A stretch of DNA of 64,000 nt from an uncultured Methanoregulaceae archaeon (GCA_963737635.1 CAVTTL010000001.1:736001-800000); one strand, 5' to 3'. Counted from the first letter of the stretch, positions 1 to 64,000 are shown. The notes: generated by a model not told the origin, from the letters alone. Translations and numbers: made by a program.

Positions 1-1201
1 CTGTGCCCTCAATGATCTCGCCCGCCTCGTCAGTACCGCACGCAGGTTCTACGAGCTCGGGATAACCGATGCCGTTCCGGCACTCCGGTTTTCAAAGGTA
101 ATGGACGAAACACTTGTTATCCAGCAGAAGATAGCGGGGATTCTTGATGAAGAGACCAGAAACGCCGGAGTGGACATCGTCTACGGAAAGCCGGGGCGAA
201 TGGAGGGGGCACAGGTCTTTATCGGTGATGATCCGGTCGAGGCTGAGGCCACGATCATCGCTACCGGTTCCCGCCCATTCGTTCCTGATATTCCCGGGAT
301 AACTCTTCCCGGCGTCTGGACTCCACACACACTCTGGGATCTCCGCGAGCTCCCACAAAGGTTTGCCATCATCGGAGGTGGGGTGATGGCGGCGGAGTTC
401 GCATATATTTTTCATTCGTTCGGGTGCGAGGTTACAGTGCTTTCCCGTAGCGGTTTTCTGAAAAACCTCGATCGGCACCTCAGTACCATCGCCCTCAAAG
501 AGTTGGCAGGTGTAACCATCCGGGAAGGAGCGGAAGCGACCGGTATCACCGGGACAGATCGAGCCACCGGCGTCCGGTACAGGACAGCGGAAACGCATGC
601 TGAAATCCCGGCAGATACCGTGCTGCTTGCTACCGGACTCGTCCCCAATGCCGGGATGGTGAGCGGTATCGAGAAAGGACCGGACGGCGAGATCATTGTT
701 GATGACCGAATGCAGACAAGCGCGCCAGGTGTCTACGCCTGCGGGGATGTGGCAGGTTTGCCATTCCTGACACCGGTCGCCCGCCACGAAGGGATTGTCG
801 CGGCCGATAATATCCTCGGAAAAGAACGGCACATGGATTATTCCCGCATCCCCCAGGCGATCTACCTCGCCCATGAGCTCGCCTTCTGTGGATGCGGAAG
901 TGAGGGGTGTGCATCGCTTGCCCTACCCGGGCCAGCCGGGCCGGGAACATACTGGTCGGTTCCGTATGGTGACACCGGGCTTGCAAAGATCTCCGCTGAC
1001 CCGGCATCGGGTGAGATCACCGGGATGTGTGCTGCGGGGCCGGCTGGAGGGGTCATCACCGGGTATCTTGCCTTTCTCATGCAACAGCATATCTCCGTGG
1101 ATGATTTCGAGGATTTCATCGAAGTCCACCCATCAACGGATGGGATATATGGGCTCGCGAAGTACGCAGCAGAGCTGTTCAGGAAACATAATCCCCAGTA
1201 G
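1..1201 (+). CDS. FAD-dependent pyridine nucleotide-disulfide oxidoreductase (dihydrolipoamide dehydrogenase-like), 5' end outside window
   Basis: Frame open from base 2 (CALNDLARL...); motifs IIATGSRP, IIGGGVMAAEFA, GVYACGDV and C-terminal EVHPS. Confidence 0.85.
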   Translation, partial: CALNDLARLVSTARRFYELGITDAVPALRFSKVMDETLVIQQKIAGILDEETRNAGVDIVYGKPGRMEGAQVFIGDDPVEAEATIIATGSRPFVPDIPGITLPGVWTPHTLWDLRELPQRFAIIGGGVMAAEFAYIFHSFGCEVTVLSRSGFLKNLDRHLSTIALKELAGVTIREGAEATGITGTDRATGVRYRTAETHAEIPADTVLLATGLVPNAGMVSGIEKGPDGEIIVDDRMQTSAPGVYACGDVAGLPFLTPVARHEGIVAADNILGKERHMDYSRIPQAIYLAHELAFCGCGSEGCASLALPGPAGPGTYWSVPYGDTGLAKISADPASGEITGMCAAGPAGGVITGYLAFLMQQHISVDDFEDFIEVHPSTDGIYGLAKYAAELFRKHNPQ

Positions 1202-1363
1202 AAAGGAATCCTCTTACATCCCGATCCAGAGAGATTTTCTAGGCCAGAGAAGGAAACGTATCTGTCGCACTTTTTGCCGTGGGTGAACGTCTCTGGTAGT
1301 ATTATTACACTAGACATCGAAGATATGAGGTGCAGTTTAGCCACTTGCCCCGGAGTATCTTGA

Positions 1364-2908
1364 ATGACCGACCTCTCTGAAACTCTTGCATTCGACCAGA
1401 CCCGGCTCGATAAAGTACGTGCATTACGGGACAGAGGTGTCGACCTCTATCCCCCTACCTTCGACCGGAAAAATACGATAGCAGAGATCAGAGAGAGGTT
1501 TGCTGATGTTACCCACGAGAAAAGCGATGATCTCGTCTCAACGGCGGGGCGTCTGTATATTGTCCGCAACCATGGAAAGACCATCTTTGCCGACCTCGGG
1601 GATGAAAGTGGCAAGATCCAGTTCTATATCCGAAAGGCGGATATCGGTGACGAAGCGTTCGATTTTTTTAACCAGTTCATCGAGCGTGGTGACTTTGTCG
1701 GTGTAACCGGCCATGTTTTCCGAACGAAGCTTGGGGAGATTACGATCTGGGTTGACAAAATCGTGCTCCTCTCGAAAGCGGTCTGTCCGCTGCCGGAGAA
1801 ATTCCATGGGCTTACTGACGTAGAAAAACGTTACCGCCAGCGGTATGTTGATCTCATAGTAAACGAGGAAGTCCGCCAGGGATTCAGGAACCGGAGCCGG
1901 ATCCTTTCTTCCATCCGGAAATATCTCGCCGAGCGTGATTTTCTTGAGTTTGAGACACCGATTCTCCAACCGGTGTATGGGGGGGCAAACGCCCGTCCAT
2001 TTACAACTTTCCATAACTGTTTAGGGCAGAAGCTTTTCCTGCGGATTGCTCCCGAACTCTATCTTAAGCGCCTCGTAGTTGGGGGGTTCGAACGGGTCTT
2101 TGAGATCGCCCGTAACTTCAGGAACGAGGACATCGACACCCATCACAACCCCGAGTTTACGATGGTTGAGATCTACTGGGCGTATCACGATGTCTACGAC
2201 ATGATGGACCTTACCGAGGACTTCCTTGCAACTCTCATGCAGGAAGTCCACGGCACGCAGGAAATTGTGTTTGAAGGTACCACGATCTCGTTTACCAAGC
2301 CGCTCCGCAGGCTTTCGATGGCTGATTCAGTAAAGGAATACGCGGGGATCGATATTTTTGCACATTCTGTCGATGACCTTCGGGCGCTTGCCCAGAAGAA
2401 CCGGCTCAAGGAAGCAGAAAAACCGCAGACGCAACGGGAGTTCCTTGTGTACTTCTTTGAGAACATGGTTGAGGAAAAACTGATCCAACCGACGTTTATT
2501 TTCGACTTCCCCATCGAGAACTCGCCACTTGCAAAGCGCCACCGGGAGAAGGAGGGTTTCACTGAGCGTTTCGAGCTCTTCATCTACGGTATGGAGATCG
2601 CAAACGGTTTCTCAGAGCTTAACGATCCAATTGACCAGAAGGAGCGGTTTGAGGCGCAGGATAAAAAACGGCAGCTCGGCGATCTCGAGGCCCAGATGAT
2701 CGATTATGATTACGTTAACGCACTCGGCTACGGAATGCCACCGACCGGGGGAGTAGGCATCGGGATCGACCGGCTCGTGATGCTGCTCACCGGCAACAAC
2801 TCGATTAAGGAAGTGATCCTTTTCCCGTCAATGAAGAGCACCCAAGCGGAAGAAGAAGAATCGGGTGATAATGGAATACCGGGATCAAAGAACACTGTGG
2901 AAAAATAA
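1364..2908 (+). CDS. lysS: Lysine--tRNA ligase, class II
   Basis: N-terminal OB fold; KRYRQRYVDL, GGANARPF, LRIAPELYLKRL, FRNEDID, YGMPPTGGVGIGIDRL. Confidence 0.97.
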   Translation: MTDLSETLAFDQTRLDKVRALRDRGVDLYPPTFDRKNTIAEIRERFADVTHEKSDDLVSTAGRLYIVRNHGKTIFADLGDESGKIQFYIRKADIGDEAFDFFNQFIERGDFVGVTGHVFRTKLGEITIWVDKIVLLSKAVCPLPEKFHGLTDVEKRYRQRYVDLIVNEEVRQGFRNRSRILSSIRKYLAERDFLEFETPILQPVYGGANARPFTTFHNCLGQKLFLRIAPELYLKRLVVGGFERVFEIARNFRNEDIDTHHNPEFTMVEIYWAYHDVYDMMDLTEDFLATLMQEVHGTQEIVFEGTTISFTKPLRRLSMADSVKEYAGIDIFAHSVDDLRALAQKNRLKEAEKPQTQREFLVYFFENMVEEKLIQPTFIFDFPIENSPLAKRHREKEGFTERFELFIYGMEIANGFSELNDPIDQKERFEAQDKKRQLGDLEAQMIDYDYVNALGYGMPPTGGVGIGIDRLVMLLTGNNSIKEVILFPSMKSTQAEEEESGDNGIPGSKNTVEK

Positions 2909-3086
2909 CTCTAATCTGGTACTAGAGAAGGCCATTGTTCCCCGCGTCATTTTTTATTGCCCAATAACGTGGGATTATCTCACTCTTGAATTCAGAGCTT
3001 CACCGAGGATAGGCACCTGTATTACTCGTTCTAAGCGTCAAATAATCCACAATCCATATCCATCTGCAACCCCAATCCTTTTTCTG

Positions 3087-3676
3087 ATGCCCCTGATCGA
3101 AAAATCCCACAACCACCATCATGAGGTTTTCTCCGTAGATCGCGCAAGGCACCTTGACACCCGGCTCCGGAGCTTCCTTTACCGGCGGACCGGCTCGCTG
3201 AAAAACACGTGAGGCCCGGCAACCGGGTCCTCGACTTTGGTTGCGGTCCGGGGTTCTTCACCCGGGAGTTCGCATGTCGCGTAGGAGAGAGTGGTCACGT
3301 AATCGCAGTGGATGTACAGGATGGAATGCTCAAATTGTTGCGAGAGAAACTGGAACCCGAGGGTCTCATGCCCCGGGTTACCACGCACCAATGCGCCCCG
3401 GATGCGCTCAGCCTTGATCCGGCCAAAGATGGGAAGATCGATATCGCATTCACCATCTTTGTCGTCCACGAAGTCCCAGATGCACAAAAGCTGTTCCGCG
3501 AAATCGCAGCACTGCTTGTTCCTGGGGGTGAACTTTTCCTTGCCGAACCTCGTTTCGTTGTTTCGGCAGATGAGTTTAAGACAACCCTTTCAAAGGCTGC
3601 AAAGGAGGGTTTCTTGCAGAATGGAACACCTTCGTTTTTTATGAGCCGGACTGCGTTACTCCGGAAAGTTTCGTGA
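3087..3676 (+). CDS. Class I SAM-dependent methyltransferase, split by a 1-nt deletion near 3185 (probable sequencing error)
   Basis: VLDFGCGPG motif I and AVDVQ; restoring one C gives continuous ...FLYRPDRLAEKHVRPGNRVLD... from ATG 3087. Confidence 0.8.
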
Positions 3677-3806
3677 GGGGGTGAGACACTCCATAATCGC
3701 ATAAGAGGTGACATTCTTCAGGTTCCGGACTGCACACTCAAAGGTGATTAACCCGGCTTTAACAAAGAAATTCGGGCCGGAAAGCCGGCCGCGATGATAA
3801 TTCACT

Positions 3807-4311
3807 CTAGCTGATCAAGTAAGCGATAATCACGCCGGCAATAGCAGCAGCAGCGGGGATGATTTGTGCGCCGGCGGTTCTTCATCGGAGCGATTACGTC
3901 TTCCAATTTGCGGATGGCAAGCGGGTCTGCTTTCACATCATCCCGGATAGCATCGAGGCTCTTCCGCTCAGGCCCGTGTCTTTAAGCTGGTTCATGAGCC
4001 CGTTGATTGCACCTTCAGGATCCTTCGTGATCTCTTTTTCCCGCAGGATCTCTTCTACCATCGCCTCATCCTTTTCGGACTCGATGTCGAGATACAACCC
4101 CGCCATCATAGAGACTGAGGCGGCTATCGCGCCCGTAGCTCTCCGCAAGAAAAACCGCATCTGCCGATTGTGCACCTGCAGCGACTCCGAGCACCAACCC
4201 GAAGATCGAAACGGCTCCATCTTCCATGCCAAAAACGATATCTCCTGCCGAAGAAATCAGCGACTCTTTGATCCGGAAAAGAACCGATCCTTTGTTAGCC
4301 TGATCTGTCAA
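3807..4311 (-). pseudogene. VIT1/CCC1 family Fe/Mn transporter, disrupted and internally deleted
   Basis: DIVFGMEDGAVS, (AG)ATGAIAASVSMMAGLYL; several frameshifts; the cytosolic region joins directly to the last helix AAAIAGVIIAYLIS*, so the middle TM helices are missing. Confidence 0.75.
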
Positions 4312-4437
4312 TAGAAAAATTCACACACCCTGCACTTATTCAGAAGTGTAAAGGTGAGAATTCCGGGGATAAAAAAGGAGGGGATATAAAACGGGAGTTA
4401 TATCCGGTGCCCGGTCTTATCTCGCCAGCTGGATAGA

Positions 4438-4917
4438 TTATTTATGATAAGGTTCACCGCTATTGATCCTGCAGGCCCGGTAAAGTTGTTCAAGAAGGAT
4501 CAGCCGAACCATCTGGTGCGTGAATGTCATGGGGGAGAGCGAAAGTCGCAGTGCAGCCCGGGTAAGCACTGCATCAGAAAGACCCAGATCTCCCCCGATG
4601 ATCACGACGATTGAACTCATTCCCGTAAGCTGCCAGTCGCGCATCCGGGCGGCAAGCATCTCGCTTGTCATCCCGGTTCCCCGGGCATCAAGTGCCACGA
4701 CGTACGCCCTTTCTGGGATCGCAGCGAGGATCCGGTCGCCTTCGCCATCTTTAATAATCTGTCCCTTACTGCCTGACAAATGTACGCCCCGTTTCTCTTC
4801 GGCGATTTCGACTATGGATAGTTTCAGGTACGGCGTAAGACGCTTCTCGTACTCGGCAATACCGTCAGAAAGGAACCGCTCCTTGATCTTTCCCACAGCG
4901 ATAATGCGTACCTGCAT
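4438..4917 (-). CDS. rlmH: 23S rRNA (pseudouridine1915-N3)-methyltransferase RlmH (SPOUT)
   Basis: MQVRIIAVGKIKE, IIGGDLGL, LSLSPMTFTHQMVRLILLEQLYRA, GEPYHK. Confidence 0.95.
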   Translation of the reverse strand: MQVRIIAVGKIKERFLSDGIAEYEKRLTPYLKLSIVEIAEEKRGVHLSGSKGQIIKDGEGDRILAAIPERAYVVALDARGTGMTSEMLAARMRDWQLTGMSSIVVIIGGDLGLSDAVLTRAALRLSLSPMTFTHQMVRLILLEQLYRACRINSGEPYHK

Positions 4918-4998
4918 AAAGGATCTTTCTACAAAACAGGGGGTCAAGGTACCGGACGCAGGGCTCGTGGACAATACGGGGATTGACAGATATATTAC

Positions 4999-5244
4999 TT
5001 AAGAATTACCTTTGCGTTCTTTCGGATCGATTTTTTGGGTCGAAAGTACATCCACCAGTACTTCCTTCATCATATTTTTCATGAGTTCCCGGCCTTCTTC
5101 TGATGTCATGTAATCCTTAAGCAGTTCCTTGAACTGCCCCATATCGTGGTGATTATCGACGAAAGATAATAAAGACTTGCGTGATGCAATCCGAGACCGT
5201 AGAGAACTTCTTTTCCTCATAAACGAGTTTATTGACCTTATCAT
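4999..5244 (-). CDS. Small hypothetical protein
   Basis: 81-aa ORF, charged and helical, no recognisable motif. Confidence 0.5.
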   Translation of the reverse strand: MIRSINSFMRKRSSLRSRIASRKSLLSFVDNHHDMGQFKELLKDYMTSEEGRELMKNMMKEVLVDVLSTQKIDPKERKGNS

Positions 5245-5461
5245 AGATGTTCGGCGGCATTTTATAGGAGATTGCCACCCGTTCGCCCCGGCTTGCCGGT
5301 ACTTTCTCCACCATTCTCTATTGAATGGGCCAGAATACTATAAATAGCCTGTTAAAAGCCATTTTTGTAATACCAACTCGCGGATTTGATTTCTTATGTA
5401 ATACTTATGGAATACTTTTTATAGCGCGGCCGGTAATAGGACACTATAACGAGGTGCATTC

Positions 5462-5953
5462 GTGGACGAAATTCTCCTTTTTATGGTTGGGATTGCCGGG
5501 GTGTTCTCCGTACCCTGTAGCGGAGCACTACTCGCCCTAGGAAAGATGATCGACTGTTATCCTACAGAGTATGAAGAGAACCGGATTCGCAGCCTTTCAA
5601 GCCCCATAGAATCCACCCGTCTTGCAGTGATGGTATTCTGGGTTCTTTTCCTCTCCGGGACCGGCGCCATCCTGCAGCAGGACCGGTTACTGATGATCGC
5701 GGGTATCACAATGCTCTTTGCAGCATGCCTGTTCCTCTTCACCGCACTTGCCTTCTCTTTTGCCGTACTTTGTGCCCTCAAACGGAGACAAGAGGCCATC
5801 CTCACTATCGAACGGGAAGTTGCACTAGAAAGTGCACGGGTTCAATTGGAAAAAACTACCGGTGTGAAAGTACCATCACCGGTGGTTCATAAGGCAAAGC
5901 CGGTTAGGCGTATTCCTTCCACCGCCATCGATACCCTACTCAGGCACTCCTGA
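5462..5953 (+). CDS. Hypothetical membrane protein
   Basis: GAGGTG RBS before GTG start; three hydrophobic segments. Confidence 0.65.
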   Translation: MDEILLFMVGIAGVFSVPCSGALLALGKMIDCYPTEYEENRIRSLSSPIESTRLAVMVFWVLFLSGTGAILQQDRLLMIAGITMLFAACLFLFTALAFSFAVLCALKRRQEAILTIEREVALESARVQLEKTTGVKVPSPVVHKAKPVRRIPSTAIDTLLRHS

Positions 5954-6001
5954 ACTTTTTTGAAAACATATTGTGCAGGAATCGGACTAAAAAGGGAGCG
6001 G

Positions 6002-7216
6002 TCATCCGAAGATCTGGTAGGACTCTTCGAGTGCCTCAACGGCCGGCAGCTTTTTCCCGGTCAAAAACTCGATACAGGCACCACCGCCCGTGGAAATATG
6101 GGTGAAGTCGTTTTCTATCCCGAGTTTTTCGATCACTGCCGCAGTGTGCCCGCCGCCCACTACCGAGAATTCAACCTTTGACGCAGCCCTGAGCAGCTCG
6201 AACGTACCAGTGGCAAAATCCGGATCTTCGAAGACACCCGCAGGACCGTTGAAAACTACCGTCCCGGACTTTTTAAAGGTCCCTACAAGTGCTGCAAGAG
6301 AATCCATGCCGAGATCCATGACCGGTGCTTCAGCCGGGATCCTATCAATGGGGTACTCGGTACGCCTGCCGTTCTGCCGTACCGCAACAGATGACGGCAT
6401 GATCACCCGTTCACCAAACTTTGCAAGGATGTCCTGTGCCTTTTTGATCTCCTCTTGGTACTTGAGCTGCTCAATGAGCTGAGTGGAGGGTTTGCCAATA
6501 TCGTACCCGGCAGCGAGATAGAAGACATTTGCTACGACGCCGATCACGATTACGGTGTCAGCGATTCCGTTTTCGAGAACATGGGCTGCAACTTCGATCG
6601 AGTCATCAACCTTGGTACCACCAAGCACCATACAGACCGGGCGGGGAGCTCCTGTAAAAACTTTCGAGAGGGTCGCGACTTCTTTTTCCATCAGAAGACC
6701 TGCCGCCGATTTCATCGCGAGCGGAAGACCTACGACAGTTGGCTGGGACCGGTGGGCAGTCCCAAATGCATCGTTGACAAAAAAGTCCGCCATGGACGAG
6801 AGCTTTTTTACGAGATGGGTCTTTTTTGCCTCGGCTGACTTAAGGGTTAAATTTTCTTCTGCAGCAAACCGCACGTTTTCCAGCATCAGTATATCACCAG
6901 GCTTTGCGGCTTGGATGGCATCCTTTGCATGGCGCCCGAAAATACTGTCGACGTAGGTGACCGGGGTGCCAAGGAGATCTTCGAGTTTTCCGGCATGGGC
7001 TTCGAGTGTAGTAAAATCCTTTTTTCCAGGCCGGCTCTGGTGTGTGACGATCACAACACGACTGGACGAAAGAGCACGCACCGTAGGCAGATGTTCGCGA
7101 AATCGTTTATCGTCAAGAATGAGATGAGAATTGGGATCGATTGGGGAGTTTAGGTCAAGACGGAGAAGTACCGTCTTTCCGCTATACCCCAGATCCCTGA
7201 GGGCACCTATCGGCAT
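6002..7216 (-). CDS. pgk: Phosphoglycerate kinase
   Basis: LRLDLNSP, HQSRPG, LENVRF, NDAFGTAHR, GGGHT, HISTGGGA. Confidence 0.97.
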   Translation of the reverse strand: MPIGALRDLGYSGKTVLLRLDLNSPIDPNSHLILDDKRFREHLPTVRALSSSRVVIVTHQSRPGKKDFTTLEAHAGKLEDLLGTPVTYVDSIFGRHAKDAIQAAKPGDILMLENVRFAAEENLTLKSAEAKKTHLVKKLSSMADFFVNDAFGTAHRSQPTVVGLPLAMKSAAGLLMEKEVATLSKVFTGAPRPVCMVLGGTKVDDSIEVAAHVLENGIADTVIVIGVVANVFYLAAGYDIGKPSTQLIEQLKYQEEIKKAQDILAKFGERVIMPSSVAVRQNGRRTEYPIDRIPAEAPVMDLGMDSLAALVGTFKKSGTVVFNGPAGVFEDPDFATGTFELLRAASKVEFSVVGGGHTAAVIEKLGIENDFTHISTGGGACIEFLTGKKLPAVEALEESYQIFG

Positions 7217-7234
7217 GCTGCCACACTCCCGGGG

Positions 7235-7864
7235 TTATGCCGAACCCCGGGCCTTGATCTTCTTCATCCTGAAAAGTTCCTCACGTTCCATCTCGTCAAG
7301 ACGCATCTTGATGAAATCCCGGGCTGCAGTAAGCTCAGGGATAACCTTGAACTCAAGAGCGTTAACCCGGCGCTTAGTCTTTTCAATCTCGTCAAGGAGA
7401 CGTTTCATCGTGGTCTCAATCTCGGCACTTTCGATGATAGCTTCCACCAGGTCCTCGAACGCCGATGCTGTTTCGTCGATCACCGGTGAGGTGCCAAGTA
7501 CACCATATCCCCGTTGGGTAAGGGTTTTTTTCACTTTTGAGGATTCTATTTCCGGTACAACCACACCCATGATATTCTTGCTTTTTAGCGTGATCACCGG
7601 TACCTCTTTTACTGAAAATGCTGCGGCCTTGACACCGATCGCTCCTTCGACAGTATTTGCAACTGCCATCATATCAACGGCTTGCTTGTACTTTCTGAGA
7701 AGCTCTCCGCGGCTGTCCTTTGCCTCGGAAAGAATCTTGAAAAATTCTAAGATAAGTCCATCGCGCTTCATCTTGAGGATCTTATAACCGCGTTCGGAGA
7801 GCTGGATCTTCCTTTTGAGATTGATCAGTTCGGAACGGGTCGGCTTGATATCGCGCAGCGCCAT
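7235..7864 (-). CDS. atpD: A-type ATP synthase subunit D
   Basis: KPTRSELI, NIMGVVVP, IEKTKRRVNALEFKVIP. Confidence 0.95.
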   Translation of the reverse strand: MALRDIKPTRSELINLKRKIQLSERGYKILKMKRDGLILEFFKILSEAKDSRGELLRKYKQAVDMMAVANTVEGAIGVKAAAFSVKEVPVITLKSKNIMGVVVPEIESSKVKKTLTQRGYGVLGTSPVIDETASAFEDLVEAIIESAEIETTMKRLLDEIEKTKRRVNALEFKVIPELTAARDFIKMRLDEMEREELFRMKKIKARGSA

Positions 7865-7874
7865 GGGATCCTCC

Positions 7875-9263
7875 TTACTCCTTCTTTGCACCGGCCTTGA
7901 ACTTGGGGTGGTACTTGTTTATGAGGTCACGATCAATACGGGTGAGCTGTTCCACCGGCAGTGTCGAGAGAAGGTCCCAGCCAAGGTTTAAGGTGTCCTC
8001 AATGGTACGATCCTCATCGTAACCCTGTCGGACGAAACGGTTCTCGAACATATCGGCGAATTCAAGGAGCAGGCGATCGCGCTCGGAAAGCGCGTCCTTA
8101 CCGACAATAGCTACGAGACCGCGGAGATCGTTTCCTTCCGCATAACCGGCGTACATCTGGTCGGAGACCTTCTTGTGATCCTCACGGGTGTGCCCCTTAC
8201 CTATACCGAGGTTCATCAGCCGCGAAAGTGATGGGAGAACGTTGATGGGCGGGTAAATGCCTTTCCGGTGCAGCTCACGGTTGACCACGATCTGTCCTTC
8301 CGTAATATATCCGGTCAGGTCGGGGATTGGATGGGTGATATCATCACCGGGCATCGTCAGGATCGGGATCTGGGTGACTGAGCCTTTCAGGCCCTTGATC
8401 ATGCCAGCTCGTTCGTAGATGTTGGCGAGATCCGTGTACATATACCCGGGATAGCCACGCCTGCCGGGCACTTCTTCACGTGCAGCACCGATCTGGCGCA
8501 GCGCTTCACAGTAGTTGGTCATATCCGTCAGGATGACAAGCACATGCATACCCAATTCGAAAGCGAGGTATTCAGCAGTTGTCAGAGCGAGCCGCGGGGT
8601 GATGATACGCTCAACAGCCGGGTCATCTGCAAGGTTGAGGAAGACGACGGCGCGTTCGAGAGCTCCTGTGCGCTCGAAGTCCTGCATGAAGTAGTTCGCT
8701 TCTTCTTTGGTGATGCCCATCGCAGCAAACACTACGGCAAAGATCTCAGTAGAGCCAGGCACTTTTGCCTGCCGGGCGATCTGCAGCGCTACGTTGTTGT
8801 GCGGAAGACCTGCACCCGAGAAGATTGGGAGTTTCTGGCCACGGACAAGGGTGTTGGTCCCATCGATCGTCGAGATACCGGTCTGGATGAAATCGGCCGG
8901 CATGCCCCGGGCGTACGGGTTGATTGCGGCACCAGTAATATCGAGGCGTTTTTCCGGGACAATCTCCGGGCCGCCGTCGATTGGTTTGCCACCGCCGGAA
9001 AGGATACGCCCAAGCATCTCACGGCCAACCGGCATCTTGATGGTTTCACCGGTGAACCGGACGCCACTGTCCCTCCCGATACCGGTTGTGGTCTCGAAGA
9101 TCTGGACAACGACAAGTTCGTCACTCGTATCAAGAACCTGACCACGCTTCGTGGTGCCGTCAAAAAGGACTATATTGACGAGTTCCCCGTAGGCGATAGG
9201 CTCGGTCTTCTCGACGAAAACGAGAGGACCGGGAATTTTTGTGATCGTCCTGTATTCCTTCAT
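7875..9263 (-). CDS. atpB: A-type ATP synthase subunit B
   Basis: [47 protein letters not shown]. Confidence 0.97.
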
Positions 9264-11026
9264 GCTGCCGACCTCAGTGTGTTGAACTCAGCGTCCATAT
9301 CCTTCTCGATCTTCGTAAGAGGCTCCTTGTAGTCCTTGATGAACTTGATCTGGGGCAGCTCGTTTTTCGACTTGATACCGTTGATCTGCACCGGACTGAC
9401 TCCGGAAAGCTGGGCAGAATACGCAAGGTCGGCGAAGAGCTTGATCGCCTTCATCATATCGTACTGTTTTTTCATGTCACAGAAAGTGTCCACTGCATCG
9501 TATGCGTTCTGCTGAAGGAAGATCTCTCGGATCATCCGGGCAACCTCAATAGTCACCTGTTCCGATTCGGGCAGGGCATCGGAACCAACCAGCTGCACGA
9601 TCTCCTGCAGTTCTGCCTCTTTTTGGAGGATCTCCATTGCCCATGATCGGATCTTGTTCCAGTCGGGAGAAACTTCCTTGTCGTAATAATCGTGGAGGGC
9701 TTCCAGGTACAGGGAGTACGAGTTGAGCCAGTTGATTGCCGGGAAGTGCCGACGCTGGGAGAGCTTCGCATCGAGAGCCCAGAAGACTTTCACGATACGC
9801 AGCGTGTTCTGCGTGACCGGCTCGGAGAAATCACCACCGGGAGGTGAAACGGCCCCGATAACTGAAACCGACCCGGATTTACCATTCAGGGTCTGGACAA
9901 GCCCGGCACGTTCATAGAACTCGGAGAGCCGGGCTGCGAGGTACGCCGGGTATCCTTCTTCACCGGGCATCTCCTCGAGACGGCTGGAGATCTCACGCAT
10001 CGCTTCTGCCCAACGTGAGGTCGAGTCTGCCATAAGGGAGACGTCATATCCCATATCACGGAAGTACTCTGCGATAGTAATACCGGTGTACACTGACGCC
10101 TCACGGGCCGCCACCGGCATATTCGAAGTATTCGCGATGAGTACGGTACGCTCCATGAGGGGTTTGCCGGATTTCGGGTCCTCAAGGTGCGGGAACTCGG
10201 TGAGCACTTCGGTCATTTCGTTGCCGCGTTCACCGCAACCGATATAGACTACAATCTCAGCATCTGACCACTTGGCCAGCTGTTGCTGGGTGACTGTTTT
10301 GCCGCTTCCGAACGGGCCGGGAATTGCAGCAGTCCCACCTTTTGCGATCGGGAAAAGACCGTCAAGAATCCGCTGACCTGTTATCAGAGGGATCGTCGGG
10401 TTCTTCTTCTCCTTAACGGGGCGGGGGACACGAACCGGCCAGCGTTGCATCATCGGGTACTCGCGGCCGTCCTCAAGAATACAGATGATCTCATCCACAG
10501 TGAATTCTCCGCTCTTGATCGTTTTGACGACCCCACCCTTCACATTCGGTGGAAGCATAACCCGGTGGACGATGTTGGTTTCCTGCACTTCGCCAAGGAT
10601 AGCGCCTGGTTCGACCTTGTCACCTGTTTTGACAATGGGCTTAAACGTCCACTTTTTCTCATGGGAAAGGCCGGGTGCGGTGACCCCGCGCTCGATGAAG
10701 TTTCCCATCTTTTCCACAAGGACGGAGAGTGGGCGCTGGATCCCATCATAGATACTGGTGAGGAGACCGGGGCCGAGCTCCACGGCAAGCGAGAGCCCTG
10801 TATTTATGACCGGCTCTCCGGGCCTAATCCCGGAAGTGTCTTCATACACCTGAATGATAACGTTATCGCCCTGGATTTTGATGACTTCGCCCATCAGCGC
10901 TTCTTTTCCGACCTTAACCACATCGTACATGTGGGCGTCAAGATTGACTGCCGTAACTACGGGGCCGGCTATTCTTTTGAGACTGCCCTGTTTTGCCACT
11001 TTGGTTTTTTCGGTTTTCATTTCCAC
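9260..11026 (-). CDS. atpA: A-type ATP synthase subunit A (no intein)
   Basis: Walker [31 protein letters not shown]. Confidence 0.97.
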
Positions 11027-11319
11027 AGATCAACACCCACCGATCTCTTGATTTTCTCTCTCATGGACAGGCCCCCTTCCTCGCCGCCGAGGGTAATTAC
11101 CGTCGGCTTAACTGAGTTCTCGAGCGTAGCGCGGAGCCGGCGCGGGAGCCGATCCATGTCGCTGCTGTTCAGGACCAGGATTCCTACCTGCCCGTCCGCA
11201 AGGACGCTGGTGATGCATTCATTAAGTTTCTCGTCGTTTTCCGCGGTATAGGTCTTACGGATGCCTACCAGGCAGAACCCGAGGATAAACTCACTATTGC
11301 CGATAACTGCGATCTCCAT
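11017..11319 (-). CDS. atpF: A-type ATP synthase subunit F
   Basis: MEIAVIG...[14 protein letters not shown]; operon position. Confidence 0.93.
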
Positions 11320-11320
11320 G

Positions 11321-12376
11321 CTACATCACCAGATATTTTACGATCGTCTCCGGGGGAAGTTTGGATTCTTTCCCCCGTGCCAGTGCCCGAAGGTTGAACA
11401 CTTCGTACTTCTTTTTCTCGAGATAAACGAGAATCGGGTAGATGGAAAAGGGATTACGCTTGGAGAGCTTCTCCATCTGTTCCAATTGTACCCGAACAAG
11501 GAGTAATGCAATTTCATGAACCGGCCGTTCTATCTCCAGCCCTTTAAGGAGCTCGACCAATGGCTCGGTGCGGACCCTTGCCCTGAGCTGGTCGGTAAAT
11601 TCCCGGTAGTCTTTGATCGTGTTTAACGTGCCAAAGTCTGCGGCGGTAATAGAGCCACCGGAAATATAAATGTCCTTTGCATCTTCCTGAACCTCGGCTG
11701 CCCGTAGCCGGAAGAGCGTCAGGACGTTTTTGATGTCAATGTCCAGCCGGATAAAGCTCAGGAACAGCCGGCCACCGGCGTCCCCGCCGCTGGATTCTGC
11801 AATGATATCCGCGTAAAACTGCTTGTACAGTTCGTTTTCCATCCTTGCGTACGAACCGGTCTCTTTTGCCACCGGGTACTCGCGGGCGAGGACCGGGTAG
11901 ATACTGCGCCCTTTGAGAGCCTCAATGACACGATCCGGGCTGTCCTCCGTGAGGAGCCGGTCAAGCACGGTCTTGTCAAGGCTCCCTGCTGGAACGAGAA
12001 CTTCCCTGATCTTGCCGGCTTTTTCCCCTTGGGATTTTCCCCGAAGGATAGTAAGCACGTTCTGGATGTCCCAGTAACGGAGGTACGAACGGGTAAACTG
12101 CTTGAGTATCCCGGGCGTGATTTTCAGGATTCTCTGGTACTCCTTCGCGAGGTTCCAGCTTAACGCCACCTCTATACGGTCGATCCCCTTGAAGGTTGTG
12201 CCCAGCTCGTCAATCTCCTGTTTGTATGACGTCTCTTCGATGACCCGGGTAATTTCTGGGAGGCTCATATTGAGCATCCGCATGTACTCCTCGCGGGGAA
12301 GAAGCTTGGACTTCCTCACCCGCATCCTGGTACAGACGTAGATAGTGGGCGCTGAAATGCCTTTTATCCCTGCCAT
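11321..12376 (-). CDS. atpC: A-type ATP synthase subunit C
   Basis: [38 protein letters not shown]; operon position. Confidence 0.92.
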
Positions 12377-12388
12377 ACCTGTATCACC

Positions 12389-12964
12389 CTATCCGAAGAG
12401 GAGATCAGATGCATCCTTGAGCCCGGATTCCCATACATTGTTCATAAACGTGCGATAACTGTAATCTATCTGCAGCTCATTACCTTCGCCTTCAACAAGG
12501 ATTCCGCCGTCGATATCGACCGGATCGCCTAAGGTATAGCCTGAGAATTCCTTATCGGCAAGGATATCTTTTGCCGCAGTCACATCCCTTGGGTTACAGT
12601 GGATCCTGCCCCGGGGGATCTCCTTTTTTGCTTCCGAAAGGAGTTTTTTGATTGCTTCACGATGGAAGCTTTCAGGGAGCCGGGCAATCTCCAAGAGAGT
12701 ACTCTCGTACACGTCATCAAGGAGCCCTTTTTGTGTGTTAAGGATCTCGCGCTTGACAAGGAGGTTAGCTGCCGACGTATCCTGAGCAATGAACTGGGAT
12801 ACCTGTTTAGCTGATACCTCCTCCGCTTCCATTTTGATCCTTGCAACCTTTTCGTTTGCTTCCGCAAGAATCCGGTCTGAGTCCCGTTTGGATTCGGCAC
12901 GGATAGCATCCGCTTCCTTTTTGCCTTTTTCCCTGATCTCTTCTAGTACTGCTTCCAGTCCCAT
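12389..12964 (-). CDS. atpE: A-type ATP synthase subunit E
   Basis: MGLEAVLEEI..., IDGGILVE, IDYSY; start taken at ATG 12964. Confidence 0.92.
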   Translation of the reverse strand: MGLEAVLEEIREKGKKEADAIRAESKRDSDRILAEANEKVARIKMEAEEVSAKQVSQFIAQDTSAANLLVKREILNTQKGLLDDVYESTLLEIARLPESFHREAIKKLLSEAKKEIPRGRIHCNPRDVTAAKDILADKEFSGYTLGDPVDIDGGILVEGEGNELQIDYSYRTFMNNVWESGLKDASDLLFG

Positions 12965-12977
12965 CGTCTGCCTCGCT

Positions 12978-13226
12978 TTAGAACAGGAGCAGAAGTGCAA
13001 TGACAAGACCGAAGATGACAATGGTCTCTGGAATGACCGTGAAGAGCAGGCCAAGACCGAAGAAATCCTTGTTCTCCGCAATTGCGCCAACTGCCGCGGC
13101 CCCGATACCCATCTCGGCGACACCGGTACCAACACCGGTGAGACCGACGGCAAGACCTGCCCCGATAGCCTTCATTCCTGCCTGCGATGCCTGTACCATA
13201 TCAAGAGTCATGTTAACGTCTGCCAT
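12978..13226 (-). CDS. atpK: A-type ATP synthase proteolipid subunit K (c), single hairpin
   Basis: AIGAGLAVGLTGVGTGVAE..., IPETIVIFGL with the ion-binding Glu. Confidence 0.95.
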   Translation of the reverse strand: MADVNMTLDMVQASQAGMKAIGAGLAVGLTGVGTGVAEMGIGAAAVGAIAENKDFFGLGLLFTVIPETIVIFGLVIALLLLF

Positions 13227-13229
13227 AAT

Positions 13230-15204
13230 CTAATCCTCCGTAAATCTTCGTTTCATTCCAAATGGACTATACTTCCTTCCTCCACCCTTATAGAATTTGG
13301 TGAAGAATTCAACGTAATGCAACCTGATTGAGTGGAGCCCACCACCCAGAATACCCAACGCCAGATTGAGCGCATGGCCCAGTAAAAAGACCACGACACC
13401 CACAATGATCAGAACAATTCCAAGAATTGACATATTTTTCAGAGCGGGCCCGATGAACATACCGATGGACATGTAATTGACGACCATCGCGATAGCCACC
13501 GATGAAAGGCCGACGGCTACCAGACGTGCGTACGATAAAACGTGCGATATGATCGTCGGGAGTTCAACGATCTCAAGGACCGAATCCCGCGCAATGAAAA
13601 TGACACCCATCACGACAAAGACAATTGCAACAACGAGACCGACCGAAAGCCCGGCAAAAACTACCGGGAGCTTGCTGAGGTCCGGCATCAGGGGAAGCGC
13701 AAACATCGACCAGATGCCTATGATAATCCCCCACATCACCGTGATCCAGCCGAAGTTTGCAAGGACTGCTTTGATCCGGTGTGGTCCGTGATCCTGACGT
13801 GCGTGGTTAACCATCCCGAGCGTCCTACCGAGCGTGATATGCAGGATCCCTATCCATATAGAGACTACCATCAGCTGTGCAATGGCGGGTCCCTGCCCAG
13901 CTGCTTCAGTCCCACCGATGTTGAGGTGCCTGCTGAAGATGATCGGCGCCCAAGGAAGCTCAAATCCCAGAAATTCGCTGAACAGAATACCAAATATGAT
14001 GCTCGATATGCTTGCATTCCTGAGCACAACAAGAAATTCACGGGCGTCGTCGCCTTTGAACACCCGGCGAAGTGCAAAGCACATGATAAGGAGCAGCAGA
14101 CCGTACCCGACATCCCCGAGAATCAGCCCGAAGAAGAGCGGGAACACGATGGCCAGCATCAGCGTCGGGTCTACTTCCGTATACATTGGGCGGGAGTAGA
14201 TGTCCATGAGCATCTGTGCAGGCTTTGCAAACGATGGGTTGTTGTATTCCACCGGAACTGCTTCATGCATCGGATCCACCGGCAGTTCGGTGACAAAGAC
14301 TTTTCCGCCAGTTACCTTGTCAAGCGCCGTACTGATACTCTGGATACTATCCGCCGGGACCCAACCTTCTGCCACAAACACTTCTGACGTTGTTGCAAAC
14401 CGCAGGGGTGCCTCGGCCTGTTCGATTTTCACCCGGAACGCTTCCTCGCAGGCGACCAGAAGCCCGGTGTGGGATTCCTTGATCTGTGCGAGTTTTTCGT
14501 TGATAGCAGCGATCTCTTTTCTGAGCGTCGCGATCTGTTCCGTATAATACGAAGTACGTACTTGGGCAGTGCCGTTTTCCTCGGGAATGGTCACTGCCTG
14601 GAACTGCGCCTCCTGCAGAACCCGCTCAGCTTCGACCCGGTTTTTCTCCGGAACGATAGCGAGAACAAATGACTTGTCCTTGCTTTTTATCACCTGCATC
14701 TCATTTGGTACGGTCAGGTTCAGGTCGCCATTCACATAGCCAGCAAAGACGCTGAAATGCTGGAAACCGCGTAAAAGAGCGAGATCTGCCGGGATCGCCA
14801 TGAAAGGGGCGAGTTCTACAATTTTCTGTTCGTACTCTTTTACTTTCGTGTCTGAGCTTCGAGCGGTCGCCTGCCAGATCTTCAACCTCTTTTTCGATAG
14901 CGGGAAGATCCTTTTCGATCTGCGAGCGGATCCGGGGCAGACTCAGTTTCTGTTTTGCTTCAATATCTTCGCCACGGATGGCAAAGACGTTCTCGATTGC
15001 CCTGACCTTGACAAGCTCGGTGGAGGCCTCAGTTGCTCCCTCAAGCGGCGTACCGATCTTAAAACCGTCGTATCCTTCGCGTCCCTGATCCACATAATCT
15101 TCGATATGAAACAGGTTCCCGCGGTACAATTCCTGTATGATAGGCACAGCCTGATCCCGCGAGGCGACGATGAGCAATTTGCCCATCGGTTTAGGCGCTA
15201 ACAT
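13230..15204 (-). CDS. atpI: A-type ATP synthase subunit I (a), split by a 1-nt insertion near 14853 (probable sequencing error)
   Basis: Two ORFs join as DRSKLDTKVKEY; FGLILGDVGYG, VLSYARLVAVGL, LHSIRLHYVEFF. Confidence 0.92.
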
Positions 15205-15520
15205 GCAGCTGCTCCTTAAACCGCGATACCAGCAGCTGCACTGCCTTTGAAAGGTTCTTTTTGCCCTTCTCCTTCAATGCCACTGAGCGCTGATTTCCCT
15301 CCCTGAGAATCTCAGCGTGCTTTTGCGCTGCCTGGTGCCGTGCTTCTTCCAGTTTCAGCTTCTTGTATTGTTCAGCATTGCTTTGCGCCTTTGTTATAAG
15401 GTTATCAGCTTCCAGCTCGGCCTGGGTGCGCTTTTTCTTTTTTTCTTCCTGTGCCGCACTGATCATCGACTGATACTCAGATTCAGTTTTCTTGATGTCG
15501 TTAAGGACCTCAGTTTTCAT
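15191..15520 (-). CDS. atpH: A-type ATP synthase subunit H
   Basis: Charged helical protein MKTEVLNDIKKTE...; first gene of the operon, GGAGG RBS. Confidence 0.88.
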   Translation of the reverse strand: MKTEVLNDIKKTESEYQSMISAAQEEKKKKRTQAELEADNLITKAQSNAEQYKKLKLEEARHQAAQKHAEILREGNQRSVALKEKGKKNLSKAVQLLVSRFKEQLHVSA

Positions 15521-15600
15521 CCAACCCTCCACTCACGGCAGTACCGTACTTGGTGAAAATCACAATATATGTATTGTTATTTACGATTTCAGGTCTTTTT

Positions 15601-16107
15601 TTATGAGTGCGAACGCTTAGAGGGTGAGATCCCGGGGAAAGATCGGCGATTCGTGCCCGGCTGTACCTTTTCCACGATAATTGCGGCAGGGATCGGGGAG
15701 ATCGTAATACCATCGTGGGTCATGCGCATCGTAAGGCCCGCGAGTTCATCAGATGAACAGACAAGATGCTGTTCCGGATGTGTCCCTCTAACGATAGAAC
15801 AGCTTGTCTGGATTTCAGGTGAGACCGAGACAACATAGGGAATCCTTTTCGATCCCGGGTGGTCGCGGGGCAGAACGATAAGTGGAAGGTGGTACGTCCT
15901 GACCAGTTCCAGAAGCATCAGGGCGGGTTCAATAGGGCCTCCCCCGGGAGCGGAGACCACGACCACATCGCCGGCATGCACTGCCTGGATATATTCCTCA
16001 TGGCTGGTCTCGATAGAAAGAGCAAACTTCTCACTGATGGCAGCGACAAGCAGAAAAGAATGTGCGCCCTTCACGAGCAGGACGTCGTTACAGGCTGAAT
16101 CGTTCAT
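15601..16107 (-). CDS. Hypothetical protein
   Basis: 168-aa ORF from ATG 16107 overlapping the upstream stop (ATGA); RDHPGS and C..RGTHPEQH..C motifs. Confidence 0.7.
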   Translation of the reverse strand: MNDSACNDVLLVKGAHSFLLVAAISEKFALSIETSHEEYIQAVHAGDVVVVSAPGGGPIEPALMLLELVRTYHLPLIVLPRDHPGSKRIPYVVSVSPEIQTSCSIVRGTHPEQHLVCSSDELAGLTMRMTHDGITISPIPAAIIVEKVQPGTNRRSFPGISPSKRSHS

Positions 16108-16259
16108 AGCTCGACTACATCTTCTGACTGGCAGGAGGGACACATGGGCCGTTTGCCGATCCCTTTGAACCGTTCGCCGCATTCCTTGCACCGGTAGTCC
16201 TTTGCGGTGACCCGGTCCGGGGGCAGATCGATATCTGTTGGTCCGCCAACACTACACAT
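16104..16259 (-). CDS. Small zinc-ribbon protein (51 aa), absent from the ORF track
   Basis: MCSVGGPTDIDLPPDRVTAKDYRCKECGERFKGIGKRPMCPSCQSEDVVEL*; two CxxC pairs; GAGGTGA RBS; stop overlaps next start. Confidence 0.85.
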   Translation of the reverse strand: MCSVGGPTDIDLPPDRVTAKDYRCKECGERFKGIGKRPMCPSCQSEDVVEL

Positions 16260-16364
16260 GGGCAATCACCTCACTACTCTAATCTCCCCAGCTATTATTT
16301 ATGCCTGTTTACCCCGCTTCCACTTGAGGCCGGGATATTAAAAAGGGCCCGCGGATTGTGACCG

Positions 16365-18297
16365 CTATACGACAATGATGAAACTGAAGGTGATAAGAGC
16401 GATGATCAAAAGGATGCAGGAGTGCTTGACCCCGGCGGCAAGCGATGCCTCCCCCATTTGTCCGGCGATTAATCCCGAGAAGAACGCTTGGATCAGGCAC
16501 GCATGGTAGAGAAGCCGGTCTAACGACCTGACCGGCACGGACCCGATACCGGAGAGCGGCCCGGCTCCCGAAATCCCCGACGTCCCGATATGGGAGAGGA
16601 CCGGCAGGAACTGCGTGGAGAGGACGGCGACGACAAAGAGGAAGACAAAGAACGAAAGGTAGACGATCGCCGTATAAATGAACATCTCGCCAAGTCTCTC
16701 TTTTTTGAGAGTCTCGCTCATCTTCGCATCGCTTGCGGCTATAGCGAGTACCTCGCCGATCTGCCCGCTCATCTCGCTTGCTTTTGTGATCAGTGTCACT
16801 GTCCGGGCGATAGCCGCGGTGCTGATCCGCTGCTCAAAGCGTATCAGCGCTTCGGAGAAGTTCACCCCCCAGTCCATATCCCGCTTGATCCGCCGGATCT
16901 CGTAGCTGAGGAGGCCGAGGTTGGTGTTGACCATGATCCCGATAGCCTGCGCAACCGTCAGACCGACCCGGTTGATGCCGGCCATCCGCTCCAGAAAGTC
17001 CGGGATCATTGTCTGGATCCCCCTGACCTTCCGGGCCCAAATCTCGTAGAAGATCGCATAGGGGACGAGAACGATCAAAAGGGCGATCACGACATGGGCG
17101 TTGATCACCTGGATGAAGAGCTCGGTATCGGCATAGTAAGGTGTATCGTGGAGGACCAGAGCGAGGTAGATGATCGCCAACGGGACGGTGATGTAGAGCG
17201 TATGGCTGACGTCGTTGACAAAACTCTCGAATGGGTGGCGGAGATAATGGGTGAACGTCCGCACCTTGTCGTACATCCGAAGCTGGTCAAAGAGCGGTTC
17301 TTCGCTGGCCCTTTTCTCCCGCCGGACATCCGCATACGTGTTGAGCCTCCTTGGCCTTGGTATAGCGTTCGGCTTTTTCTGCCTTACCCGAGACAAGATC
17401 GACAAGCAGGATAAAGATCAGTGACCCGATAGGCATGATCGCATAGATGACAATCGAAAGCTGAATGACCGCTGACCCCCCCATCATGCCCATGACTACC
17501 ATGATGATGATCAAAAACAGAGGGCCGGCGACAAAGAGGGTTACGTAAGATTCCGCAACCATGGAGAGAATGGTCAGGAATTGTTTCTGCTCGAAACGCG
17601 CCTCTTCCTGGTAGAGCCTGACCCGGCTTGCAAGGAACTCAGAGAGATTGCCACCACTTCCGATAACAGAGATGAGGTCCTCAAGGAAATCCTTGAGCTT
17701 TTCCGAGGGCGTGGTCTCGGAAAGGTGCCGTATGGCTGACAGGACGTCTGATCCAAAAAAGTCGACATCCCGGGTGACCTGCCGGAACTCAAGCGCGACT
17801 TCACCATAGATGGGGGCGTTCTCAGAGATGGCGGAAAAGATCACCAGCAGCTCCGCCCCGCCCCGGCGCATCGCGTACATATAGGCGACCGCGTTGTGCA
17901 GCGTCAGGTTAATCTTGACGCTCCGGTTGGTCTTCTCGATTTGCGGGATACGGAGCATGAGGTGGTAAGTGATGTATGCCCCGAATGCAAACGAGACGGC
18001 GACGCTTGCCGAGACAACTACGGTGGGACTGGAGAGAAACGTAAGGCTTTCGGGCAGCTGTAGGTTGAAGACATTGTAGATGCCCCGGCCGGACTCGACC
18101 TGCCGGGCAAAAAACTCACTCACTGCGTACCCGAGGACCCCAAAGAGGACGCCGGAGACGATCGAGATCCTGATGGATTTCCAGAGGTATTGTTCGAGGG
18201 TCCGGCCGGACCGGGACGAGATGAGATCGGTATGGAGGCCGTGGTACCGGATCGGGTCGCGCAGCAGCCATTTCTGGAGGGTGTGCCGGAAATTCAT
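16365..18297 (-). CDS. Type II/IV secretion platform protein (TadB/TadC/FlaJ-like, two T2SSF domains), split by a 1-nt insertion near 17346
   Basis: IYGEVALEFRQ, TPSEKLKDFLEDL, IPDFLERMA, IAGQMGE..LAAGVKHS. Confidence 0.88.
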
Positions 18298-20010
18298 CAG
18301 AGTACCTGTCTGAGATCATCGCGGTGGGCGAGTACGTCCGCACGGTTGATCTGATACTTGTGGAAGATGGAGGCGGACGAGATGTAATCCCGGATCCCCT
18401 GCGTGTGCATCGCGTCGAGCAGGCCTTTTCTCACCGCGATCTCGTTATCAAGCTCTTCCCGGGTCCAGCCGCGTTTGGCGGCGATCGTGCTATAGATCTG
18501 CGAACGGCCGGTGTAGCTGGTTTGGTCATGGACCGGGTCGTACTCGAAAACGTTGTTGACCCTGAGGTTGCCGGTCGCCGGATCGATCCCGACAATTTCA
18601 ACGACCTCCTGGACCCTGCGCACCCGTTCTGTCCCCCGGTAGATGAGAGCCTGGACGCTGATGATGTTTAACGCCTGGACCATAGTGCGCGGCACGTTGA
18701 GAGGTTCGTTCTCCAGCCGGTGGATGGCCGCATCGATGCTCCCCGCATGCATGGTGGAGAAGGTGGTGTGGCCGGTGTTCATCGCCTGGAAAAGTGTTTG
18801 TGCCTCGGGGCCCCGGACTTCTCCCACAATGATGTACTCCGGTCGCTGCCGCATAGCGGCCCGGAGGAGATCGAACATGTTGATGGCATTGCCGCCCTCT
18901 GTGAGCGCCTCCCGGGTAACACTGGCAATCCAGTTGTCATGGTAGAGCGTGATCTCCCGCGTGTCTTCGATGCTGACCACTTTCGCGATAGGGGGGATAA
19001 AAAGTGAGACGGCGTTCAGTGATGTGGTCTTGCCGGATGCCGTCCCGCCGATGAAGAGCAGGCTCATGCCATTCTCGATGGCAAGCCAGAAAAAGGCTAG
19101 TTCGTCGCTCGAGAATGTGCCGTACTCCATGAGCTCGATCGGCGAGAACGGTTCTTCCCTGAACTTTCTGATGGTAAACGAGGTGCCCCGGGTGGTCACC
19201 TCGGTCCCAAGTGTCAGCTGGAGACGGGAGCCATCGGGAAGGGTCGCGTCCAGCATGGGTGAGCCGGTCGATATGTGTTTTCCAGAGCGCTGGGCAAGGG
19301 TGATGGCAAGCGAGTTTAAGACGGTTGCTTCGAATGCGATGTTGGTCTTGATGTTCCGGTGTTTCCGGTGGGTACAGGAAGATCGGGATCAGGCTGCCGT
19401 CGCAGGAGATATCTTCGAGATTTGGGTCCTTCATCAGCGGATCGATCCGCGACCAGCCAATGAAGTTCCTGATAAGGTAATATTCGATCTTGAAGAGCGT
19501 GGACTGGTCAAGGATTAGGCCGTAATCATCAAGGAGGCCATGTACCTTTTCGAGCAGAATTTTTTTGCGGTCTTTTTTAATTTCATCCGAAGTCAGGATC
19601 AGGACATCAAGGAGATCCTCATGCAGGCGCTCGAGAAGTTCATACTCGAACTCCGAGAGCGGTGGTTCAAAGAGAAGATACTCCGTCTGGTTTGTCTTCC
19701 TGTTAAGTGCGATATATATCAGGGTTTTGCCTTCTTCGATCCAGTACTGGTCAACCAGATCGTATCCTGCCGGCAGCTCCGCATTCACAAGCGGGCCATG
19801 TTTTGCATAGTTGTACTCCTCGTCCAGCGTTTTCTTCTTGGTTTTGAGGATCTGAAAATAATACCGGTAGCTGGCCTCGCGTTTACCGGACTGGCCAGGA
19901 GATGTACCGACATCCCGGGCGGATGATTTTGTGGTATCTTTTTTTTCCTTGACGGCCCTTACCCGGGACAGGTATTCTTTAAATTTTGAAAAAAGATCTG
20001 AAATCTGCAT
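18297..20010 (-). CDS. Type II/IV secretion ATPase (FlaI/TadA family), split by a 1-nt insertion near 19370
   Basis: LEDISCDG, DATLPDGSRLQ, GGTASGKTT, SIEDTRE, RQRPEYIIVGEVRG, AMNTGH. Confidence 0.92.
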
Positions 20011-20230
20011 AAACCTGCTCCTCACAGAAAGTGCATATCTCTTCGAATTAATAGTTCTGTGGACACTTATATATATAATTACAAAAACGGCACCGAATGC
20101 ATAATATATACAAGAGAATTGTCATTTGTTTTCCTGAGAACGAAAATCCGTCGTGCACGCACAGATATCTTTATCTCTGCTCCCATGAGATTTTAAAACC
20201 ATATAATTCGCCGGATATGTGGAGTATCTG

Positions 20231-21057
20231 ATGCAGGAAACACAGAAAACAAGGATGCCCACCGGGATCGCGTCGCTCGATCCTATCCTGGCAGGGGGAG
20301 TCCCGCCGGGTACCCTGACTCTCCTTGTCGGGGATATCGGGGCAGGACACTATGAATTTGCCTACAGTTCTACGCTCAATTTGCTCGCAGGAAAAAATCG
20401 GCCCACTGACACCGGTACTCTCTCTCCGAAGAAGATCGTATATATTACGTTTACCCGGCTGGAGGCTGACATCCGCCATGAAATTGAACAGTCATTCCAG
20501 GCAGAAGGAGCAACGGAGCAAATGGACGGTATTGCCTTTGAGGATCTCTCGGATCTCTATTTTGACCGCAGCATCGTCCCTGATTCCTGGTACAGCCACA
20601 GCAATACCTTGACCCGGCTTCAGAAGCGTTCCGAACATGCAAATATTTTCATGAGACTCGCAGAGATTTTTACCACGGCAGAGCCGGACAGTATGATTAT
20701 CATTGATTCCATCACCGATATCGCCACGCAAACCGCCCTCCCCAGTCTCTGGGCTGACCTAACCGCCTTTCTCCGGGGCCTCCAGCGGCTCTCGAAAACG
20801 AGAAACCTGACCGTCTACCTCCTGCTCAGCAGGGGTATCATTGATGCGGCCAAGGAGATCGAGCTTGCCGATATTGCCGACGCTGTTTTTTATTCCGGTG
20901 GGAGGAGAGCGTCAGCTCAAGGCGCCAGAGGGTGATGTTCTTTGAAAAGTTCCGGGGAGTCATGCCTTATCTCGAAGAACGGGACCTGGTGAAATTTGCA
21001 GTCAGGATCTCCACTACCGGAGGATTCGAAGTGAGCAATATCAGGATGGTCATATGA
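20231..21057 (+). CDS. RAD55/KaiC-like protein with degenerate Walker A, split by a T-run deletion near 20890
   Basis: PTGIASLDPILAGG, GDIGAGHYEF, IIIDS; corrected C-terminus LFRWEE...FEKFRG...GGFEVSNIRMVI* overlaps next ATG. Confidence 0.82.
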
Positions 21058-21752
21058 AAGGCGAACGGGTAAAGATGGGTATCTCCGGCCTCGACGATAT
21101 GCTTGGAGGCGGGCTTCTTGCAGGAAGCATCTGTGCCATCATTGGGACATATGGTACAGGAAAAACCACCTTTTCCCTCGATTTTATCTGGGACGGACTC
21201 AAACGGGGGGAACGCGTTATTTACATCAGTCTCGAAGAACGTGAAGACAGACTTATCCTGTATATGAAACAAAAAGGCTGGGACGTCGAACCGTACCTGA
21301 ACAAATTCCTCTATATCATCAAACTTGATCCGACGGATTTCAATCTGGCAAACAACCGTATTAAAAATGAACTCCCGAACCTGATCAGTGAGATTGAGGC
21401 GAGCCGGGTAGTGATCGATCCGATTTCCCTGTTTGAGGATCTTTTCGGAAGCGATGCGGAGCGCCGCCGTGAGATGTTCCGGTTTATCGAAGGACTGCGG
21501 GACAAGGATTGCACTATAATGTTGACATCGGAAACGGACAGCAACAACGCATTCTCCAGCCGGCACGGCCTGATCGAGTATCTTGCCGATACCGTGATCC
21601 TGCTTCGCTATGTCCGTTCAAGTGATCTCACGGATGTTCACCTTGCACTTGAAGTGGTGAAAATGCGGATGTCGGCCCACTCCCGTGAGATCAAGCCGTA
21701 TGAGATCGAGCAGACCCAAGTAACAGTGTACTCGGAAGCGAACGTCTTCTGA
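21054..21752 (+). CDS. KaiC-domain ATPase (RecA superfamily)
   Basis: GISGLDDMLGGG, GTYGTGKT, YISLEE, VVIDP, VVKMR. Confidence 0.9.
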   Translation: MKGERVKMGISGLDDMLGGGLLAGSICAIIGTYGTGKTTFSLDFIWDGLKRGERVIYISLEEREDRLILYMKQKGWDVEPYLNKFLYIIKLDPTDFNLANNRIKNELPNLISEIEASRVVIDPISLFEDLFGSDAERRREMFRFIEGLRDKDCTIMLTSETDSNNAFSSRHGLIEYLADTVILLRYVRSSDLTDVHLALEVVKMRMSAHSREIKPYEIEQTQVTVYSEANVF

Positions 21753-21833
21753 TGCCACTGTTACCGAACATTCGAGATCTACAACTAACGCCGGAAAATC
21801 TCTCTTTTGGCCCATTTTGGATTTTCCATTCTT

Positions 21834-22100
21834 TTATGAGACGGTTATACCGAATATATTGAGCAGAACGAGGATCAGTACGCCGGGAAGTCCCCCGATG
21901 CCGGATATGATAATCGTTGCCAGGTTGTAGCCCAGATCGGGCCTGCCCACCCACTGCATTACGTGGAGCGTGTTGAGGGCAAACAAAACAATGAGACCAA
22001 GAACGGCGTTGATGACCAGCACCGCTAGTTTTTTTACCAAATAATACGCTATGGCCAAGATCGCGATAATAAGGATGACCGCAAGGAGAACATCACTCAT
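21834..22100 (-). CDS. BofA-like small membrane protein
   Basis: INAVLGLIVLF..N and IISGIGGLPGVLILVLL pattern of the pro-sigmaK processing inhibitor family. Confidence 0.75.
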   Translation of the reverse strand: MSDVLLAVILIIAILAIAYYLVKKLAVLVINAVLGLIVLFALNTLHVMQWVGRPDLGYNLATIIISGIGGLPGVLILVLLNIFGITVS

Positions 22101-22424
22101 AGTTATGTATCACTGTTATCTGGTTACCTCATAGTTATTTAATAAAATTGCTTCCAATTTGCCCGTTTTTTGGGCTGGAGATAACTGTGGTATGCGTTCA
22201 CCGAAAAGGCGGTTGACTTCGTTTTGATAAACATAAAACATTTATTTGCCTTAAAGATAAAATAAAAAGCGTAAACCATATTTCGTACAACCAACAAATA
22301 TTCTCTTCCTTGTGACATCATCGTTCAGACCGGGCATGAGGATATCCATTCCGAATTCCGGGATGAATGGGGCATTTCCACTGCCTTTCGATCTGTGTGC
22401 ACTAAGAATAGAGGAAGGGCTTCC

Positions 22425-24644
22425 ATGACGACGGGGATTTTTATCCTGACAACTGTTGGTGTCGCTCTGGTACTTACCGGGGGCATCAGGTTTCGATTGC
22501 CCCGGTTGAACAAAACCGGTGACACAGCAAATCCCGCAACTGATTTCTCTCCGGTGGCGAGTTCCCGGAAAGATAAAATGCCTACCGCTGGAGGCCCCGG
22601 AAACTACTACCAGAAAATCATCACTGCGCTCTCCAGCCGTTCGGTTAAAGGAAGTCTCCTCCTCTTGACCACTGCAGTAGTAGCGTTGGTCACCGGTGTC
22701 GTCGTGCTGTTCGTTGATATGCCCATTCTCCTGATGGGCATCCTGTCCGTCGTCTCTCTCGCCATGTTGATCCTTTGTATGGCAGCAATCCGTACACGTT
22801 TTTTCCGGGCTCAACCGACCCCCGACAACATTGCGCCGGATAAGAGCCCGGGCGCAAAAACTCCTCAACAGCCAGTTCAAACAAGGCTCGTTTCACCGTA
22901 CCTCCGGTTGCTCCGATCGATGGGAAACCGGACAGGTCGCGGCGATGCGGTGATCCTTGCCTTCTGTCTCGTAGGAATCCCTGCGGCATATATCACATCC
23001 TTTATCGATCTGCCACTGATGCTTCTGGTACTCTTCGGCATCCTTTCATTCGCCGCACTCGGGACCGCCTGCATCGCAGCAGTATTCAGGTTTGCCCCGG
23101 AAAAGGGGGTCGTGCTCCTGCCTGATCCGAACAAGACCACTCCTTGTGCCCCCGAACCTCTTGCCCCCGGGGCCGGCACGTCAGGTCCCGTGCAGGAACC
23201 GGTGACTGCATCACTCCCAGAAAAACCGGAGGGCGGAACCCGTGATGTGTACTGGGTCCAGCCGCCGTTTGCCTATATAAAAATCGTCCGGCAGGGAAAC
23301 CTGGGTTTTGTCTACACCGTCATCGAACCGGTGCTAACAACCCGGGAGAAGATCCTCCTTCAGGAGACCTACAATCACCTGCGCGATGTCATCATCTTCG
23401 ACAACCCGGAAAAATCCCCTCACGACCTGCTTAACCAAGAGAACATCTACCGCATCCTCCGGGAAAACGATCCCACGATCGCCCCTGAACGCTACCCCGT
23501 TCTCGGCTATTTCCTGAAGCGCGATCTTTCGGGATTCGGCCCGCTCGAACCTCTCATGCACGACCAGGCACTTGAGGATATCAGTTGTAATGGCGAGGAC
23601 CTGCCGGTCTTTATCTTTCACCGTATCTACGGCAGCCTCCGGACGAGCGTCCTGTTCCGGAAAGGGGAGTTCAACCAGTTCGTTTTAAAGCTCGCCCAGA
23701 AGGCCAACAAGCAGATCTCACTTTCAAACCCCATGGTGGACGCTGCCCTTCCCGACGGTTCGCGGGTCCAGGTCACCTACAGCAATGTCATATCCACCAA
23801 CGGTAGTTCCTTTACGATCCGTAAATTCCGTGCCGATCCGATGACACCACTCGATCTCATAAAGTTAGGAACCTACAATAGCGAGATCCTTGCCTTTCTC
23901 TGGCTGGTCATAGAGCACCGGAGAAGCCTGATCGTTGCCGGCGGTACGGCAAGCGGCAAAACCTCGACCATGAATGCACTCTCCCTGTTTATCCCGCTCA
24001 ACTCAAAGATCGTATCCCTGGAGGATACCCGGGAGATCCAACTTCCCCACAAGAACTGGCTGGCGACCCAGACACGGGAACTGAATATACCGGGAATGCC
24101 GGGGGATGTCGATCTCTTTTCCCTCCTGAAATCTTCCATGCGACAGCGACCGGAGTATATCATCGTCGGAGAAGTACGCGGCAAGGAGGCCCAGACATTA
24201 TTTCAGGCAATGAACACCGGCCACGCAACCCTTTCAACCATCCATGCCGGCAGCGTCCAGGAATCCATCAACCGGCTCACCCACGAACCGATCAATGTCC
24301 CTACGGTCATGTTTACCGCACTCGATCTGGTCGTTAACCAAGCCGTATTCACCTACGGCAACAACCGCGTACGGCGCTGCGCTGCCATTCACGAGATCTC
24401 TGTGGACGCCCAAGGGATCATCATCCCGGTCAAACTGTACGAGTGGGATGTCGGCGGCGACCGGTTCAACAAAGTGGCGCCAGATTCACGGGTACTGAAT
24501 GAGATTGCCGCGATGCGGAACTGGTCGAAAGAAAAGCTCGCAGAAGAGATCACGCGACGTGAAGAATTCCTGAATGTCGCACTGGATGTCCCCACACCGG
24601 ATATCCTCGATCTCGCAAATGCGATCCACGAGCTTGGGGAATGA
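22425..24644 (+). CDS. Type II/IV secretion ATPase with N-terminal transmembrane extension
   Basis: About five hydrophobic segments, then LEDISCNG, GGTASGKTS, RQRPEYIIVGEVRG, AMNTGH; start may be a few codons upstream. Confidence 0.9.
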   Translation: MTTGIFILTTVGVALVLTGGIRFRLPRLNKTGDTANPATDFSPVASSRKDKMPTAGGPGNYYQKIITALSSRSVKGSLLLLTTAVVALVTGVVVLFVDMPILLMGILSVVSLAMLILCMAAIRTRFFRAQPTPDNIAPDKSPGAKTPQQPVQTRLVSPYLRLLRSMGNRTGRGDAVILAFCLVGIPAAYITSFIDLPLMLLVLFGILSFAALGTACIAAVFRFAPEKGVVLLPDPNKTTPCAPEPLAPGAGTSGPVQEPVTASLPEKPEGGTRDVYWVQPPFAYIKIVRQGNLGFVYTVIEPVLTTREKILLQETYNHLRDVIIFDNPEKSPHDLLNQENIYRILRENDPTIAPERYPVLGYFLKRDLSGFGPLEPLMHDQALEDISCNGEDLPVFIFHRIYGSLRTSVLFRKGEFNQFVLKLAQKANKQISLSNPMVDAALPDGSRVQVTYSNVISTNGSSFTIRKFRADPMTPLDLIKLGTYNSEILAFLWLVIEHRRSLIVAGGTASGKTSTMNALSLFIPLNSKIVSLEDTREIQLPHKNWLATQTRELNIPGMPGDVDLFSLLKSSMRQRPEYIIVGEVRGKEAQTLFQAMNTGHATLSTIHAGSVQESINRLTHEPINVPTVMFTALDLVVNQAVFTYGNNRVRRCAAIHEISVDAQGIIIPVKLYEWDVGGDRFNKVAPDSRVLNEIAAMRNWSKEKLAEEITRREEFLNVALDVPTPDILDLANAIHELGE

Positions 24645-24645
24645 A

Positions 24646-26478
24646 ATGACCGTTTTTTCGTCTCTGAGATCGGCTGGATCCTCGCTTGAAAAATTTGAGC
24701 TCGTGGTTCTTGGAGTTAATCTCAAGAATGATCTCCGCTCCTCGCACCTTCCCTTTACCGCCGAACAGTACCTCCGTTCCATAAGGATCAACTCGGCCGC
24801 ATCGATCGCGTTTTTTTTCGGGTTTTTTGCTTTTGTCCAGATAACAGGATACGATTTCGGGCTTTTTACCTTAATTCCTCCGTTATTGTTCTGGATCTTT
24901 TTGTTTGCCATGTGCGTACCGGGAGTGTATATATTCCAGATCTACTACCCCGTAATGCTGGCACGGGGGAGACAATCAAAAATCGATCTTGACCTGCCCT
25001 ATGCCGTCTCGTACATGCAGGCCCTCTCCACTACGATGTCCCCCTTCGAAGTCGTAAAAAAAATTTATGAGGAAAAATCCATGTTCAGCGAGGTCTCGCT
25101 TGAGTTCGGCCAAGTGGTGCGGGATGTGGAACTTTTCGGCGATGACCTGATAACGGCGCTGCGCAACGTCCAGAAGACCACCCCCTCACCTCTTTTCCGG
25201 GACTTTATCAACGATCTGGGGGTGGTTTACGAAAGCGGTGGCGATATAACCTCGTACCTCTCTTCAAAGACCGCATTTTTTCATGAGCAGGCACGGCGGG
25301 AGCTCGATCTGTTACTCAAGACCATCGAGATCATGGCAGAGGTGTATGTCTCTGCTTTTGTTGCGGGGCCCATAGCCCTCATTATCATGATCGTGGCCCA
25401 GGGAATGACCAGCCAATCGGCAATGGACTGGATCCTTCCCTTCATGTATTTGGTAATCCCTGTCGGGGCCATCGTAATGATCTGGATGCTCTCGATCATG
25501 CTGCCCCCGGAAAATCTTGAGATCACCAGAAGGGAGATGGTTGATACCGGATTCAGCTCCGGGATATCCATTGAAGACGATCCTTTCAGCGAGGAACCCG
25601 CATTTTACAAGTCCATTGAAGCAAAGAGAAAAGAACGCAGGATCTACACGTTGCTTCGTCATCCTTTTCGCTCGTATATCACCAACTATAATTACGGGCT
25701 GATTGCCGGGGCAGCCTGTGCCGGTATTTTTGTCGTACTGTTTATGACGGGGGGAGACAACGCCATTTTCCCGAAGAATGCATTTGAGGCCGGCGTCTGT
25801 CTTATTCTCATCGGATTCATGGCGCCGATATCTCTTGCCTATGAGGGGCGGCGGTGGTACGTCAGAAACGTAGAGGCCAATATTCCTGAGTTCCTGCGTG
25901 AACTCTCTGACATGATCGAGATTGGTCTTACGTTACCGGATGCGATCCATCGCATCGCCAATGCAAAACTGGGTCTTTTGAGCTCAGAGCTTGCCATCGT
26001 ATCACGGGAGGTGAGCACCGGCGAATACATTAACTCTGCGCTGGTGCGTATGGAAGAAAGGATCGGCCTCGTATCGGTCAAACGGGCAATATCCCTGCTG
26101 GTGAAGGCAAGTGAAATCACGTCCAACCTGAGGGACATTTTTATTATCGCTATTTCCGACTTCGAACATTACCTGAAGCTCGGGAGCGAACGGGCCAATA
26201 CCGCCATAGTGTACGTGATGATCATCTACCTTTCGTTTGGCATCTATCTCTACACGGCGTACCAGCTCAACGGGCCCTTTATGTCGAGTTTCTCCTCATT
26301 TAACCTCAGTTTCAATCTCTCCCAGAACGTTACGGAAATGTTTGATATCGCAGTTATCCTCGGCCTCTTCTCCGGCATCATGGCTGGCCAATTCAGTTCG
26401 AATAGCGTCCTTGCGGGGTTCAAGCACAGCATCGTCCTTCTCGCGGCGGCGGTGGCGATGTTTGTATTTATCATATAA
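24646..26478 (+). CDS. Type II/IV secretion platform protein (TadC/FlaJ-like)
   Basis: IDLDLPYAVSYM, TTPSPLFRDF, IPEFLREL, MAGQFSS..VLAGFKHS. Confidence 0.9.
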   Translation: MTVFSSLRSAGSSLEKFELVVLGVNLKNDLRSSHLPFTAEQYLRSIRINSAASIAFFFGFFAFVQITGYDFGLFTLIPPLLFWIFLFAMCVPGVYIFQIYYPVMLARGRQSKIDLDLPYAVSYMQALSTTMSPFEVVKKIYEEKSMFSEVSLEFGQVVRDVELFGDDLITALRNVQKTTPSPLFRDFINDLGVVYESGGDITSYLSSKTAFFHEQARRELDLLLKTIEIMAEVYVSAFVAGPIALIIMIVAQGMTSQSAMDWILPFMYLVIPVGAIVMIWMLSIMLPPENLEITRREMVDTGFSSGISIEDDPFSEEPAFYKSIEAKRKERRIYTLLRHPFRSYITNYNYGLIAGAACAGIFVVLFMTGGDNAIFPKNAFEAGVCLILIGFMAPISLAYEGRRWYVRNVEANIPEFLRELSDMIEIGLTLPDAIHRIANAKLGLLSSELAIVSREVSTGEYINSALVRMEERIGLVSVKRAISLLVKASEITSNLRDIFIIAISDFEHYLKLGSERANTAIVYVMIIYLSFGIYLYTAYQLNGPFMSSFSSFNLSFNLSQNVTEMFDIAVILGLFSGIMAGQFSSNSVLAGFKHSIVLLAAAVAMFVFII

Positions 26479-26488
26479 GGGAGAGACC

Positions 26489-26947
26489 ATGAGGCACAAA
26501 AAAAGAACCGGAGATCAGGCAGTTTCAGAAGTCGTAGGTGAAATGCTCATGATCGGGATAGTACTGATCCTTGCCGCTGTTTTCACCTCGCAGCTCCCCA
26601 ATTACCTGCCTTCAGAACGCAGTCCCTCGGTTACCGTCATGATGAGCACTGATACCTTCGGAGACGTTACCTTATGGCACAAAGGAGGTGACTGGGTGAA
26701 AGTCAGTACCCTTAAAGTTATAATCTCGAATACAACCGGACCTGTCCCCGGAGAGCGTGTCTTTACCTTCGCAGATCCGAGCACCTTCATATTCGTCCCT
26801 GATTCAGCAGAAGCCAACGATACTCAGACGTTTGATCTCGGTGGTAATATCACCATTATTTCCGGCTTAACCTTTGACAGGAATACAACAATTACCCTTG
26901 CTACCGATCGTGCTGTGATCTTCACGGGTGCCGTGAGTGGTGAATAG
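26489..26947 (+). CDS. Archaeal type IV pilin
   Basis: Class III signal DQA|VSEVVGEMLMIGIV; HKGGD motif. Confidence 0.88.
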   Translation: MRHKKRTGDQAVSEVVGEMLMIGIVLILAAVFTSQLPNYLPSERSPSVTVMMSTDTFGDVTLWHKGGDWVKVSTLKVIISNTTGPVPGERVFTFADPSTFIFVPDSAEANDTQTFDLGGNITIISGLTFDRNTTITLATDRAVIFTGAVSGE

Positions 26948-26949
26948 AA

Positions 26950-27897
26950 ATGAGAGACGATGCACTTGCCCCGGTCATTGCCGCAATGCTCATCCTGGCG
27001 GCAATAGTTACCTTCTTTTCGATCTATAATGCGATCTATGTCCCCTCGATGAAAGAGTCCTCGGAGGTCGACCACCTTCATAATGTAGAATCATCATTCC
27101 AGCATTTTTCATCGGATGTCGATAATGCGGCCTCATCGCACCAAAACAACCTCGTTTTCAGCGAACCGGTCCAGCTCGGCGGCGGCGATTTTATGTTTAA
27201 CCTGCTCAAATCAAGCGGAACGCTGAATGTACAGAATGAAGGGGATCCGATCTATAATTTAACCATCACAAACGAAACAGGGTCACAGATCGTTCTCTTC
27301 AACGGAACGATAGTAACTTTCTCTTATGAACCCACCGGCAATTTCTGGCAGGATCAGGGGTACCAGTGGCAGTACGGCTACCTCAATGTCACAAAATACG
27401 GTACACTTATCACACCACTTCAATATTACACTATGACCGATGTGAACAATGCATTTAATAATCCCGATTCACCGCTTGCGTCGCTTGCCTCGTCATTTGG
27501 AGAGGTTGATTATGCCATCAACGAGACAGAGCCCTCAGATGATGTCAATCCGGGCGGGAATTGTTCTAATCTCAATTTATGGGCGGTTAACGTGACCACG
27601 TCGCCCGAACATAATTTTATCAGCAGCAACGGGTACGGCACGCTCAGCCTCACTTCTACAATAAACAAAACGATCTATTTTAACGTAGCGAATATTTCAG
27701 TTGGATCCGACAATGAGGCATTTGGGGACGCGACCCTCAATAGCTGGAACATCGGTTTTATTGCAGCGACAACTGGCTGCCCGGGCGACATAGGGCCCGA
27801 TCCTATAATTCACCAGCAATGGAATGTTACGCAGACAATCGATCGCCCGGTGACCGTTACCGTCAATACAGTAAATATCGAGATCAGTGTACACTGA
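26950..27897 (+). CDS. Pilin-like surface protein
   Basis: MRDDA|LAPVIAAMLILA..., VPSMKESSEVDH; many N-X-S/T sequons. Confidence 0.78.
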   Translation: MRDDALAPVIAAMLILAAIVTFFSIYNAIYVPSMKESSEVDHLHNVESSFQHFSSDVDNAASSHQNNLVFSEPVQLGGGDFMFNLLKSSGTLNVQNEGDPIYNLTITNETGSQIVLFNGTIVTFSYEPTGNFWQDQGYQWQYGYLNVTKYGTLITPLQYYTMTDVNNAFNNPDSPLASLASSFGEVDYAINETEPSDDVNPGGNCSNLNLWAVNVTTSPEHNFISSNGYGTLSLTSTINKTIYFNVANISVGSDNEAFGDATLNSWNIGFIAATTGCPGDIGPDPIIHQQWNVTQTIDRPVTVTVNTVNIEISVH

Positions 27898-27926
27898 TAG
27901 TTAACGCATCATCCCCCGGACACTTC

Positions 27927-28706
27927 CTAGGGCCAAGAAGTAGTACTCTCGGATGCCGCCGTCACAAGATTCCGGGTATAGGTTTCACTCGGATTACGGA
28001 GGATGTCTTGTGTCGCTCCCTTTTCGACAATTGATCCGTGATGCATCACTGCCACCGAATCGCTCATCTGCCCGATAATCTGGAGGTCGTGGGAGATGAG
28101 GAGGAGCGTAAGATTGGACTTTTTCTGGATAGACTTTATCAGGCTGAGCACCTGCGCTTGTACCGAGAGATCGAGTGCGGCTGTTGGTTCATCAGCAACA
28201 ATAAATTCAGGATTGAGTGAAAGAACCCGGGCCAACGCAACCCTCTGCTTCTGGCCCCCCGAGATCTCGAAGGGGTACCGGTCGATAAGATCAGATTGAA
28301 GCCCGACCTCTTCGAGCAGGCCAAGGATACGGTCTTCCATCTCATCCGGCCCGGCCCGTTTCCCAATCTCCAAGGGCTCCGCTACACATTCTCGGATAGT
28401 CATACGGGGATCGAGCGATGTATCCGGATCCTGAAACAGGATCTGCATCCGGGGCCTGATTTTCCGGAGTTCCTTCCCGGAAAGCCCGGTCAGATCGATG
28501 CCATCAAAAGATACTTTCCCGCTCGTCGGTTCGATAAGCCGGAGCGCAATCCGGCCAAGCGTGGACTTTCCGCTCCCGCTCTCCCCGACAAGGCCAAGCG
28601 TCTCCCCTTTTTTAATCGATAGGGAGACATCATTCACTGCAACGGTCTTCTGCCGGCGAAGAAACCCTTTTGTGTAGACCTTGGTGATTCCGTCGAATTC
28701 AATCAT
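27927..28706 (-). CDS. ABC transporter ATP-binding protein (OppF/NikE-like)
   Basis: GESGSGKST, ISGGQKQR, IVADEPT. Confidence 0.93.
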   Translation of the reverse strand: MIEFDGITKVYTKGFLRRQKTVAVNDVSLSIKKGETLGLVGESGSGKSTLGRIALRLIEPTSGKVSFDGIDLTGLSGKELRKIRPRMQILFQDPDTSLDPRMTIRECVAEPLEIGKRAGPDEMEDRILGLLEEVGLQSDLIDRYPFEISGGQKQRVALARVLSLNPEFIVADEPTAALDLSVQAQVLSLIKSIQKKSNLTLLLISHDLQIIGQMSDSVAVMHHGSIVEKGATQDILRNPSETYTRNLVTAASESTTSWP

Positions 28707-29637
28707 ACAAGAAACACCGGACCTGACGGGTACCGCCAACACTTGTTGTTCCGGGGTGTTCCGTTTTGCACCGATCCCACGCTGCCGGGCACCGATTAAA
28801 GAACCTGCATCCCTCCGGTAAGTGAGAGGGCGAAGGGCTCGTTCCGGGAATCGAGTGAAGGCCGGCAGAAGGAAGAGACGAGAGCAGCCCCTTAGTGTAG
28901 GGATGGAGAGGCATGCCGAATACTTCCTTTGTTGGTCCGGTTTCTACGATCTCGCCGGCATACATCACGGCGATCCGGGTACAGAGGAACGATGCCGTTC
29001 CTAGATCGTGGGTGATCAGAAACAATGTCCGGTTTCCCGCAACCTTTTCTTTGATCAGATGAAGGATTTGGATCTTGATCTGTGCATCCAGCCCTGATGT
29101 CGGCTCATCGGCGATAATAACCCGGGGATTGCAGATAAGCGCGAGCGCAATAAGGATCCGTTCCCTCATTCCCCCAGAGAACTCGTGGGGATAGCGGCCT
29201 GCAGCCTGCACCGGATCCTCGAATCCAAGAGCATCAAGCAGCCGGATTACCTCCTTTTCCGCTTCATCGGCAGAACAAAGATGATGGATCAAGAGCGGCT
29301 CTGCGATCTGGTCGCCCACCTTCATTACCGGATTGAGGGTATTTGCAGAATTCTGGGAGATCATGGCAATCTCCTTGCCCCGGATCTGCCGTATCGCATT
29401 TTCCGGTGCAGTCACGAGATCCTGCCCGCCGTACCGGATGGTGCCGCTGATCCCGGCATTTTTCGGCAGAAGGCCCATTACGGCCATACCCATAACCGTC
29501 TTTCCGCACCCGGATTCACCGATAAGGCTTAGAGTGTCGCCTTCGCTGAGGGTAAGATCAACCGTGTCCACAGCCCGTATTTTTCCGGAGCGGGTTAAAA
29601 AAACCACGTTCAGGCCGGCGATCCGTATCAGTTCCAT
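28699..29637 (-). CDS. ABC transporter ATP-binding protein (OppD/NikD-like)
   Basis: GESGCGKT, FSGGMRER, ADEPT, HPYT, C-terminal Cys cluster. Confidence 0.93.
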   Translation of the reverse strand: MELIRIAGLNVVFLTRSGKIRAVDTVDLTLSEGDTLSLIGESGCGKTVMGMAVMGLLPKNAGISGTIRYGGQDLVTAPENAIRQIRGKEIAMISQNSANTLNPVMKVGDQIAEPLLIHHLCSADEAEKEVIRLLDALGFEDPVQAAGRYPHEFSGGMRERILIALALICNPRVIIADEPTSGLDAQIKIQILHLIKEKVAGNRTLFLITHDLGTASFLCTRIAVMYAGEIVETGPTKEVFGMPLHPYTKGLLSSLPSAGLHSIPGTSPSPSHLPEGCRFFNRCPAAWDRCKTEHPGTTSVGGTRQVRCFLYD

Positions 29638-29680
29638 CCCCGATGCCTCCAGGCTGCATACTCATGCGGACCGGGGATGC

Positions 29681-30502
29681 TCATATCCGGTTTACCTCTA
29701 TACGGGGGTTAAACTTCTCTTCGAAACTGTACCCGATCATCCCAAGGGCGAGGGAGATCCCGATAACTGCGATACCGGGTGGCAGGATCCACCACCAGAG
29801 CCCGAGCGCGAGACCGCCCTGCGAGTACGCGTTCTGGATCATCGTCCCCCAGTCCACGGTTGTGGTATCCCACATGCCGATAAAACTCAGGCCGACACCC
29901 ATGAGGAGGAGCTGCTGGGACGAGGTCACAAATTTGACCGTGACCAGCGACATCACATTAGGCAGGATGTGCCGGGACATGATCCGGAAATCCGAGGCGC
30001 CTATCGCCCGCGCACCTTCTACGAAATTGGTCCGGGCAACAGAGAGTACCTGGGATCGCATGACACGGACCCCTTGGACGCTGCTCAGAAGGCCCATGAG
30101 CAGACTCACCTGGACAACACCCGGGGAAAAGAATGTGGTGAGGACGATGAGCAGGACAAACATCGGAATGGGCATCACCACATCGATGACCCGGCATACG
30201 ATCTCGTCGACAATACCGCCATAATACCCGATAACAATCCCGACACTTGTGCTGATCCCCACGGCAAGCAGGGCAGAAAAAAAACCAAAGAGCAGGGTGA
30301 TCCGGGCCCCAAAGACCAGCTGGGCGAAAATATCCTGACCCACCTGATTTGTACCGAACAGGTGATAGTTGTCCGGGGGCTGAAGCGGTTTACCGGTAAT
30401 GGCATAGGGACCCTGCGGCGCGATCAGCGGGGCTGCGAGGGCTATCCCGATATAGATGCACAGAATAGCGATGCCCGCCCACAGTATCGCTCTCCTACTC
30501 AT
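29681..30502 (-). CDS. ABC transporter permease (OppC/NikC-like)
   Basis: HLFGTNQVGQD, FVEGARAIGAS, RHILPN, WWWILPPG. Confidence 0.92.
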   Translation of the reverse strand: MSRRAILWAGIAILCIYIGIALAAPLIAPQGPYAITGKPLQPPDNYHLFGTNQVGQDIFAQLVFGARITLLFGFFSALLAVGISTSVGIVIGYYGGIVDEIVCRVIDVVMPIPMFVLLIVLTTFFSPGVVQVSLLMGLLSSVQGVRVMRSQVLSVARTNFVEGARAIGASDFRIMSRHILPNVMSLVTVKFVTSSQQLLLMGVGLSFIGMWDTTTVDWGTMIQNAYSQGGLALGLWWWILPPGIAVIGISLALGMIGYSFEEKFNPRIEVNRI

Positions 30503-31478
30503 CGTTTCCCATCCTGATCCGCGGATCGATCATCGAGGAGAAGATGTCCGCAAGGAGCATTGCCACTATGGTCATCAGTGAATCCAGGAGGAATATGCCT
30601 TCAAGGAGCGGCAGGTCCCGATTTTTAAGGGCTTCAGTAGTCAGGTACCCGATCCCAGGCCAGGAAAAAACGGTCTCGATAAACACGTTTCCCATGATGA
30701 TCGCGGCGCACTGGAACGTCGTGATGGTCACCATGGGAAGAAGAGCGTTTTTGAGCGCATGACGCCAGAGGATACTCCTTTCATCGAGCCCTTTTGCACG
30801 TGCTGTCGTGATGTAATCTTCCCCGATGACGGTTATCATCGAGTTCCGCATCACGTAGTAATTCCCGGTGGCAATAAAAAACGTCATCAGGGCGGTGGGC
30901 AGAACCGCATGGTACAGCAGGTCCGGGATGGAGAGGCCGGTTGAGAGCACGCTGATGCTACTGAACCCTCCGAGGGGAAACCACCTGAGATAAAAGGAGA
31001 AAACCAGAACGGCCATGATCGCCCACCAGAACTCCGGGATCGCCCGGATCACGATCATGATATTGAAGATCGCGAGATCTTTTTTCCCGCCCGATCTCCA
31101 CCCTGACCATGCACCGATGACAGTACCCAGCAGGATCCCAAGGACCGTTGCCGGCACGATGATGATGAGCGACCAGGAGAGTTTCTCGGCAATCATCGGG
31201 AAAACCGGCGTGCCATAGGCGTAGGAGTACCCCCATTGTCCGTGAAGAATGTTAAGGATATACAGGACGTACTGGTCGGTGAGCGGGAGATCCAGGCCAA
31301 ACTGGTGGCGGAACTGGTCGACTGCTGCCTGGGGAATGGTGTTTGAAAGAGAGAGGAGATAGTTGGTAATGTAGTCTCCGGGCATCAAGTGAAGGAGAAA
31401 GAACGTAATGGTGACACAGACGAAAAACGATGTCCCGCTGTAACAGATGCGGCGCAGGAGGTATTTCCCGCTGATCAT
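30495..31478 (-). CDS. ABC transporter permease (OppB/NikB-like)
   Basis: LMPGD, FGLDLP, DYITTARAKGL, HALKNA, ETVFSWPGIG. Confidence 0.92.
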   Translation of the reverse strand: MISGKYLLRRICYSGTSFFVCVTITFFLLHLMPGDYITNYLLSLSNTIPQAAVDQFRHQFGLDLPLTDQYVLYILNILHGQWGYSYAYGTPVFPMIAEKLSWSLIIIVPATVLGILLGTVIGAWSGWRSGGKKDLAIFNIMIVIRAIPEFWWAIMAVLVFSFYLRWFPLGGFSSISVLSTGLSIPDLLYHAVLPTALMTFFIATGNYYVMRNSMITVIGEDYITTARAKGLDERSILWRHALKNALLPMVTITTFQCAAIIMGNVFIETVFSWPGIGYLTTEALKNRDLPLLEGIFLLDSLMTIVAMLLADIFSSMIDPRIRMGNDE

Positions 31479-31673
31479 ACGCGTTTTTCTCCGGGCTCCG
31501 GTGTGCGATTGAAGCAGGTCATCGTGATGGCTCTCGCGTTTTTTTTGATTGAGGGTGGGGAAATGGCTTCATACAGGCATATGCCATTTCAGGAACCGTC
31601 GTGAAACGATGTTGTATTCCCCGGAAAAAATTGATTCCTTTTTTTGAGTCCGTATCCTCATAGAAGCAATCGC

Positions 31674-33329
31674 TTATGATGACTGTACCGGCGTCAGGTT
31701 CTCCAAGACTTTCGGATCCAGGATACTATGATACCCCGGCCCGATATTCCAGCCGGTGAACCGGTCTGTCCGGTATGCCACGAGCGTATCGGTACTGGCG
31801 ACTGGCACTGTTGGCACATCCTGGGCGAGGAGATCCTGCTCCCTGTAGGCCATCTCCAGTATGGCAGTCTGGTTGGAGGTATTCTTGATCTGAGCGACCA
31901 GGCTGTTGTATTCCGGATTATTGTAATTGTAGTAGTTTGTTTTCTGCAAGGGGGTAACGGCGAAATTCCCAAAGGCATCCGGATCATCATGGAGGAGGAC
32001 CGGGAAAGAATCGATAAAGACCGGGTTGGCGTTGACGGCTGTGCGGTACTGGGTTGGATCCTCATAATTCACGGTGCTCACGCTGATCCCCAGCTGCGCC
32101 CAGTCGTTCTTGAGGACAGCGATGATCTTGTCGTTCACGGCGGCACCTTTGGTACCGAGAGGAATGGTGATGGTGACCGGTTTTCCGTCAGGACCAATAA
32201 GAGTCCCATCGGCATTCTTGACAAAACCTGCAGCTGCAAGAAGTTCCTGCGCTTCAGTCAGGTTATAATTGTACATCCCGACATCTGCAGGGTTGACTGC
32301 ATCGCCGGCAAGAGCCGGCAACAGGAAGGTGGTCTCCGTGGGCCTGCCGGTGCCAAACAGGGAGCTCGATCTCGTCGCGGTCGACCGCGTGGCTCATCGC
32401 ATGCCGGAATGTGGAGATGTTGGCCGGGTACTGGGCCATGTTGAACGCAACTTCACATGCTCCTGTATCGTTGATCGAGTAGACCGAGATATTTGGCTCG
32501 CCGGCCAGCTCTGCGCCACTGCGGGGCTGATGCCGGTGACCACATCAATCTCGCCGTTCTTCAAAGCCAGCACCTGGCTGTCGGGATTGGTGATCACCTT
32601 GAGGATCACGCCGGAAATGACCGGTACCCTGCCATGATAATTTTCATTGGTTGTTACCTGGTAATAGCCGGGAGCTGCCTGGGTAAAGGTAAACGGGCCG
32701 GTCCCGATCATCTGGCTGTCCTGGTAATGCTGGGGGTCGGTGACGTTCTGCCAGATGTGCTCCGGCGAAATGGTAATTCCCGGCGTCCGCGAGATCTGAT
32801 CGAGGAAGGCTGAGTACGGGGTCTTGAGGTTGAAAACTGCCGTATAATTATCCGGGCATTCAACAGACTGGACATCTGAGAGAACATAGCTCATAGTGAG
32901 ATTGTGAGCTTTCGGATAATCGTTGGTGAACTTAACATCGGCGCAGGTAAAGGGAGCACCGTCACTCCACGTGGCATTCTGTATAAGATGGAATGTCCAG
33001 GTCTTTGCGTCATCTGAAACATTCCAGCTCTGTGCAAGTGCGGGATCAAATGTGCCGTCAATGTCCTTGATGACAAGATCTTCGTAGATGAGCGAGCCGG
33101 AGGGAATGCCCCCCTTCTGCATGTTGCTGGTATAGCTTAGCGCCGAAGGGGAATCGACCGGGATGATGACGTCGGTAGCGGGGACGTTTGTCAGGTTTCC
33201 TGCGCCGGTGGAGGATGAAGAATCATCCACGCACCCGGCTATGAAACAGAATACCAGAATGCCCATGCAACACAGAGCAAAAAATATGCTGATAGAACGA
33301 TTGTGGGGATGTACTGCTGTATAGTTCAT
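31674..33329 (-). CDS. ABC transporter substrate-binding lipoprotein, family 5 (Ni/peptide/cofactor), split by two indels (32365, 32508)
   Basis: FIAGC lipobox; PALAQSW, WSDGAPFTCADVKF, IGTGPF, ALKNGEID; frames rejoin after single-base corrections. Confidence 0.85.
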
Positions 33330-33409
33330 AGGATAACCTCAGATATCGGAAATGACGGAATCGTAGTGATCAATCGCATGTGGAGTTATTTAACCATTTT
33401 TCTTTAATT

Positions 33410-33430
33410 TTTACCAATGTTCAAAGTTAT
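33410..33430. promoter_or_regulatory. Putative operator, degenerate TTAAC-N11-GTTAA copy upstream of the ABC operon
   Basis: TTTAC-caatgttcaaa-GTTAT, about 80 nt upstream of the binding-protein start. Confidence 0.4.
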
Positions 33431-33713
33431 AAATTTACAGATCGACATCTCCGCCTTGCAGGGAATATGGTGGTTAAAATTCAATACGAATAAGTCCAAA
33501 GTTTTCCGAGGACGAAATGTAAAATCGTATATCTCCATTTTGTCCATCCTTTGAATTCGCAAGTGCAGTAGAGGCAAGAGCGGATTGGCAGCCACTACGA
33601 TGCATAATTCACGAGATACTTGATAAATTCAACTTTTTTGATTAACATTACCGAAAATTAAGCACTATTAATAAAAAATATATGGTAGTGCGAACTATCC
33701 TCTATGATCACAT

Positions 33714-34163
33714 ATGGGTTCATCACGTGATGTCATGCAGACTTTTGCTCAAAAGGAGATCCGTGCGCATTTCAAAGAGTGGGATGGCTGGTCGTGCCGT
33801 GAGGTTCCCTCTCCCTATGTACGCGATATGACCTTCGTCCTTTCCCGGGACGTCAGGGGCAGACCGGAGACGGTGGCTCTTGCGGTTTCTTATGATGAAG
33901 AACCATCAACGCTCGCACTTGAGGCGCTGGTGGTATCCCTGAAGGGGAAGACTGTTAAAGGACAGTTCCTGATTGTCCCGAACGCTGCTGTCGTTTCGGG
34001 AATTCCAAAGACCGTTCAGGTTATCTTTATGGAATCATTCGGGTTTGTCGAAGGGAAACTGATCTGGCTCACCAAGAAAAAGAACGCAAAACATTATCCC
34101 CCGCAGGAAGCGCCGGCTGCATCGGAAACTGCTCCCTCAGTTGCTGAACCTCACGCGGCGTGA
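33714..34163 (+). CDS. Hypothetical protein
   Basis: 149-aa ORF after an AT-rich promoter; ends in a Pro/Ala tail. Confidence 0.7.
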   Translation: MGSSRDVMQTFAQKEIRAHFKEWDGWSCREVPSPYVRDMTFVLSRDVRGRPETVALAVSYDEEPSTLALEALVVSLKGKTVKGQFLIVPNAAVVSGIPKTVQVIFMESFGFVEGKLIWLTKKKNAKHYPPQEAPAASETAPSVAEPHAA

Positions 34164-34639
34164 AACAGGAAGCGTCCGGAAAAGGGGGATTCCTGGTAAT
34201 CCGCCTATCCGTCATCTTTTTTTTCCAAACTAAAGTCCATCCTACGAAATTGTTTTTATGTATATTCACTGTCAAACAACCGGTCGTCCTTTTTCCCGGA
34301 ACCATCAGATCGAAACCCGGATTTTTTTTGAATACTCGGGCACTGATCCCGTGGATTTTCCGGAAATTTCAGGATCCGGGCAGGGATCTTTTTTTGATCC
34401 TTTATGATCTGCGCGGGTTGATTTTTTTCTGCGATTCTACTGACGACCCGCAGGGTAACCATTCTTACTTTTCGCGCGGGCATCCCGGCAAAGGAACCGC
34501 CATTGGCGAACATAACATGATGCTGGCAGGGATCTCCCTGACCCAGTCTCTATTGGGAGACGCGGCTCGCTCCTACCTGAAGTACCCGATTACCCTCAAA
34601 AAAATGCAAAGTCAACTCAGTAAAATTAATTCAAACAAA

Positions 34640-34660
34640 TTAACAAATGATCATAGTTAA
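34640..34660. promoter_or_regulatory. Putative operator TTAAC-N11-GTTAA upstream of the pilin array
   Basis: TTAAC-aaatgatcata-GTTAA with perfect half-sites, next to a TATA-like TTAAATAA. Confidence 0.6.
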
Positions 34661-34748
34661 ATAAAGTCTTTTGAAATATCTATGATGGCATGGTGGTTTG
34701 ATCCCAAGAAATTGATCCACCACTGCACACAAACATTTTCAGAGGAAA

Positions 34749-35462
34749 ATGATGCATTATCTGAAGAAGAGGGTATTACGAAAAAACGGCGAAGAGGCCG
34801 TCTCACCGGTTGTTGGGGTGATGCTGATGCTGGTCGTCACCATCATCATCGCGGCCGTGGTATCCGCATTTGCAGGAAGTACTGTAAGCGGGACTCAGAA
34901 AGCCCCATCAGCTTCCATTGATATTCATGTGAAGAACGGGGGATATAGCTCGAATTCATACTTCTCAATGAAGGTTCAGGGAGTCAGCGATCCGATCCCG
35001 ACGAAAAACCTGGAGTTGATCACCTCGTGGGCGAAAACCGATACGAATCAGGCGGATGGTTCACTGTACGGGCAAGCGTTTCAAGGGGGCAACACATCCA
35101 CAGGAGTAGCCGATGCCTATGTTCCGGGTGACCTGACCGGATCCAGTGGACCGTTTTCCGTACCGACAGGATATGGCACCGGTGTCATGAACTGGTCAAA
35201 CGACACCTATCATACCGTCGAAGCCCAGTGGGGAAATTTTGTCCTTACATCCGGAACATCAACCTATGACGCTCCTATCGCATACGGAACATCCGTGCAG
35301 TACCAATACACTTCACCATCAACCGCATCGGATCCCATGGTGGCCATTCTAGGCCCTAACTGGAACATCCTGAGAGCCGGGGATACCGTTGCGGTACGCA
35401 TCGTGGATGCGAAATCTGGTAAAGTTATCGCTGATCAGAATGTCGTCGTGGAGGGTCCGTGA
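34749..35462 (+). CDS. Archaeal type IV pilin (DUF1628/Pilin_N), long type, array gene 1
   Basis: EEA|VSPVVGVMLMLVVTIIIAAVVSAF; ends WNILRAGDTV...VVVEG. Confidence 0.9.
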   Translation: MMHYLKKRVLRKNGEEAVSPVVGVMLMLVVTIIIAAVVSAFAGSTVSGTQKAPSASIDIHVKNGGYSSNSYFSMKVQGVSDPIPTKNLELITSWAKTDTNQADGSLYGQAFQGGNTSTGVADAYVPGDLTGSSGPFSVPTGYGTGVMNWSNDTYHTVEAQWGNFVLTSGTSTYDAPIAYGTSVQYQYTSPSTASDPMVAILGPNWNILRAGDTVAVRIVDAKSGKVIADQNVVVEGP

Positions 35463-35998
35463 TGCAGAAACAGGAATATGCCGTCTCGCCGGTCGTTGGG
35501 GTGATGCTGATGCTGGTCGTCACCATCATCATTGCGGCCATAGTTTCCGCTTTCGCAGGAGGGGTCGTTAGCGGGACAACCAAACCACCCCAGGCAACCG
35601 TTCAGGCAACGTATAGTCAGTCCACAGGAATGACTATTACCAACAGCGGAGGGGATGCAATCCCTCTGGCATCGACAACGGTCTTGGTAAACCCTACAAA
35701 AGCGTTTGGGTTGAATAACACACGGTTCACGTGGGTAGTAAACAAGTCATATGTCCTCACTGGTTCAGGTCAGACTTGGGCAACTGCCCGGGCATTCCTG
35801 CCGGGCGATACGGCCACGATCACCCAGCAGAACCTGACCTATGTCCAGCAGCGGCCGGATATGGGAGGGGAAAACGATTATACGGACCCGAACATAGGAT
35901 TTGCTAATTCCAACAACCTCGGGCTCACGTTTCAACTCCAGTTCCAAGATTCAAGCGGGAAGACCATAGGGCTGACTACCGTGACGATTGCACGGTAA
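35459..35998 (+). CDS. Archaeal type IV pilin, short type, array gene 2
   Basis: EYA|VSPVVGVMLML; KPPQAT, NSGGD, SGKTI..TTVTI. Confidence 0.9.
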   Translation: MMQKQEYAVSPVVGVMLMLVVTIIIAAIVSAFAGGVVSGTTKPPQATVQATYSQSTGMTITNSGGDAIPLASTTVLVNPTKAFGLNNTRFTWVVNKSYVLTGSGQTWATARAFLPGDTATITQQNLTYVQQRPDMGGENDYTDPNIGFANSNNLGLTFQLQFQDSSGKTIGLTTVTIAR

Positions 35999-36008
35999 GG
36001 AGATATAG

Positions 36009-36794
36009 ATGGTCCAGAATTACCGTGCATGCAGAAACGATTGGGGAGTTTCACCGGTAGTCGGGGTGATGCTGATGCTGGTCGCCACCATCATCATCGC
36101 AGCCGTGGTCTCGGGGTTTACCGGCGGGTTGGTCAACTCGAACAACCAGAAGGCCCCGACGCTCCTCATGGATGTGAAAATAATCAATATGGGGAGCTGG
36201 ACGGGAAGCGGCTTCTTTGCCACCGTTACCGGGGTAAGTGAGCCGATTCCGACAAGCAACCTCAAGATCGTAACCTCGTGGACAACGACAAACAAAATCA
36301 CGGGTGCAACCATCACCGGTGGGAACACTACCCTGCCGGGTAACCCGAATATTAATGTCCTCGGCGACCCGACCGTTCCTCTCTCCGGTTTCTATGCTGC
36401 CCCGTTCGGCACCGGGCCGGGCATCAACGGGACGACAACAGTCGGCGGCTTCGATACGAACCTGACTAGTTTCTCAGGACCCAGGCAGCAGTTTGGGAAC
36501 TATTCCCTGATGACAGGAACCACGATGGTTGCTATGCCCTGCGGCGGAGCTTCCGGCTCTATCGGAGGAACGTTTTCAGGGGGTACTGAACCCAGTGCCG
36601 CCGCTGGATACGGGATTGGGGGATTGTTTGCCTACACCAATTTGATTGGCAGTCCCTATCTCGATCCGATAAGTGCGATTCTCGGCCCCTACTGGGAAAA
36701 CCTGCGGACCGGAGATATCGTAACGGTCAAGGTGATCCATATCCCAACCGGGAAGGTCATCTTCCAGAAAGATGTAAAAGTGACGGAAGGATAA
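36009..36794 (+). CDS. Archaeal type IV pilin, long type, array gene 3
   Basis: DWG|VSPVVGVMLML; GVSEPIPTSNLKIVTSW; ends VTEG. Confidence 0.9.
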   Translation: MVQNYRACRNDWGVSPVVGVMLMLVATIIIAAVVSGFTGGLVNSNNQKAPTLLMDVKIINMGSWTGSGFFATVTGVSEPIPTSNLKIVTSWTTTNKITGATITGGNTTLPGNPNINVLGDPTVPLSGFYAAPFGTGPGINGTTTVGGFDTNLTSFSGPRQQFGNYSLMTGTTMVAMPCGGASGSIGGTFSGGTEPSAAAGYGIGGLFAYTNLIGSPYLDPISAILGPYWENLRTGDIVTVKVIHIPTGKVIFQKDVKVTEG

Positions 36795-36797
36795 GCA

Positions 36798-37415
36798 ATG
36801 AAACAATCTAATAATAATGCAGTCTCGCCGGTGATCGGCGTGATGCTGATGCTGGTCGTGACCATCATCATCGCAGCGGTAGTGAGCGCCTTTGCCGGCG
36901 GAACACTGGGGACCCAGACAAAGACTCCCCAGGCAACGATCAGGGGTATATTCAGCCAGTCGGGAGGGATGCAGATCATCGATACCGGCGGAGATACCCT
37001 CTCCACGGCAAACCTCATGTTTACGGTTTCAAACGACCCCAACTTCGGGCAGGGCCTCTCATCAGCAACAACCCAGATATTACCCAAGTCATTCATTACC
37101 GACATCAACGGGAATGCGATTATGAACAATGATGGAACATCGAACGTAACCGCATTTGGGCCGGGGCAGACGCTGTATATCTCGCAAGCCTCCCTTAATT
37201 GCGGTATAATTCAGCCACAGGTTGCGGATGGCCCCAGCCCCACCTTTTATACCTATAAGTCCGGCACAGGGTGGAGTTATAGCGGAACCAAGTATAACCT
37301 GTGGTCACTGTGCTTTATCAATCCTGCCAATGTCGGAAAAACATTCACCCTTACGATGAGCGACAAGAATTCGGGGGCCGTTCTGGCCAAGACTACCGTT
37401 ACTATCGCTCCATAA
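36798..37415 (+). CDS. Archaeal type IV pilin, short type, array gene 4
   Basis: NNA|VSPVIGVMLML; KTPQAT, TGGD, SGAVL..TTVTI. Confidence 0.9.
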   Translation: MKQSNNNAVSPVIGVMLMLVVTIIIAAVVSAFAGGTLGTQTKTPQATIRGIFSQSGGMQIIDTGGDTLSTANLMFTVSNDPNFGQGLSSATTQILPKSFITDINGNAIMNNDGTSNVTAFGPGQTLYISQASLNCGIIQPQVADGPSPTFYTYKSGTGWSYSGTKYNLWSLCFINPANVGKTFTLTMSDKNSGAVLAKTTVTIAP

Positions 37416-37444
37416 ATTTTTTGGAGGTGTAACGAGGAGGAAAA

Positions 37445-38299
37445 ATGCAGCATCTGAAAAGATTACCGGAAAAAAAGGGCGAAGATGCAGTTTCACCGGT
37501 GGTCGGGGTGATGCTGATGATCGTTATCGTCATAATCATCTCGGCTATTGTGTCGGGTTTTGCCGGAGCATTGGTCTCATCGCAGCAGAAGACCCCAAGC
37601 CTCAGCATGAACGTGAAGATCATCAACATGGGCACCTGGGCCGGAAGCGGTTTCTTTGCCACCGTTACCGGGGTAAGTGAACCGATTCCGACAAGCAAAC
37701 TCAAGATCGTGACATCATGGTCGACGCTCATGTATGGAAGTGGTAATGTTGGACTGCGCCAACTCCCGATAAGCTGCACGACCGCGGTTTTACCTGACGG
37801 TGGAGGCCAGAGTAATATCTTATATCTCGGGAACGCGAGCAATAGTCTCCCTCCCGGCCTCTTTGTTGCGCCGTTTGGTACCGGGCCGGGTGTCAACGGG
37901 ACAGCAGAGACCCTCGGGGGTGTCGATACAAACTTGACGTCATTTTCAGGGGCCGGGCAGCAGTTCGGGAATTATACTCTGGTACAGGGAACTACTCTAA
38001 CGGCTACACCCTGCGGGGCGAATGGTTTTAACGTTATCGGAGGTAGAGGAGGAAACAACGGTAAGGCTGGATATATTGGATCGTCAGTGGGGGAAGATGA
38101 CTGGGCCTACTCAGATGAGATGAGTAGTGGGTGTTATTACAAGACTACATGTGGTTCAAAATATATCGATCCGATCACAGCAGTTCTTGGCTCCAAGTGG
38201 GAAACCCTGAAGTGGGGGGATACGGTAAATGTCAAGGTGATCTACCTCCCGACCGGGGCAGTGATCTTCAACCAGAATGTGCCCGTGACGGAGGGATAA
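37445..38299 (+). CDS. Archaeal type IV pilin, long type, array gene 5
   Basis: EDA|VSPVVGVMLMI; GVSEPIPTSKLKIVTSW; ends VTEG. Confidence 0.9.
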   Translation: MQHLKRLPEKKGEDAVSPVVGVMLMIVIVIIISAIVSGFAGALVSSQQKTPSLSMNVKIINMGTWAGSGFFATVTGVSEPIPTSKLKIVTSWSTLMYGSGNVGLRQLPISCTTAVLPDGGGQSNILYLGNASNSLPPGLFVAPFGTGPGVNGTAETLGGVDTNLTSFSGAGQQFGNYTLVQGTTLTATPCGANGFNVIGGRGGNNGKAGYIGSSVGEDDWAYSDEMSSGCYYKTTCGSKYIDPITAVLGSKWETLKWGDTVNVKVIYLPTGAVIFNQNVPVTEG

Positions 38300-38302
38300 G
38301 AA

Positions 38303-39139
38303 ATGAAATTATCCAATAACAATGCAGTCTCGCCAGTGATCGGCGTAATGCTGATGCTGATCGTAACTATCATCATCGCAGCCGTGGTTTCGGGATTTGG
38401 CGGGAGTTTGATCGGGACGACCCAGAAGGCCCCTACCCTCACCATGGATGTGAACATAATCAACATGGGCAGCTGGACCGGGAGCGGGTTCTATGCTAAC
38501 GTCAGGACGGTAAGTCAACCAATTCCGACCAGTAACATAAAGATTGTCACATCCTGGACGGCAACGAACGGAGGGAATCCGGTATCTGGTGGAAACACGA
38601 TAGTCCCTAACGTGGTGAATACATTCTATTGGGTTGATCCACAACACTCAAGTTTTGGACAAAAAGCGGAAAGTGATGTATTTGCACCGTTTGGGAACGG
38701 GCCGGGGATTAACGGTAGTACTACGTTTGGGGGTGAGGATACGAACGCGAACATTTTCTCTAAAACTGACCAAATGTTCGGGAATTATACGCTGGTACCA
38801 GGGACTTCCATGAACGCCCCGGCAGCAGGAGCGGCAACCCCAAAAATTATCGGAGGTACATGGCACTGCAGCCCCACGGGCTGCAGCTCCACGCAACAGA
38901 ATGGTGGTGTCGCAGGACAAGGAATCAATGGAGATCCGAGCGGTACGGCTGGTTACGGTGTCTACGGGCTGTATAGTTATACAAGTCAGATGATCGATCC
39001 CGTAACCGCAGTTCTCGGTGCCAACTGGAATCTCCTGAGAGCCGGGGATAAGGTAAACGTCAAGATTATCTATATCCCGACAGGCAGTGTGATCTTCAAC
39101 AAGGATGTAACGGTAACGGAGGGATCCACCTCCACCTAA
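38303..39139 (+). CDS. Archaeal type IV pilin, long type, array gene 6
   Basis: NNA|VSPVIGVMLML; PIPTSNIKIVTSW; ends VTEGSTST. Confidence 0.9.
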   Translation: MKLSNNNAVSPVIGVMLMLIVTIIIAAVVSGFGGSLIGTTQKAPTLTMDVNIINMGSWTGSGFYANVRTVSQPIPTSNIKIVTSWTATNGGNPVSGGNTIVPNVVNTFYWVDPQHSSFGQKAESDVFAPFGNGPGINGSTTFGGEDTNANIFSKTDQMFGNYTLVPGTSMNAPAAGAATPKIIGGTWHCSPTGCSSTQQNGGVAGQGINGDPSGTAGYGVYGLYSYTSQMIDPVTAVLGANWNLLRAGDKVNVKIIYIPTGSVIFNKDVTVTEGSTST

Positions 39140-39345
39140 TCCCCGCCTTTTCCAACGTTTACCGGCCGCGGCAGATCCTATATTTCCGGCCGGTTCATCT
39201 TGACTGCGGAAAGGAAGGGGAATGCGTACGGCGGAGAGATCCCTGCTATTTTTGCCCAAATCCGGATCATTCTATCATCCCCGGGAGCCGCACGCGTATA
39301 CCGGTTGTACTGAAGGCAATTGCACATCGTTGAAGGAAGATTTCT

Positions 39346-41210
39346 TTGTTTGAAAGAAATGGCCGGCTGGTAAAATACTGGTCCGAGATTACCCTTGCGG
39401 GGATCGTTGCTCTTGCTGCGTTTCTCAATCTCTGGAACCTCTGGAACCAGAGTTTCTCGGTTCCCTATTATGCCGCAGCTGTCCGGAGTATGCTCTCCAA
39501 TCCCGGGATTGCATTCTTCAACTCCTTTGACTCCGTTGGTTTTGTGACGGTGGATAAACCCCCTCTGGGGATATGGGCCCAGGCTGCAAGTGCCGCAATG
39601 TTCGGGTTTAACAGCTGGTCGGTGACGCTTCCCCAGGCCCTTGCCAGCGTATGCTCGGTTATTCTGATCTACTTCATCGTCAGGCGACCGTTCGGGAAGG
39701 CCGCAGGCCTCATTGCAGCATTCGTTCTGGCTACCACGCCCATCTTCGTCAACACGGCACGGGATGGCACCATGGACACCCAGATGATTTTTGTCATTCT
39801 TCTTGCCCTCTGGGTGGCCCTCAAAGCGGCACGCAAGCAGTCCCTGTGGATGCTCCTTCTTTCTTTTGCGCTCGTCGGGATCGGATTTAACATAAAGATG
39901 ATCCAGGCGTATGTGGTGCTGCCGGCCCTTATCGTCATCTATCTTTTCGGAACGAACTTCCCCACCCATCAGAAGATGATTCACCTTGCCCTCGCTCTCC
40001 TCGTGCTTGCCGCTGTTTCGCTCTCGTGGGCATTAGCGGTTGATGCCATACCCGCTGATCAGCGCCCCTATATTGGCACGAGCGGGGACAATTCCGTCAT
40101 CGGGTTGATCCTGGGCCACAACAGTGAAGAGGCATTTCTGCTCAAAAACACTGTCGATTCCTCTGGTGGCCCGGGTCTGTTCCTGCTCTTCACACATGCT
40201 GACGTAAGCCTCCAGATCAGACTGGCTGTTGCCGCTGGCCCTCATTGGCCTTTTGGCATGGTGGCGCCGGCCAGAAGCCCTCTCTTTTATGGGTCTCCGG
40301 AAGCTCGGTCTCTTCTCGGAAAAAGGTCTCACCTTTTTGGCGTTCTGTCTGTGGCTGATGCCGGGGCTGATCTATTTCAGTTTCACCTTAGGGTACTGGG
40401 AGAACTACTATTTTGCAACCATTGCGCCACCGCTTGCGGGACTTGTCGGGATTGGTGTAGTATCGATGTACCATGAGTATACGAGCGAGCGGAACACGTG
40501 CTGGGTGCTGGTAGCCTGCAGTTGTTGTGACCGGCCTTATGCAGGCCTGGTTTCTTTCTACTTTTGTATATTTTCTGTGTAGCTTTGTATGCTACAACCC
40601 CATGGGGTACGGTTCCCTTTTTGTCTTCGAGCTGGCAGGGAGTATGGGATGTGCCGCCCTTCTCATCTGGCTGCGGGTAAAAAACCTGCAGGGTACCAAC
40701 CGGTACGCGTTTCCAGTGGCCTGCGTGGCAGTGGCTGCTCTCTTTCTTGCTCCCGTAGCATGGTCATGCCTCCCGTTTGAAACAGGTTCTTCAGCAGATA
40801 TTCCAGGAGGATACAACGCCACTTCATTAACCGCTCCCTTCGCCGGTTTCCTGCTCTCCCATGCGGGAAATACCACCTTCCTTGTTGCGGTTTCTGACAG
40901 TAACATAGCAAGCCCTCTGATTATCGCAACCGGAAAGCCAGTCATGGCTCTGGGGGGCTTTTTTGGGACGGATCAGATCCTTTCAGCAGGGCAAATGCCC
41001 GGCCTAATCCATAACGGAACCGTGCGGTACATTCTTGTCTTTTCCGAAAACCAGTCCGGGGATTACCGGGGAGTCGGGTACGGCGAGAACAATGCGATCT
41101 ATACCTGGGTGGAAGGACATTGTGCGGCAGTCCCTGAACAAGAATGGATTAAAAGCAATGTTTACTTCTGGCGTCAATATGGACTGTACGATTGCGCGGG
41201 AGTCCCGTGA
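39346..41210 (+). CDS. GT39/PMT-like membrane glycosyltransferase, split by two indels (40221, 40515)
   Basis: YYAAAVRSM, VDKPPLG.W, GFNIKMIQA, TGKPVMALGGFFGTD; three ORFs join after removing one base at each AGCT site. Confidence 0.83.
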
Positions 41211-41299
41211 GGATTCGTAAGGCTTTACGGTAACAATACGTGGGTCCCGGTAGCTGATTGTTGCGCTTAATAGTGACGGATCACCAAAAATCCGACAAA

Positions 41300-41751
41300 T
41301 TTGACAAATCTTCCAGCCCGTCCATACCGATAAACAAGGACCAGACTGTACCGTTGCGACAGGGGATCCCCCGAATACCAATTGTTTCCTTCAGTGACCG
41401 CCGATATAGGTCTCACCCACTTCAACGGTTCCGGAGAAAATCTCCAGAATGTCTTTTGTCATCACCATTCGAAGCTTGGTTAATGCTCTGAGAACATGTC
41501 GCTGCTCGAATCCTGTCTGTTCGACGATTGAATTCGAGCTTTGTTCTAGGAGAAATAGGTGGATGATCTCCTTCCATTCATCTCGTGAAAATGTTAATGG
41601 TAATTTGTGTGGGGTGAATTCATACCGGCATCGCGTACAACGTCTTTTCCATTCTGCAGTTTGTGTAATTTTTTTGAATTGCATCCTGGATATGCAATTT
41701 TTGCCATTTCTAACTCCGTAAATCTTTCTTTGATCTAGGGGTTAAAATAGC
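41300..41751 (-). mobile_element. IS1595-family transposase remnant
   Basis: RRCTRCRYEF zinc finger; FSGTVEVGETYIGG (decayed VEVDETY) then a stop and KQLVFG; boundaries approximate. Confidence 0.7.
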
Positions 41752-41820
41752 ATATTACCCTGAATATAATTCAAGAATCATTCCAAAAGTGTTAACTACT
41801 AGAATGTCGATAAGAAACAA

Positions 41821-41852
41821 TTAACAAAATACAATTGTTAACTAATTGTTAA
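41821..41852. promoter_or_regulatory. Putative operator TTAAC-N11-GTTAA plus an extra half-site
   Basis: TTAAC-aaaatacaatt-GTTAA (41821-41841) and a second GTTAA 11 nt further on (41848-41852). Confidence 0.6.
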
Positions 41853-41868
41853 ATATGGAGATTGACGC

Positions 41869-42333
41869 ATGAGAAAAAGTACTGCGATTATTCTGGCCTT
41901 TCTGGCTTGTATCCTCGTTATGGCAGCAGGCTGTGCAGGCATGTCCAGTACCGCCACCCCGACTGCCATGGCAACAGCGGTAACACCCGCTGCTGCTATA
42001 TCAGACCTCTGGTCCGGGACCTGGAATACCGCGGGGAGTACAACGATTGCCTACCAGACATCGGGAGTTCTCACCCTTACCCAGACCGGCTCATCGGTGA
42101 CCGGGACCTATAGCAACAACGACCAGGGCAACGGTACACTAAGCGGCACCGTTACCGGAAACCAACTTGCCGGCACATGGACCACGAATTACCCTCTCAA
42201 CGCCGATTCCGGGTCGTTTGTATTTGTGCTGTCCGATAACAAAAACTCGTTCACCGGCCGGTGGGTTTCCGTCTCCGATACGGCACATACCCTCAATACT
42301 ACTCCGGAAGTCTGGGATGGGAAGAGGGGGTGA
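41869..42333 (+). CDS. Secreted lipoprotein with predicted small beta-barrel domain
   Basis: MAAGC lipobox; WSGTWNT, VTGTY, LAGTW, FTGRW, WDG.R. Confidence 0.8.
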   Translation: MRKSTAIILAFLACILVMAAGCAGMSSTATPTAMATAVTPAAAISDLWSGTWNTAGSTTIAYQTSGVLTLTQTGSSVTGTYSNNDQGNGTLSGTVTGNQLAGTWTTNYPLNADSGSFVFVLSDNKNSFTGRWVSVSDTAHTLNTTPEVWDGKRG

Positions 42334-42476
42334 TCATGACCGCGAACGAAAAGAACTGAATACGGCGGGGTGTTTTTCCGCATGAGAAACGATGAGGAGA
42401 GCATCTCGGACAAGAACGGAAAGGATTGAATACGGCGGGGTTTTTCCCTGTCGTTAGAAAAGGTGAGGAGATCACT

Positions 42477-42947
42477 ATGAACGAGAACGAAAGAAACACC
42501 AAAGGATCGGGACCCGGTATTCGAATGCTGGGCATTCTTGCGATCCTCGGTTTCTGTTTAATTGCACTGGTTCCCGTTGTTGCGGCAACTGCGGTGACAC
42601 CCACCGCTACTGCATCGGACCCCTGGTCTGGGACCTGGAACACTGCGGGGAGTACAACAAATGCCGACCAGACTCTTGGAGTACTTACCCTTACCCGGAC
42701 CGGCTCATCGGTGACCGGGACCTATAGCAACGGTGACAACGGCAAAGGTACGATCAGCGGCACCATTACCGGAAACCGGCTTACCGGCACATGGACCACG
42801 AATTATGGCACCGCATCTGATACCGGGTCATTTGTATTTGTGCTGTCCAACGATAAAAAATCGTTTACCGGCCGGTGGGTTTCCATCTCCGATACGACGC
42901 ATACCCTCGATACTACTCCGGAACAATGGGACGGAGTGAGGAGATAA
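42477..42947 (+). CDS. Secreted paralog of 41869-42333
   Basis: Signal peptide ending PVVAA; mature domain very similar to the upstream gene. Confidence 0.8.
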   Translation: MNENERNTKGSGPGIRMLGILAILGFCLIALVPVVAATAVTPTATASDPWSGTWNTAGSTTNADQTLGVLTLTRTGSSVTGTYSNGDNGKGTISGTITGNRLTGTWTTNYGTASDTGSFVFVLSNDKKSFTGRWVSISDTTHTLDTTPEQWDGVRR

Positions 42948-42949
42948 CC

Positions 42950-43570
42950 ATGAACACGAATGAAAGAAACCGTATACTGATGCTAGGTATACTCGTAATC
43001 ATCGGTTTCTGTTGTATTGTAATAGTTTCCCCTGTTGCGGCAGTATATCCCAACGACGAATGGCTCACGAACAACGTGACCGTGTTAGCAAATTGCACTG
43101 AGTATGCCTACATCGGCGAGGATACTATGTATGATGAAACCTTCTTCGCCGTTATAGGAAATGGACAGTATAACGGTACACAACCGGCGTGGAACTGGAC
43201 CATGGACCCCAACTACCCTAGCCCACCGCGTCGGTATTACATGGAGCAAATGGACGTCCTCAACTCCTCGGGGAATGAATCTTGGTATCCCGCTAGTGTG
43301 CTGGACGGCGATTGGGGGTGGGAGTTTGTCAACACTCTCGACATGAATGCAACTATCTACAAGAGAGCTCTTGCCGGCTATGTCAATCACTACCCCGGGT
43401 TTGGGCAGTACTATGCCTGGTACGGTAACAAGACAGCCGCCTATATGGATTACAATGATATGGACAACTGGCTCGTCCCAACCTATCAGAATGCAACGTA
43501 CCTTGTCAACCTGTCGGTCAACTGGACTGACCCGTACAGTGATACTTATTGTGGCCCCATCCAATCATAA
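42950..43570 (+). CDS. Secreted hypothetical protein rich in Tyr/Trp/Asn/Met
   Basis: GAGGAG RBS; signal peptide ending SPVAA; several sequons. Confidence 0.72.
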   Translation: MNTNERNRILMLGILVIIGFCCIVIVSPVAAVYPNDEWLTNNVTVLANCTEYAYIGEDTMYDETFFAVIGNGQYNGTQPAWNWTMDPNYPSPPRRYYMEQMDVLNSSGNESWYPASVLDGDWGWEFVNTLDMNATIYKRALAGYVNHYPGFGQYYAWYGNKTAAYMDYNDMDNWLVPTYQNATYLVNLSVNWTDPYSDTYCGPIQS

Positions 43571-43803
43571 CAACCATCAATTTTTTTAAGGTACTGGTAA
43601 AACATCAGGCTGCTCGGTTACCTTGCGCTCACCTCTTCCATTACCTCTACTGTTCCTCTATCTCCCCATGGTAGTCACTATTCTTTCCGGTTTTATCGGG
43701 CAGGGATCCATAATACAGTGAACGAAACTTACGCCATCAGATAGTGGCCGGAAAAAGAAGGGAGCACACGTGTTTTCGGAAGAACATCCTCTATCGCATT
43801 CAA

Positions 43804-43824
43804 TTAACCATATAATATTGTTTA
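43804..43824. promoter_or_regulatory. Putative operator, TTAAC-N11-GTTTA
   Basis: TTAAC-catataatatt-GTTTA upstream of the methyltransferase, before a TTTATAA TATA box. Confidence 0.5.
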
Positions 43825-43897
43825 ACAAACATCGCTAACGAGATTTATAAGGACGGACCGGAGATGGCCCGGATCCACGTGTAGCCGGGAAACCCGG

Positions 43898-44767
43898 ATG
43901 TATGTTTTGAGAGGCCCGATGCAGGACGTCAGCACAATAGACTGGAACGAAGTCTGGAAAGAGCGGGAGCGGGAAAAACGATCCCAGGACGAGTGTACCA
44001 GCTGTGCTGATAGATGGTTGGACCCTGAGCGGTGCAGAAAATTCGACCGGATGGTCAAGGAAGATAACTGGAGAGACGCATGGGAACGGATCAGTACCAT
44101 GAAGATCACCCCGGACTCCATAGTTCTGGATATCGGCGCCGGCCCCGGGACGCTCGCGATCCCGCTTTCCGGCATGGTCCGACATGTCACGGCTGTTGAA
44201 CCCTCCGCCGGGATGCTCGAATGCCTTCATGAAAATATCCGAGAACGGAATATACACAATATTACAACCATCCAGAAAAAATGGGAAGAGGTCAATCCCG
44301 ATACCGATCTCGATCCCCCGTATGACGTGGTGTTCGCATCCTATTCGCTGGGTGTGATGGACCTGCAGGCCGCCCTTGAAAAGATGAATGCAGTCTCCGG
44401 CAAATACGTCTACATTTTCTGGTTTGCCGATCTGGTATCCCCCCGTCACCGGCAGTATCTCGAGATATGGGAGGAGCTCTTCGGGGAACACCCAGCTTTA
44501 AACCGGACGCCCAACATCATCTTTAACCTGCTGTACCAGATGGGAATCTCCGCTAATGTTGAAATTTCCCGGACTAATCGTACCATCAAGTTTTCAAGTC
44601 TCGAAGAAGCAGTGGAGGATCAGCGGGATGTCCTGCATCTTAAAGACGAGGGCCAAATTATCATCCTTAAAAAATACCTCCAGAAAAAGCTGCGGTACGA
44701 AAACGGGCAGTATTTCATGGAAATGCAGGCCTCCCAGGCAAAAATCTGGTGGGAGAAAGAGAGCTGA
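43898..44767 (+). CDS. Class I SAM-dependent methyltransferase
   Basis: IDWNEVW, VLDIGAGPGTLAIPL, AVEPSAGM, YDVVFAS; start may be 43919. Confidence 0.88.
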   Translation: MYVLRGPMQDVSTIDWNEVWKEREREKRSQDECTSCADRWLDPERCRKFDRMVKEDNWRDAWERISTMKITPDSIVLDIGAGPGTLAIPLSGMVRHVTAVEPSAGMLECLHENIRERNIHNITTIQKKWEEVNPDTDLDPPYDVVFASYSLGVMDLQAALEKMNAVSGKYVYIFWFADLVSPRHRQYLEIWEELFGEHPALNRTPNIIFNLLYQMGISANVEISRTNRTIKFSSLEEAVEDQRDVLHLKDEGQIIILKKYLQKKLRYENGQYFMEMQASQAKIWWEKES

Positions 44768-44957
44768 AATACCCAGGGAAGGGTTCCTCACCCGGCCGGT
44801 TGAATTCCTGAACGTTGACTTTCTCATATCACCACTCGTTCAGTAGGTTTCCCGGCGCAACTGCCCGTTCAGTCATTGTATTTAATAAATGGAAAAGTTA
44901 GTACAATATTATAGATATGGCTTCCAATTTTACGTACCCGGACAAAGGGGGCAAAAA

Positions 44958-46613
44958 ATGAAAACCGGATATTTAATCACTATCGTTATTCTGGTGAGCC
45001 TGCAGGTACTCTTTGGCATCCCGGTGGCTGCGTCCGGGGATTCCTGCACCCTTACCATGCTTTCCATTCCTAACGGAGCCGCAATCAGTATTGACGGGAC
45101 GCTTATCGGCACCACTCCCCAGCAGGCACTTGATCTTTCCTGTGGCAATCATACGGTAGTACTGAGCGCAAACGGCTTTTCAAATTACGTTGACAATGTG
45201 ACCCTGGAACCCGGAAATCCCCAGACAATCGTTGGAAATCTCCTGAATGTCGGGGATCGCGGCAGCGTCTATATCAGATCAGACCCCCCGGGAGGGGACA
45301 TTTATGTTGACGGTGTCCTGCGAGGCACAACACCGCTCCTGCTTGATGCACTCTACCCCGGCCCCCATGCTATCCTGATCCGGAAAACCGGCTATCAGGA
45401 TTATAACGATATCGTAACTGCAGGGCCAGGACTGACACCGGAGTACAACGAGTTCCTAGTCCCACTTCCGCAGACCGGGTTCCTGGGTGTTGTATCCTCT
45501 CCCAGCGGGGCAACGGCCTTCCTCGATGGTACCCTGCTTGGGACAACACCGACTGTGCTCTCCAGAGTTGCCGCAGGCGAACACACTATCCTTGTCCAGG
45601 AACAGGGTTACAGGAACTCCACGCAGACTGTTGAAGTACAGGGAGGTACATCCGGGCTTGCACAGGTGTATCTCGAAAAAATTCCCGATACAGGAACTAT
45701 TATCATCGACTCTTCGCCCGGCGGTGCTGCTTTGTATCTGAACGACACGTACAAAACCGTGACACCGGCAAACTTTGAAGATGTCCCCGCAGGGAATTAC
45801 ACCCTTTCCTTCCAGAAGCCTAATTACACTACCCAGAATCTCTCCTTCACCCTTTCCGGCGGTGAAACCCTTGAAATTTATGCAACACTCAGCACCGATC
45901 CCAACGATACCAGTCAGCCATCTGTCCAGAGTTACAATAGTAATGGGAATGATACTTCAGATGCAGCCGGGACGGGACCGATCATTGAAAAAACCTACAG
46001 CTGGTACTCACTGGGCCATGCACAGACCATTACCCTGCATATACCGCAGAGCCTGTATGATTATTACCAGAACCAGTCGCATGCGACTTCTGCTGCGATG
46101 CTGAGCACGTATGCCCTCAGCGACGAGGACCAATTCTACCTGCATGAATTAGTCGGGCAGCTCAAGGATACCAGCGGGAACCAGAATCTTGCTGCACGTA
46201 ACGATTACCACAATGTCGTCGCGTTTGTACAGTCCGTTCCTTATGCATTGCATACGGACCCTTCGACCGGTCAGGCCACTACTGATGCGAATGACTACTG
46301 GAAATATCCGGTTGAGACTCTTGTTCAGGGAAACGGGGACTGCGTTGACGATGCGATCCTGGCAGCTTCCCTGCTCAAAGAAATGAACTATGATGTTGCG
46401 ATCGTACTGCTCCCCCAGGTGAGCGGCGAACCGGCAGGTCACGCAGTAGTCGGCATTGCCTGCGACAACTGTAACGGATACTATTACCCGATCAATGGCA
46501 AGAAGTATTATTATCTGGACCTGACTGCTCCAGGTCTGGCCCTTGGCAAAATGAGTTACCCGGGACAGCAGGATATGTATGCCAATGTTCCTGCGCAGGT
46601 CGTCGTGCTTTGA
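44958..46613 (+). CDS. Secreted PEGA-repeat protein with C-terminal transglutaminase-like domain
   Basis: Four S.P.GA.(I/L)..DG...G.TP-type repeats; YPVETL..G.GDCVD, GHAVVG, YYLD (Cys-His-Asp). Confidence 0.85.
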   Translation: MKTGYLITIVILVSLQVLFGIPVAASGDSCTLTMLSIPNGAAISIDGTLIGTTPQQALDLSCGNHTVVLSANGFSNYVDNVTLEPGNPQTIVGNLLNVGDRGSVYIRSDPPGGDIYVDGVLRGTTPLLLDALYPGPHAILIRKTGYQDYNDIVTAGPGLTPEYNEFLVPLPQTGFLGVVSSPSGATAFLDGTLLGTTPTVLSRVAAGEHTILVQEQGYRNSTQTVEVQGGTSGLAQVYLEKIPDTGTIIIDSSPGGAALYLNDTYKTVTPANFEDVPAGNYTLSFQKPNYTTQNLSFTLSGGETLEIYATLSTDPNDTSQPSVQSYNSNGNDTSDAAGTGPIIEKTYSWYSLGHAQTITLHIPQSLYDYYQNQSHATSAAMLSTYALSDEDQFYLHELVGQLKDTSGNQNLAARNDYHNVVAFVQSVPYALHTDPSTGQATTDANDYWKYPVETLVQGNGDCVDDAILAASLLKEMNYDVAIVLLPQVSGEPAGHAVVGIACDNCNGYYYPINGKKYYYLDLTAPGLALGKMSYPGQQDMYANVPAQVVVL

Positions 46614-46677
46614 AGACAGGTGAGAGGTTGAGGAATGTGATCGGTATACAAGAGCGAAATCCCGGGAGGACTCAAGC

Positions 46678-47550
46678 ATGAGTACGAGGAAACAAATGGC
46701 AGTCGAAGGATGCCGCCCACTTGTCCTTATCATTCTTATCTTACTCATGACCGGTTCAGCCGGGTGCATCAAGGCTGCGCAGAACGCCCTCAGCGGAGGA
46801 TCCCCGACCGGGGAATCATCCAGTCAACCGGTCGTGACCACTATGCCGACCGTGTCACAGGCCGATTTTCCGCAGAGTACTCCCACTGCCAGCCCTGTCT
46901 TCAACCTGACACCTGAAAAGTCGGATCTTGTTACTGAAGTGACCCCGGATGTAACCCCGGATCCTTATGTCTTCCCCCAGGCTATTCAGATCAATAAAAC
47001 CCCCCTGCAGTCTTCTTTCCTCTATAGGACGCCAGAGTTCAGGAAGATCTATACCCTCAGAGGCAATGCAATTGGTCTTCTCGTAAACGTGGTGCAGGGC
47101 CCTCTCTACATTGTCTATACAGTCAATCCAATGAACGATTGTCTTGAAGATGCGGAATCATGCCGGGGTTCAAATCCGACATATACGGATGCATCCGGCA
47201 ACTCATACACTACCGTCAACTCGGTCAACAACCCGTACATGACGATCACCGTCCGGGACAACCAGACAAATGAGATTGTAGCCGAGGACGGATACGGCCG
47301 GCAGTACAGCTCCGATACCGGCACATACCAGTTTTCCAACAATGGAAATCTATCCACGTCTGTTAACGGCCAAACGACGGTGACCTCCGTCTCAGTGCCG
47401 GGCCCCCGCTATATTCCGATTTACAGTGCGGGCCAGTTCCAGATCACTATGCAAGGAGATTATCTCTCTGTTGATCTCTCGATCATTACCGGTACATCGC
47501 TCAATCCACTGGACACGACGGAAAATTCCCAGAAAAATGCCCCGACATGA
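46678..47550 (+). CDS. Hypothetical lipoprotein
   Basis: GSAGC lipobox, Thr/Pro linker, beta-rich domain. Confidence 0.72.
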   Translation: MSTRKQMAVEGCRPLVLIILILLMTGSAGCIKAAQNALSGGSPTGESSSQPVVTTMPTVSQADFPQSTPTASPVFNLTPEKSDLVTEVTPDVTPDPYVFPQAIQINKTPLQSSFLYRTPEFRKIYTLRGNAIGLLVNVVQGPLYIVYTVNPMNDCLEDAESCRGSNPTYTDASGNSYTTVNSVNNPYMTITVRDNQTNEIVAEDGYGRQYSSDTGTYQFSNNGNLSTSVNGQTTVTSVSVPGPRYIPIYSAGQFQITMQGDYLSVDLSIITGTSLNPLDTTENSQKNAPT

Positions 47551-47710
47551 GAATCGGGGGATAAACAATTCCGGGCCATTTCAACCTGCCAATTTGATCA
47601 AAGGAACTCCATAACAAAGATTTGTATTCAATAAACAGGGAATACAGCAATGCGAGATCCACCGGATCCCATAAATACCGGAGTGCCTGATGAGAAGGAT
47701 GATGATTGGA

Positions 47711-48271
47711 ATGAGTGATTACGAGACATTATTTAACAAGGCAAAAGAATTTCATGGGCATCTCTGCCCCGGCATCGTGCTCGGGACCCGGCTGACAATC
47801 GCCGGTCTGCGCGAGCTGGGCATGAACCCACATGAACCGATCCGCAACCTGATCGTGTATATGGAGATCGATCGCTGTGGCACCGATGCTGTCCAGGCTA
47901 TTACCGGGTGTTCTCTAGGCCACCGCAGCCTCAAGCATAAAGACTTTGGAAAATTTGCAGCCACTTTTGTGGATACCAATACCGGAAAAGCAGTCCGGGT
48001 ATCGATCCACGAGAAGAACCGGGCTGAGCACGACAAACTTGATCCAAAAGAGGTCATCAAAGTCCTTTCCAATGTCCCGGAAGACGAGATCCTGAAAATT
48101 GAACAGGTCAGGATCACCATACCAAAGGAGGACCTGCCTGGTTTCCCTATAGGAAAAGCGGTATGCAACAAATGCGGGGAGCAAATATCCGATAACCGGC
48201 AAACGGTATCTCACGGCAAAGTGTTCTGCAGAAACTGCGCCGGGGAATTGTACTATTCGATAATCAAATGA
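47711..48271 (+). CDS. fmdE: FmdE/FwdE family protein with C-terminal zinc finger
   Basis: FHGHLCPG, EIDRCGTDAVQ, C..CGE...C..C. Confidence 0.88.
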   Translation: MSDYETLFNKAKEFHGHLCPGIVLGTRLTIAGLRELGMNPHEPIRNLIVYMEIDRCGTDAVQAITGCSLGHRSLKHKDFGKFAATFVDTNTGKAVRVSIHEKNRAEHDKLDPKEVIKVLSNVPEDEILKIEQVRITIPKEDLPGFPIGKAVCNKCGEQISDNRQTVSHGKVFCRNCAGELYYSIIK

Positions 48272-48388
48272 ACGATCCGAATTCCTTTTCTTAAAAAATT
48301 CCTTCTTTTTCGTTTTCTGGAAAAATGCACCAGACCTGAACGTGCTCATAATTGAGTATAGCCGTCACGTTTAAAAAAAGGAGATTTA

Positions 48389-48598
48389 TTAGTCCACGGC
48401 GATCATAACTTCGCTGGACTTAATGACTGCATAGGCCGGTACACCAACGGCAAGCCCGAGGTTTTCGACCGATTTCTTGGTAATGATCGAGGTGATTTCT
48501 TGTCCTCCGGGAAGCTCAATCGTGATCTCTGAGTTAACACTTCCCGGTATGATCCTCTTCACTTTACCTTTCAGCATGTTTCTCGCACTGATCTTCAT
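48389..48598 (-). CDS. Mop/TOBE molybdate/tungstate-binding protein
   Basis: MKISARNMLKGKV, ITSIITKKSVENLGL, AVIKSSEV. Confidence 0.9.
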   Translation of the reverse strand: MKISARNMLKGKVKRIIPGSVNSEITIELPGGQEITSIITKKSVENLGLAVGVPAYAVIKSSEVMIAVD

Positions 48599-48845
48599 AT
48601 TTTTTTTCACCATCGTTCACTTATGTGAAACCACTATTTGAAGATATGGATGCGGATAAGCCTACGACGAAAACGCTCCAATAAGGTAAACGTATAATTA
48701 TTTACAACATCAAAAAATCAAAAGACATCGCAATCCATTTTTAGTAAATATAGGCTTGAATAGACAAAATTTTCCTAATAAAACTATGTATAGTCCCTAG
48801 ATCAATATACAAAACTATTTAATAGAGAGAGAACGACTGTGGATT

Positions 48846-49236
48846 ATGGCAGCGGTGAAAGTATCCGGAACCGGGAACTTTCTTTTCCCGAAAGACGTCG
48901 GTCCGGGCACAGGCGTATTTGTCTGGATCATCTTTCTCTCGCTGATTCTTGCGGTCCTTTTTCTTCTCGATATCCTGACAACCCAGCTCATTCTTGGCAT
49001 GGGAGGGGTCGAGGCTCAATCCGGTAATGGCAGGAGTGGTCACTATACCACTTCTTCATATTATCCTTAAAATCGGAATTATTCTCCTCGTTGTTCCCGT
49101 TGCCCTTATCGCGGAGGCTCGGATAAAAGGATCGGCGACAGCACTTTATGCAGCACTGATAATCATGTATGCCATCGTGGTGCTCAATAACACCTCCATT
49201 CTTCTCCCTCACATTATAATTTCCTTCGCCGGGTAA
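48846..49236 (+). CDS. DUF5658-like membrane protein, split by a 1-nt insertion near 49013
   Basis: LLDILTT..ILGMGGVE(L)NPVM after removing one G from GAGGCTC. Confidence 0.7.
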
Positions 49237-49288
49237 CCTCTCAAAGTGAGGCGAACCACGAATCTCTCTTATGGACAGACAAAAATCG

Positions 49289-49495
49289 GGCTCTGTAGAA
49301 AACCTATCTAAAAAGGTTGTATCGATGTCCGAAAGAGCTAAGGTACGATGTCTCCTTACCCTTTTATGCAAACAAACGGTGAGGAGACACAATAGTGCCG
49401 AAAAACCGGTATATCAGGTTTGTTGAATTATCCTCCGGCTTGATCAAGGATTCGATCTTCATCCTGATTTGTCAACTGAGGAATTCCACAGAGTC
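49289..49495 (+). mobile_element. Internally deleted IS5-like element (MITE-like)
   Basis: Imperfect terminal inverted repeats GGCTCTGTAGAA / TTCCACAGAGTC; internal RBS and stub (M)PKNRYIRFVELS running into the right end. Confidence 0.65.
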
Positions 49496-49529
49496 GAAAT
49501 TTCCACAATACGTGATGGGGTGAAAGGAT

Positions 49530-50820
49530 TCATTTTCCGATAACCCGTACCTTGTTCATTTTTACCGGGGGAAGGATATAGGATCCGACAGCACGACTCT
49601 CTTTACCAAGGGCTGCAACCTGTAATTGGAGATCGAAGAAATTACCGGTGAGCATTGCTCCCCTGACCGGTTCCCCGAGTCCACCGTTCTTTACCCAGAA
49701 GGGGTTGGACATTTCTACTGAGAAGTCCCCGCTGAGGGGGTTTGCTGTATGTGCGCCTACGACACTGTGGACGTAGATTGCCGGCTCGTCGAATACTTCC
49801 TCCCGTTTACCGTCGACAACAAAATTGTGATGCCCAATCGCGGGGAGGCCGGCAAACCCGCCCCGGATGGCACTGCCCGGTGGATTGTTTCCCGGCCCGG
49901 TATGCGGTCTTGAGATCGTAAGCAAAGCCGGTAAGGACCCCGTCACTGAGAAAATCAAGCCGCCCGGTGGGTGTCCCCTCGGCATCAAACCACGTGCTTC
50001 CAGTAGCGCCTTTCCGGTGCGGCTCGTCGAACATTGAAAGCAGCGGTGCGGCGACGGTCTCCCCAATCCTCCCGGCCAACTTCGAACGGCCCTGCAATAC
50101 GTTTCGCCCACTTAGTGCCGGGACAAATATTCCTGAGAGGAGGTCCGCATATGCCATGGGGGAGAGTACAATATCATAGTCCCCTGACGGAATATCTGCC
50201 CCACCTGCAGATCGAAAAGCAAGGAAAGCTGCCTGTTCGCCAACCCGCCGGGGATCGATTTTCACCGGTGAGCAGGCGTGGTCGAATTCGTATCCCGTGG
50301 ACTGCCCGCTGATTGCTTCGAGCGAGATTGATACATCCGACTGCCGGGACGTATACCTGATACCATGACTGTTGGCAAAGGTAATCTCGCCGACAGAAAC
50401 CGCTGCCCCGCCCGAGGTTACCGTGGCATCCGGGTACGCCGTCGCTCCCTCAAGCATCCCGGCCAACAGATCCTGCGCAGTCGCCGGTTCAACTGCAAGA
50501 GACGGATCATACGCCAAATCCGTCTCTGGGAGATTGACCGGATCCGGCAGCCCGTGCCATTCCTGTGGCGTAGCAAGGCGGCCACCGGCAATAGCTGCGT
50601 CCAGGCAGGCCTGCCACTGTCCCGGATCGTTCGTGCTCGATGATCCTATCTTTCCTTTGTCGATAGTGCGGATGCACAGGCCTTTCTCAACCGAAGACGC
50701 GCAGATGCTCACCCGGCGCTGTTTCAAATCGGCAGAGACTGAGGTCCCGGAAAAACAATACACCTCAAGTTCGTCAACCCGCTGATCACCAGTCTTAAAG
50801 AGCTCTTCAATCCACGCCAC
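49530..50820 (-). CDS. pmbA: TldE/PmbA family protein, split by a 1-nt insertion near 49878
   Basis: FDAEGTP, GVLTGFAYD, TANPLSGDFS, PVRGAMLTGN. Confidence 0.85.
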
Positions 50821-52146
50821 TGCCACCCACCACCGCATCACGCAGGAGAACCAACGGGGCTCCATCGCTCACCGGCACAGTCTGCCCGCCTTTCCCACAG
50901 TATCCTGAGTGCATGACCCGTTTTCTGCCGCACAGGGCAATTCCATGGAGTGTTTTAAGGATCTCGCCTGAGAGCGAAACGTCCCGGACCATCTTTGTCC
51001 GCTCACCGTCCTCGATCATGTAGCCGTACTCCGCGTTGAACTGGAAGACTCCCCGGCCGGGTCAACCTGCCCTCCCCGTGAACCGGCAAGGAAGATCCCG
51101 TTTTTGCATTCCGAAAAGATCTCTTCGTCCGTCGCATCCCCGATCTCGATAAAGGTGTTGCTCATCCGGACAAGCGGCGGCTCCCCGGGCATTGCACGGG
51201 CATGTCCGGCCATACCATTTCCGACGGCAGCAAGAGTCTGTCGGTTGTGAATGAAGGCATTTACTTTCCCGGCACGGATGATCTCGGTTCGTCCGGCCGA
51301 GATTCCCTCGGCATCGATCGGCTCGAACCCGAATTCATGAAGGGACGGGTCGTCGACGATGGTAAGTCGGGCATCCCCGATCTTCTCGCCGATCCTGCCC
51401 TTCAGGACGGAATTGCCTTCTTCTATCAGATCTCCTTCACTTGCGTGGCCTACAGCCTCATGAGCAAAGACTCCGGCAAGTTCCGGATCCAGGACGGCAT
51501 GCATCTTCCCGCCTTTTGCAGCATGTGCATCTAACAGGGCAACAGCAGTCTGCGCAGCTTTCCTGCCCATCTCCTCACGGTGCCGGAGGTTGAAACCCCG
51601 GATGGTGTGATCCGGTTCATAACCCATCTGCACCGTGCCGTTCCGGGATGCAACGGCCATCACAGAAAATCCCGACCGGCAGATCTCGTAGCGGTATTCG
51701 CTGCCGGAGCTGTCCATGAACCTGACGTTTTCGATCCGTTCGAGATAATTTGCCCGCCGGCTGGTCACCAGCGGCTGATCCGCCGCCTTCTCGATAGCAA
51801 GGAGTAGATCTGCTTTTTCCTGGATGTCTACATCGCGGCAATCCTCTTTGACCGGGGGAACCGGGCGCACGAGCCGGGGTCCGTCTCCGAGAGTGACCGT
51901 ATCTTCGGTTACGAACGCAAGTTTTTGGGCAGTGGCAAGCAGCTCGTCGAATTTTTTGCCGGGTACATGCGTATAATTATCGAGCTGGAGGATTCCCCAT
52001 CCCCGGGGCCCGAGAACCCGGATCACTGCTTTGTTGAAAAAAACGGTACCGGCAGATTCTATTACACCTTTATCGACGTCGATATGCGTTGACTGGCCGC
52101 CGACCTGGCGCAGGTCATAGTACCGGATACCGTGTGGTTCGGTCAT
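50807..52146 (-). CDS. tldD: TldD family metalloprotease, split by a 1-nt deletion near 51055
   Basis: [25 protein letters not shown](GRGVFQF), [17 protein letters not shown]. Confidence 0.88.
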
Positions 52147-54101
52147 GCCGTCGTCGTATTGATGGCCGGGGCATCGGCAAACACCGACGTCGACCGGATC
52201 GCCATCTTCTTGAGTTTGGATAGGAATCCTTCCATATTCTCCGGAACAAGCGCCTGTTTGAGCACCTCATCGATGGTATCGACCGGGATGATCGTTACGA
52301 GAGGCTTGTACTGCTCCTCGATCAGGACATCATTGAGATTCATCCGGGGGATGAGCACGGTCTTTATCCCGGCCTTTACTGCCGCCTCGATCTTGTAGGT
52401 CACACCGCCGACCGGAAGCACGTCACCCCTAACGGAAAGGGAGCCGGTCATCGCTATATCCTGCCGTACAGGTATTCCCTCGATGGCGCTGATCACGGCG
52501 GTCGCAACGCTGATGGATGCGGAATCACCCTCGACACCCATGTACGTACCAATGAACTGGATATGGATATCGATGTTCTTCACATCCTTGCCTGTGAATT
52601 TTTTCAGGATGGCGCTGACGTTCTTGATGGACTCTTGCGCGATCTCCTTAAGCAGCCCGGTCGCAATAACTTCCCCGCCTTCTTTCCCGATGGCCGGTGT
52701 TACTTCTGCCATTATCGGCAGGACCGATCCGGCGTCACTGCCAGTAACGGCAAGACCGTTCACCCGGCCGATCCGGGTTCCCTCGACCACGGTCATCTCG
52801 TATTCACGGAGGTGCCGGGTGACTTCATCGGAGACCTGGTCTTCGATCGATCGTGCTGTTTTCTTAGCCGTGATGACGTGGGCTGCTGTTGTGAGTGTTG
52901 CTCCTTCCTGCCGGGCAATGTCACCGGCGACCCGGATAAGACCACCCATATCACGGAGTTTTAAAGTCAGGTGTCCCTTGCGGTTTGAGCGCCGGCGGGC
53001 CTCGCGGATAATCTCGTCGATGGCACTCTTGTCGAAATGCGGGATCTTCGCGTCATTTTTGACTTCCTGCGCAATGAACCGGATGTACTTCTGTTGGTTC
53101 TCGGGAGTGTCTTCCATGCTTTCGGCCATGTAGACCTCGTACCCATATCCGCGGATACGGGAGCGCAGCGCCGGGTGCATTCCCTGGATTGCATCAAGGT
53201 TTCCTGCGGCGATCATAACAAATCTGCAGGGAACCGGTTCGGTCCTCACCATAGCGCCACTGGATCGTTCGCTCTGGCCGGTAATGGGAAACTCTCCTTC
53301 CTGAAGTGCGGTCAACAGGTTTTGCTGGGAGTGCGGATCCAGAGTATTTATCTCGTCGATAAAGAGCACCCCACCGTTTGACCGGTGAATGGCACCCGCC
53401 TCTACCCGGTCATGCGCCGGGGTTTCGAGGCCGCCGCTCTGGAACGGATCGTGCCTGACATCCCCTAAAAGGGCACCGGCATGGGTACCGGTACCGTCGA
53501 TGAACGGTGCATTACTCTTCACATCATTTGAGACCAGCAGCTTCGGTACCATTGCTTCCTCGCGGGGCATCGTATACCGGAGCGCCATGAAGACAAACGC
53601 TGCTGCAATAATCCCCATAAGCCACTGGTACGTGATAAACGCATAGCCGATGATGCCGATAACGAGGATCAGGAGAAGGGTGTTCCTGAACTGGATCTTT
53701 TTCTTTGCCTCGATCTTATGGGCAGCGACAATCTGCTTGCCCCGTCCGGCGGCTACTGTCCGTATAATAGGATTATTGGGATCATCGGAGTTCGGGTAGA
53801 CAAGGATATCCTGGAGTTCCTCTTTTGGCAGGAGTTCGGCCATCGCTTTTGCAAGCATTGATTTGCCGGTTCCCGGGCTCCCGATCATCATGACATGCCG
53901 GCGCTGGGTTGCGGCTTTCCGGATTACTTCAACCGCACGCTCCTGGCCGATAACCTGATCAATCAGCTTTGGCGGGACCTGAATCAGGGAGGACGCCCCT
54001 TCGATATTTTGTGCTACCGGCTCCGCAGATTCGGGCTCATGCAGCGGAGCTTGAGGGAGTTCGGTTTCCTGCATCGGTTCTTCTGGTTTTGCATTTTCCA
54101 T
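52143..54101 (-). CDS. lonB: Archaeal membrane-bound ATP-dependent protease LonB
   Basis: [10 protein letters not shown] insertion, [20 protein letters not shown]. Confidence 0.96.
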
Positions 54102-54293
54102 TGGAGATTTTACCTCTTTTACCCTTCAGTGTGCATATACTTTGACGCATGATAGTTTAAGTACTTTCAGCAGTATGCAATGATCCTGATTTTGCCTCCG
54201 AAAAGACCCATGCAAAAATAATACTACCGCAGGATGCAATAGTAAGGCAGGGAAAGGGAGTCCCACATTATCCCGGGGAACAGGTTCGTTAAC

Positions 54294-55139
54294 ATGAAAG
54301 TGATTAGCACAGAAAAATCCCAGATTCTTGCCGCCCGTATCGCCACCGCGTTGAACACGGCTCTAGTCGATGTGAAATTTTCGCGGTTTCCTGACGGCGA
54401 ACTGTACCTTGCCGGCGGTAAACTTGACGCCGAGACCGTCATTGTCGGGAGCATCACTGACAGCGACGCGCTCGTCCAGCTGCTCCTCCTGATCGACGCG
54501 TGCGAGGGTTCACAAAACCACCTTGTACTTCCATATATGGGATATGCCCGCCAAGACAAACGATTCCGGGATGGGGAACCGATCAGCGCCCGGGCCATAG
54601 CCGGGATTTTCGGGAAAGGGATAACAGACTGCATTACGGTCAATATCCATGAGCCGGCAGTGCTTGGCTATTTCAACGTACCTGCCACCAATATTTCGCT
54701 TGCCAAAGACATAGGAACATGTATCAGATCCATGGACCTGTCTGATCCCTTGGTGCTCGCACCCGATGACGGGGCACTTGCTTTTGCACAAAGTGTCGCT
54801 TCCGTGGGAGGATGGGACTGCGACCACCTCGAAAAAACCCGGCTCTCGGGTATCGAAGTGAGGATGGCACCAAAGAAACTTTGTGCTGCCTCGCGTCCCG
54901 TGGTTATCGTTGATGATATTATCTCAACCGGGGTGACCATAGCTACGGCGACGAATATGCTTTACCAGCAGGGAGCAACTGATGTCTACGCGGCATGTGT
55001 CCATGGAGTGCTGATCGGTGGTGCCTATGCTCACCTGAAGGCGGGTGGGATCCGGGATGTATTCTGCAGTGATACCATTGAACGCGGATGCAGCCGGCTT
55101 TCTGCGGCAGAGAGTATAGCTGCTGCCTTGAGGGGTTGA
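54294..55139 (+). CDS. prs: Ribose-phosphate pyrophosphokinase
   Basis: RFPDGE, PYMGYARQDK, APDDGA, IVDDIISTG, CVHG. Confidence 0.94.
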   Translation: MKVISTEKSQILAARIATALNTALVDVKFSRFPDGELYLAGGKLDAETVIVGSITDSDALVQLLLLIDACEGSQNHLVLPYMGYARQDKRFRDGEPISARAIAGIFGKGITDCITVNIHEPAVLGYFNVPATNISLAKDIGTCIRSMDLSDPLVLAPDDGALAFAQSVASVGGWDCDHLEKTRLSGIEVRMAPKKLCAASRPVVIVDDIISTGVTIATATNMLYQQGATDVYAACVHGVLIGGAYAHLKAGGIRDVFCSDTIERGCSRLSAAESIAAALRG

Positions 55140-55181
55140 CCCACAAATCCGGGCATTTTCCGGCACAGATGCGTACCGATC

Positions 55182-55637
55182 ATGAAATACATTCTCGATG
55201 CAACCGTTTTTTTTGCAGATTACCCGGTGACCGGGGAATGCTACACGACACCGTCCGTAGTTGCCGAGCTCCTCGATATGAAAAGCAAGGTTCGGTATGA
55301 CCTGCTTACCGATGCCGGGCTCCAGGTGTGTTTGCCGGACGTTAATGAACGTGCCCGGGTCCGGGCTGCCGCAGAGAAATCCGGAGATCTTCCGGTTCTC
55401 TCCGGAACCGATTGTGACATCCTTGCCCTTGCCGGAGAACTGGGGGCGACCATCCTCACAGATGACTTTGCGATCCAGAACGTGGCCCTTGGCATTGGAA
55501 TTCCCGTTCAGTCGCTCCAACAGCGGCCGGCAAAAAAGATCCGCTGGAAATTCCGGTGCAGCGGCTGCGGCCGCTACTTCAAGAGCGACGGAGAATGCCC
55601 GGTCTGCGGCTCAACTATTAAAAGAAAACTTAAATAG
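55182..55637 (+). CDS. nob1: Nob1 family PIN endonuclease with zinc ribbon
   Basis: [24 protein letters not shown]...CPVCG. Confidence 0.9.
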
Positions 55638-55657
55638 ATTACCACAAATCTTTTTGC

Positions 55658-56263
55658 ATGTCATCCCTTGACGATCTGATAGCCCGGGCAAAACTCCTTT
55701 TATCCGAGGGCCACAGCCCCGGCCAGATTGCAGACGAGCTCTCACTCTCGATGGAAACAGTAACCTGGCTCCTGACCCAGGCAAATGGCGGGGCGGCAGC
55801 GCCAAAGGACGTCCATATCGATTGGACGGCGGTAAGCAGCCAGGCTCCGCTGCTCGACGGGATCGCCCTGATGCTTATGAACCGATATTACGGCGGGCAG
55901 AAGGACCCGGTGCTAGCATCCGCGAATGTTATCGTGGGAATTGCCCTTTCCGGTATCCCTCTTGCCACGGTCATCTCGGTTCAGGAAGCAGCACAGCTTG
56001 CTATCTACCATCCTTCAAAACAGAACACAAGCGATCACCCGGTCGGGTCGATTAGCGGGAACTTCGCTCCTGTTGCAAAGGAGCGCTGTATCATTGTTGA
56101 TGACGTAATCACTTCTGGGAACACCATGCGGGAGGTCGTCAAGTACCTTAAGAAACACGGTGCAGTACCGGTTGCAATCTGGGTCATTTTCGATAAGCGC
56201 GGCATCAGGGATATCGATGGTGTGCCGGTCTATTCACTCTTCAAAATATCCCGCATTGACTGA
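55658..56263 (+). CDS. gfcR: HTH + PRTase protein (orotate phosphoribosyltransferase-like regulator, GfcR family)
   Basis: [33 protein letters not shown]. Confidence 0.82.
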
Positions 56264-56344
56264 CTATTTATTTTCTGGAGAACCCTTTGAGAATAATATA
56301 TATAGAAGTTCAATTCCACCTTTTACAGCATTAGAGGATCACCT

Positions 56345-57940
56345 ATGTTATCTGGTCAACCTATCATCATCCTAAGAGATAATGTGGAACGCAACACCGG
56401 CAAGGAGGCGCAGCGTTCAAATATTATGGCTGCAAAAGCGATCGCCGGTGCGGTCCGGACAACGCTTGGCCCCCGGGGCATGGATAAGATGCTCGTCGGT
56501 TCTACCGGCGACATTGTCATCACCAACGACGGGGCGACAATATTGCAGGAGATCTCAGTTCAGCACCCCGGTGCGAAGATGGTCATCGAAGTAGCAAAGA
56601 CGCAGGATGACGAAGTCGGGGACGGAACTACCACAGCCGTGGTCATTGCCGGCTCGCTGATGGAGCAGGCAGAGACCTTGTTGGAACAGGGTATCCACCC
56701 GACAGTGATCGCGCAGGGTTACCGCCTGGGCATGCAAAAGGCGCTCGAGATCACCGACTCGCTCTCCTTAAAGGTAGATCCCAAGGACAGAAAGACACTG
56801 GTCAAGATTGCTGATACCGCTATTACCGGCAAGTCAATCGAGTCGGTCAAGGGAAAACTTGATGGGATTATCGTAGATGCCGTAATGGGCATCGCAGAGA
56901 AGGTCAACGGCAAGTACCTTGCCGATGAAGACGACGTAATGATCAAGAAACAGAAGGGCAGGGCAATGGATGACGCCGAGCTCGTCCGCGGTGTTATCCT
57001 CGACAAAAAGCGAATAAGCGAAGATATGCCAAAGAAGGTTACGGGAGCCAAGGTGGCACTTATTGCAACGCCCATGGAGATTACGAAGACCCAAGTAAAG
57101 GCGAAGATCAAGATCACGACTGCAGACCAGATTGCCGCCTTCTCTGAGCAGGAACGGGCGACTCTAAAGAGACTCGCCGACGCCATCGTAGATGCCGGCG
57201 CAAACGTCGTATTGTGTCAGAAGGGCATCGCCGACCCGGTCCAGTTCTTCCTTGCCAAGAACGGCATATATGCCGTTGAGGATGTCCCGGAAAAGGACCT
57301 CAAGTACGCCGCCCGGGCGCTGAATGCAAATATCGTCAACAAGCCCGAGGATCTGAACGCAAAGGATCTCGGCCATGCAGAGGTTGTCGAAGAGGACAAC
57401 GATACCGACATCACCCGGATCTCCGGCTGCAAGAATCCCAAGACGATCACTATCCTCCTCCGCGGCACAAGTGACTATCTGCTCGACGAGCTCGAGCGTG
57501 CAGTGGTCGACGGCACCCGCGTGGTCATGGACGCAATTGAGGATGGCACCTACGTCGTCGGTGGCGGCGCAGTCGAGACCGAGCTCCTGATGAAGATCAG
57601 GGATTACGCCGAAAGCGTTGGCGGCCGGGTGCAGCTGGCAATAGAGGGATATGCGAAGGCTTTTGAGACCATCCCCCGTACCCTTGCAGAAAATTCCGGG
57701 TACAACCCTATAGATAAGCTCGTAGCGCTCAAGAATGCCCATGCAAAGGGCAAAAAGAACGCCGGTCTCAATGTCTACAATGGCGAGATCATTGATATGT
57801 TTGAAGAGGGCGTTCTTGAACCACTCAGATCAAAGCGCCAATCGATCGAGAGTGCATCCGAGACTGCCATTATGTTAATCCGTGTCGACGACATGATGAT
57901 CACGCAGTCCAAGGCCCCAACTGCCCCACCCATGGGGTAA
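56345..57940 (+). CDS. Thermosome (group II chaperonin) subunit
   Basis: [30 protein letters not shown]. Confidence 0.96.
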
Positions 57941-57959
57941 TCCCGGTCAACTCCCAGCC

Positions 57960-57985
57960 TCTTTTTAGTGGTTTATTTTTCTTCC
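57960..57985 (+). terminator. Oligo-T archaeal terminator after the thermosome gene
   Basis: T-tracts CTTTTTAG...TTTATTTTTTC about 20-40 nt after the stop. Confidence 0.45.
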
Positions 57986-58077
57986 CTTCGGTGTGTTAAA
58001 TTTTCGATGCTGACGCCGGGTGGGACTGGCAGGGATAACTATTAGTGGAATCGCAAAGAAAATGATCTGAACCGGGT

Positions 58078-58162
58078 GCCGAGGTAGTCTAGCCCGGGAA
58101 GGCGGTAGCCTCGAAAGCTACTGGCGCTTCGCGCCTCGGGAGTTCAAATCTCCCCCTCGGCG
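58078..58162 (+). tRNA. tRNA-Ser(CGA)
   Basis: Acceptor GCCGAGG/CCTCGGC, anticodon arm GTAGC-CTCGAAA-GCTAC, long variable arm GGCGC-TTC-GCGCC, TTCAAAT T-loop; CCA not encoded. Confidence 0.95.
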
Positions 58163-58379
58163 TAGTCAAATCATGTCCGTCATCCAGAGAGATGACAACT
58201 TTTCTCATTCATTTCCGAAAAGTAATGAGTACGAACCGGATGTAAAACCGGAAAAGACCATTTTCATTAAAATACGCTTGCATAATCGTATGGGACTGCA
58301 GCCAAGACGTGGACAGGAGGAGAGAATGTATATATATTATTTAGATAAAGTATATATCAAATAGAAAAACTCTATTCCC

Positions 58380-59096
58380 ATGGTTCACACAGTTGCACAC
58401 TGGACGGAGGCGACGCATGTCGACCTTACCGATATCGCGGCACTCCGTATGGGCTTGTCCCGCTCTCACCGGGAAGTGCTCCGCCGCAGTGTCATGGTTC
58501 CTGACAGCTGGGGAATGTTTGACAAAATACGTCACTATATGCCACTCTGCTCTATGTTTGCAGGTGAACTGACACGGGATGCAATCTCTACAGCGCAATC
58601 TCCCGTCCAGGAAGAGATTGGCCTTGAGAAACTCGGCCATGCGATGCACTTCCTGCAGGACGCGGGAAATCCCTGGCATGCGCGTCCTCTCCTCCCAACA
58701 TGCCAGAAAAACCATACCATTTATGAAGAATACGTCGCGGGCAACATGAGAGCGGGATTGTGCTTTCGCCGCGCCCTTATGGATACACCGGACAAATGGC
58801 TTCTTCACTCCCAGTTTACGCAGCGGATCGGCGATGGTGCCGCCTACCTCGCCCGGCAGGCTGTAAAGAAATTTCCCATGCTTGATGCATGCATCCGCAC
58901 TGACCCGGCATGGCAGGAGAACGAAGAGGTCGCCAGAGTAACCCTTGCTCTCCTGACCGCATGTCTGCAGATGTGCGAGACCCAGATCCATTCATTTTCG
59001 ATCCGGGCGGAATCGCAGGTTGTACGCCCGATCCACCTGCCAATCGCGGTGACCTGGACATTCCTTGGATCCGATGAGCGGAGACTAACAACCTGA
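58380..59096 (+). CDS. Zinc-dependent phospholipase C / S1-P1 nuclease family protein
   Basis: N-terminal W.EATH, RH, LGHAMHFLQDAGNPWH, HTIYEE zinc-ligand pattern; no signal peptide. Confidence 0.7.
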   Translation: MVHTVAHWTEATHVDLTDIAALRMGLSRSHREVLRRSVMVPDSWGMFDKIRHYMPLCSMFAGELTRDAISTAQSPVQEEIGLEKLGHAMHFLQDAGNPWHARPLLPTCQKNHTIYEEYVAGNMRAGLCFRRALMDTPDKWLLHSQFTQRIGDGAAYLARQAVKKFPMLDACIRTDPAWQENEEVARVTLALLTACLQMCETQIHSFSIRAESQVVRPIHLPIAVTWTFLGSDERRLTT

Positions 59097-59130
59097 TACA
59101 CAAAACAGACCGGGTTATTGCCACGAGGAG

Positions 59131-60225
59131 TTGAGACAGATGGGATCAGTGTTTGTATCGCCCCTGAACTGGGGGCTGGGCCATGCGTCGCGGGATATGC
59201 CAATCATCCACGAGCTGCACCGTCGCGGGCATGAGGTCACCATCGGCGCGAGCGGAAATGCACTTGCATTCCTGAAAAAAGAATGCCCGCAGTGCAGGTT
59301 TATCGAGTTTGAGGATTATCCTATCCCCCACAACAACGGGCGGATCTTCCTGCCGACGTATACTGCCTATATCCCCATCCTTATTCAAGCCTACCTGTCG
59401 GAGCGTAAAAAAGCAGAAAAAATATTTTCAAAAAACACGTTCGATCTCATCATCAGCGATTCCCGTTCCGGCGTTTTTTCCGAGAGTGTACCTTCGATCC
59501 AGATCACCCACCAGCTGCACCAGAGCCTTCCTTTGATTGCGTGGCCGCTCGAACTACTTGGCGTGTACGTGCAGGCCGATGCCTTTTCTAAGTTTGCCAG
59601 AATCATCGTACCCGATAATCCTCCGGACCGGGGGGCACTTGCAGGAAAACTATCCCGGACTTTTGTCCCGGCACTCGACGAACATATTTACCATTGCGGA
59701 ATCCTTGCAAGTGTCCGCAAGGAACCGGTCAAAAAAGACATCGATTATCTGATCGTTATCTCAGGTATGGAACCCCAGCGTACAGTGCTCGAAAAAATTC
59801 TCATGCGGCAGTTATCACATCTCCCCGGCAGGAAAGTAGTCCTGCTTGGAAAACCGGCCGTGGATCAGATCAGCACGCTGGATGATGGGACAGAGATCTA
59901 TTCATTCATCTCCAGCCGGGAAAAATCGTCGCTCATGTCGCGGGCCCGGTTTATCATATGCCGGTCCGGCTATACCACCATGATGGATATCGCCGAAGCA
60001 GGATTGAAACGCGGGCTCTTTATTCCGACTCCGGGCCAGTGGGAGCAGGAATACCTCTCCCGGTATTATGAGGACGAAGGATGGTTTTTCTCCCGGAGCC
60101 AGTATGGGCTCCGGCTTGCCAGGGACATAAAGAAAGCGAGCGGATTCACCGGATTTCCTGAAATGACCACCACAGATGAGAATGTCCGGCGGCTGTACCG
60201 GAACGTGTTATCAGAATATCTCTGA
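59131..60225 (+). CDS. GT-B glycosyltransferase (GT28/MurG-like C-terminal domain)
   Basis: LNWGLGHASR, LIISD, IICRSGYTTMMD, IPTPGQWEQ. Confidence 0.85.
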   Translation: MRQMGSVFVSPLNWGLGHASRDMPIIHELHRRGHEVTIGASGNALAFLKKECPQCRFIEFEDYPIPHNNGRIFLPTYTAYIPILIQAYLSERKKAEKIFSKNTFDLIISDSRSGVFSESVPSIQITHQLHQSLPLIAWPLELLGVYVQADAFSKFARIIVPDNPPDRGALAGKLSRTFVPALDEHIYHCGILASVRKEPVKKDIDYLIVISGMEPQRTVLEKILMRQLSHLPGRKVVLLGKPAVDQISTLDDGTEIYSFISSREKSSLMSRARFIICRSGYTTMMDIAEAGLKRGLFIPTPGQWEQEYLSRYYEDEGWFFSRSQYGLRLARDIKKASGFTGFPEMTTTDENVRRLYRNVLSEYL

Positions 60226-60246
60226 AACCAGAGAGGAGAGACTACT

Positions 60247-60540
60247 ATGCAAAAAAGCCGAGGCGAAAACAATCATAAGGATCTGTCCGGGGGAGAGCCG
60301 GTGGCACTGGTCTCCCAAACGATCGATAAACTTGCTCTCACTTGGAGCATCGGCATTGGTATCGGTTACGCATTCCTGATCTTCTTCGTCTTCTGGATTG
60401 GGTATCGGTGTTTCCTCATCTACGGTGCCTACCAGGCAGGCGATTACACCTTCATCGCATCAGAACTGAAAACCGATCTTCTGATCAGCGCCGGTTATTT
60501 TGGTATCGCCATCCTCCTCCGGAAAATGGGCTCCATCTGA
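60247..60540 (+). CDS. Small membrane protein
   Basis: GAGGAG RBS; two hydrophobic segments. Confidence 0.62.
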   Translation: MQKSRGENNHKDLSGGEPVALVSQTIDKLALTWSIGIGIGYAFLIFFVFWIGYRCFLIYGAYQAGDYTFIASELKTDLLISAGYFGIAILLRKMGSI

Positions 60541-60672
60541 GATGCCCGGGGGGGCAATGTTTCAGGCAATCTCGTTTCCTCCTGTTTTTAATATATATTT
60601 TACCATTAGAACTATATAGTTTTGAGCTGATATACTGATAGGAATGGTACAACCCTTCCAGGAGTAATCTTC

Positions 60673-60972
60673 ATGTTCAGTTCGTCGAGGATCCACCAAG
60701 AGCAGATAAGGAACGTTGCTCAGAGCCTGAAAGCACCCTACCTGATGCGCAAGGCAGATTCCTGTGTTTCCGGCACTACCACAACCAGTACACAGAGAAA
60801 ACGACCGGAACCAGGTAGCACTGTCACGATCCAGTGCCAGAGATCCCCGGGGCTGCCGCCATCCCCCGCCATGCGGTGCCCCCGGTGCAGTGCCCGCGTG
60901 CCGGAGATGGATTTTCTGTATACGCAAAAGACGGGCCTCTGCATTCCCTGCTGGGAAAAGCAGGAGGTATAA
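60673..60972 (+). CDS. Small protein with C-terminal zinc finger
   Basis: CPRC...GLCIPCWE; start uncertain. Confidence 0.55.
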   Translation: MFSSSRIHQEQIRNVAQSLKAPYLMRKADSCVSGTTTTSTQRKRPEPGSTVTIQCQRSPGLPPSPAMRCPRCSARVPEMDFLYTQKTGLCIPCWEKQEV

Positions 60973-60973
60973 C

Positions 60974-61150
60974 ATGTCAATGAAAAAAAGAAAGACAGAA
61001 AAAATCCTGACTCCAAAATCTGAAAAATCCCCTGTCCCTTCAGCGCGTCAACGATCCCGTTCCCGTCCTGAAAGCCTCGGCAGGTCAGTAGGGGCCCTGC
61101 TGGTGAAGGTAAAAACATATTTTGCACCGGCAAAAACGGCAGAAGCCTAA
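60974..61150 (+). CDS. Small basic protein (58 aa)
   Basis: GGAGGT RBS then MSMKKRKTEK... Confidence 0.5.
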   Translation: MSMKKRKTEKILTPKSEKSPVPSARQRSRSRPESLGRSVGALLVKVKTYFAPAKTAEA

Positions 61151-61223
61151 AAAAGAGTTCCGGCCCAGAGGATCGGTAAAAATTGAACAAACATTTTTGG
61201 CAGGTCCTTGATCGGGAGGGATC

Positions 61224-62258
61224 TTATTTTCCCGCCGGCCTGCGTCGCAGTGACTGGTCTTCTTCGACGATATAATTGATCACGTTCTCGGCGATATCGG
61301 CGGCGTATTCTCCCGCCCTGCGGATACTCTCGGCAATATAGCTGACCGAGATCGCCGTGACCGTCTCCTGTTTAAAGGCCATATTACTGATATCGCCGCA
61401 GATATGTTCCAAGGCCGCGACCGACTCGATAGTCTTGTGGGCCTCCCGGATATCGGCATTGAAAAACGATATGATACTCTTGTCAAAGATCTGCATGGAT
61501 AGGACACTTGCTTTCTTGAGCGCGTCCACGATCTTTGGGTCGAGATCGGCATCCAGGACCGGCCGGGCATTCTCGGCGATCCGGACGGCATGGTCGCCGA
61601 TTCGTTCGATGATCCTGCCGATCAGGTGATAATACATGGCCATGCCCACCGATACCTCCATCTTCCGGGAGAGAGACGGGTTCTGCATGATCATATTGGT
61701 CTGGCGGGCGATCAGCCAGTTGAGCCGGTCCGAGTCCATATCACGGTTGATCACGTCTGTGGCAAGGGTATGGTTGTGTTTCTCAAGCGCTGCGATCGCA
61801 TCTTCGTGCATGTTCCTCACGATCACAAACATACGCTTGATGGTGTTGTCAAACGGCATCTCGGACGGGTTGAGGAGGTCTTTTATCATGATGAGCGTGT
61901 CGGTCTCTTCGACAACTTCCTGGCCGATAGTCATCTGCGTGAAATCCCGGACGACCGTTCGGACAAACGGCGGAAACCGCTGTTTCGAACTGATCCGGAT
62001 CGTCGTGAAACCCGTGATGTAGGTCCCGATCAGGATCCGGAAGAGAAACGACGGATCGGTGATGTGACCGATGTCGATCTCTTTGACACGCTGGACCGGT
62101 TCCTCCGTGGTTTTCTTCGTGACCAGGAGTGTTCCGTCAGCCTGCGTGATCAGGCCCACCGGATCGTTCTTCTTGATGCGCATCTCCTGGACCCAGTCCT
62201 TGGGTAGCGTTACTACAAATGATGACCCCCCCGTCATCTGTACACGGCGTAATTCCAT
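61224..62258 (-). CDS. phoU: Phosphate uptake regulator PhoU with N-terminal AbrB DNA-binding domain
   Basis: RRVQMTGGSSFVVTLPKDW; IERIGDHA and IRRAGEY PhoU repeats. Confidence 0.92.
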   Translation of the reverse strand: MELRRVQMTGGSSFVVTLPKDWVQEMRIKKNDPVGLITQADGTLLVTKKTTEEPVQRVKEIDIGHITDPSFLFRILIGTYITGFTTIRISSKQRFPPFVRTVVRDFTQMTIGQEVVEETDTLIMIKDLLNPSEMPFDNTIKRMFVIVRNMHEDAIAALEKHNHTLATDVINRDMDSDRLNWLIARQTNMIMQNPSLSRKMEVSVGMAMYYHLIGRIIERIGDHAVRIAENARPVLDADLDPKIVDALKKASVLSMQIFDKSIISFFNADIREAHKTIESVAALEHICGDISNMAFKQETVTAISVSYIAESIRRAGEYAADIAENVINYIVEEDQSLRRRPAGK

Positions 62259-62422
62259 CTCTGTTTCCCTCCTGATGAATAGAGCAATATGATGAATATG
62301 CTTATCTCTATTTTTTCTCTTCTAGCATATATACCTGTATATTCTATGGCGAAAAACTGTATGTAATCATCGGTTAATATTTGCCTTGAAATCAAAAGCG
62401 GTGAACAGGTGGAGGGGCAGAT

Positions 62423-62927
62423 GTGAAAAACAAAACAGTGATATTTGTCTGCTCGTTTAATTCGGTCAGATCCCCCATCGCAGAAGGGCTTCTCCACCAC
62501 CGGGAAGATGGACCACAGTACACGGTTTGTTCTGCCGGTATAGCACCGATACGGGTACGCCCCTGCGCCGTCACGGTCATGCAGGAGATGAAGATAGATA
62601 TTTCAGGCCATATTCCTGCGTCACTGTACCAGTACCCGGAATACTCATTTTGATTACGTAGTCACGCTCTGCGATAATGTCCGGACAACTGCTCAGGACG
62701 TATTGCAGGGAGGGGACAGGTTTTTTCACCGGAACTTTGTTACCCCCCAGGAGATCGGAAAGACTCACGAAGAAATCCTCCCGGAATACCGGAAACTGCG
62801 GGATGAGATTGGGGTATGGCTCTCCGAGATTTTCCCGATAGAAACCCCGAACCAGGACAATAGTAATGGCGGAAAAATCCCGGATCGCACCATGATCCCG
62901 CTCGCAGTCGGGTTGGGAACATTGTAA
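62423..62927 (+). CDS. LMW-PTP/arsenate reductase-like protein, split by a 1-nt insertion near 62636
   Basis: CSFNSVRS P-loop, SAG, FDYVVTLCD, YRKLRDEI. Confidence 0.78.
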
Positions 62928-62966
62928 AAGGCGAACAGGAAAAACAAGGATGAAAAGAGCGCGTTT

Positions 62967-63197
62967 ATGACCTATACATCATCATCGAATATGCTCAACC
63001 TCGATGGTCCGCTCATCCAGATATTCCTTGGATTCCTGCTTGCCATCATCGGGTGCGTAGTCATGATCAGCGCACCGGAATACGCAGAGGTATCGTATCT
63101 CCTGTTCCTCATTGCCGGCGTTCTGGTTGCCCTCAGCTATGATCTTTCTTGCCGGGGCCTGAAAAAAATGATGGTAAAAATAGAGGTTTTCAAATAA
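62967..63197 (+). CDS. Small membrane protein
   Basis: Two TM segments. Confidence 0.55.
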   Translation: MTYTSSSNMLNLDGPLIQIFLGFLLAIIGCVVMISAPEYAEVSYLLFLIAGVLVALSYDLSCRGLKKMMVKIEVFK

Positions 63198-63297
63198 ATA
63201 TATACCTTCAAATGATGACTATGTAGATAGTGCCAGAGGTGCAGCTGGCCGACCTGACCGGCGCACATCCTCAAAAAACACTATCCGTGAGGAAAGC

Positions 63298-63816
63298 ATG
63301 TATCGGCTGACGGCAAAATTAACCACAAATCCCATAAACCAGAGCGGACTGATTGCCGGTGCAATCGGTGGGGAATCCATCGTACTTGTCGTTCTGGTCA
63401 ATACCCTTCTTCTCAAGTCCTTTGCACAGAATAATCTCCCTCTGAGCGATCCAAAGGTACTTGCCTGGAACACCATCTATCCGTTTCTCATTATAGCTAT
63501 TTTTGAAGGCTGGGGTGTGTTTGCCGCATGGCTGAGTATATCCCAGATGAAAACCAGGAACGATGCGTTTCTCGCCGGGTTTATTGCCGGTATCGTAATA
63601 GGGATCCTTCTTGAAGTGATGTGGGTAGCACAGCTCATCAGCATGATTTCCCATCAATTAAGCCAGTACACCGGTTTTTCCATGGGATACGGTAACACTA
63701 TCGTTACCATTGCAGTCCTGATGATTTTTGTAGTCCTGGGGGGGATACTCTCAGGATTTGGCTCGTACATCTTCTACCTATTCAGATCGTCACCGGAGAT
63801 TCAGGCGCATGCATGA
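63298..63816 (+). CDS. Four-TM membrane protein
   Basis: Hydrophobic helices with AGFIAG and GGILSGFG motifs. Confidence 0.65.
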   Translation: MYRLTAKLTTNPINQSGLIAGAIGGESIVLVVLVNTLLLKSFAQNNLPLSDPKVLAWNTIYPFLIIAIFEGWGVFAAWLSISQMKTRNDAFLAGFIAGIVIGILLEVMWVAQLISMISHQLSQYTGFSMGYGNTIVTIAVLMIFVVLGGILSGFGSYIFYLFRSSPEIQAHA

Positions 63817-64000
63817 GGCGATTTTGTACGATCGAACAGCTGCCGGGGGAAAAGGTGCCGAGGGGCTCCCTCTGTCTGTTTTACTATATAGAAATTATTT
63901 TAAGTATATACCCCAAGTACAAACTATGTGCTTATGCATCCAGCCTTACCGGCACAACACCGCCCGTTGCCTTGACAAAGAGGTTCCCGAAGGTGACGGC

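Follow-up and report, generated by a model that had tools for sequence, protein, structure and literature searches.

A plausible metal-responsive pilin module beside a NikA-like ABC importer in Methanoregulaceae

What do six tandem pilin genes and a binding-protein-dependent ABC importer do side by side in the genome of an uncultured Methanoregulaceae archaeon? The initial annotation of this locus proposed a limitation-induced surface filament that captures a metal or metallo-cofactor and feeds the importer. Our analysis of the locus and its relatives confirmed the observation in part and partly supports the interpretation: the pilins belong to a conserved module of the family, for which metal responsiveness is plausible from the sequences compared. 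The window here means the whole stretch of DNA analyzed, 64,000 nucleotides in length.

Composition of the locus

Features between positions 20219 and 48613 were typed by Pfam and NCBIfam profile searches, and the frames were read from translations.

20219-20935 (weak) and 21054-21752 (KaiC_arch_3), + strand: two KaiC-like ATPase genes 5' of the pilus machinery (PF06745, E 1.9e-52; NCBIfam TIGR03880, 357 bits, above the cut-off of 249)
22395-24644, + strand: PilB/FlaI-like secretion ATPase (PF00437, E 5.5e-37)
24574-26478, + strand: PilC/TadC-like platform protein (PF00482 in two stretches, E 1.8e-20)
~26516-26947, + strand: pilinU, the machinery-linked pilin (PF07790, E 3.9e-20)
26950-27897, + strand: 315-aa protein with a pilin-like N-terminus (read from the N-terminus)
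27927-28742 and 28699-29637, - strand: two ABC importer ATPases, Nik/Opp/Dpp/Cnt type (Pfam)
29681-30502 and 30495-31478, - strand: two ABC importer permeases, Nik/Opp/Dpp/Cnt type (Pfam)
31674-33329, - strand: family-5 substrate-binding protein (SBP_bac_5), frame-broken (PF00496 on both pieces; lipobox IAGC)
33389-33408: binding-protein promoter element TTTAACCATTTTTCTTTAAT (alignment of six loci)
33714-34163, + strand: orf149, a conserved 149-aa cytoplasmic protein kept in relatives
34640-34660: palindrome, perfect, in the pil1 promoter, beginning 109 nt before the pil1 ATG
34749-39139, + strand: six tandem pilins (PF07790, E 7e-13 to 1.5e-22), in order P 34749-35462, p 35459-35998, P 36009-36794, p 36798-37415, P 37445-38299 and P 38303-39139
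39346-41210, + strand: PMT_2/YkcB_C glycosyltransferase, split over three frames (Pfam)
41391-41684, - strand: transposase remnant, presumably IS1595-like, N-terminal part only, between the glycosyltransferase and bb1 (translation)
41821-41841: palindrome, perfect, in the bb1 promoter, beginning 48 nt before the bb1 ATG
41869-42333 (bb1), ~42477-42947 (bb2) and ~42950-43570 (bb3), + strand: three small secreted proteins
43804-43824: palindrome, one mismatch, in the MT promoter, beginning 94 nt before the MT ATG
43898-44767, + strand: class I SAM-dependent methyltransferase, MT (PF13649 and related families)
44889-46613, + strand: one protein with four PEGA domains and a transglutaminase-like domain (Pfam)
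46678-47550, + strand: lipobox protein (Pfam search and sequence)
47690-48271, + strand: FmdE with a C4 zinc ribbon (PF02663, E 4e-32)
48389-48613, - strand: Mop/TOBE protein (PF03459, E 5.7e-20; TIGR00638, 86 bits, above the cut-off of 55)

As first described, the block contains a family-5 ABC importer, six tandem pilins, a SAM methyltransferase, a PEGA-transglutaminase, FmdE and Mop/TOBE by Pfam and NCBIfam matches and a lipoprotein by its lipobox, and it lies directly 3' of the pilus assembly genes (PilB, PilC, pilin and 315-aa protein, 22395-27897). The importer and the pilins, described as divergent, are on opposite strands but not directly divergent, because orf149 stands between them; this gene and the transposase remnant had been missed. 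Where two beta-barrel secreted proteins had been reported, three small ones are found, with no Pfam family and no family in Atlas; a beta-barrel fold is only a suggestion for them. Of these, bb2 is a paralogue of bb1, and the region carries the repeats D5, D7 and D12.

The six pilins comprise four long (P) and two short (p) proteins in the order P-p-P-p-P-P. All exceed the PF07790 cut-off and begin with a class III signal that leads into a hydrophobic helix; alignments of 116 P and 102 p sequences show the stretch [AG]VSPV[VI]GVMLML with little or no variation. The AF2 models (pLDDT 85.5 for P and 89.9 for p) assign both types the pilin fold, a long N-terminal helix with a beta-sandwich head. 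Their best Foldseek matches in the PDB are archaeal type IV pilins, with modest TM-scores of 0.27-0.50: 8rey_A (E 7.4e-4), then 8gi2 and 8fj5_A for P, and 8fj5_A (E 2.3e-5), then 8tib_A and 6nav_A for p. Reading of the sequences revealed few His and Cys residues in the pilins, so the earlier suggestion that the filament captures metal directly finds no sequence support.

The assembly set is present, with PilB and PilC directly upstream and a prepilin peptidase gene elsewhere in the genome (G000:C1:362197; PF01478, 30 bits, above the cut-off of 26.5). The PilB-like ATPase carries a membrane-spanning N-terminal extension of ~330 aa and scores 375 bits for FlaI (cut-off 550) and 158 bits for BasE (cut-off 1000), too low for either family.

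The importer has the five components of a Nik-type system, namely a family-5 binding protein, two permeases and two ATPases, and the best NCBIfam matches of its genes include NikB/C/D/E, Opp and Cnt, all below the cut-offs. The intact binding-protein orthologue of genome G012 scored 152.9 bits for NikA (TIGR02294, cut-off 393), 125 bits for Opp4A and 115 bits for CntA, the last two also below their cut-offs. The binding protein is thus closest to NikA, below the equivalog score, and nickel is a candidate substrate; with such a score, the substrate of the importer stays a prediction.

Linkage in related genomes

A total of 74 related loci were fetched with the long-pilin alignment, and the closest named ones are from Methanoregula and other Methanoregulaceae. 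P is present in all 74 and p as well in 71-72. Among their neighbors are the importer (17 loci), MT (21), FmdE (15), TOBE (5), orf149 (9), PilB (30) and PilC (30), while 57 of the 74 P-p loci have no importer within 10 kb. PilinU and the 315-aa protein accompany PilB/PilC in 22-24 loci, and the PEGA-transglutaminase and lipobox protein form a conserved pair that travels with PilB/PilC. The neighborhood analysis proposed in the initial annotation therefore did find a family-5 ABC importer, methyltransferases and FmdE to be recurrently linked to the pilins.

Binding-protein orthologues with at least 50% identity were collected from eight sampled genomes (G000, G025, G187, G029, G068, G031, G054 and G064), and in six of the eight P pilins lie within 10 kb of the binding-protein gene. 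G029 has the importer with no pilins nearby; G054 also has the importer, but its genome yielded no P gene. Three gene orders occur: importer then P-p (gaps of 157-415 nt), importer and pilins divergent, as in the window, and P-p then binding protein (gap of 149 nt). In three other families, importer homologues with 40-47% identity have no neighboring pilins; every case of linkage found is in the family of the window.

The block is composite, with a conserved module of this family at its center. The module consists of PilB, PilC, pilin, the 315-aa protein, the PEGA-transglutaminase and the lipoprotein together with tandem P-p pairs, and these pairs occur repeatedly beside one NikA-like importer subfamily, orf149, MT, FmdE and Mop. 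The glycosyltransferase, reported earlier and indeed present, is split between frames and was found in none of the 74 related loci; two intact-looking paralogues exist elsewhere in the genome. The transposase remnant, which we take to be IS1595-like from its zinc-ribbon motif, was likewise found in none of the 74, and its DNA is multi-copy in G011, G010, G009 and G004. Both are local additions, as probably are the bb genes (2-4 of 74). Orf149 has no match in Pfam, NCBIfam or the PDB and only unnamed archaeal clusters in Atlas; it occurs in 41 of 61 family genomes and adjoins MT-FmdE-TOBE or nikR in relatives. The best NCBIfam match of MT is CpaM (41 bits, cut-off 180).

A shared palindrome and nikR

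The 21-bp palindrome TTAAC-N11-GTTAA (fuller form TTAACA-N9-TGTTAA) had been assigned to four units of the block. It is real at three, the pil1, bb1 and MT promoters, the last with one mismatch; the importer promoter has a different conserved element. This element, TTTAACCATTTTTCTTTAAT, is nearly invariant in six aligned loci, with two variable positions, and unique in the genome at up to two mismatches. Allowing one mismatch and a distance of up to 300 nt, none of 25 binding-protein genes has the palindrome, and hence the co-regulation of importer and pilins suggested earlier lacks support.

Within the window, four sites fit the palindrome with no more than one mismatch, where 0.87 would be expected by chance; one of the four is inside a coding region. 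The 2.46-Mb genome contains four perfect copies, two in the block and one between nikR and cbiQ(O); other spacer lengths gave 0-2 perfect copies. Genome-wide, at up to one mismatch, the palindrome is not enriched (29 sites; backwards control, 56), and perfect counts in five sister genomes are no higher than the control. Related loci (1.40 Mb) hold 27 perfect copies, against 1.6 per Mb in the genome, and of these 17 are upstream of P, three at bb genes, two at MT and one at a binding-protein gene. Of 87 arrays, 29 have a site upstream of their first P gene (19 perfect, 10 with one mismatch), compared with 0 of 49 internal P genes, 1 of 129 p genes and 21 of 2000 random windows. The MT orthologues of L066, L048 and G076 also have a perfect copy, and bb genes in L047, L048 and L049 are preceded by a site of this type.

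Occurrence of the palindrome follows the neighboring genes: 11 of 17 loci with the importer have it against 5 of 57 without, 8 of 9 with orf149 against 8 of 65 and 12 of 21 with MT against 4 of 53, although the Fisher values overstate these associations because the loci are related to one another. FmdE is tracked as well. Half of the eight perfect sites in five other genomes of the genus adjoin nikR-cbiQ, P/binding protein, MT or TOBE/FmdE.

The perfect copy between nikR and cbiQ is found in both the window's genome (G000) and G076. Of 25 family genomes with P, 7 have a NikR_C gene no more than 6.2 kb from a P gene, a NikR or NikR_C ORF lies 0-5.6 kb from a pilin in 10 of 86 fetched loci, and nikR is inside the pilus loci of relatives in four genera. 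A perfect palindrome occurs within 1.5 kb in 2 of 30 nikR loci of the family. Since only 1 of the 10 nikR-bearing pilin loci has the palindrome, NikR is uncertain as its binder.

NikR signals in delta-proteobacteria are described in the part of PMC545781 available as 7-mer half-sites GTAACAC/GTGTTAC separated by 13-14 bases. TTAACA/TGTTAA is one base from the GTAACA/TGTTAC core, for which that part reports a reversed orientation in one species; the 6-mer half-sites are 9 bases apart here, unlike the cores (15-16). The locus resembles NikABCDE/NikR of Escherichia coli in its five-component family-5 importer with a binding protein closest to NikA, and the NikR regulons predicted in delta-proteobacteria in the inverted repeat at a nikR-linked Ni/Co transporter. 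It differs in its binding protein, whose score falls far short of the NikA cut-off, and in the position of its palindrome, which precedes pilin genes instead of the importer.

Taken together, the NikA-like binding protein, the palindrome at nikR-cbiQO and the nikR genes in relatives' pilus loci support a metal theme. The metal link first envisaged is supported to this extent, with the comparison pointing to nickel rather than Mo/W or a cofactor.

Function of the pilin module

Our tentative reading, to which we give slightly less than an even chance, is that the P-p pilin module is metal-responsive, probably nickel-responsive, and helps the cell to obtain scarce metal. A possible, if rather unlikely, explanation is that these genes are neighbors by descent, with an ordinary adhesion pilus, an independent nickel or peptide importer and a palindrome that is a pilin-specific operator without a metal link. 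Confinement of the linkage to one family, the 57 pilin loci lacking the importer, the importer promoter free of the palindrome and genome-wide counts not above the control are all in keeping with descent. So is the comparative genomics of Methanomicrobiales/Methanomicrobia type IV pilus loci in PMC4858521, whose main text describes a PilB/TadC core, PF07790-type pilins, a transglutaminase-family surface peptidase and KaiC-family ATPases, all resembling the present locus. Links of the PEGA-transglutaminase and KaiC to pilus loci are reported there without a transporter. The words 'ABC' and 'transporter' are absent from that main text, and the passages compared mention neither the pairing of P with p nor the palindrome, nor any link to the importer or nikR; the supplementary tables may list such neighbors. 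Epd pili of Methanococcus maripaludis are archaeal adhesion pili with several minor pilins and dedicated machinery, but of a different class (two platform genes and a pilin without a globular domain), and the Epd section of PMC13705601 describes no transporter or metal link. What descent explains less well is that the linkage persists through three different gene orders, that one of the four perfect genomic sites lies at nikR-cbiQO and again so in G076, that MT carries the palindrome too despite not being a pilus gene, and that nikR is inside pilus loci in four genera.

Decay of the locus is improbable. Two genes are broken by two indels each, the binding-protein gene having a 1-base deletion and a 1-base insertion ~140 nt apart relative to the intact G012 orthologue and the glycosyltransferase gene passing through three frames; together with the transposase remnant, these breaks could mark pseudogenization. 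However, frame splits affect 9 of the 85 orthologous ORFs in this genome, representing 8 distinct genes, and this rate fits assembly indels better than real decay. The second PilB in the window and CbiO elsewhere are also split, among the regions read, and the broken stretch of the binding protein is still conserved when read in the shifted frame. The breaks are therefore probably assembly indels.

A true bindosome, with the binding protein mounted on the P-p filament or a pseudopilus as proposed for Sulfolobus sugar-binding proteins, is very doubtful. The Sulfolobus/Saccharolobus system (BasEF, BasABC) shares the idea of surface scavenging and the genomic tie of pilin-like proteins and a pilus-type ATPase/platform pair to a binding-protein-dependent ABC importer; here the pilins adjoin the importer, 149-415 nt away. 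In 2026 it was proposed that pilus machineries can be 'functionalised' by binding proteins that carry class III signals (PMC13705601), so the notion is already in print. The analogy, drawn in the initial annotation, fails at its defining feature: among the N-termini of 18 orthologous binding proteins, 14 have a lipobox cysteine, three a plain membrane anchor and one is truncated, and none has a class III signal or pilin motif. A binding protein with a lipobox instead of a pilin signal does not make a classic bindosome, and the screen of PMC13705601 left out lipobox proteins. Furthermore, it is the pilins, not the binding protein, that lie within or next to the importer operon, this importer belongs to family 5 (Nik/Opp type) and is not a sugar system, and PilB and PilC are far below the BasE (NF053672, 157.6 bits against 1000) and BasF (NF053673, 31.4 against 1300) cut-offs.

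Least probable of all is the original version, a filament capturing Mo/W or a metallo-cofactor, suggested by FmdE and a Mop protein that passes its family cut-off, by FmdE (15/74) and TOBE (5/74) near the module and by a perfect palindrome adjoining TOBE/FmdE in G052, given that the importer is of the Nik/Opp/Cnt and not the Mod/Wtp/Tup type, that the regulator genes recurring in the loci are nikR and that the palindrome-bearing transporter elsewhere in the genome is CbiQO.

For a metal-responsive module, the following sequence of events may be envisaged. A metal-responsive regulator, with NikR as first and orf149 as second candidate, would bind the palindrome and, under nickel scarcity, free the pilin operon, bb1 and MT. 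The prepilin peptidase would cut the pilins, and the neighboring PilB/PilC would assemble them. Actual uptake would be by the lipid-anchored binding protein and the ABC importer, and the filament's part in acquisition may be indirect, such as tethering the cell to particles that carry nickel or opening up the envelope.

Gene content and broken reading frames of the block

Gene content was established by ORF listing and Pfam/NCBIfam scans, using the G000 assembly (2.46 Mb, four contigs, 90% complete), in which the window spans C1:736001-800000. The gene list of the initial annotation proved largely right.

Features of the block and its flanks
Upstream of the block, plus strand: pilus machinery (two KaiC-like ATPases, a PilB/FlaI-like ATPase, a PilC-like platform protein, a PF07790 pilin and orf315, a 315-aa protein with a pilin-like N-terminus)
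In the block, minus strand: ABC importer (two ATPases, two permeases and a family-5 binding protein with a lipobox)
In the block, plus strand, in order: orf149 (149 aa), a 585-nt spacer, six PF07790 pilins, a PMT_2/YkcB_C glycosyltransferase, three small secreted proteins (bb1-bb3), a SAM methyltransferase (MT), a four-PEGA, transglutaminase-like protein, a lipobox protein and FmdE with a zinc ribbon
Between the glycosyltransferase and bb1, minus strand: transposase remnant
End of the block, minus strand: Mop/TOBE
Downstream of the block: housekeeping genes (TldD/PmbA, LonB, PRPP synthetase, thermosome)

A second PilB/PilC pair is present on the minus strand at 16374-20025, upstream of the KaiC genes and opposite to them. 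The spacer between orf149 and pil1, the first long pilin gene of the array (34164-34748), has several runs of 7-8 T, which are typical of archaeal terminators. Rfam gave no match in this spacer, and a tRNA gene at 58078-58162 was its sole match in the whole window. A NikR-like gene hidden in the spacer was ruled out, tblastn of NikR against the window giving nothing below E 0.7. The transposase-remnant DNA (41382-41760) has matches at 72-84% identity, five of them in G011 and one or a few each in G010, G009 and G004, and represents a mobile element of the genus.

Two genes of the block are broken. Compared with the intact 548-aa orthologue in G012, the binding-protein gene has lost one base and, about 140 nt away, gained one. 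The glycosyltransferase reading passes through three frames. Of 242 ORFs of at least 200 aa from same-genus loci, 85 have an orthologue in the G000 genome; for 9 of these, representing 8 distinct genes, the G000 reading is divided between frames. The second PilB of the window (two pieces in different frames) and a CbiO elsewhere in the genome are also split. This frequency of splitting points to assembly indels rather than decay, for the binding protein and the glycosyltransferase as well. Gene breaks in this assembly are not to be taken as pseudogenes from the assembly alone.

The pilins and their genomic neighbourhood

The six pilins are of two types, long (P; 237, 261, 284 and 278 aa) and short (p; 179 and 205 aa), arranged as P-p-P-p-P-P. 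AlphaFold2 models built from alignments of 116 (P) and 102 (p) sequences were confident, with pLDDT of 85.5 and 89.9, respectively. In Foldseek searches of the PDB both types matched subunits of archaeal pili best; the top match for P was the Cuniculiplasma filament 8rey_A (E 7.4e-4), followed by Natrinema and Haloferax pili, and for p it was Haloferax 8fj5_A (E 2.3e-5), followed by Sulfolobus pili. A prepilin peptidase gene was found elsewhere in the genome. Capture of the metal by the filament itself, as initially proposed, is unsupported: each pilin has only 0-4 cysteines and 0-3 histidines, giving no sequence hint of direct metal binding. For locus L115, complex prediction with the heads of P and p and the binding protein scored 0.00 in both runs, made without controls; this speaks neither for nor against binding.

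Neighbours were surveyed from the pilin side by a long-pilin alignment search with one genome per species. The search yielded 74 loci, taken with flanks of up to 10 kb, mostly from Methanoregula and other Methanomicrobiales, plus two from Methanosarcinales. Window proteins were located in them by tblastn at 1e-5.

Window proteins found in the 74 pilin loci (number of loci)
P: 74
p: 71-72
PilB: 30
PilC: 30
Machinery pilin: 24
orf315: 22
MT: 21
Importer (binding protein or permease): 17
FmdE: 15
Lipoprotein: 13
orf149: 9
PEGA-transglutaminase: 7
TOBE: 5
bb proteins: 2-4
Glycosyltransferase: 0
IS remnant: 0

The recurrent linkage of the pilins to importer, MT and FmdE was thereby confirmed. The importer occurs in three arrangements: co-directional and immediately 5' of P-p with gaps of 157-415 nt (six loci), divergent from the pilins as in the window, and immediately 3' of P-p with a gap of 149 nt. 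From the importer side, 7 of the 61 family genomes sampled have a binding-protein orthologue of at least 50% identity, as does one further, same-genus genome of the order-level sample (n = 151). P pilins are within 10 kb of the binding protein in six of these eight genomes (that of the window, G025, G068, G031, G064 and G187); in G029 the pilins are on contigs other than the importer's, and G054 gave no P match at 1e-20 genome-wide. No pilins were found at 12 more distant family-5 loci (20-47% identity), six of which are in three other families; some of these six have short flanks. The pilin-importer link is real and confined to one family. Since the pilin loci are related to one another, simple statistics overstate this linkage.

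In G004 (L010:4666-8861) MT-like and FmdE genes flank an importer with FecCD-type permease, ATPase and binding protein that adjoins pilins, and in G042, G034 and G021 (L128, L129 and L132) such genes lie on the flanks of family-5 importers that are more distant. The link of MT and FmdE with metal-type importers is thus wider than the pilin link.

A link between a transglutaminase-family peptidase and the pilus systems of Methanomicrobiales has been noted before, as has co-transcription of KaiC-family ATPases with the core pilus operon of Methanomicrobia (PMC4858521); the words 'ABC' and 'transporter' are absent from the main text of that report. Pilus machineries carrying binding proteins with class III signals are proposed in PMC13705601, where lipobox proteins were left out of the screen. 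In contrast to that proposal, none of 18 orthologous binding proteins here has a class III signal, and the analogy with the bindosome drawn in the initial annotation fails at its defining feature. The titles and abstracts searched contained nothing on archaeal NikR with pilins or on Methanoregula pili and nickel.

A shared palindrome and its candidate regulators

The palindrome that was held to be common to units of the block, TTAAC-N11-GTTAA (in extended form TTAACA-N9-TGTTAA), is real: it is perfect at 34640 (pil1) and 41821 (bb1) and has one mismatch at 43804 (MT). Scans for perfect palindromes with arms of 5-8 and spacers of 0-8 bases, or arms of 6-7 and spacers of 0-20, found no arm common to two intergenic regions; the palindrome was missed in these first scans because five-base arms with an 11-base spacer are outside the settings. 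Counts of ATTAACAA, TTAACAATTGTTAA, CAGGGATCCCTG and GGATCC were no higher than chance. The 9-mer GCAGGGATC occurs five times in the window against 0.83 expected (34380, 34526, 39238 on the minus strand, 43700 and 15686), four of the copies being in intergenic DNA of the block.

Four perfect copies of the palindrome are present in the genome, compared with 0-2 for other spacer lengths. The third is in a gap of 720 nt that separates nikR (NikR_C plus RHH) from cbiQ-cbiO, and the fourth starts 86 nt upstream of the gene for a secreted 318-aa protein. In the related loci (1.40 Mb) 27 perfect copies were found, a density of 19 per Mb compared with 1.6 per Mb genome-wide; 17 are upstream of P, three of bb genes, two of MT and one of the binding-protein gene, and four are elsewhere. 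Of 87 arrays, 19 have a perfect site in the 300 nt before their first P gene and 10 more have a one-mismatch site there; the counts are 0 of 49 for internal P genes, 1 of 129 for p genes and 21 of 2000 for random windows. It was found in 11 of 17 loci with the importer against 5 of 57 without, and likewise for orf149 (8/9 against 8/65), MT (12/21 against 4/53), FmdE (8/15 against 8/59) and TOBE (4/5 against 12/69); PilB showed no such association (5/30 against 11/44). In five sister genomes, four of the eight perfect sites are at nikR-cbiQ and before MT (both G076), in the gap between P and the binding-protein gene (G025) and by TOBE/FmdE (G052); perfect counts in these genomes are no higher than the control. 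With up to one mismatch, the palindrome is no commoner genome-wide than its backwards control (29 against 56). One-mismatch copies with AT-rich spacers, a class in which chance matches are common, were seen upstream of an Nramp gene and beside a second CbiQ-CbiO pair (G000:C1:2244798 and C1:1884187).

Alignment of the binding-protein promoter from six loci revealed a nearly invariant element, varying at two positions and unique in the genome. The initial interpretation is partly right, in that the linkage and a common control site exist; none of 25 binding-protein promoters has the palindrome at up to one mismatch, however, and its sharing by the importer is unsupported. The main rival explanation, that the genes form an inherited neighbourhood without functional coupling, is judged unlikely, if far from negligible.

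Of 25 P-bearing family genomes, 7 have a NikR_C gene no more than 6.2 kb from P, and in six of them the distance is at most 1 kb. Maps of four of these loci revealed nikR orthologues of full length (73-85% identity with G000 NikR) that adjoin PilC/orf315 or follow P-p. Genes for only the C-terminal, nickel-binding domain of NikR (87-134 aa) precede P by 29-36 nt in G033, G057 and G072 and by 244 nt in G069.

NikR C-domain-only genes near P (related locus and position)
L182:14640
L184:12430
L185:8740
L186:15380

NikR or NikR_C ORFs occur in 10 of 86 fetched loci. These nikR-bearing pilin loci are mostly without the palindrome (site in 1 of 10), and a perfect copy is at only 2 of 30 family nikR loci. 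P-p loci appear to be of two classes, one with machinery/nikR and the other with importer/orf149/MT/FmdE, both being joined in the window.

Two candidate binders of the palindrome are suggested. NikR is suggested by the nikR-cbiQ copies and by half-site likeness. Half-sites GTAACAC/GTGTTAC have been reported, in reversed orientation, for a delta-proteobacterium (PMC545781); the half-sites here are one base from the GTAACA/TGTTAC core of that NikR site, whereas the spacing differs. The orf149 protein is suggested by its association with the palindrome. It has no Pfam, NCBIfam or PDB match, and the Atlas gave only a weak PD-(D/E)XK lead (0.83-0.85). A paralogue at G000:C1:1914668-1915114 is 70% identical to window 33714-34163. 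Of 61 family genomes, 41 have homologues; these are often next to MT-FmdE-TOBE, and the one in G025 is divergent from nikR. For bb1 no family was found, the Atlas giving only a lipocalin-like lead (0.77).

A possible nickel-responsive pilus

The metal theme of the initial annotation holds, and the metal indicated is nickel. Overall, the gene arrangement is tentatively read as a metal-responsive, probably nickel-responsive, pilin module aiding acquisition, a reading that falls somewhat short of an even chance. A more specific mechanism is doubtful in its full form. In it, members of the Methanoregulaceae that run short of nickel would produce a dedicated type IV pilus: a repressor that senses the metal (NikR or the orf149 protein), acting at TTAACA-N9-TGTTAA, would release the P-p operon together with the methyltransferase and the small secreted proteins, and the filament would be a working part of high-affinity nickel acquisition beside the NikA-like importer.

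If true, this would be the first case in archaea of a pilus both regulated by a metal and serving metal acquisition, and a system like the bindosome that needs no class III binding proteins; the idea of nutrient-scavenging pilus machineries would no longer be limited to binding proteins that carry pilin signals. The proposal can be tested in cultured Methanoregula, with a defined 21-bp site and two candidate regulators. Methanogens have a large nickel demand, for F430 and hydrogenases. Release of nickel from nickel-bearing pyrite has been reported to require direct contact between cell and mineral, and a pilin operon tied by position and a common control site to nickel-type transport genes and nikR may be a candidate molecular basis for such contact.
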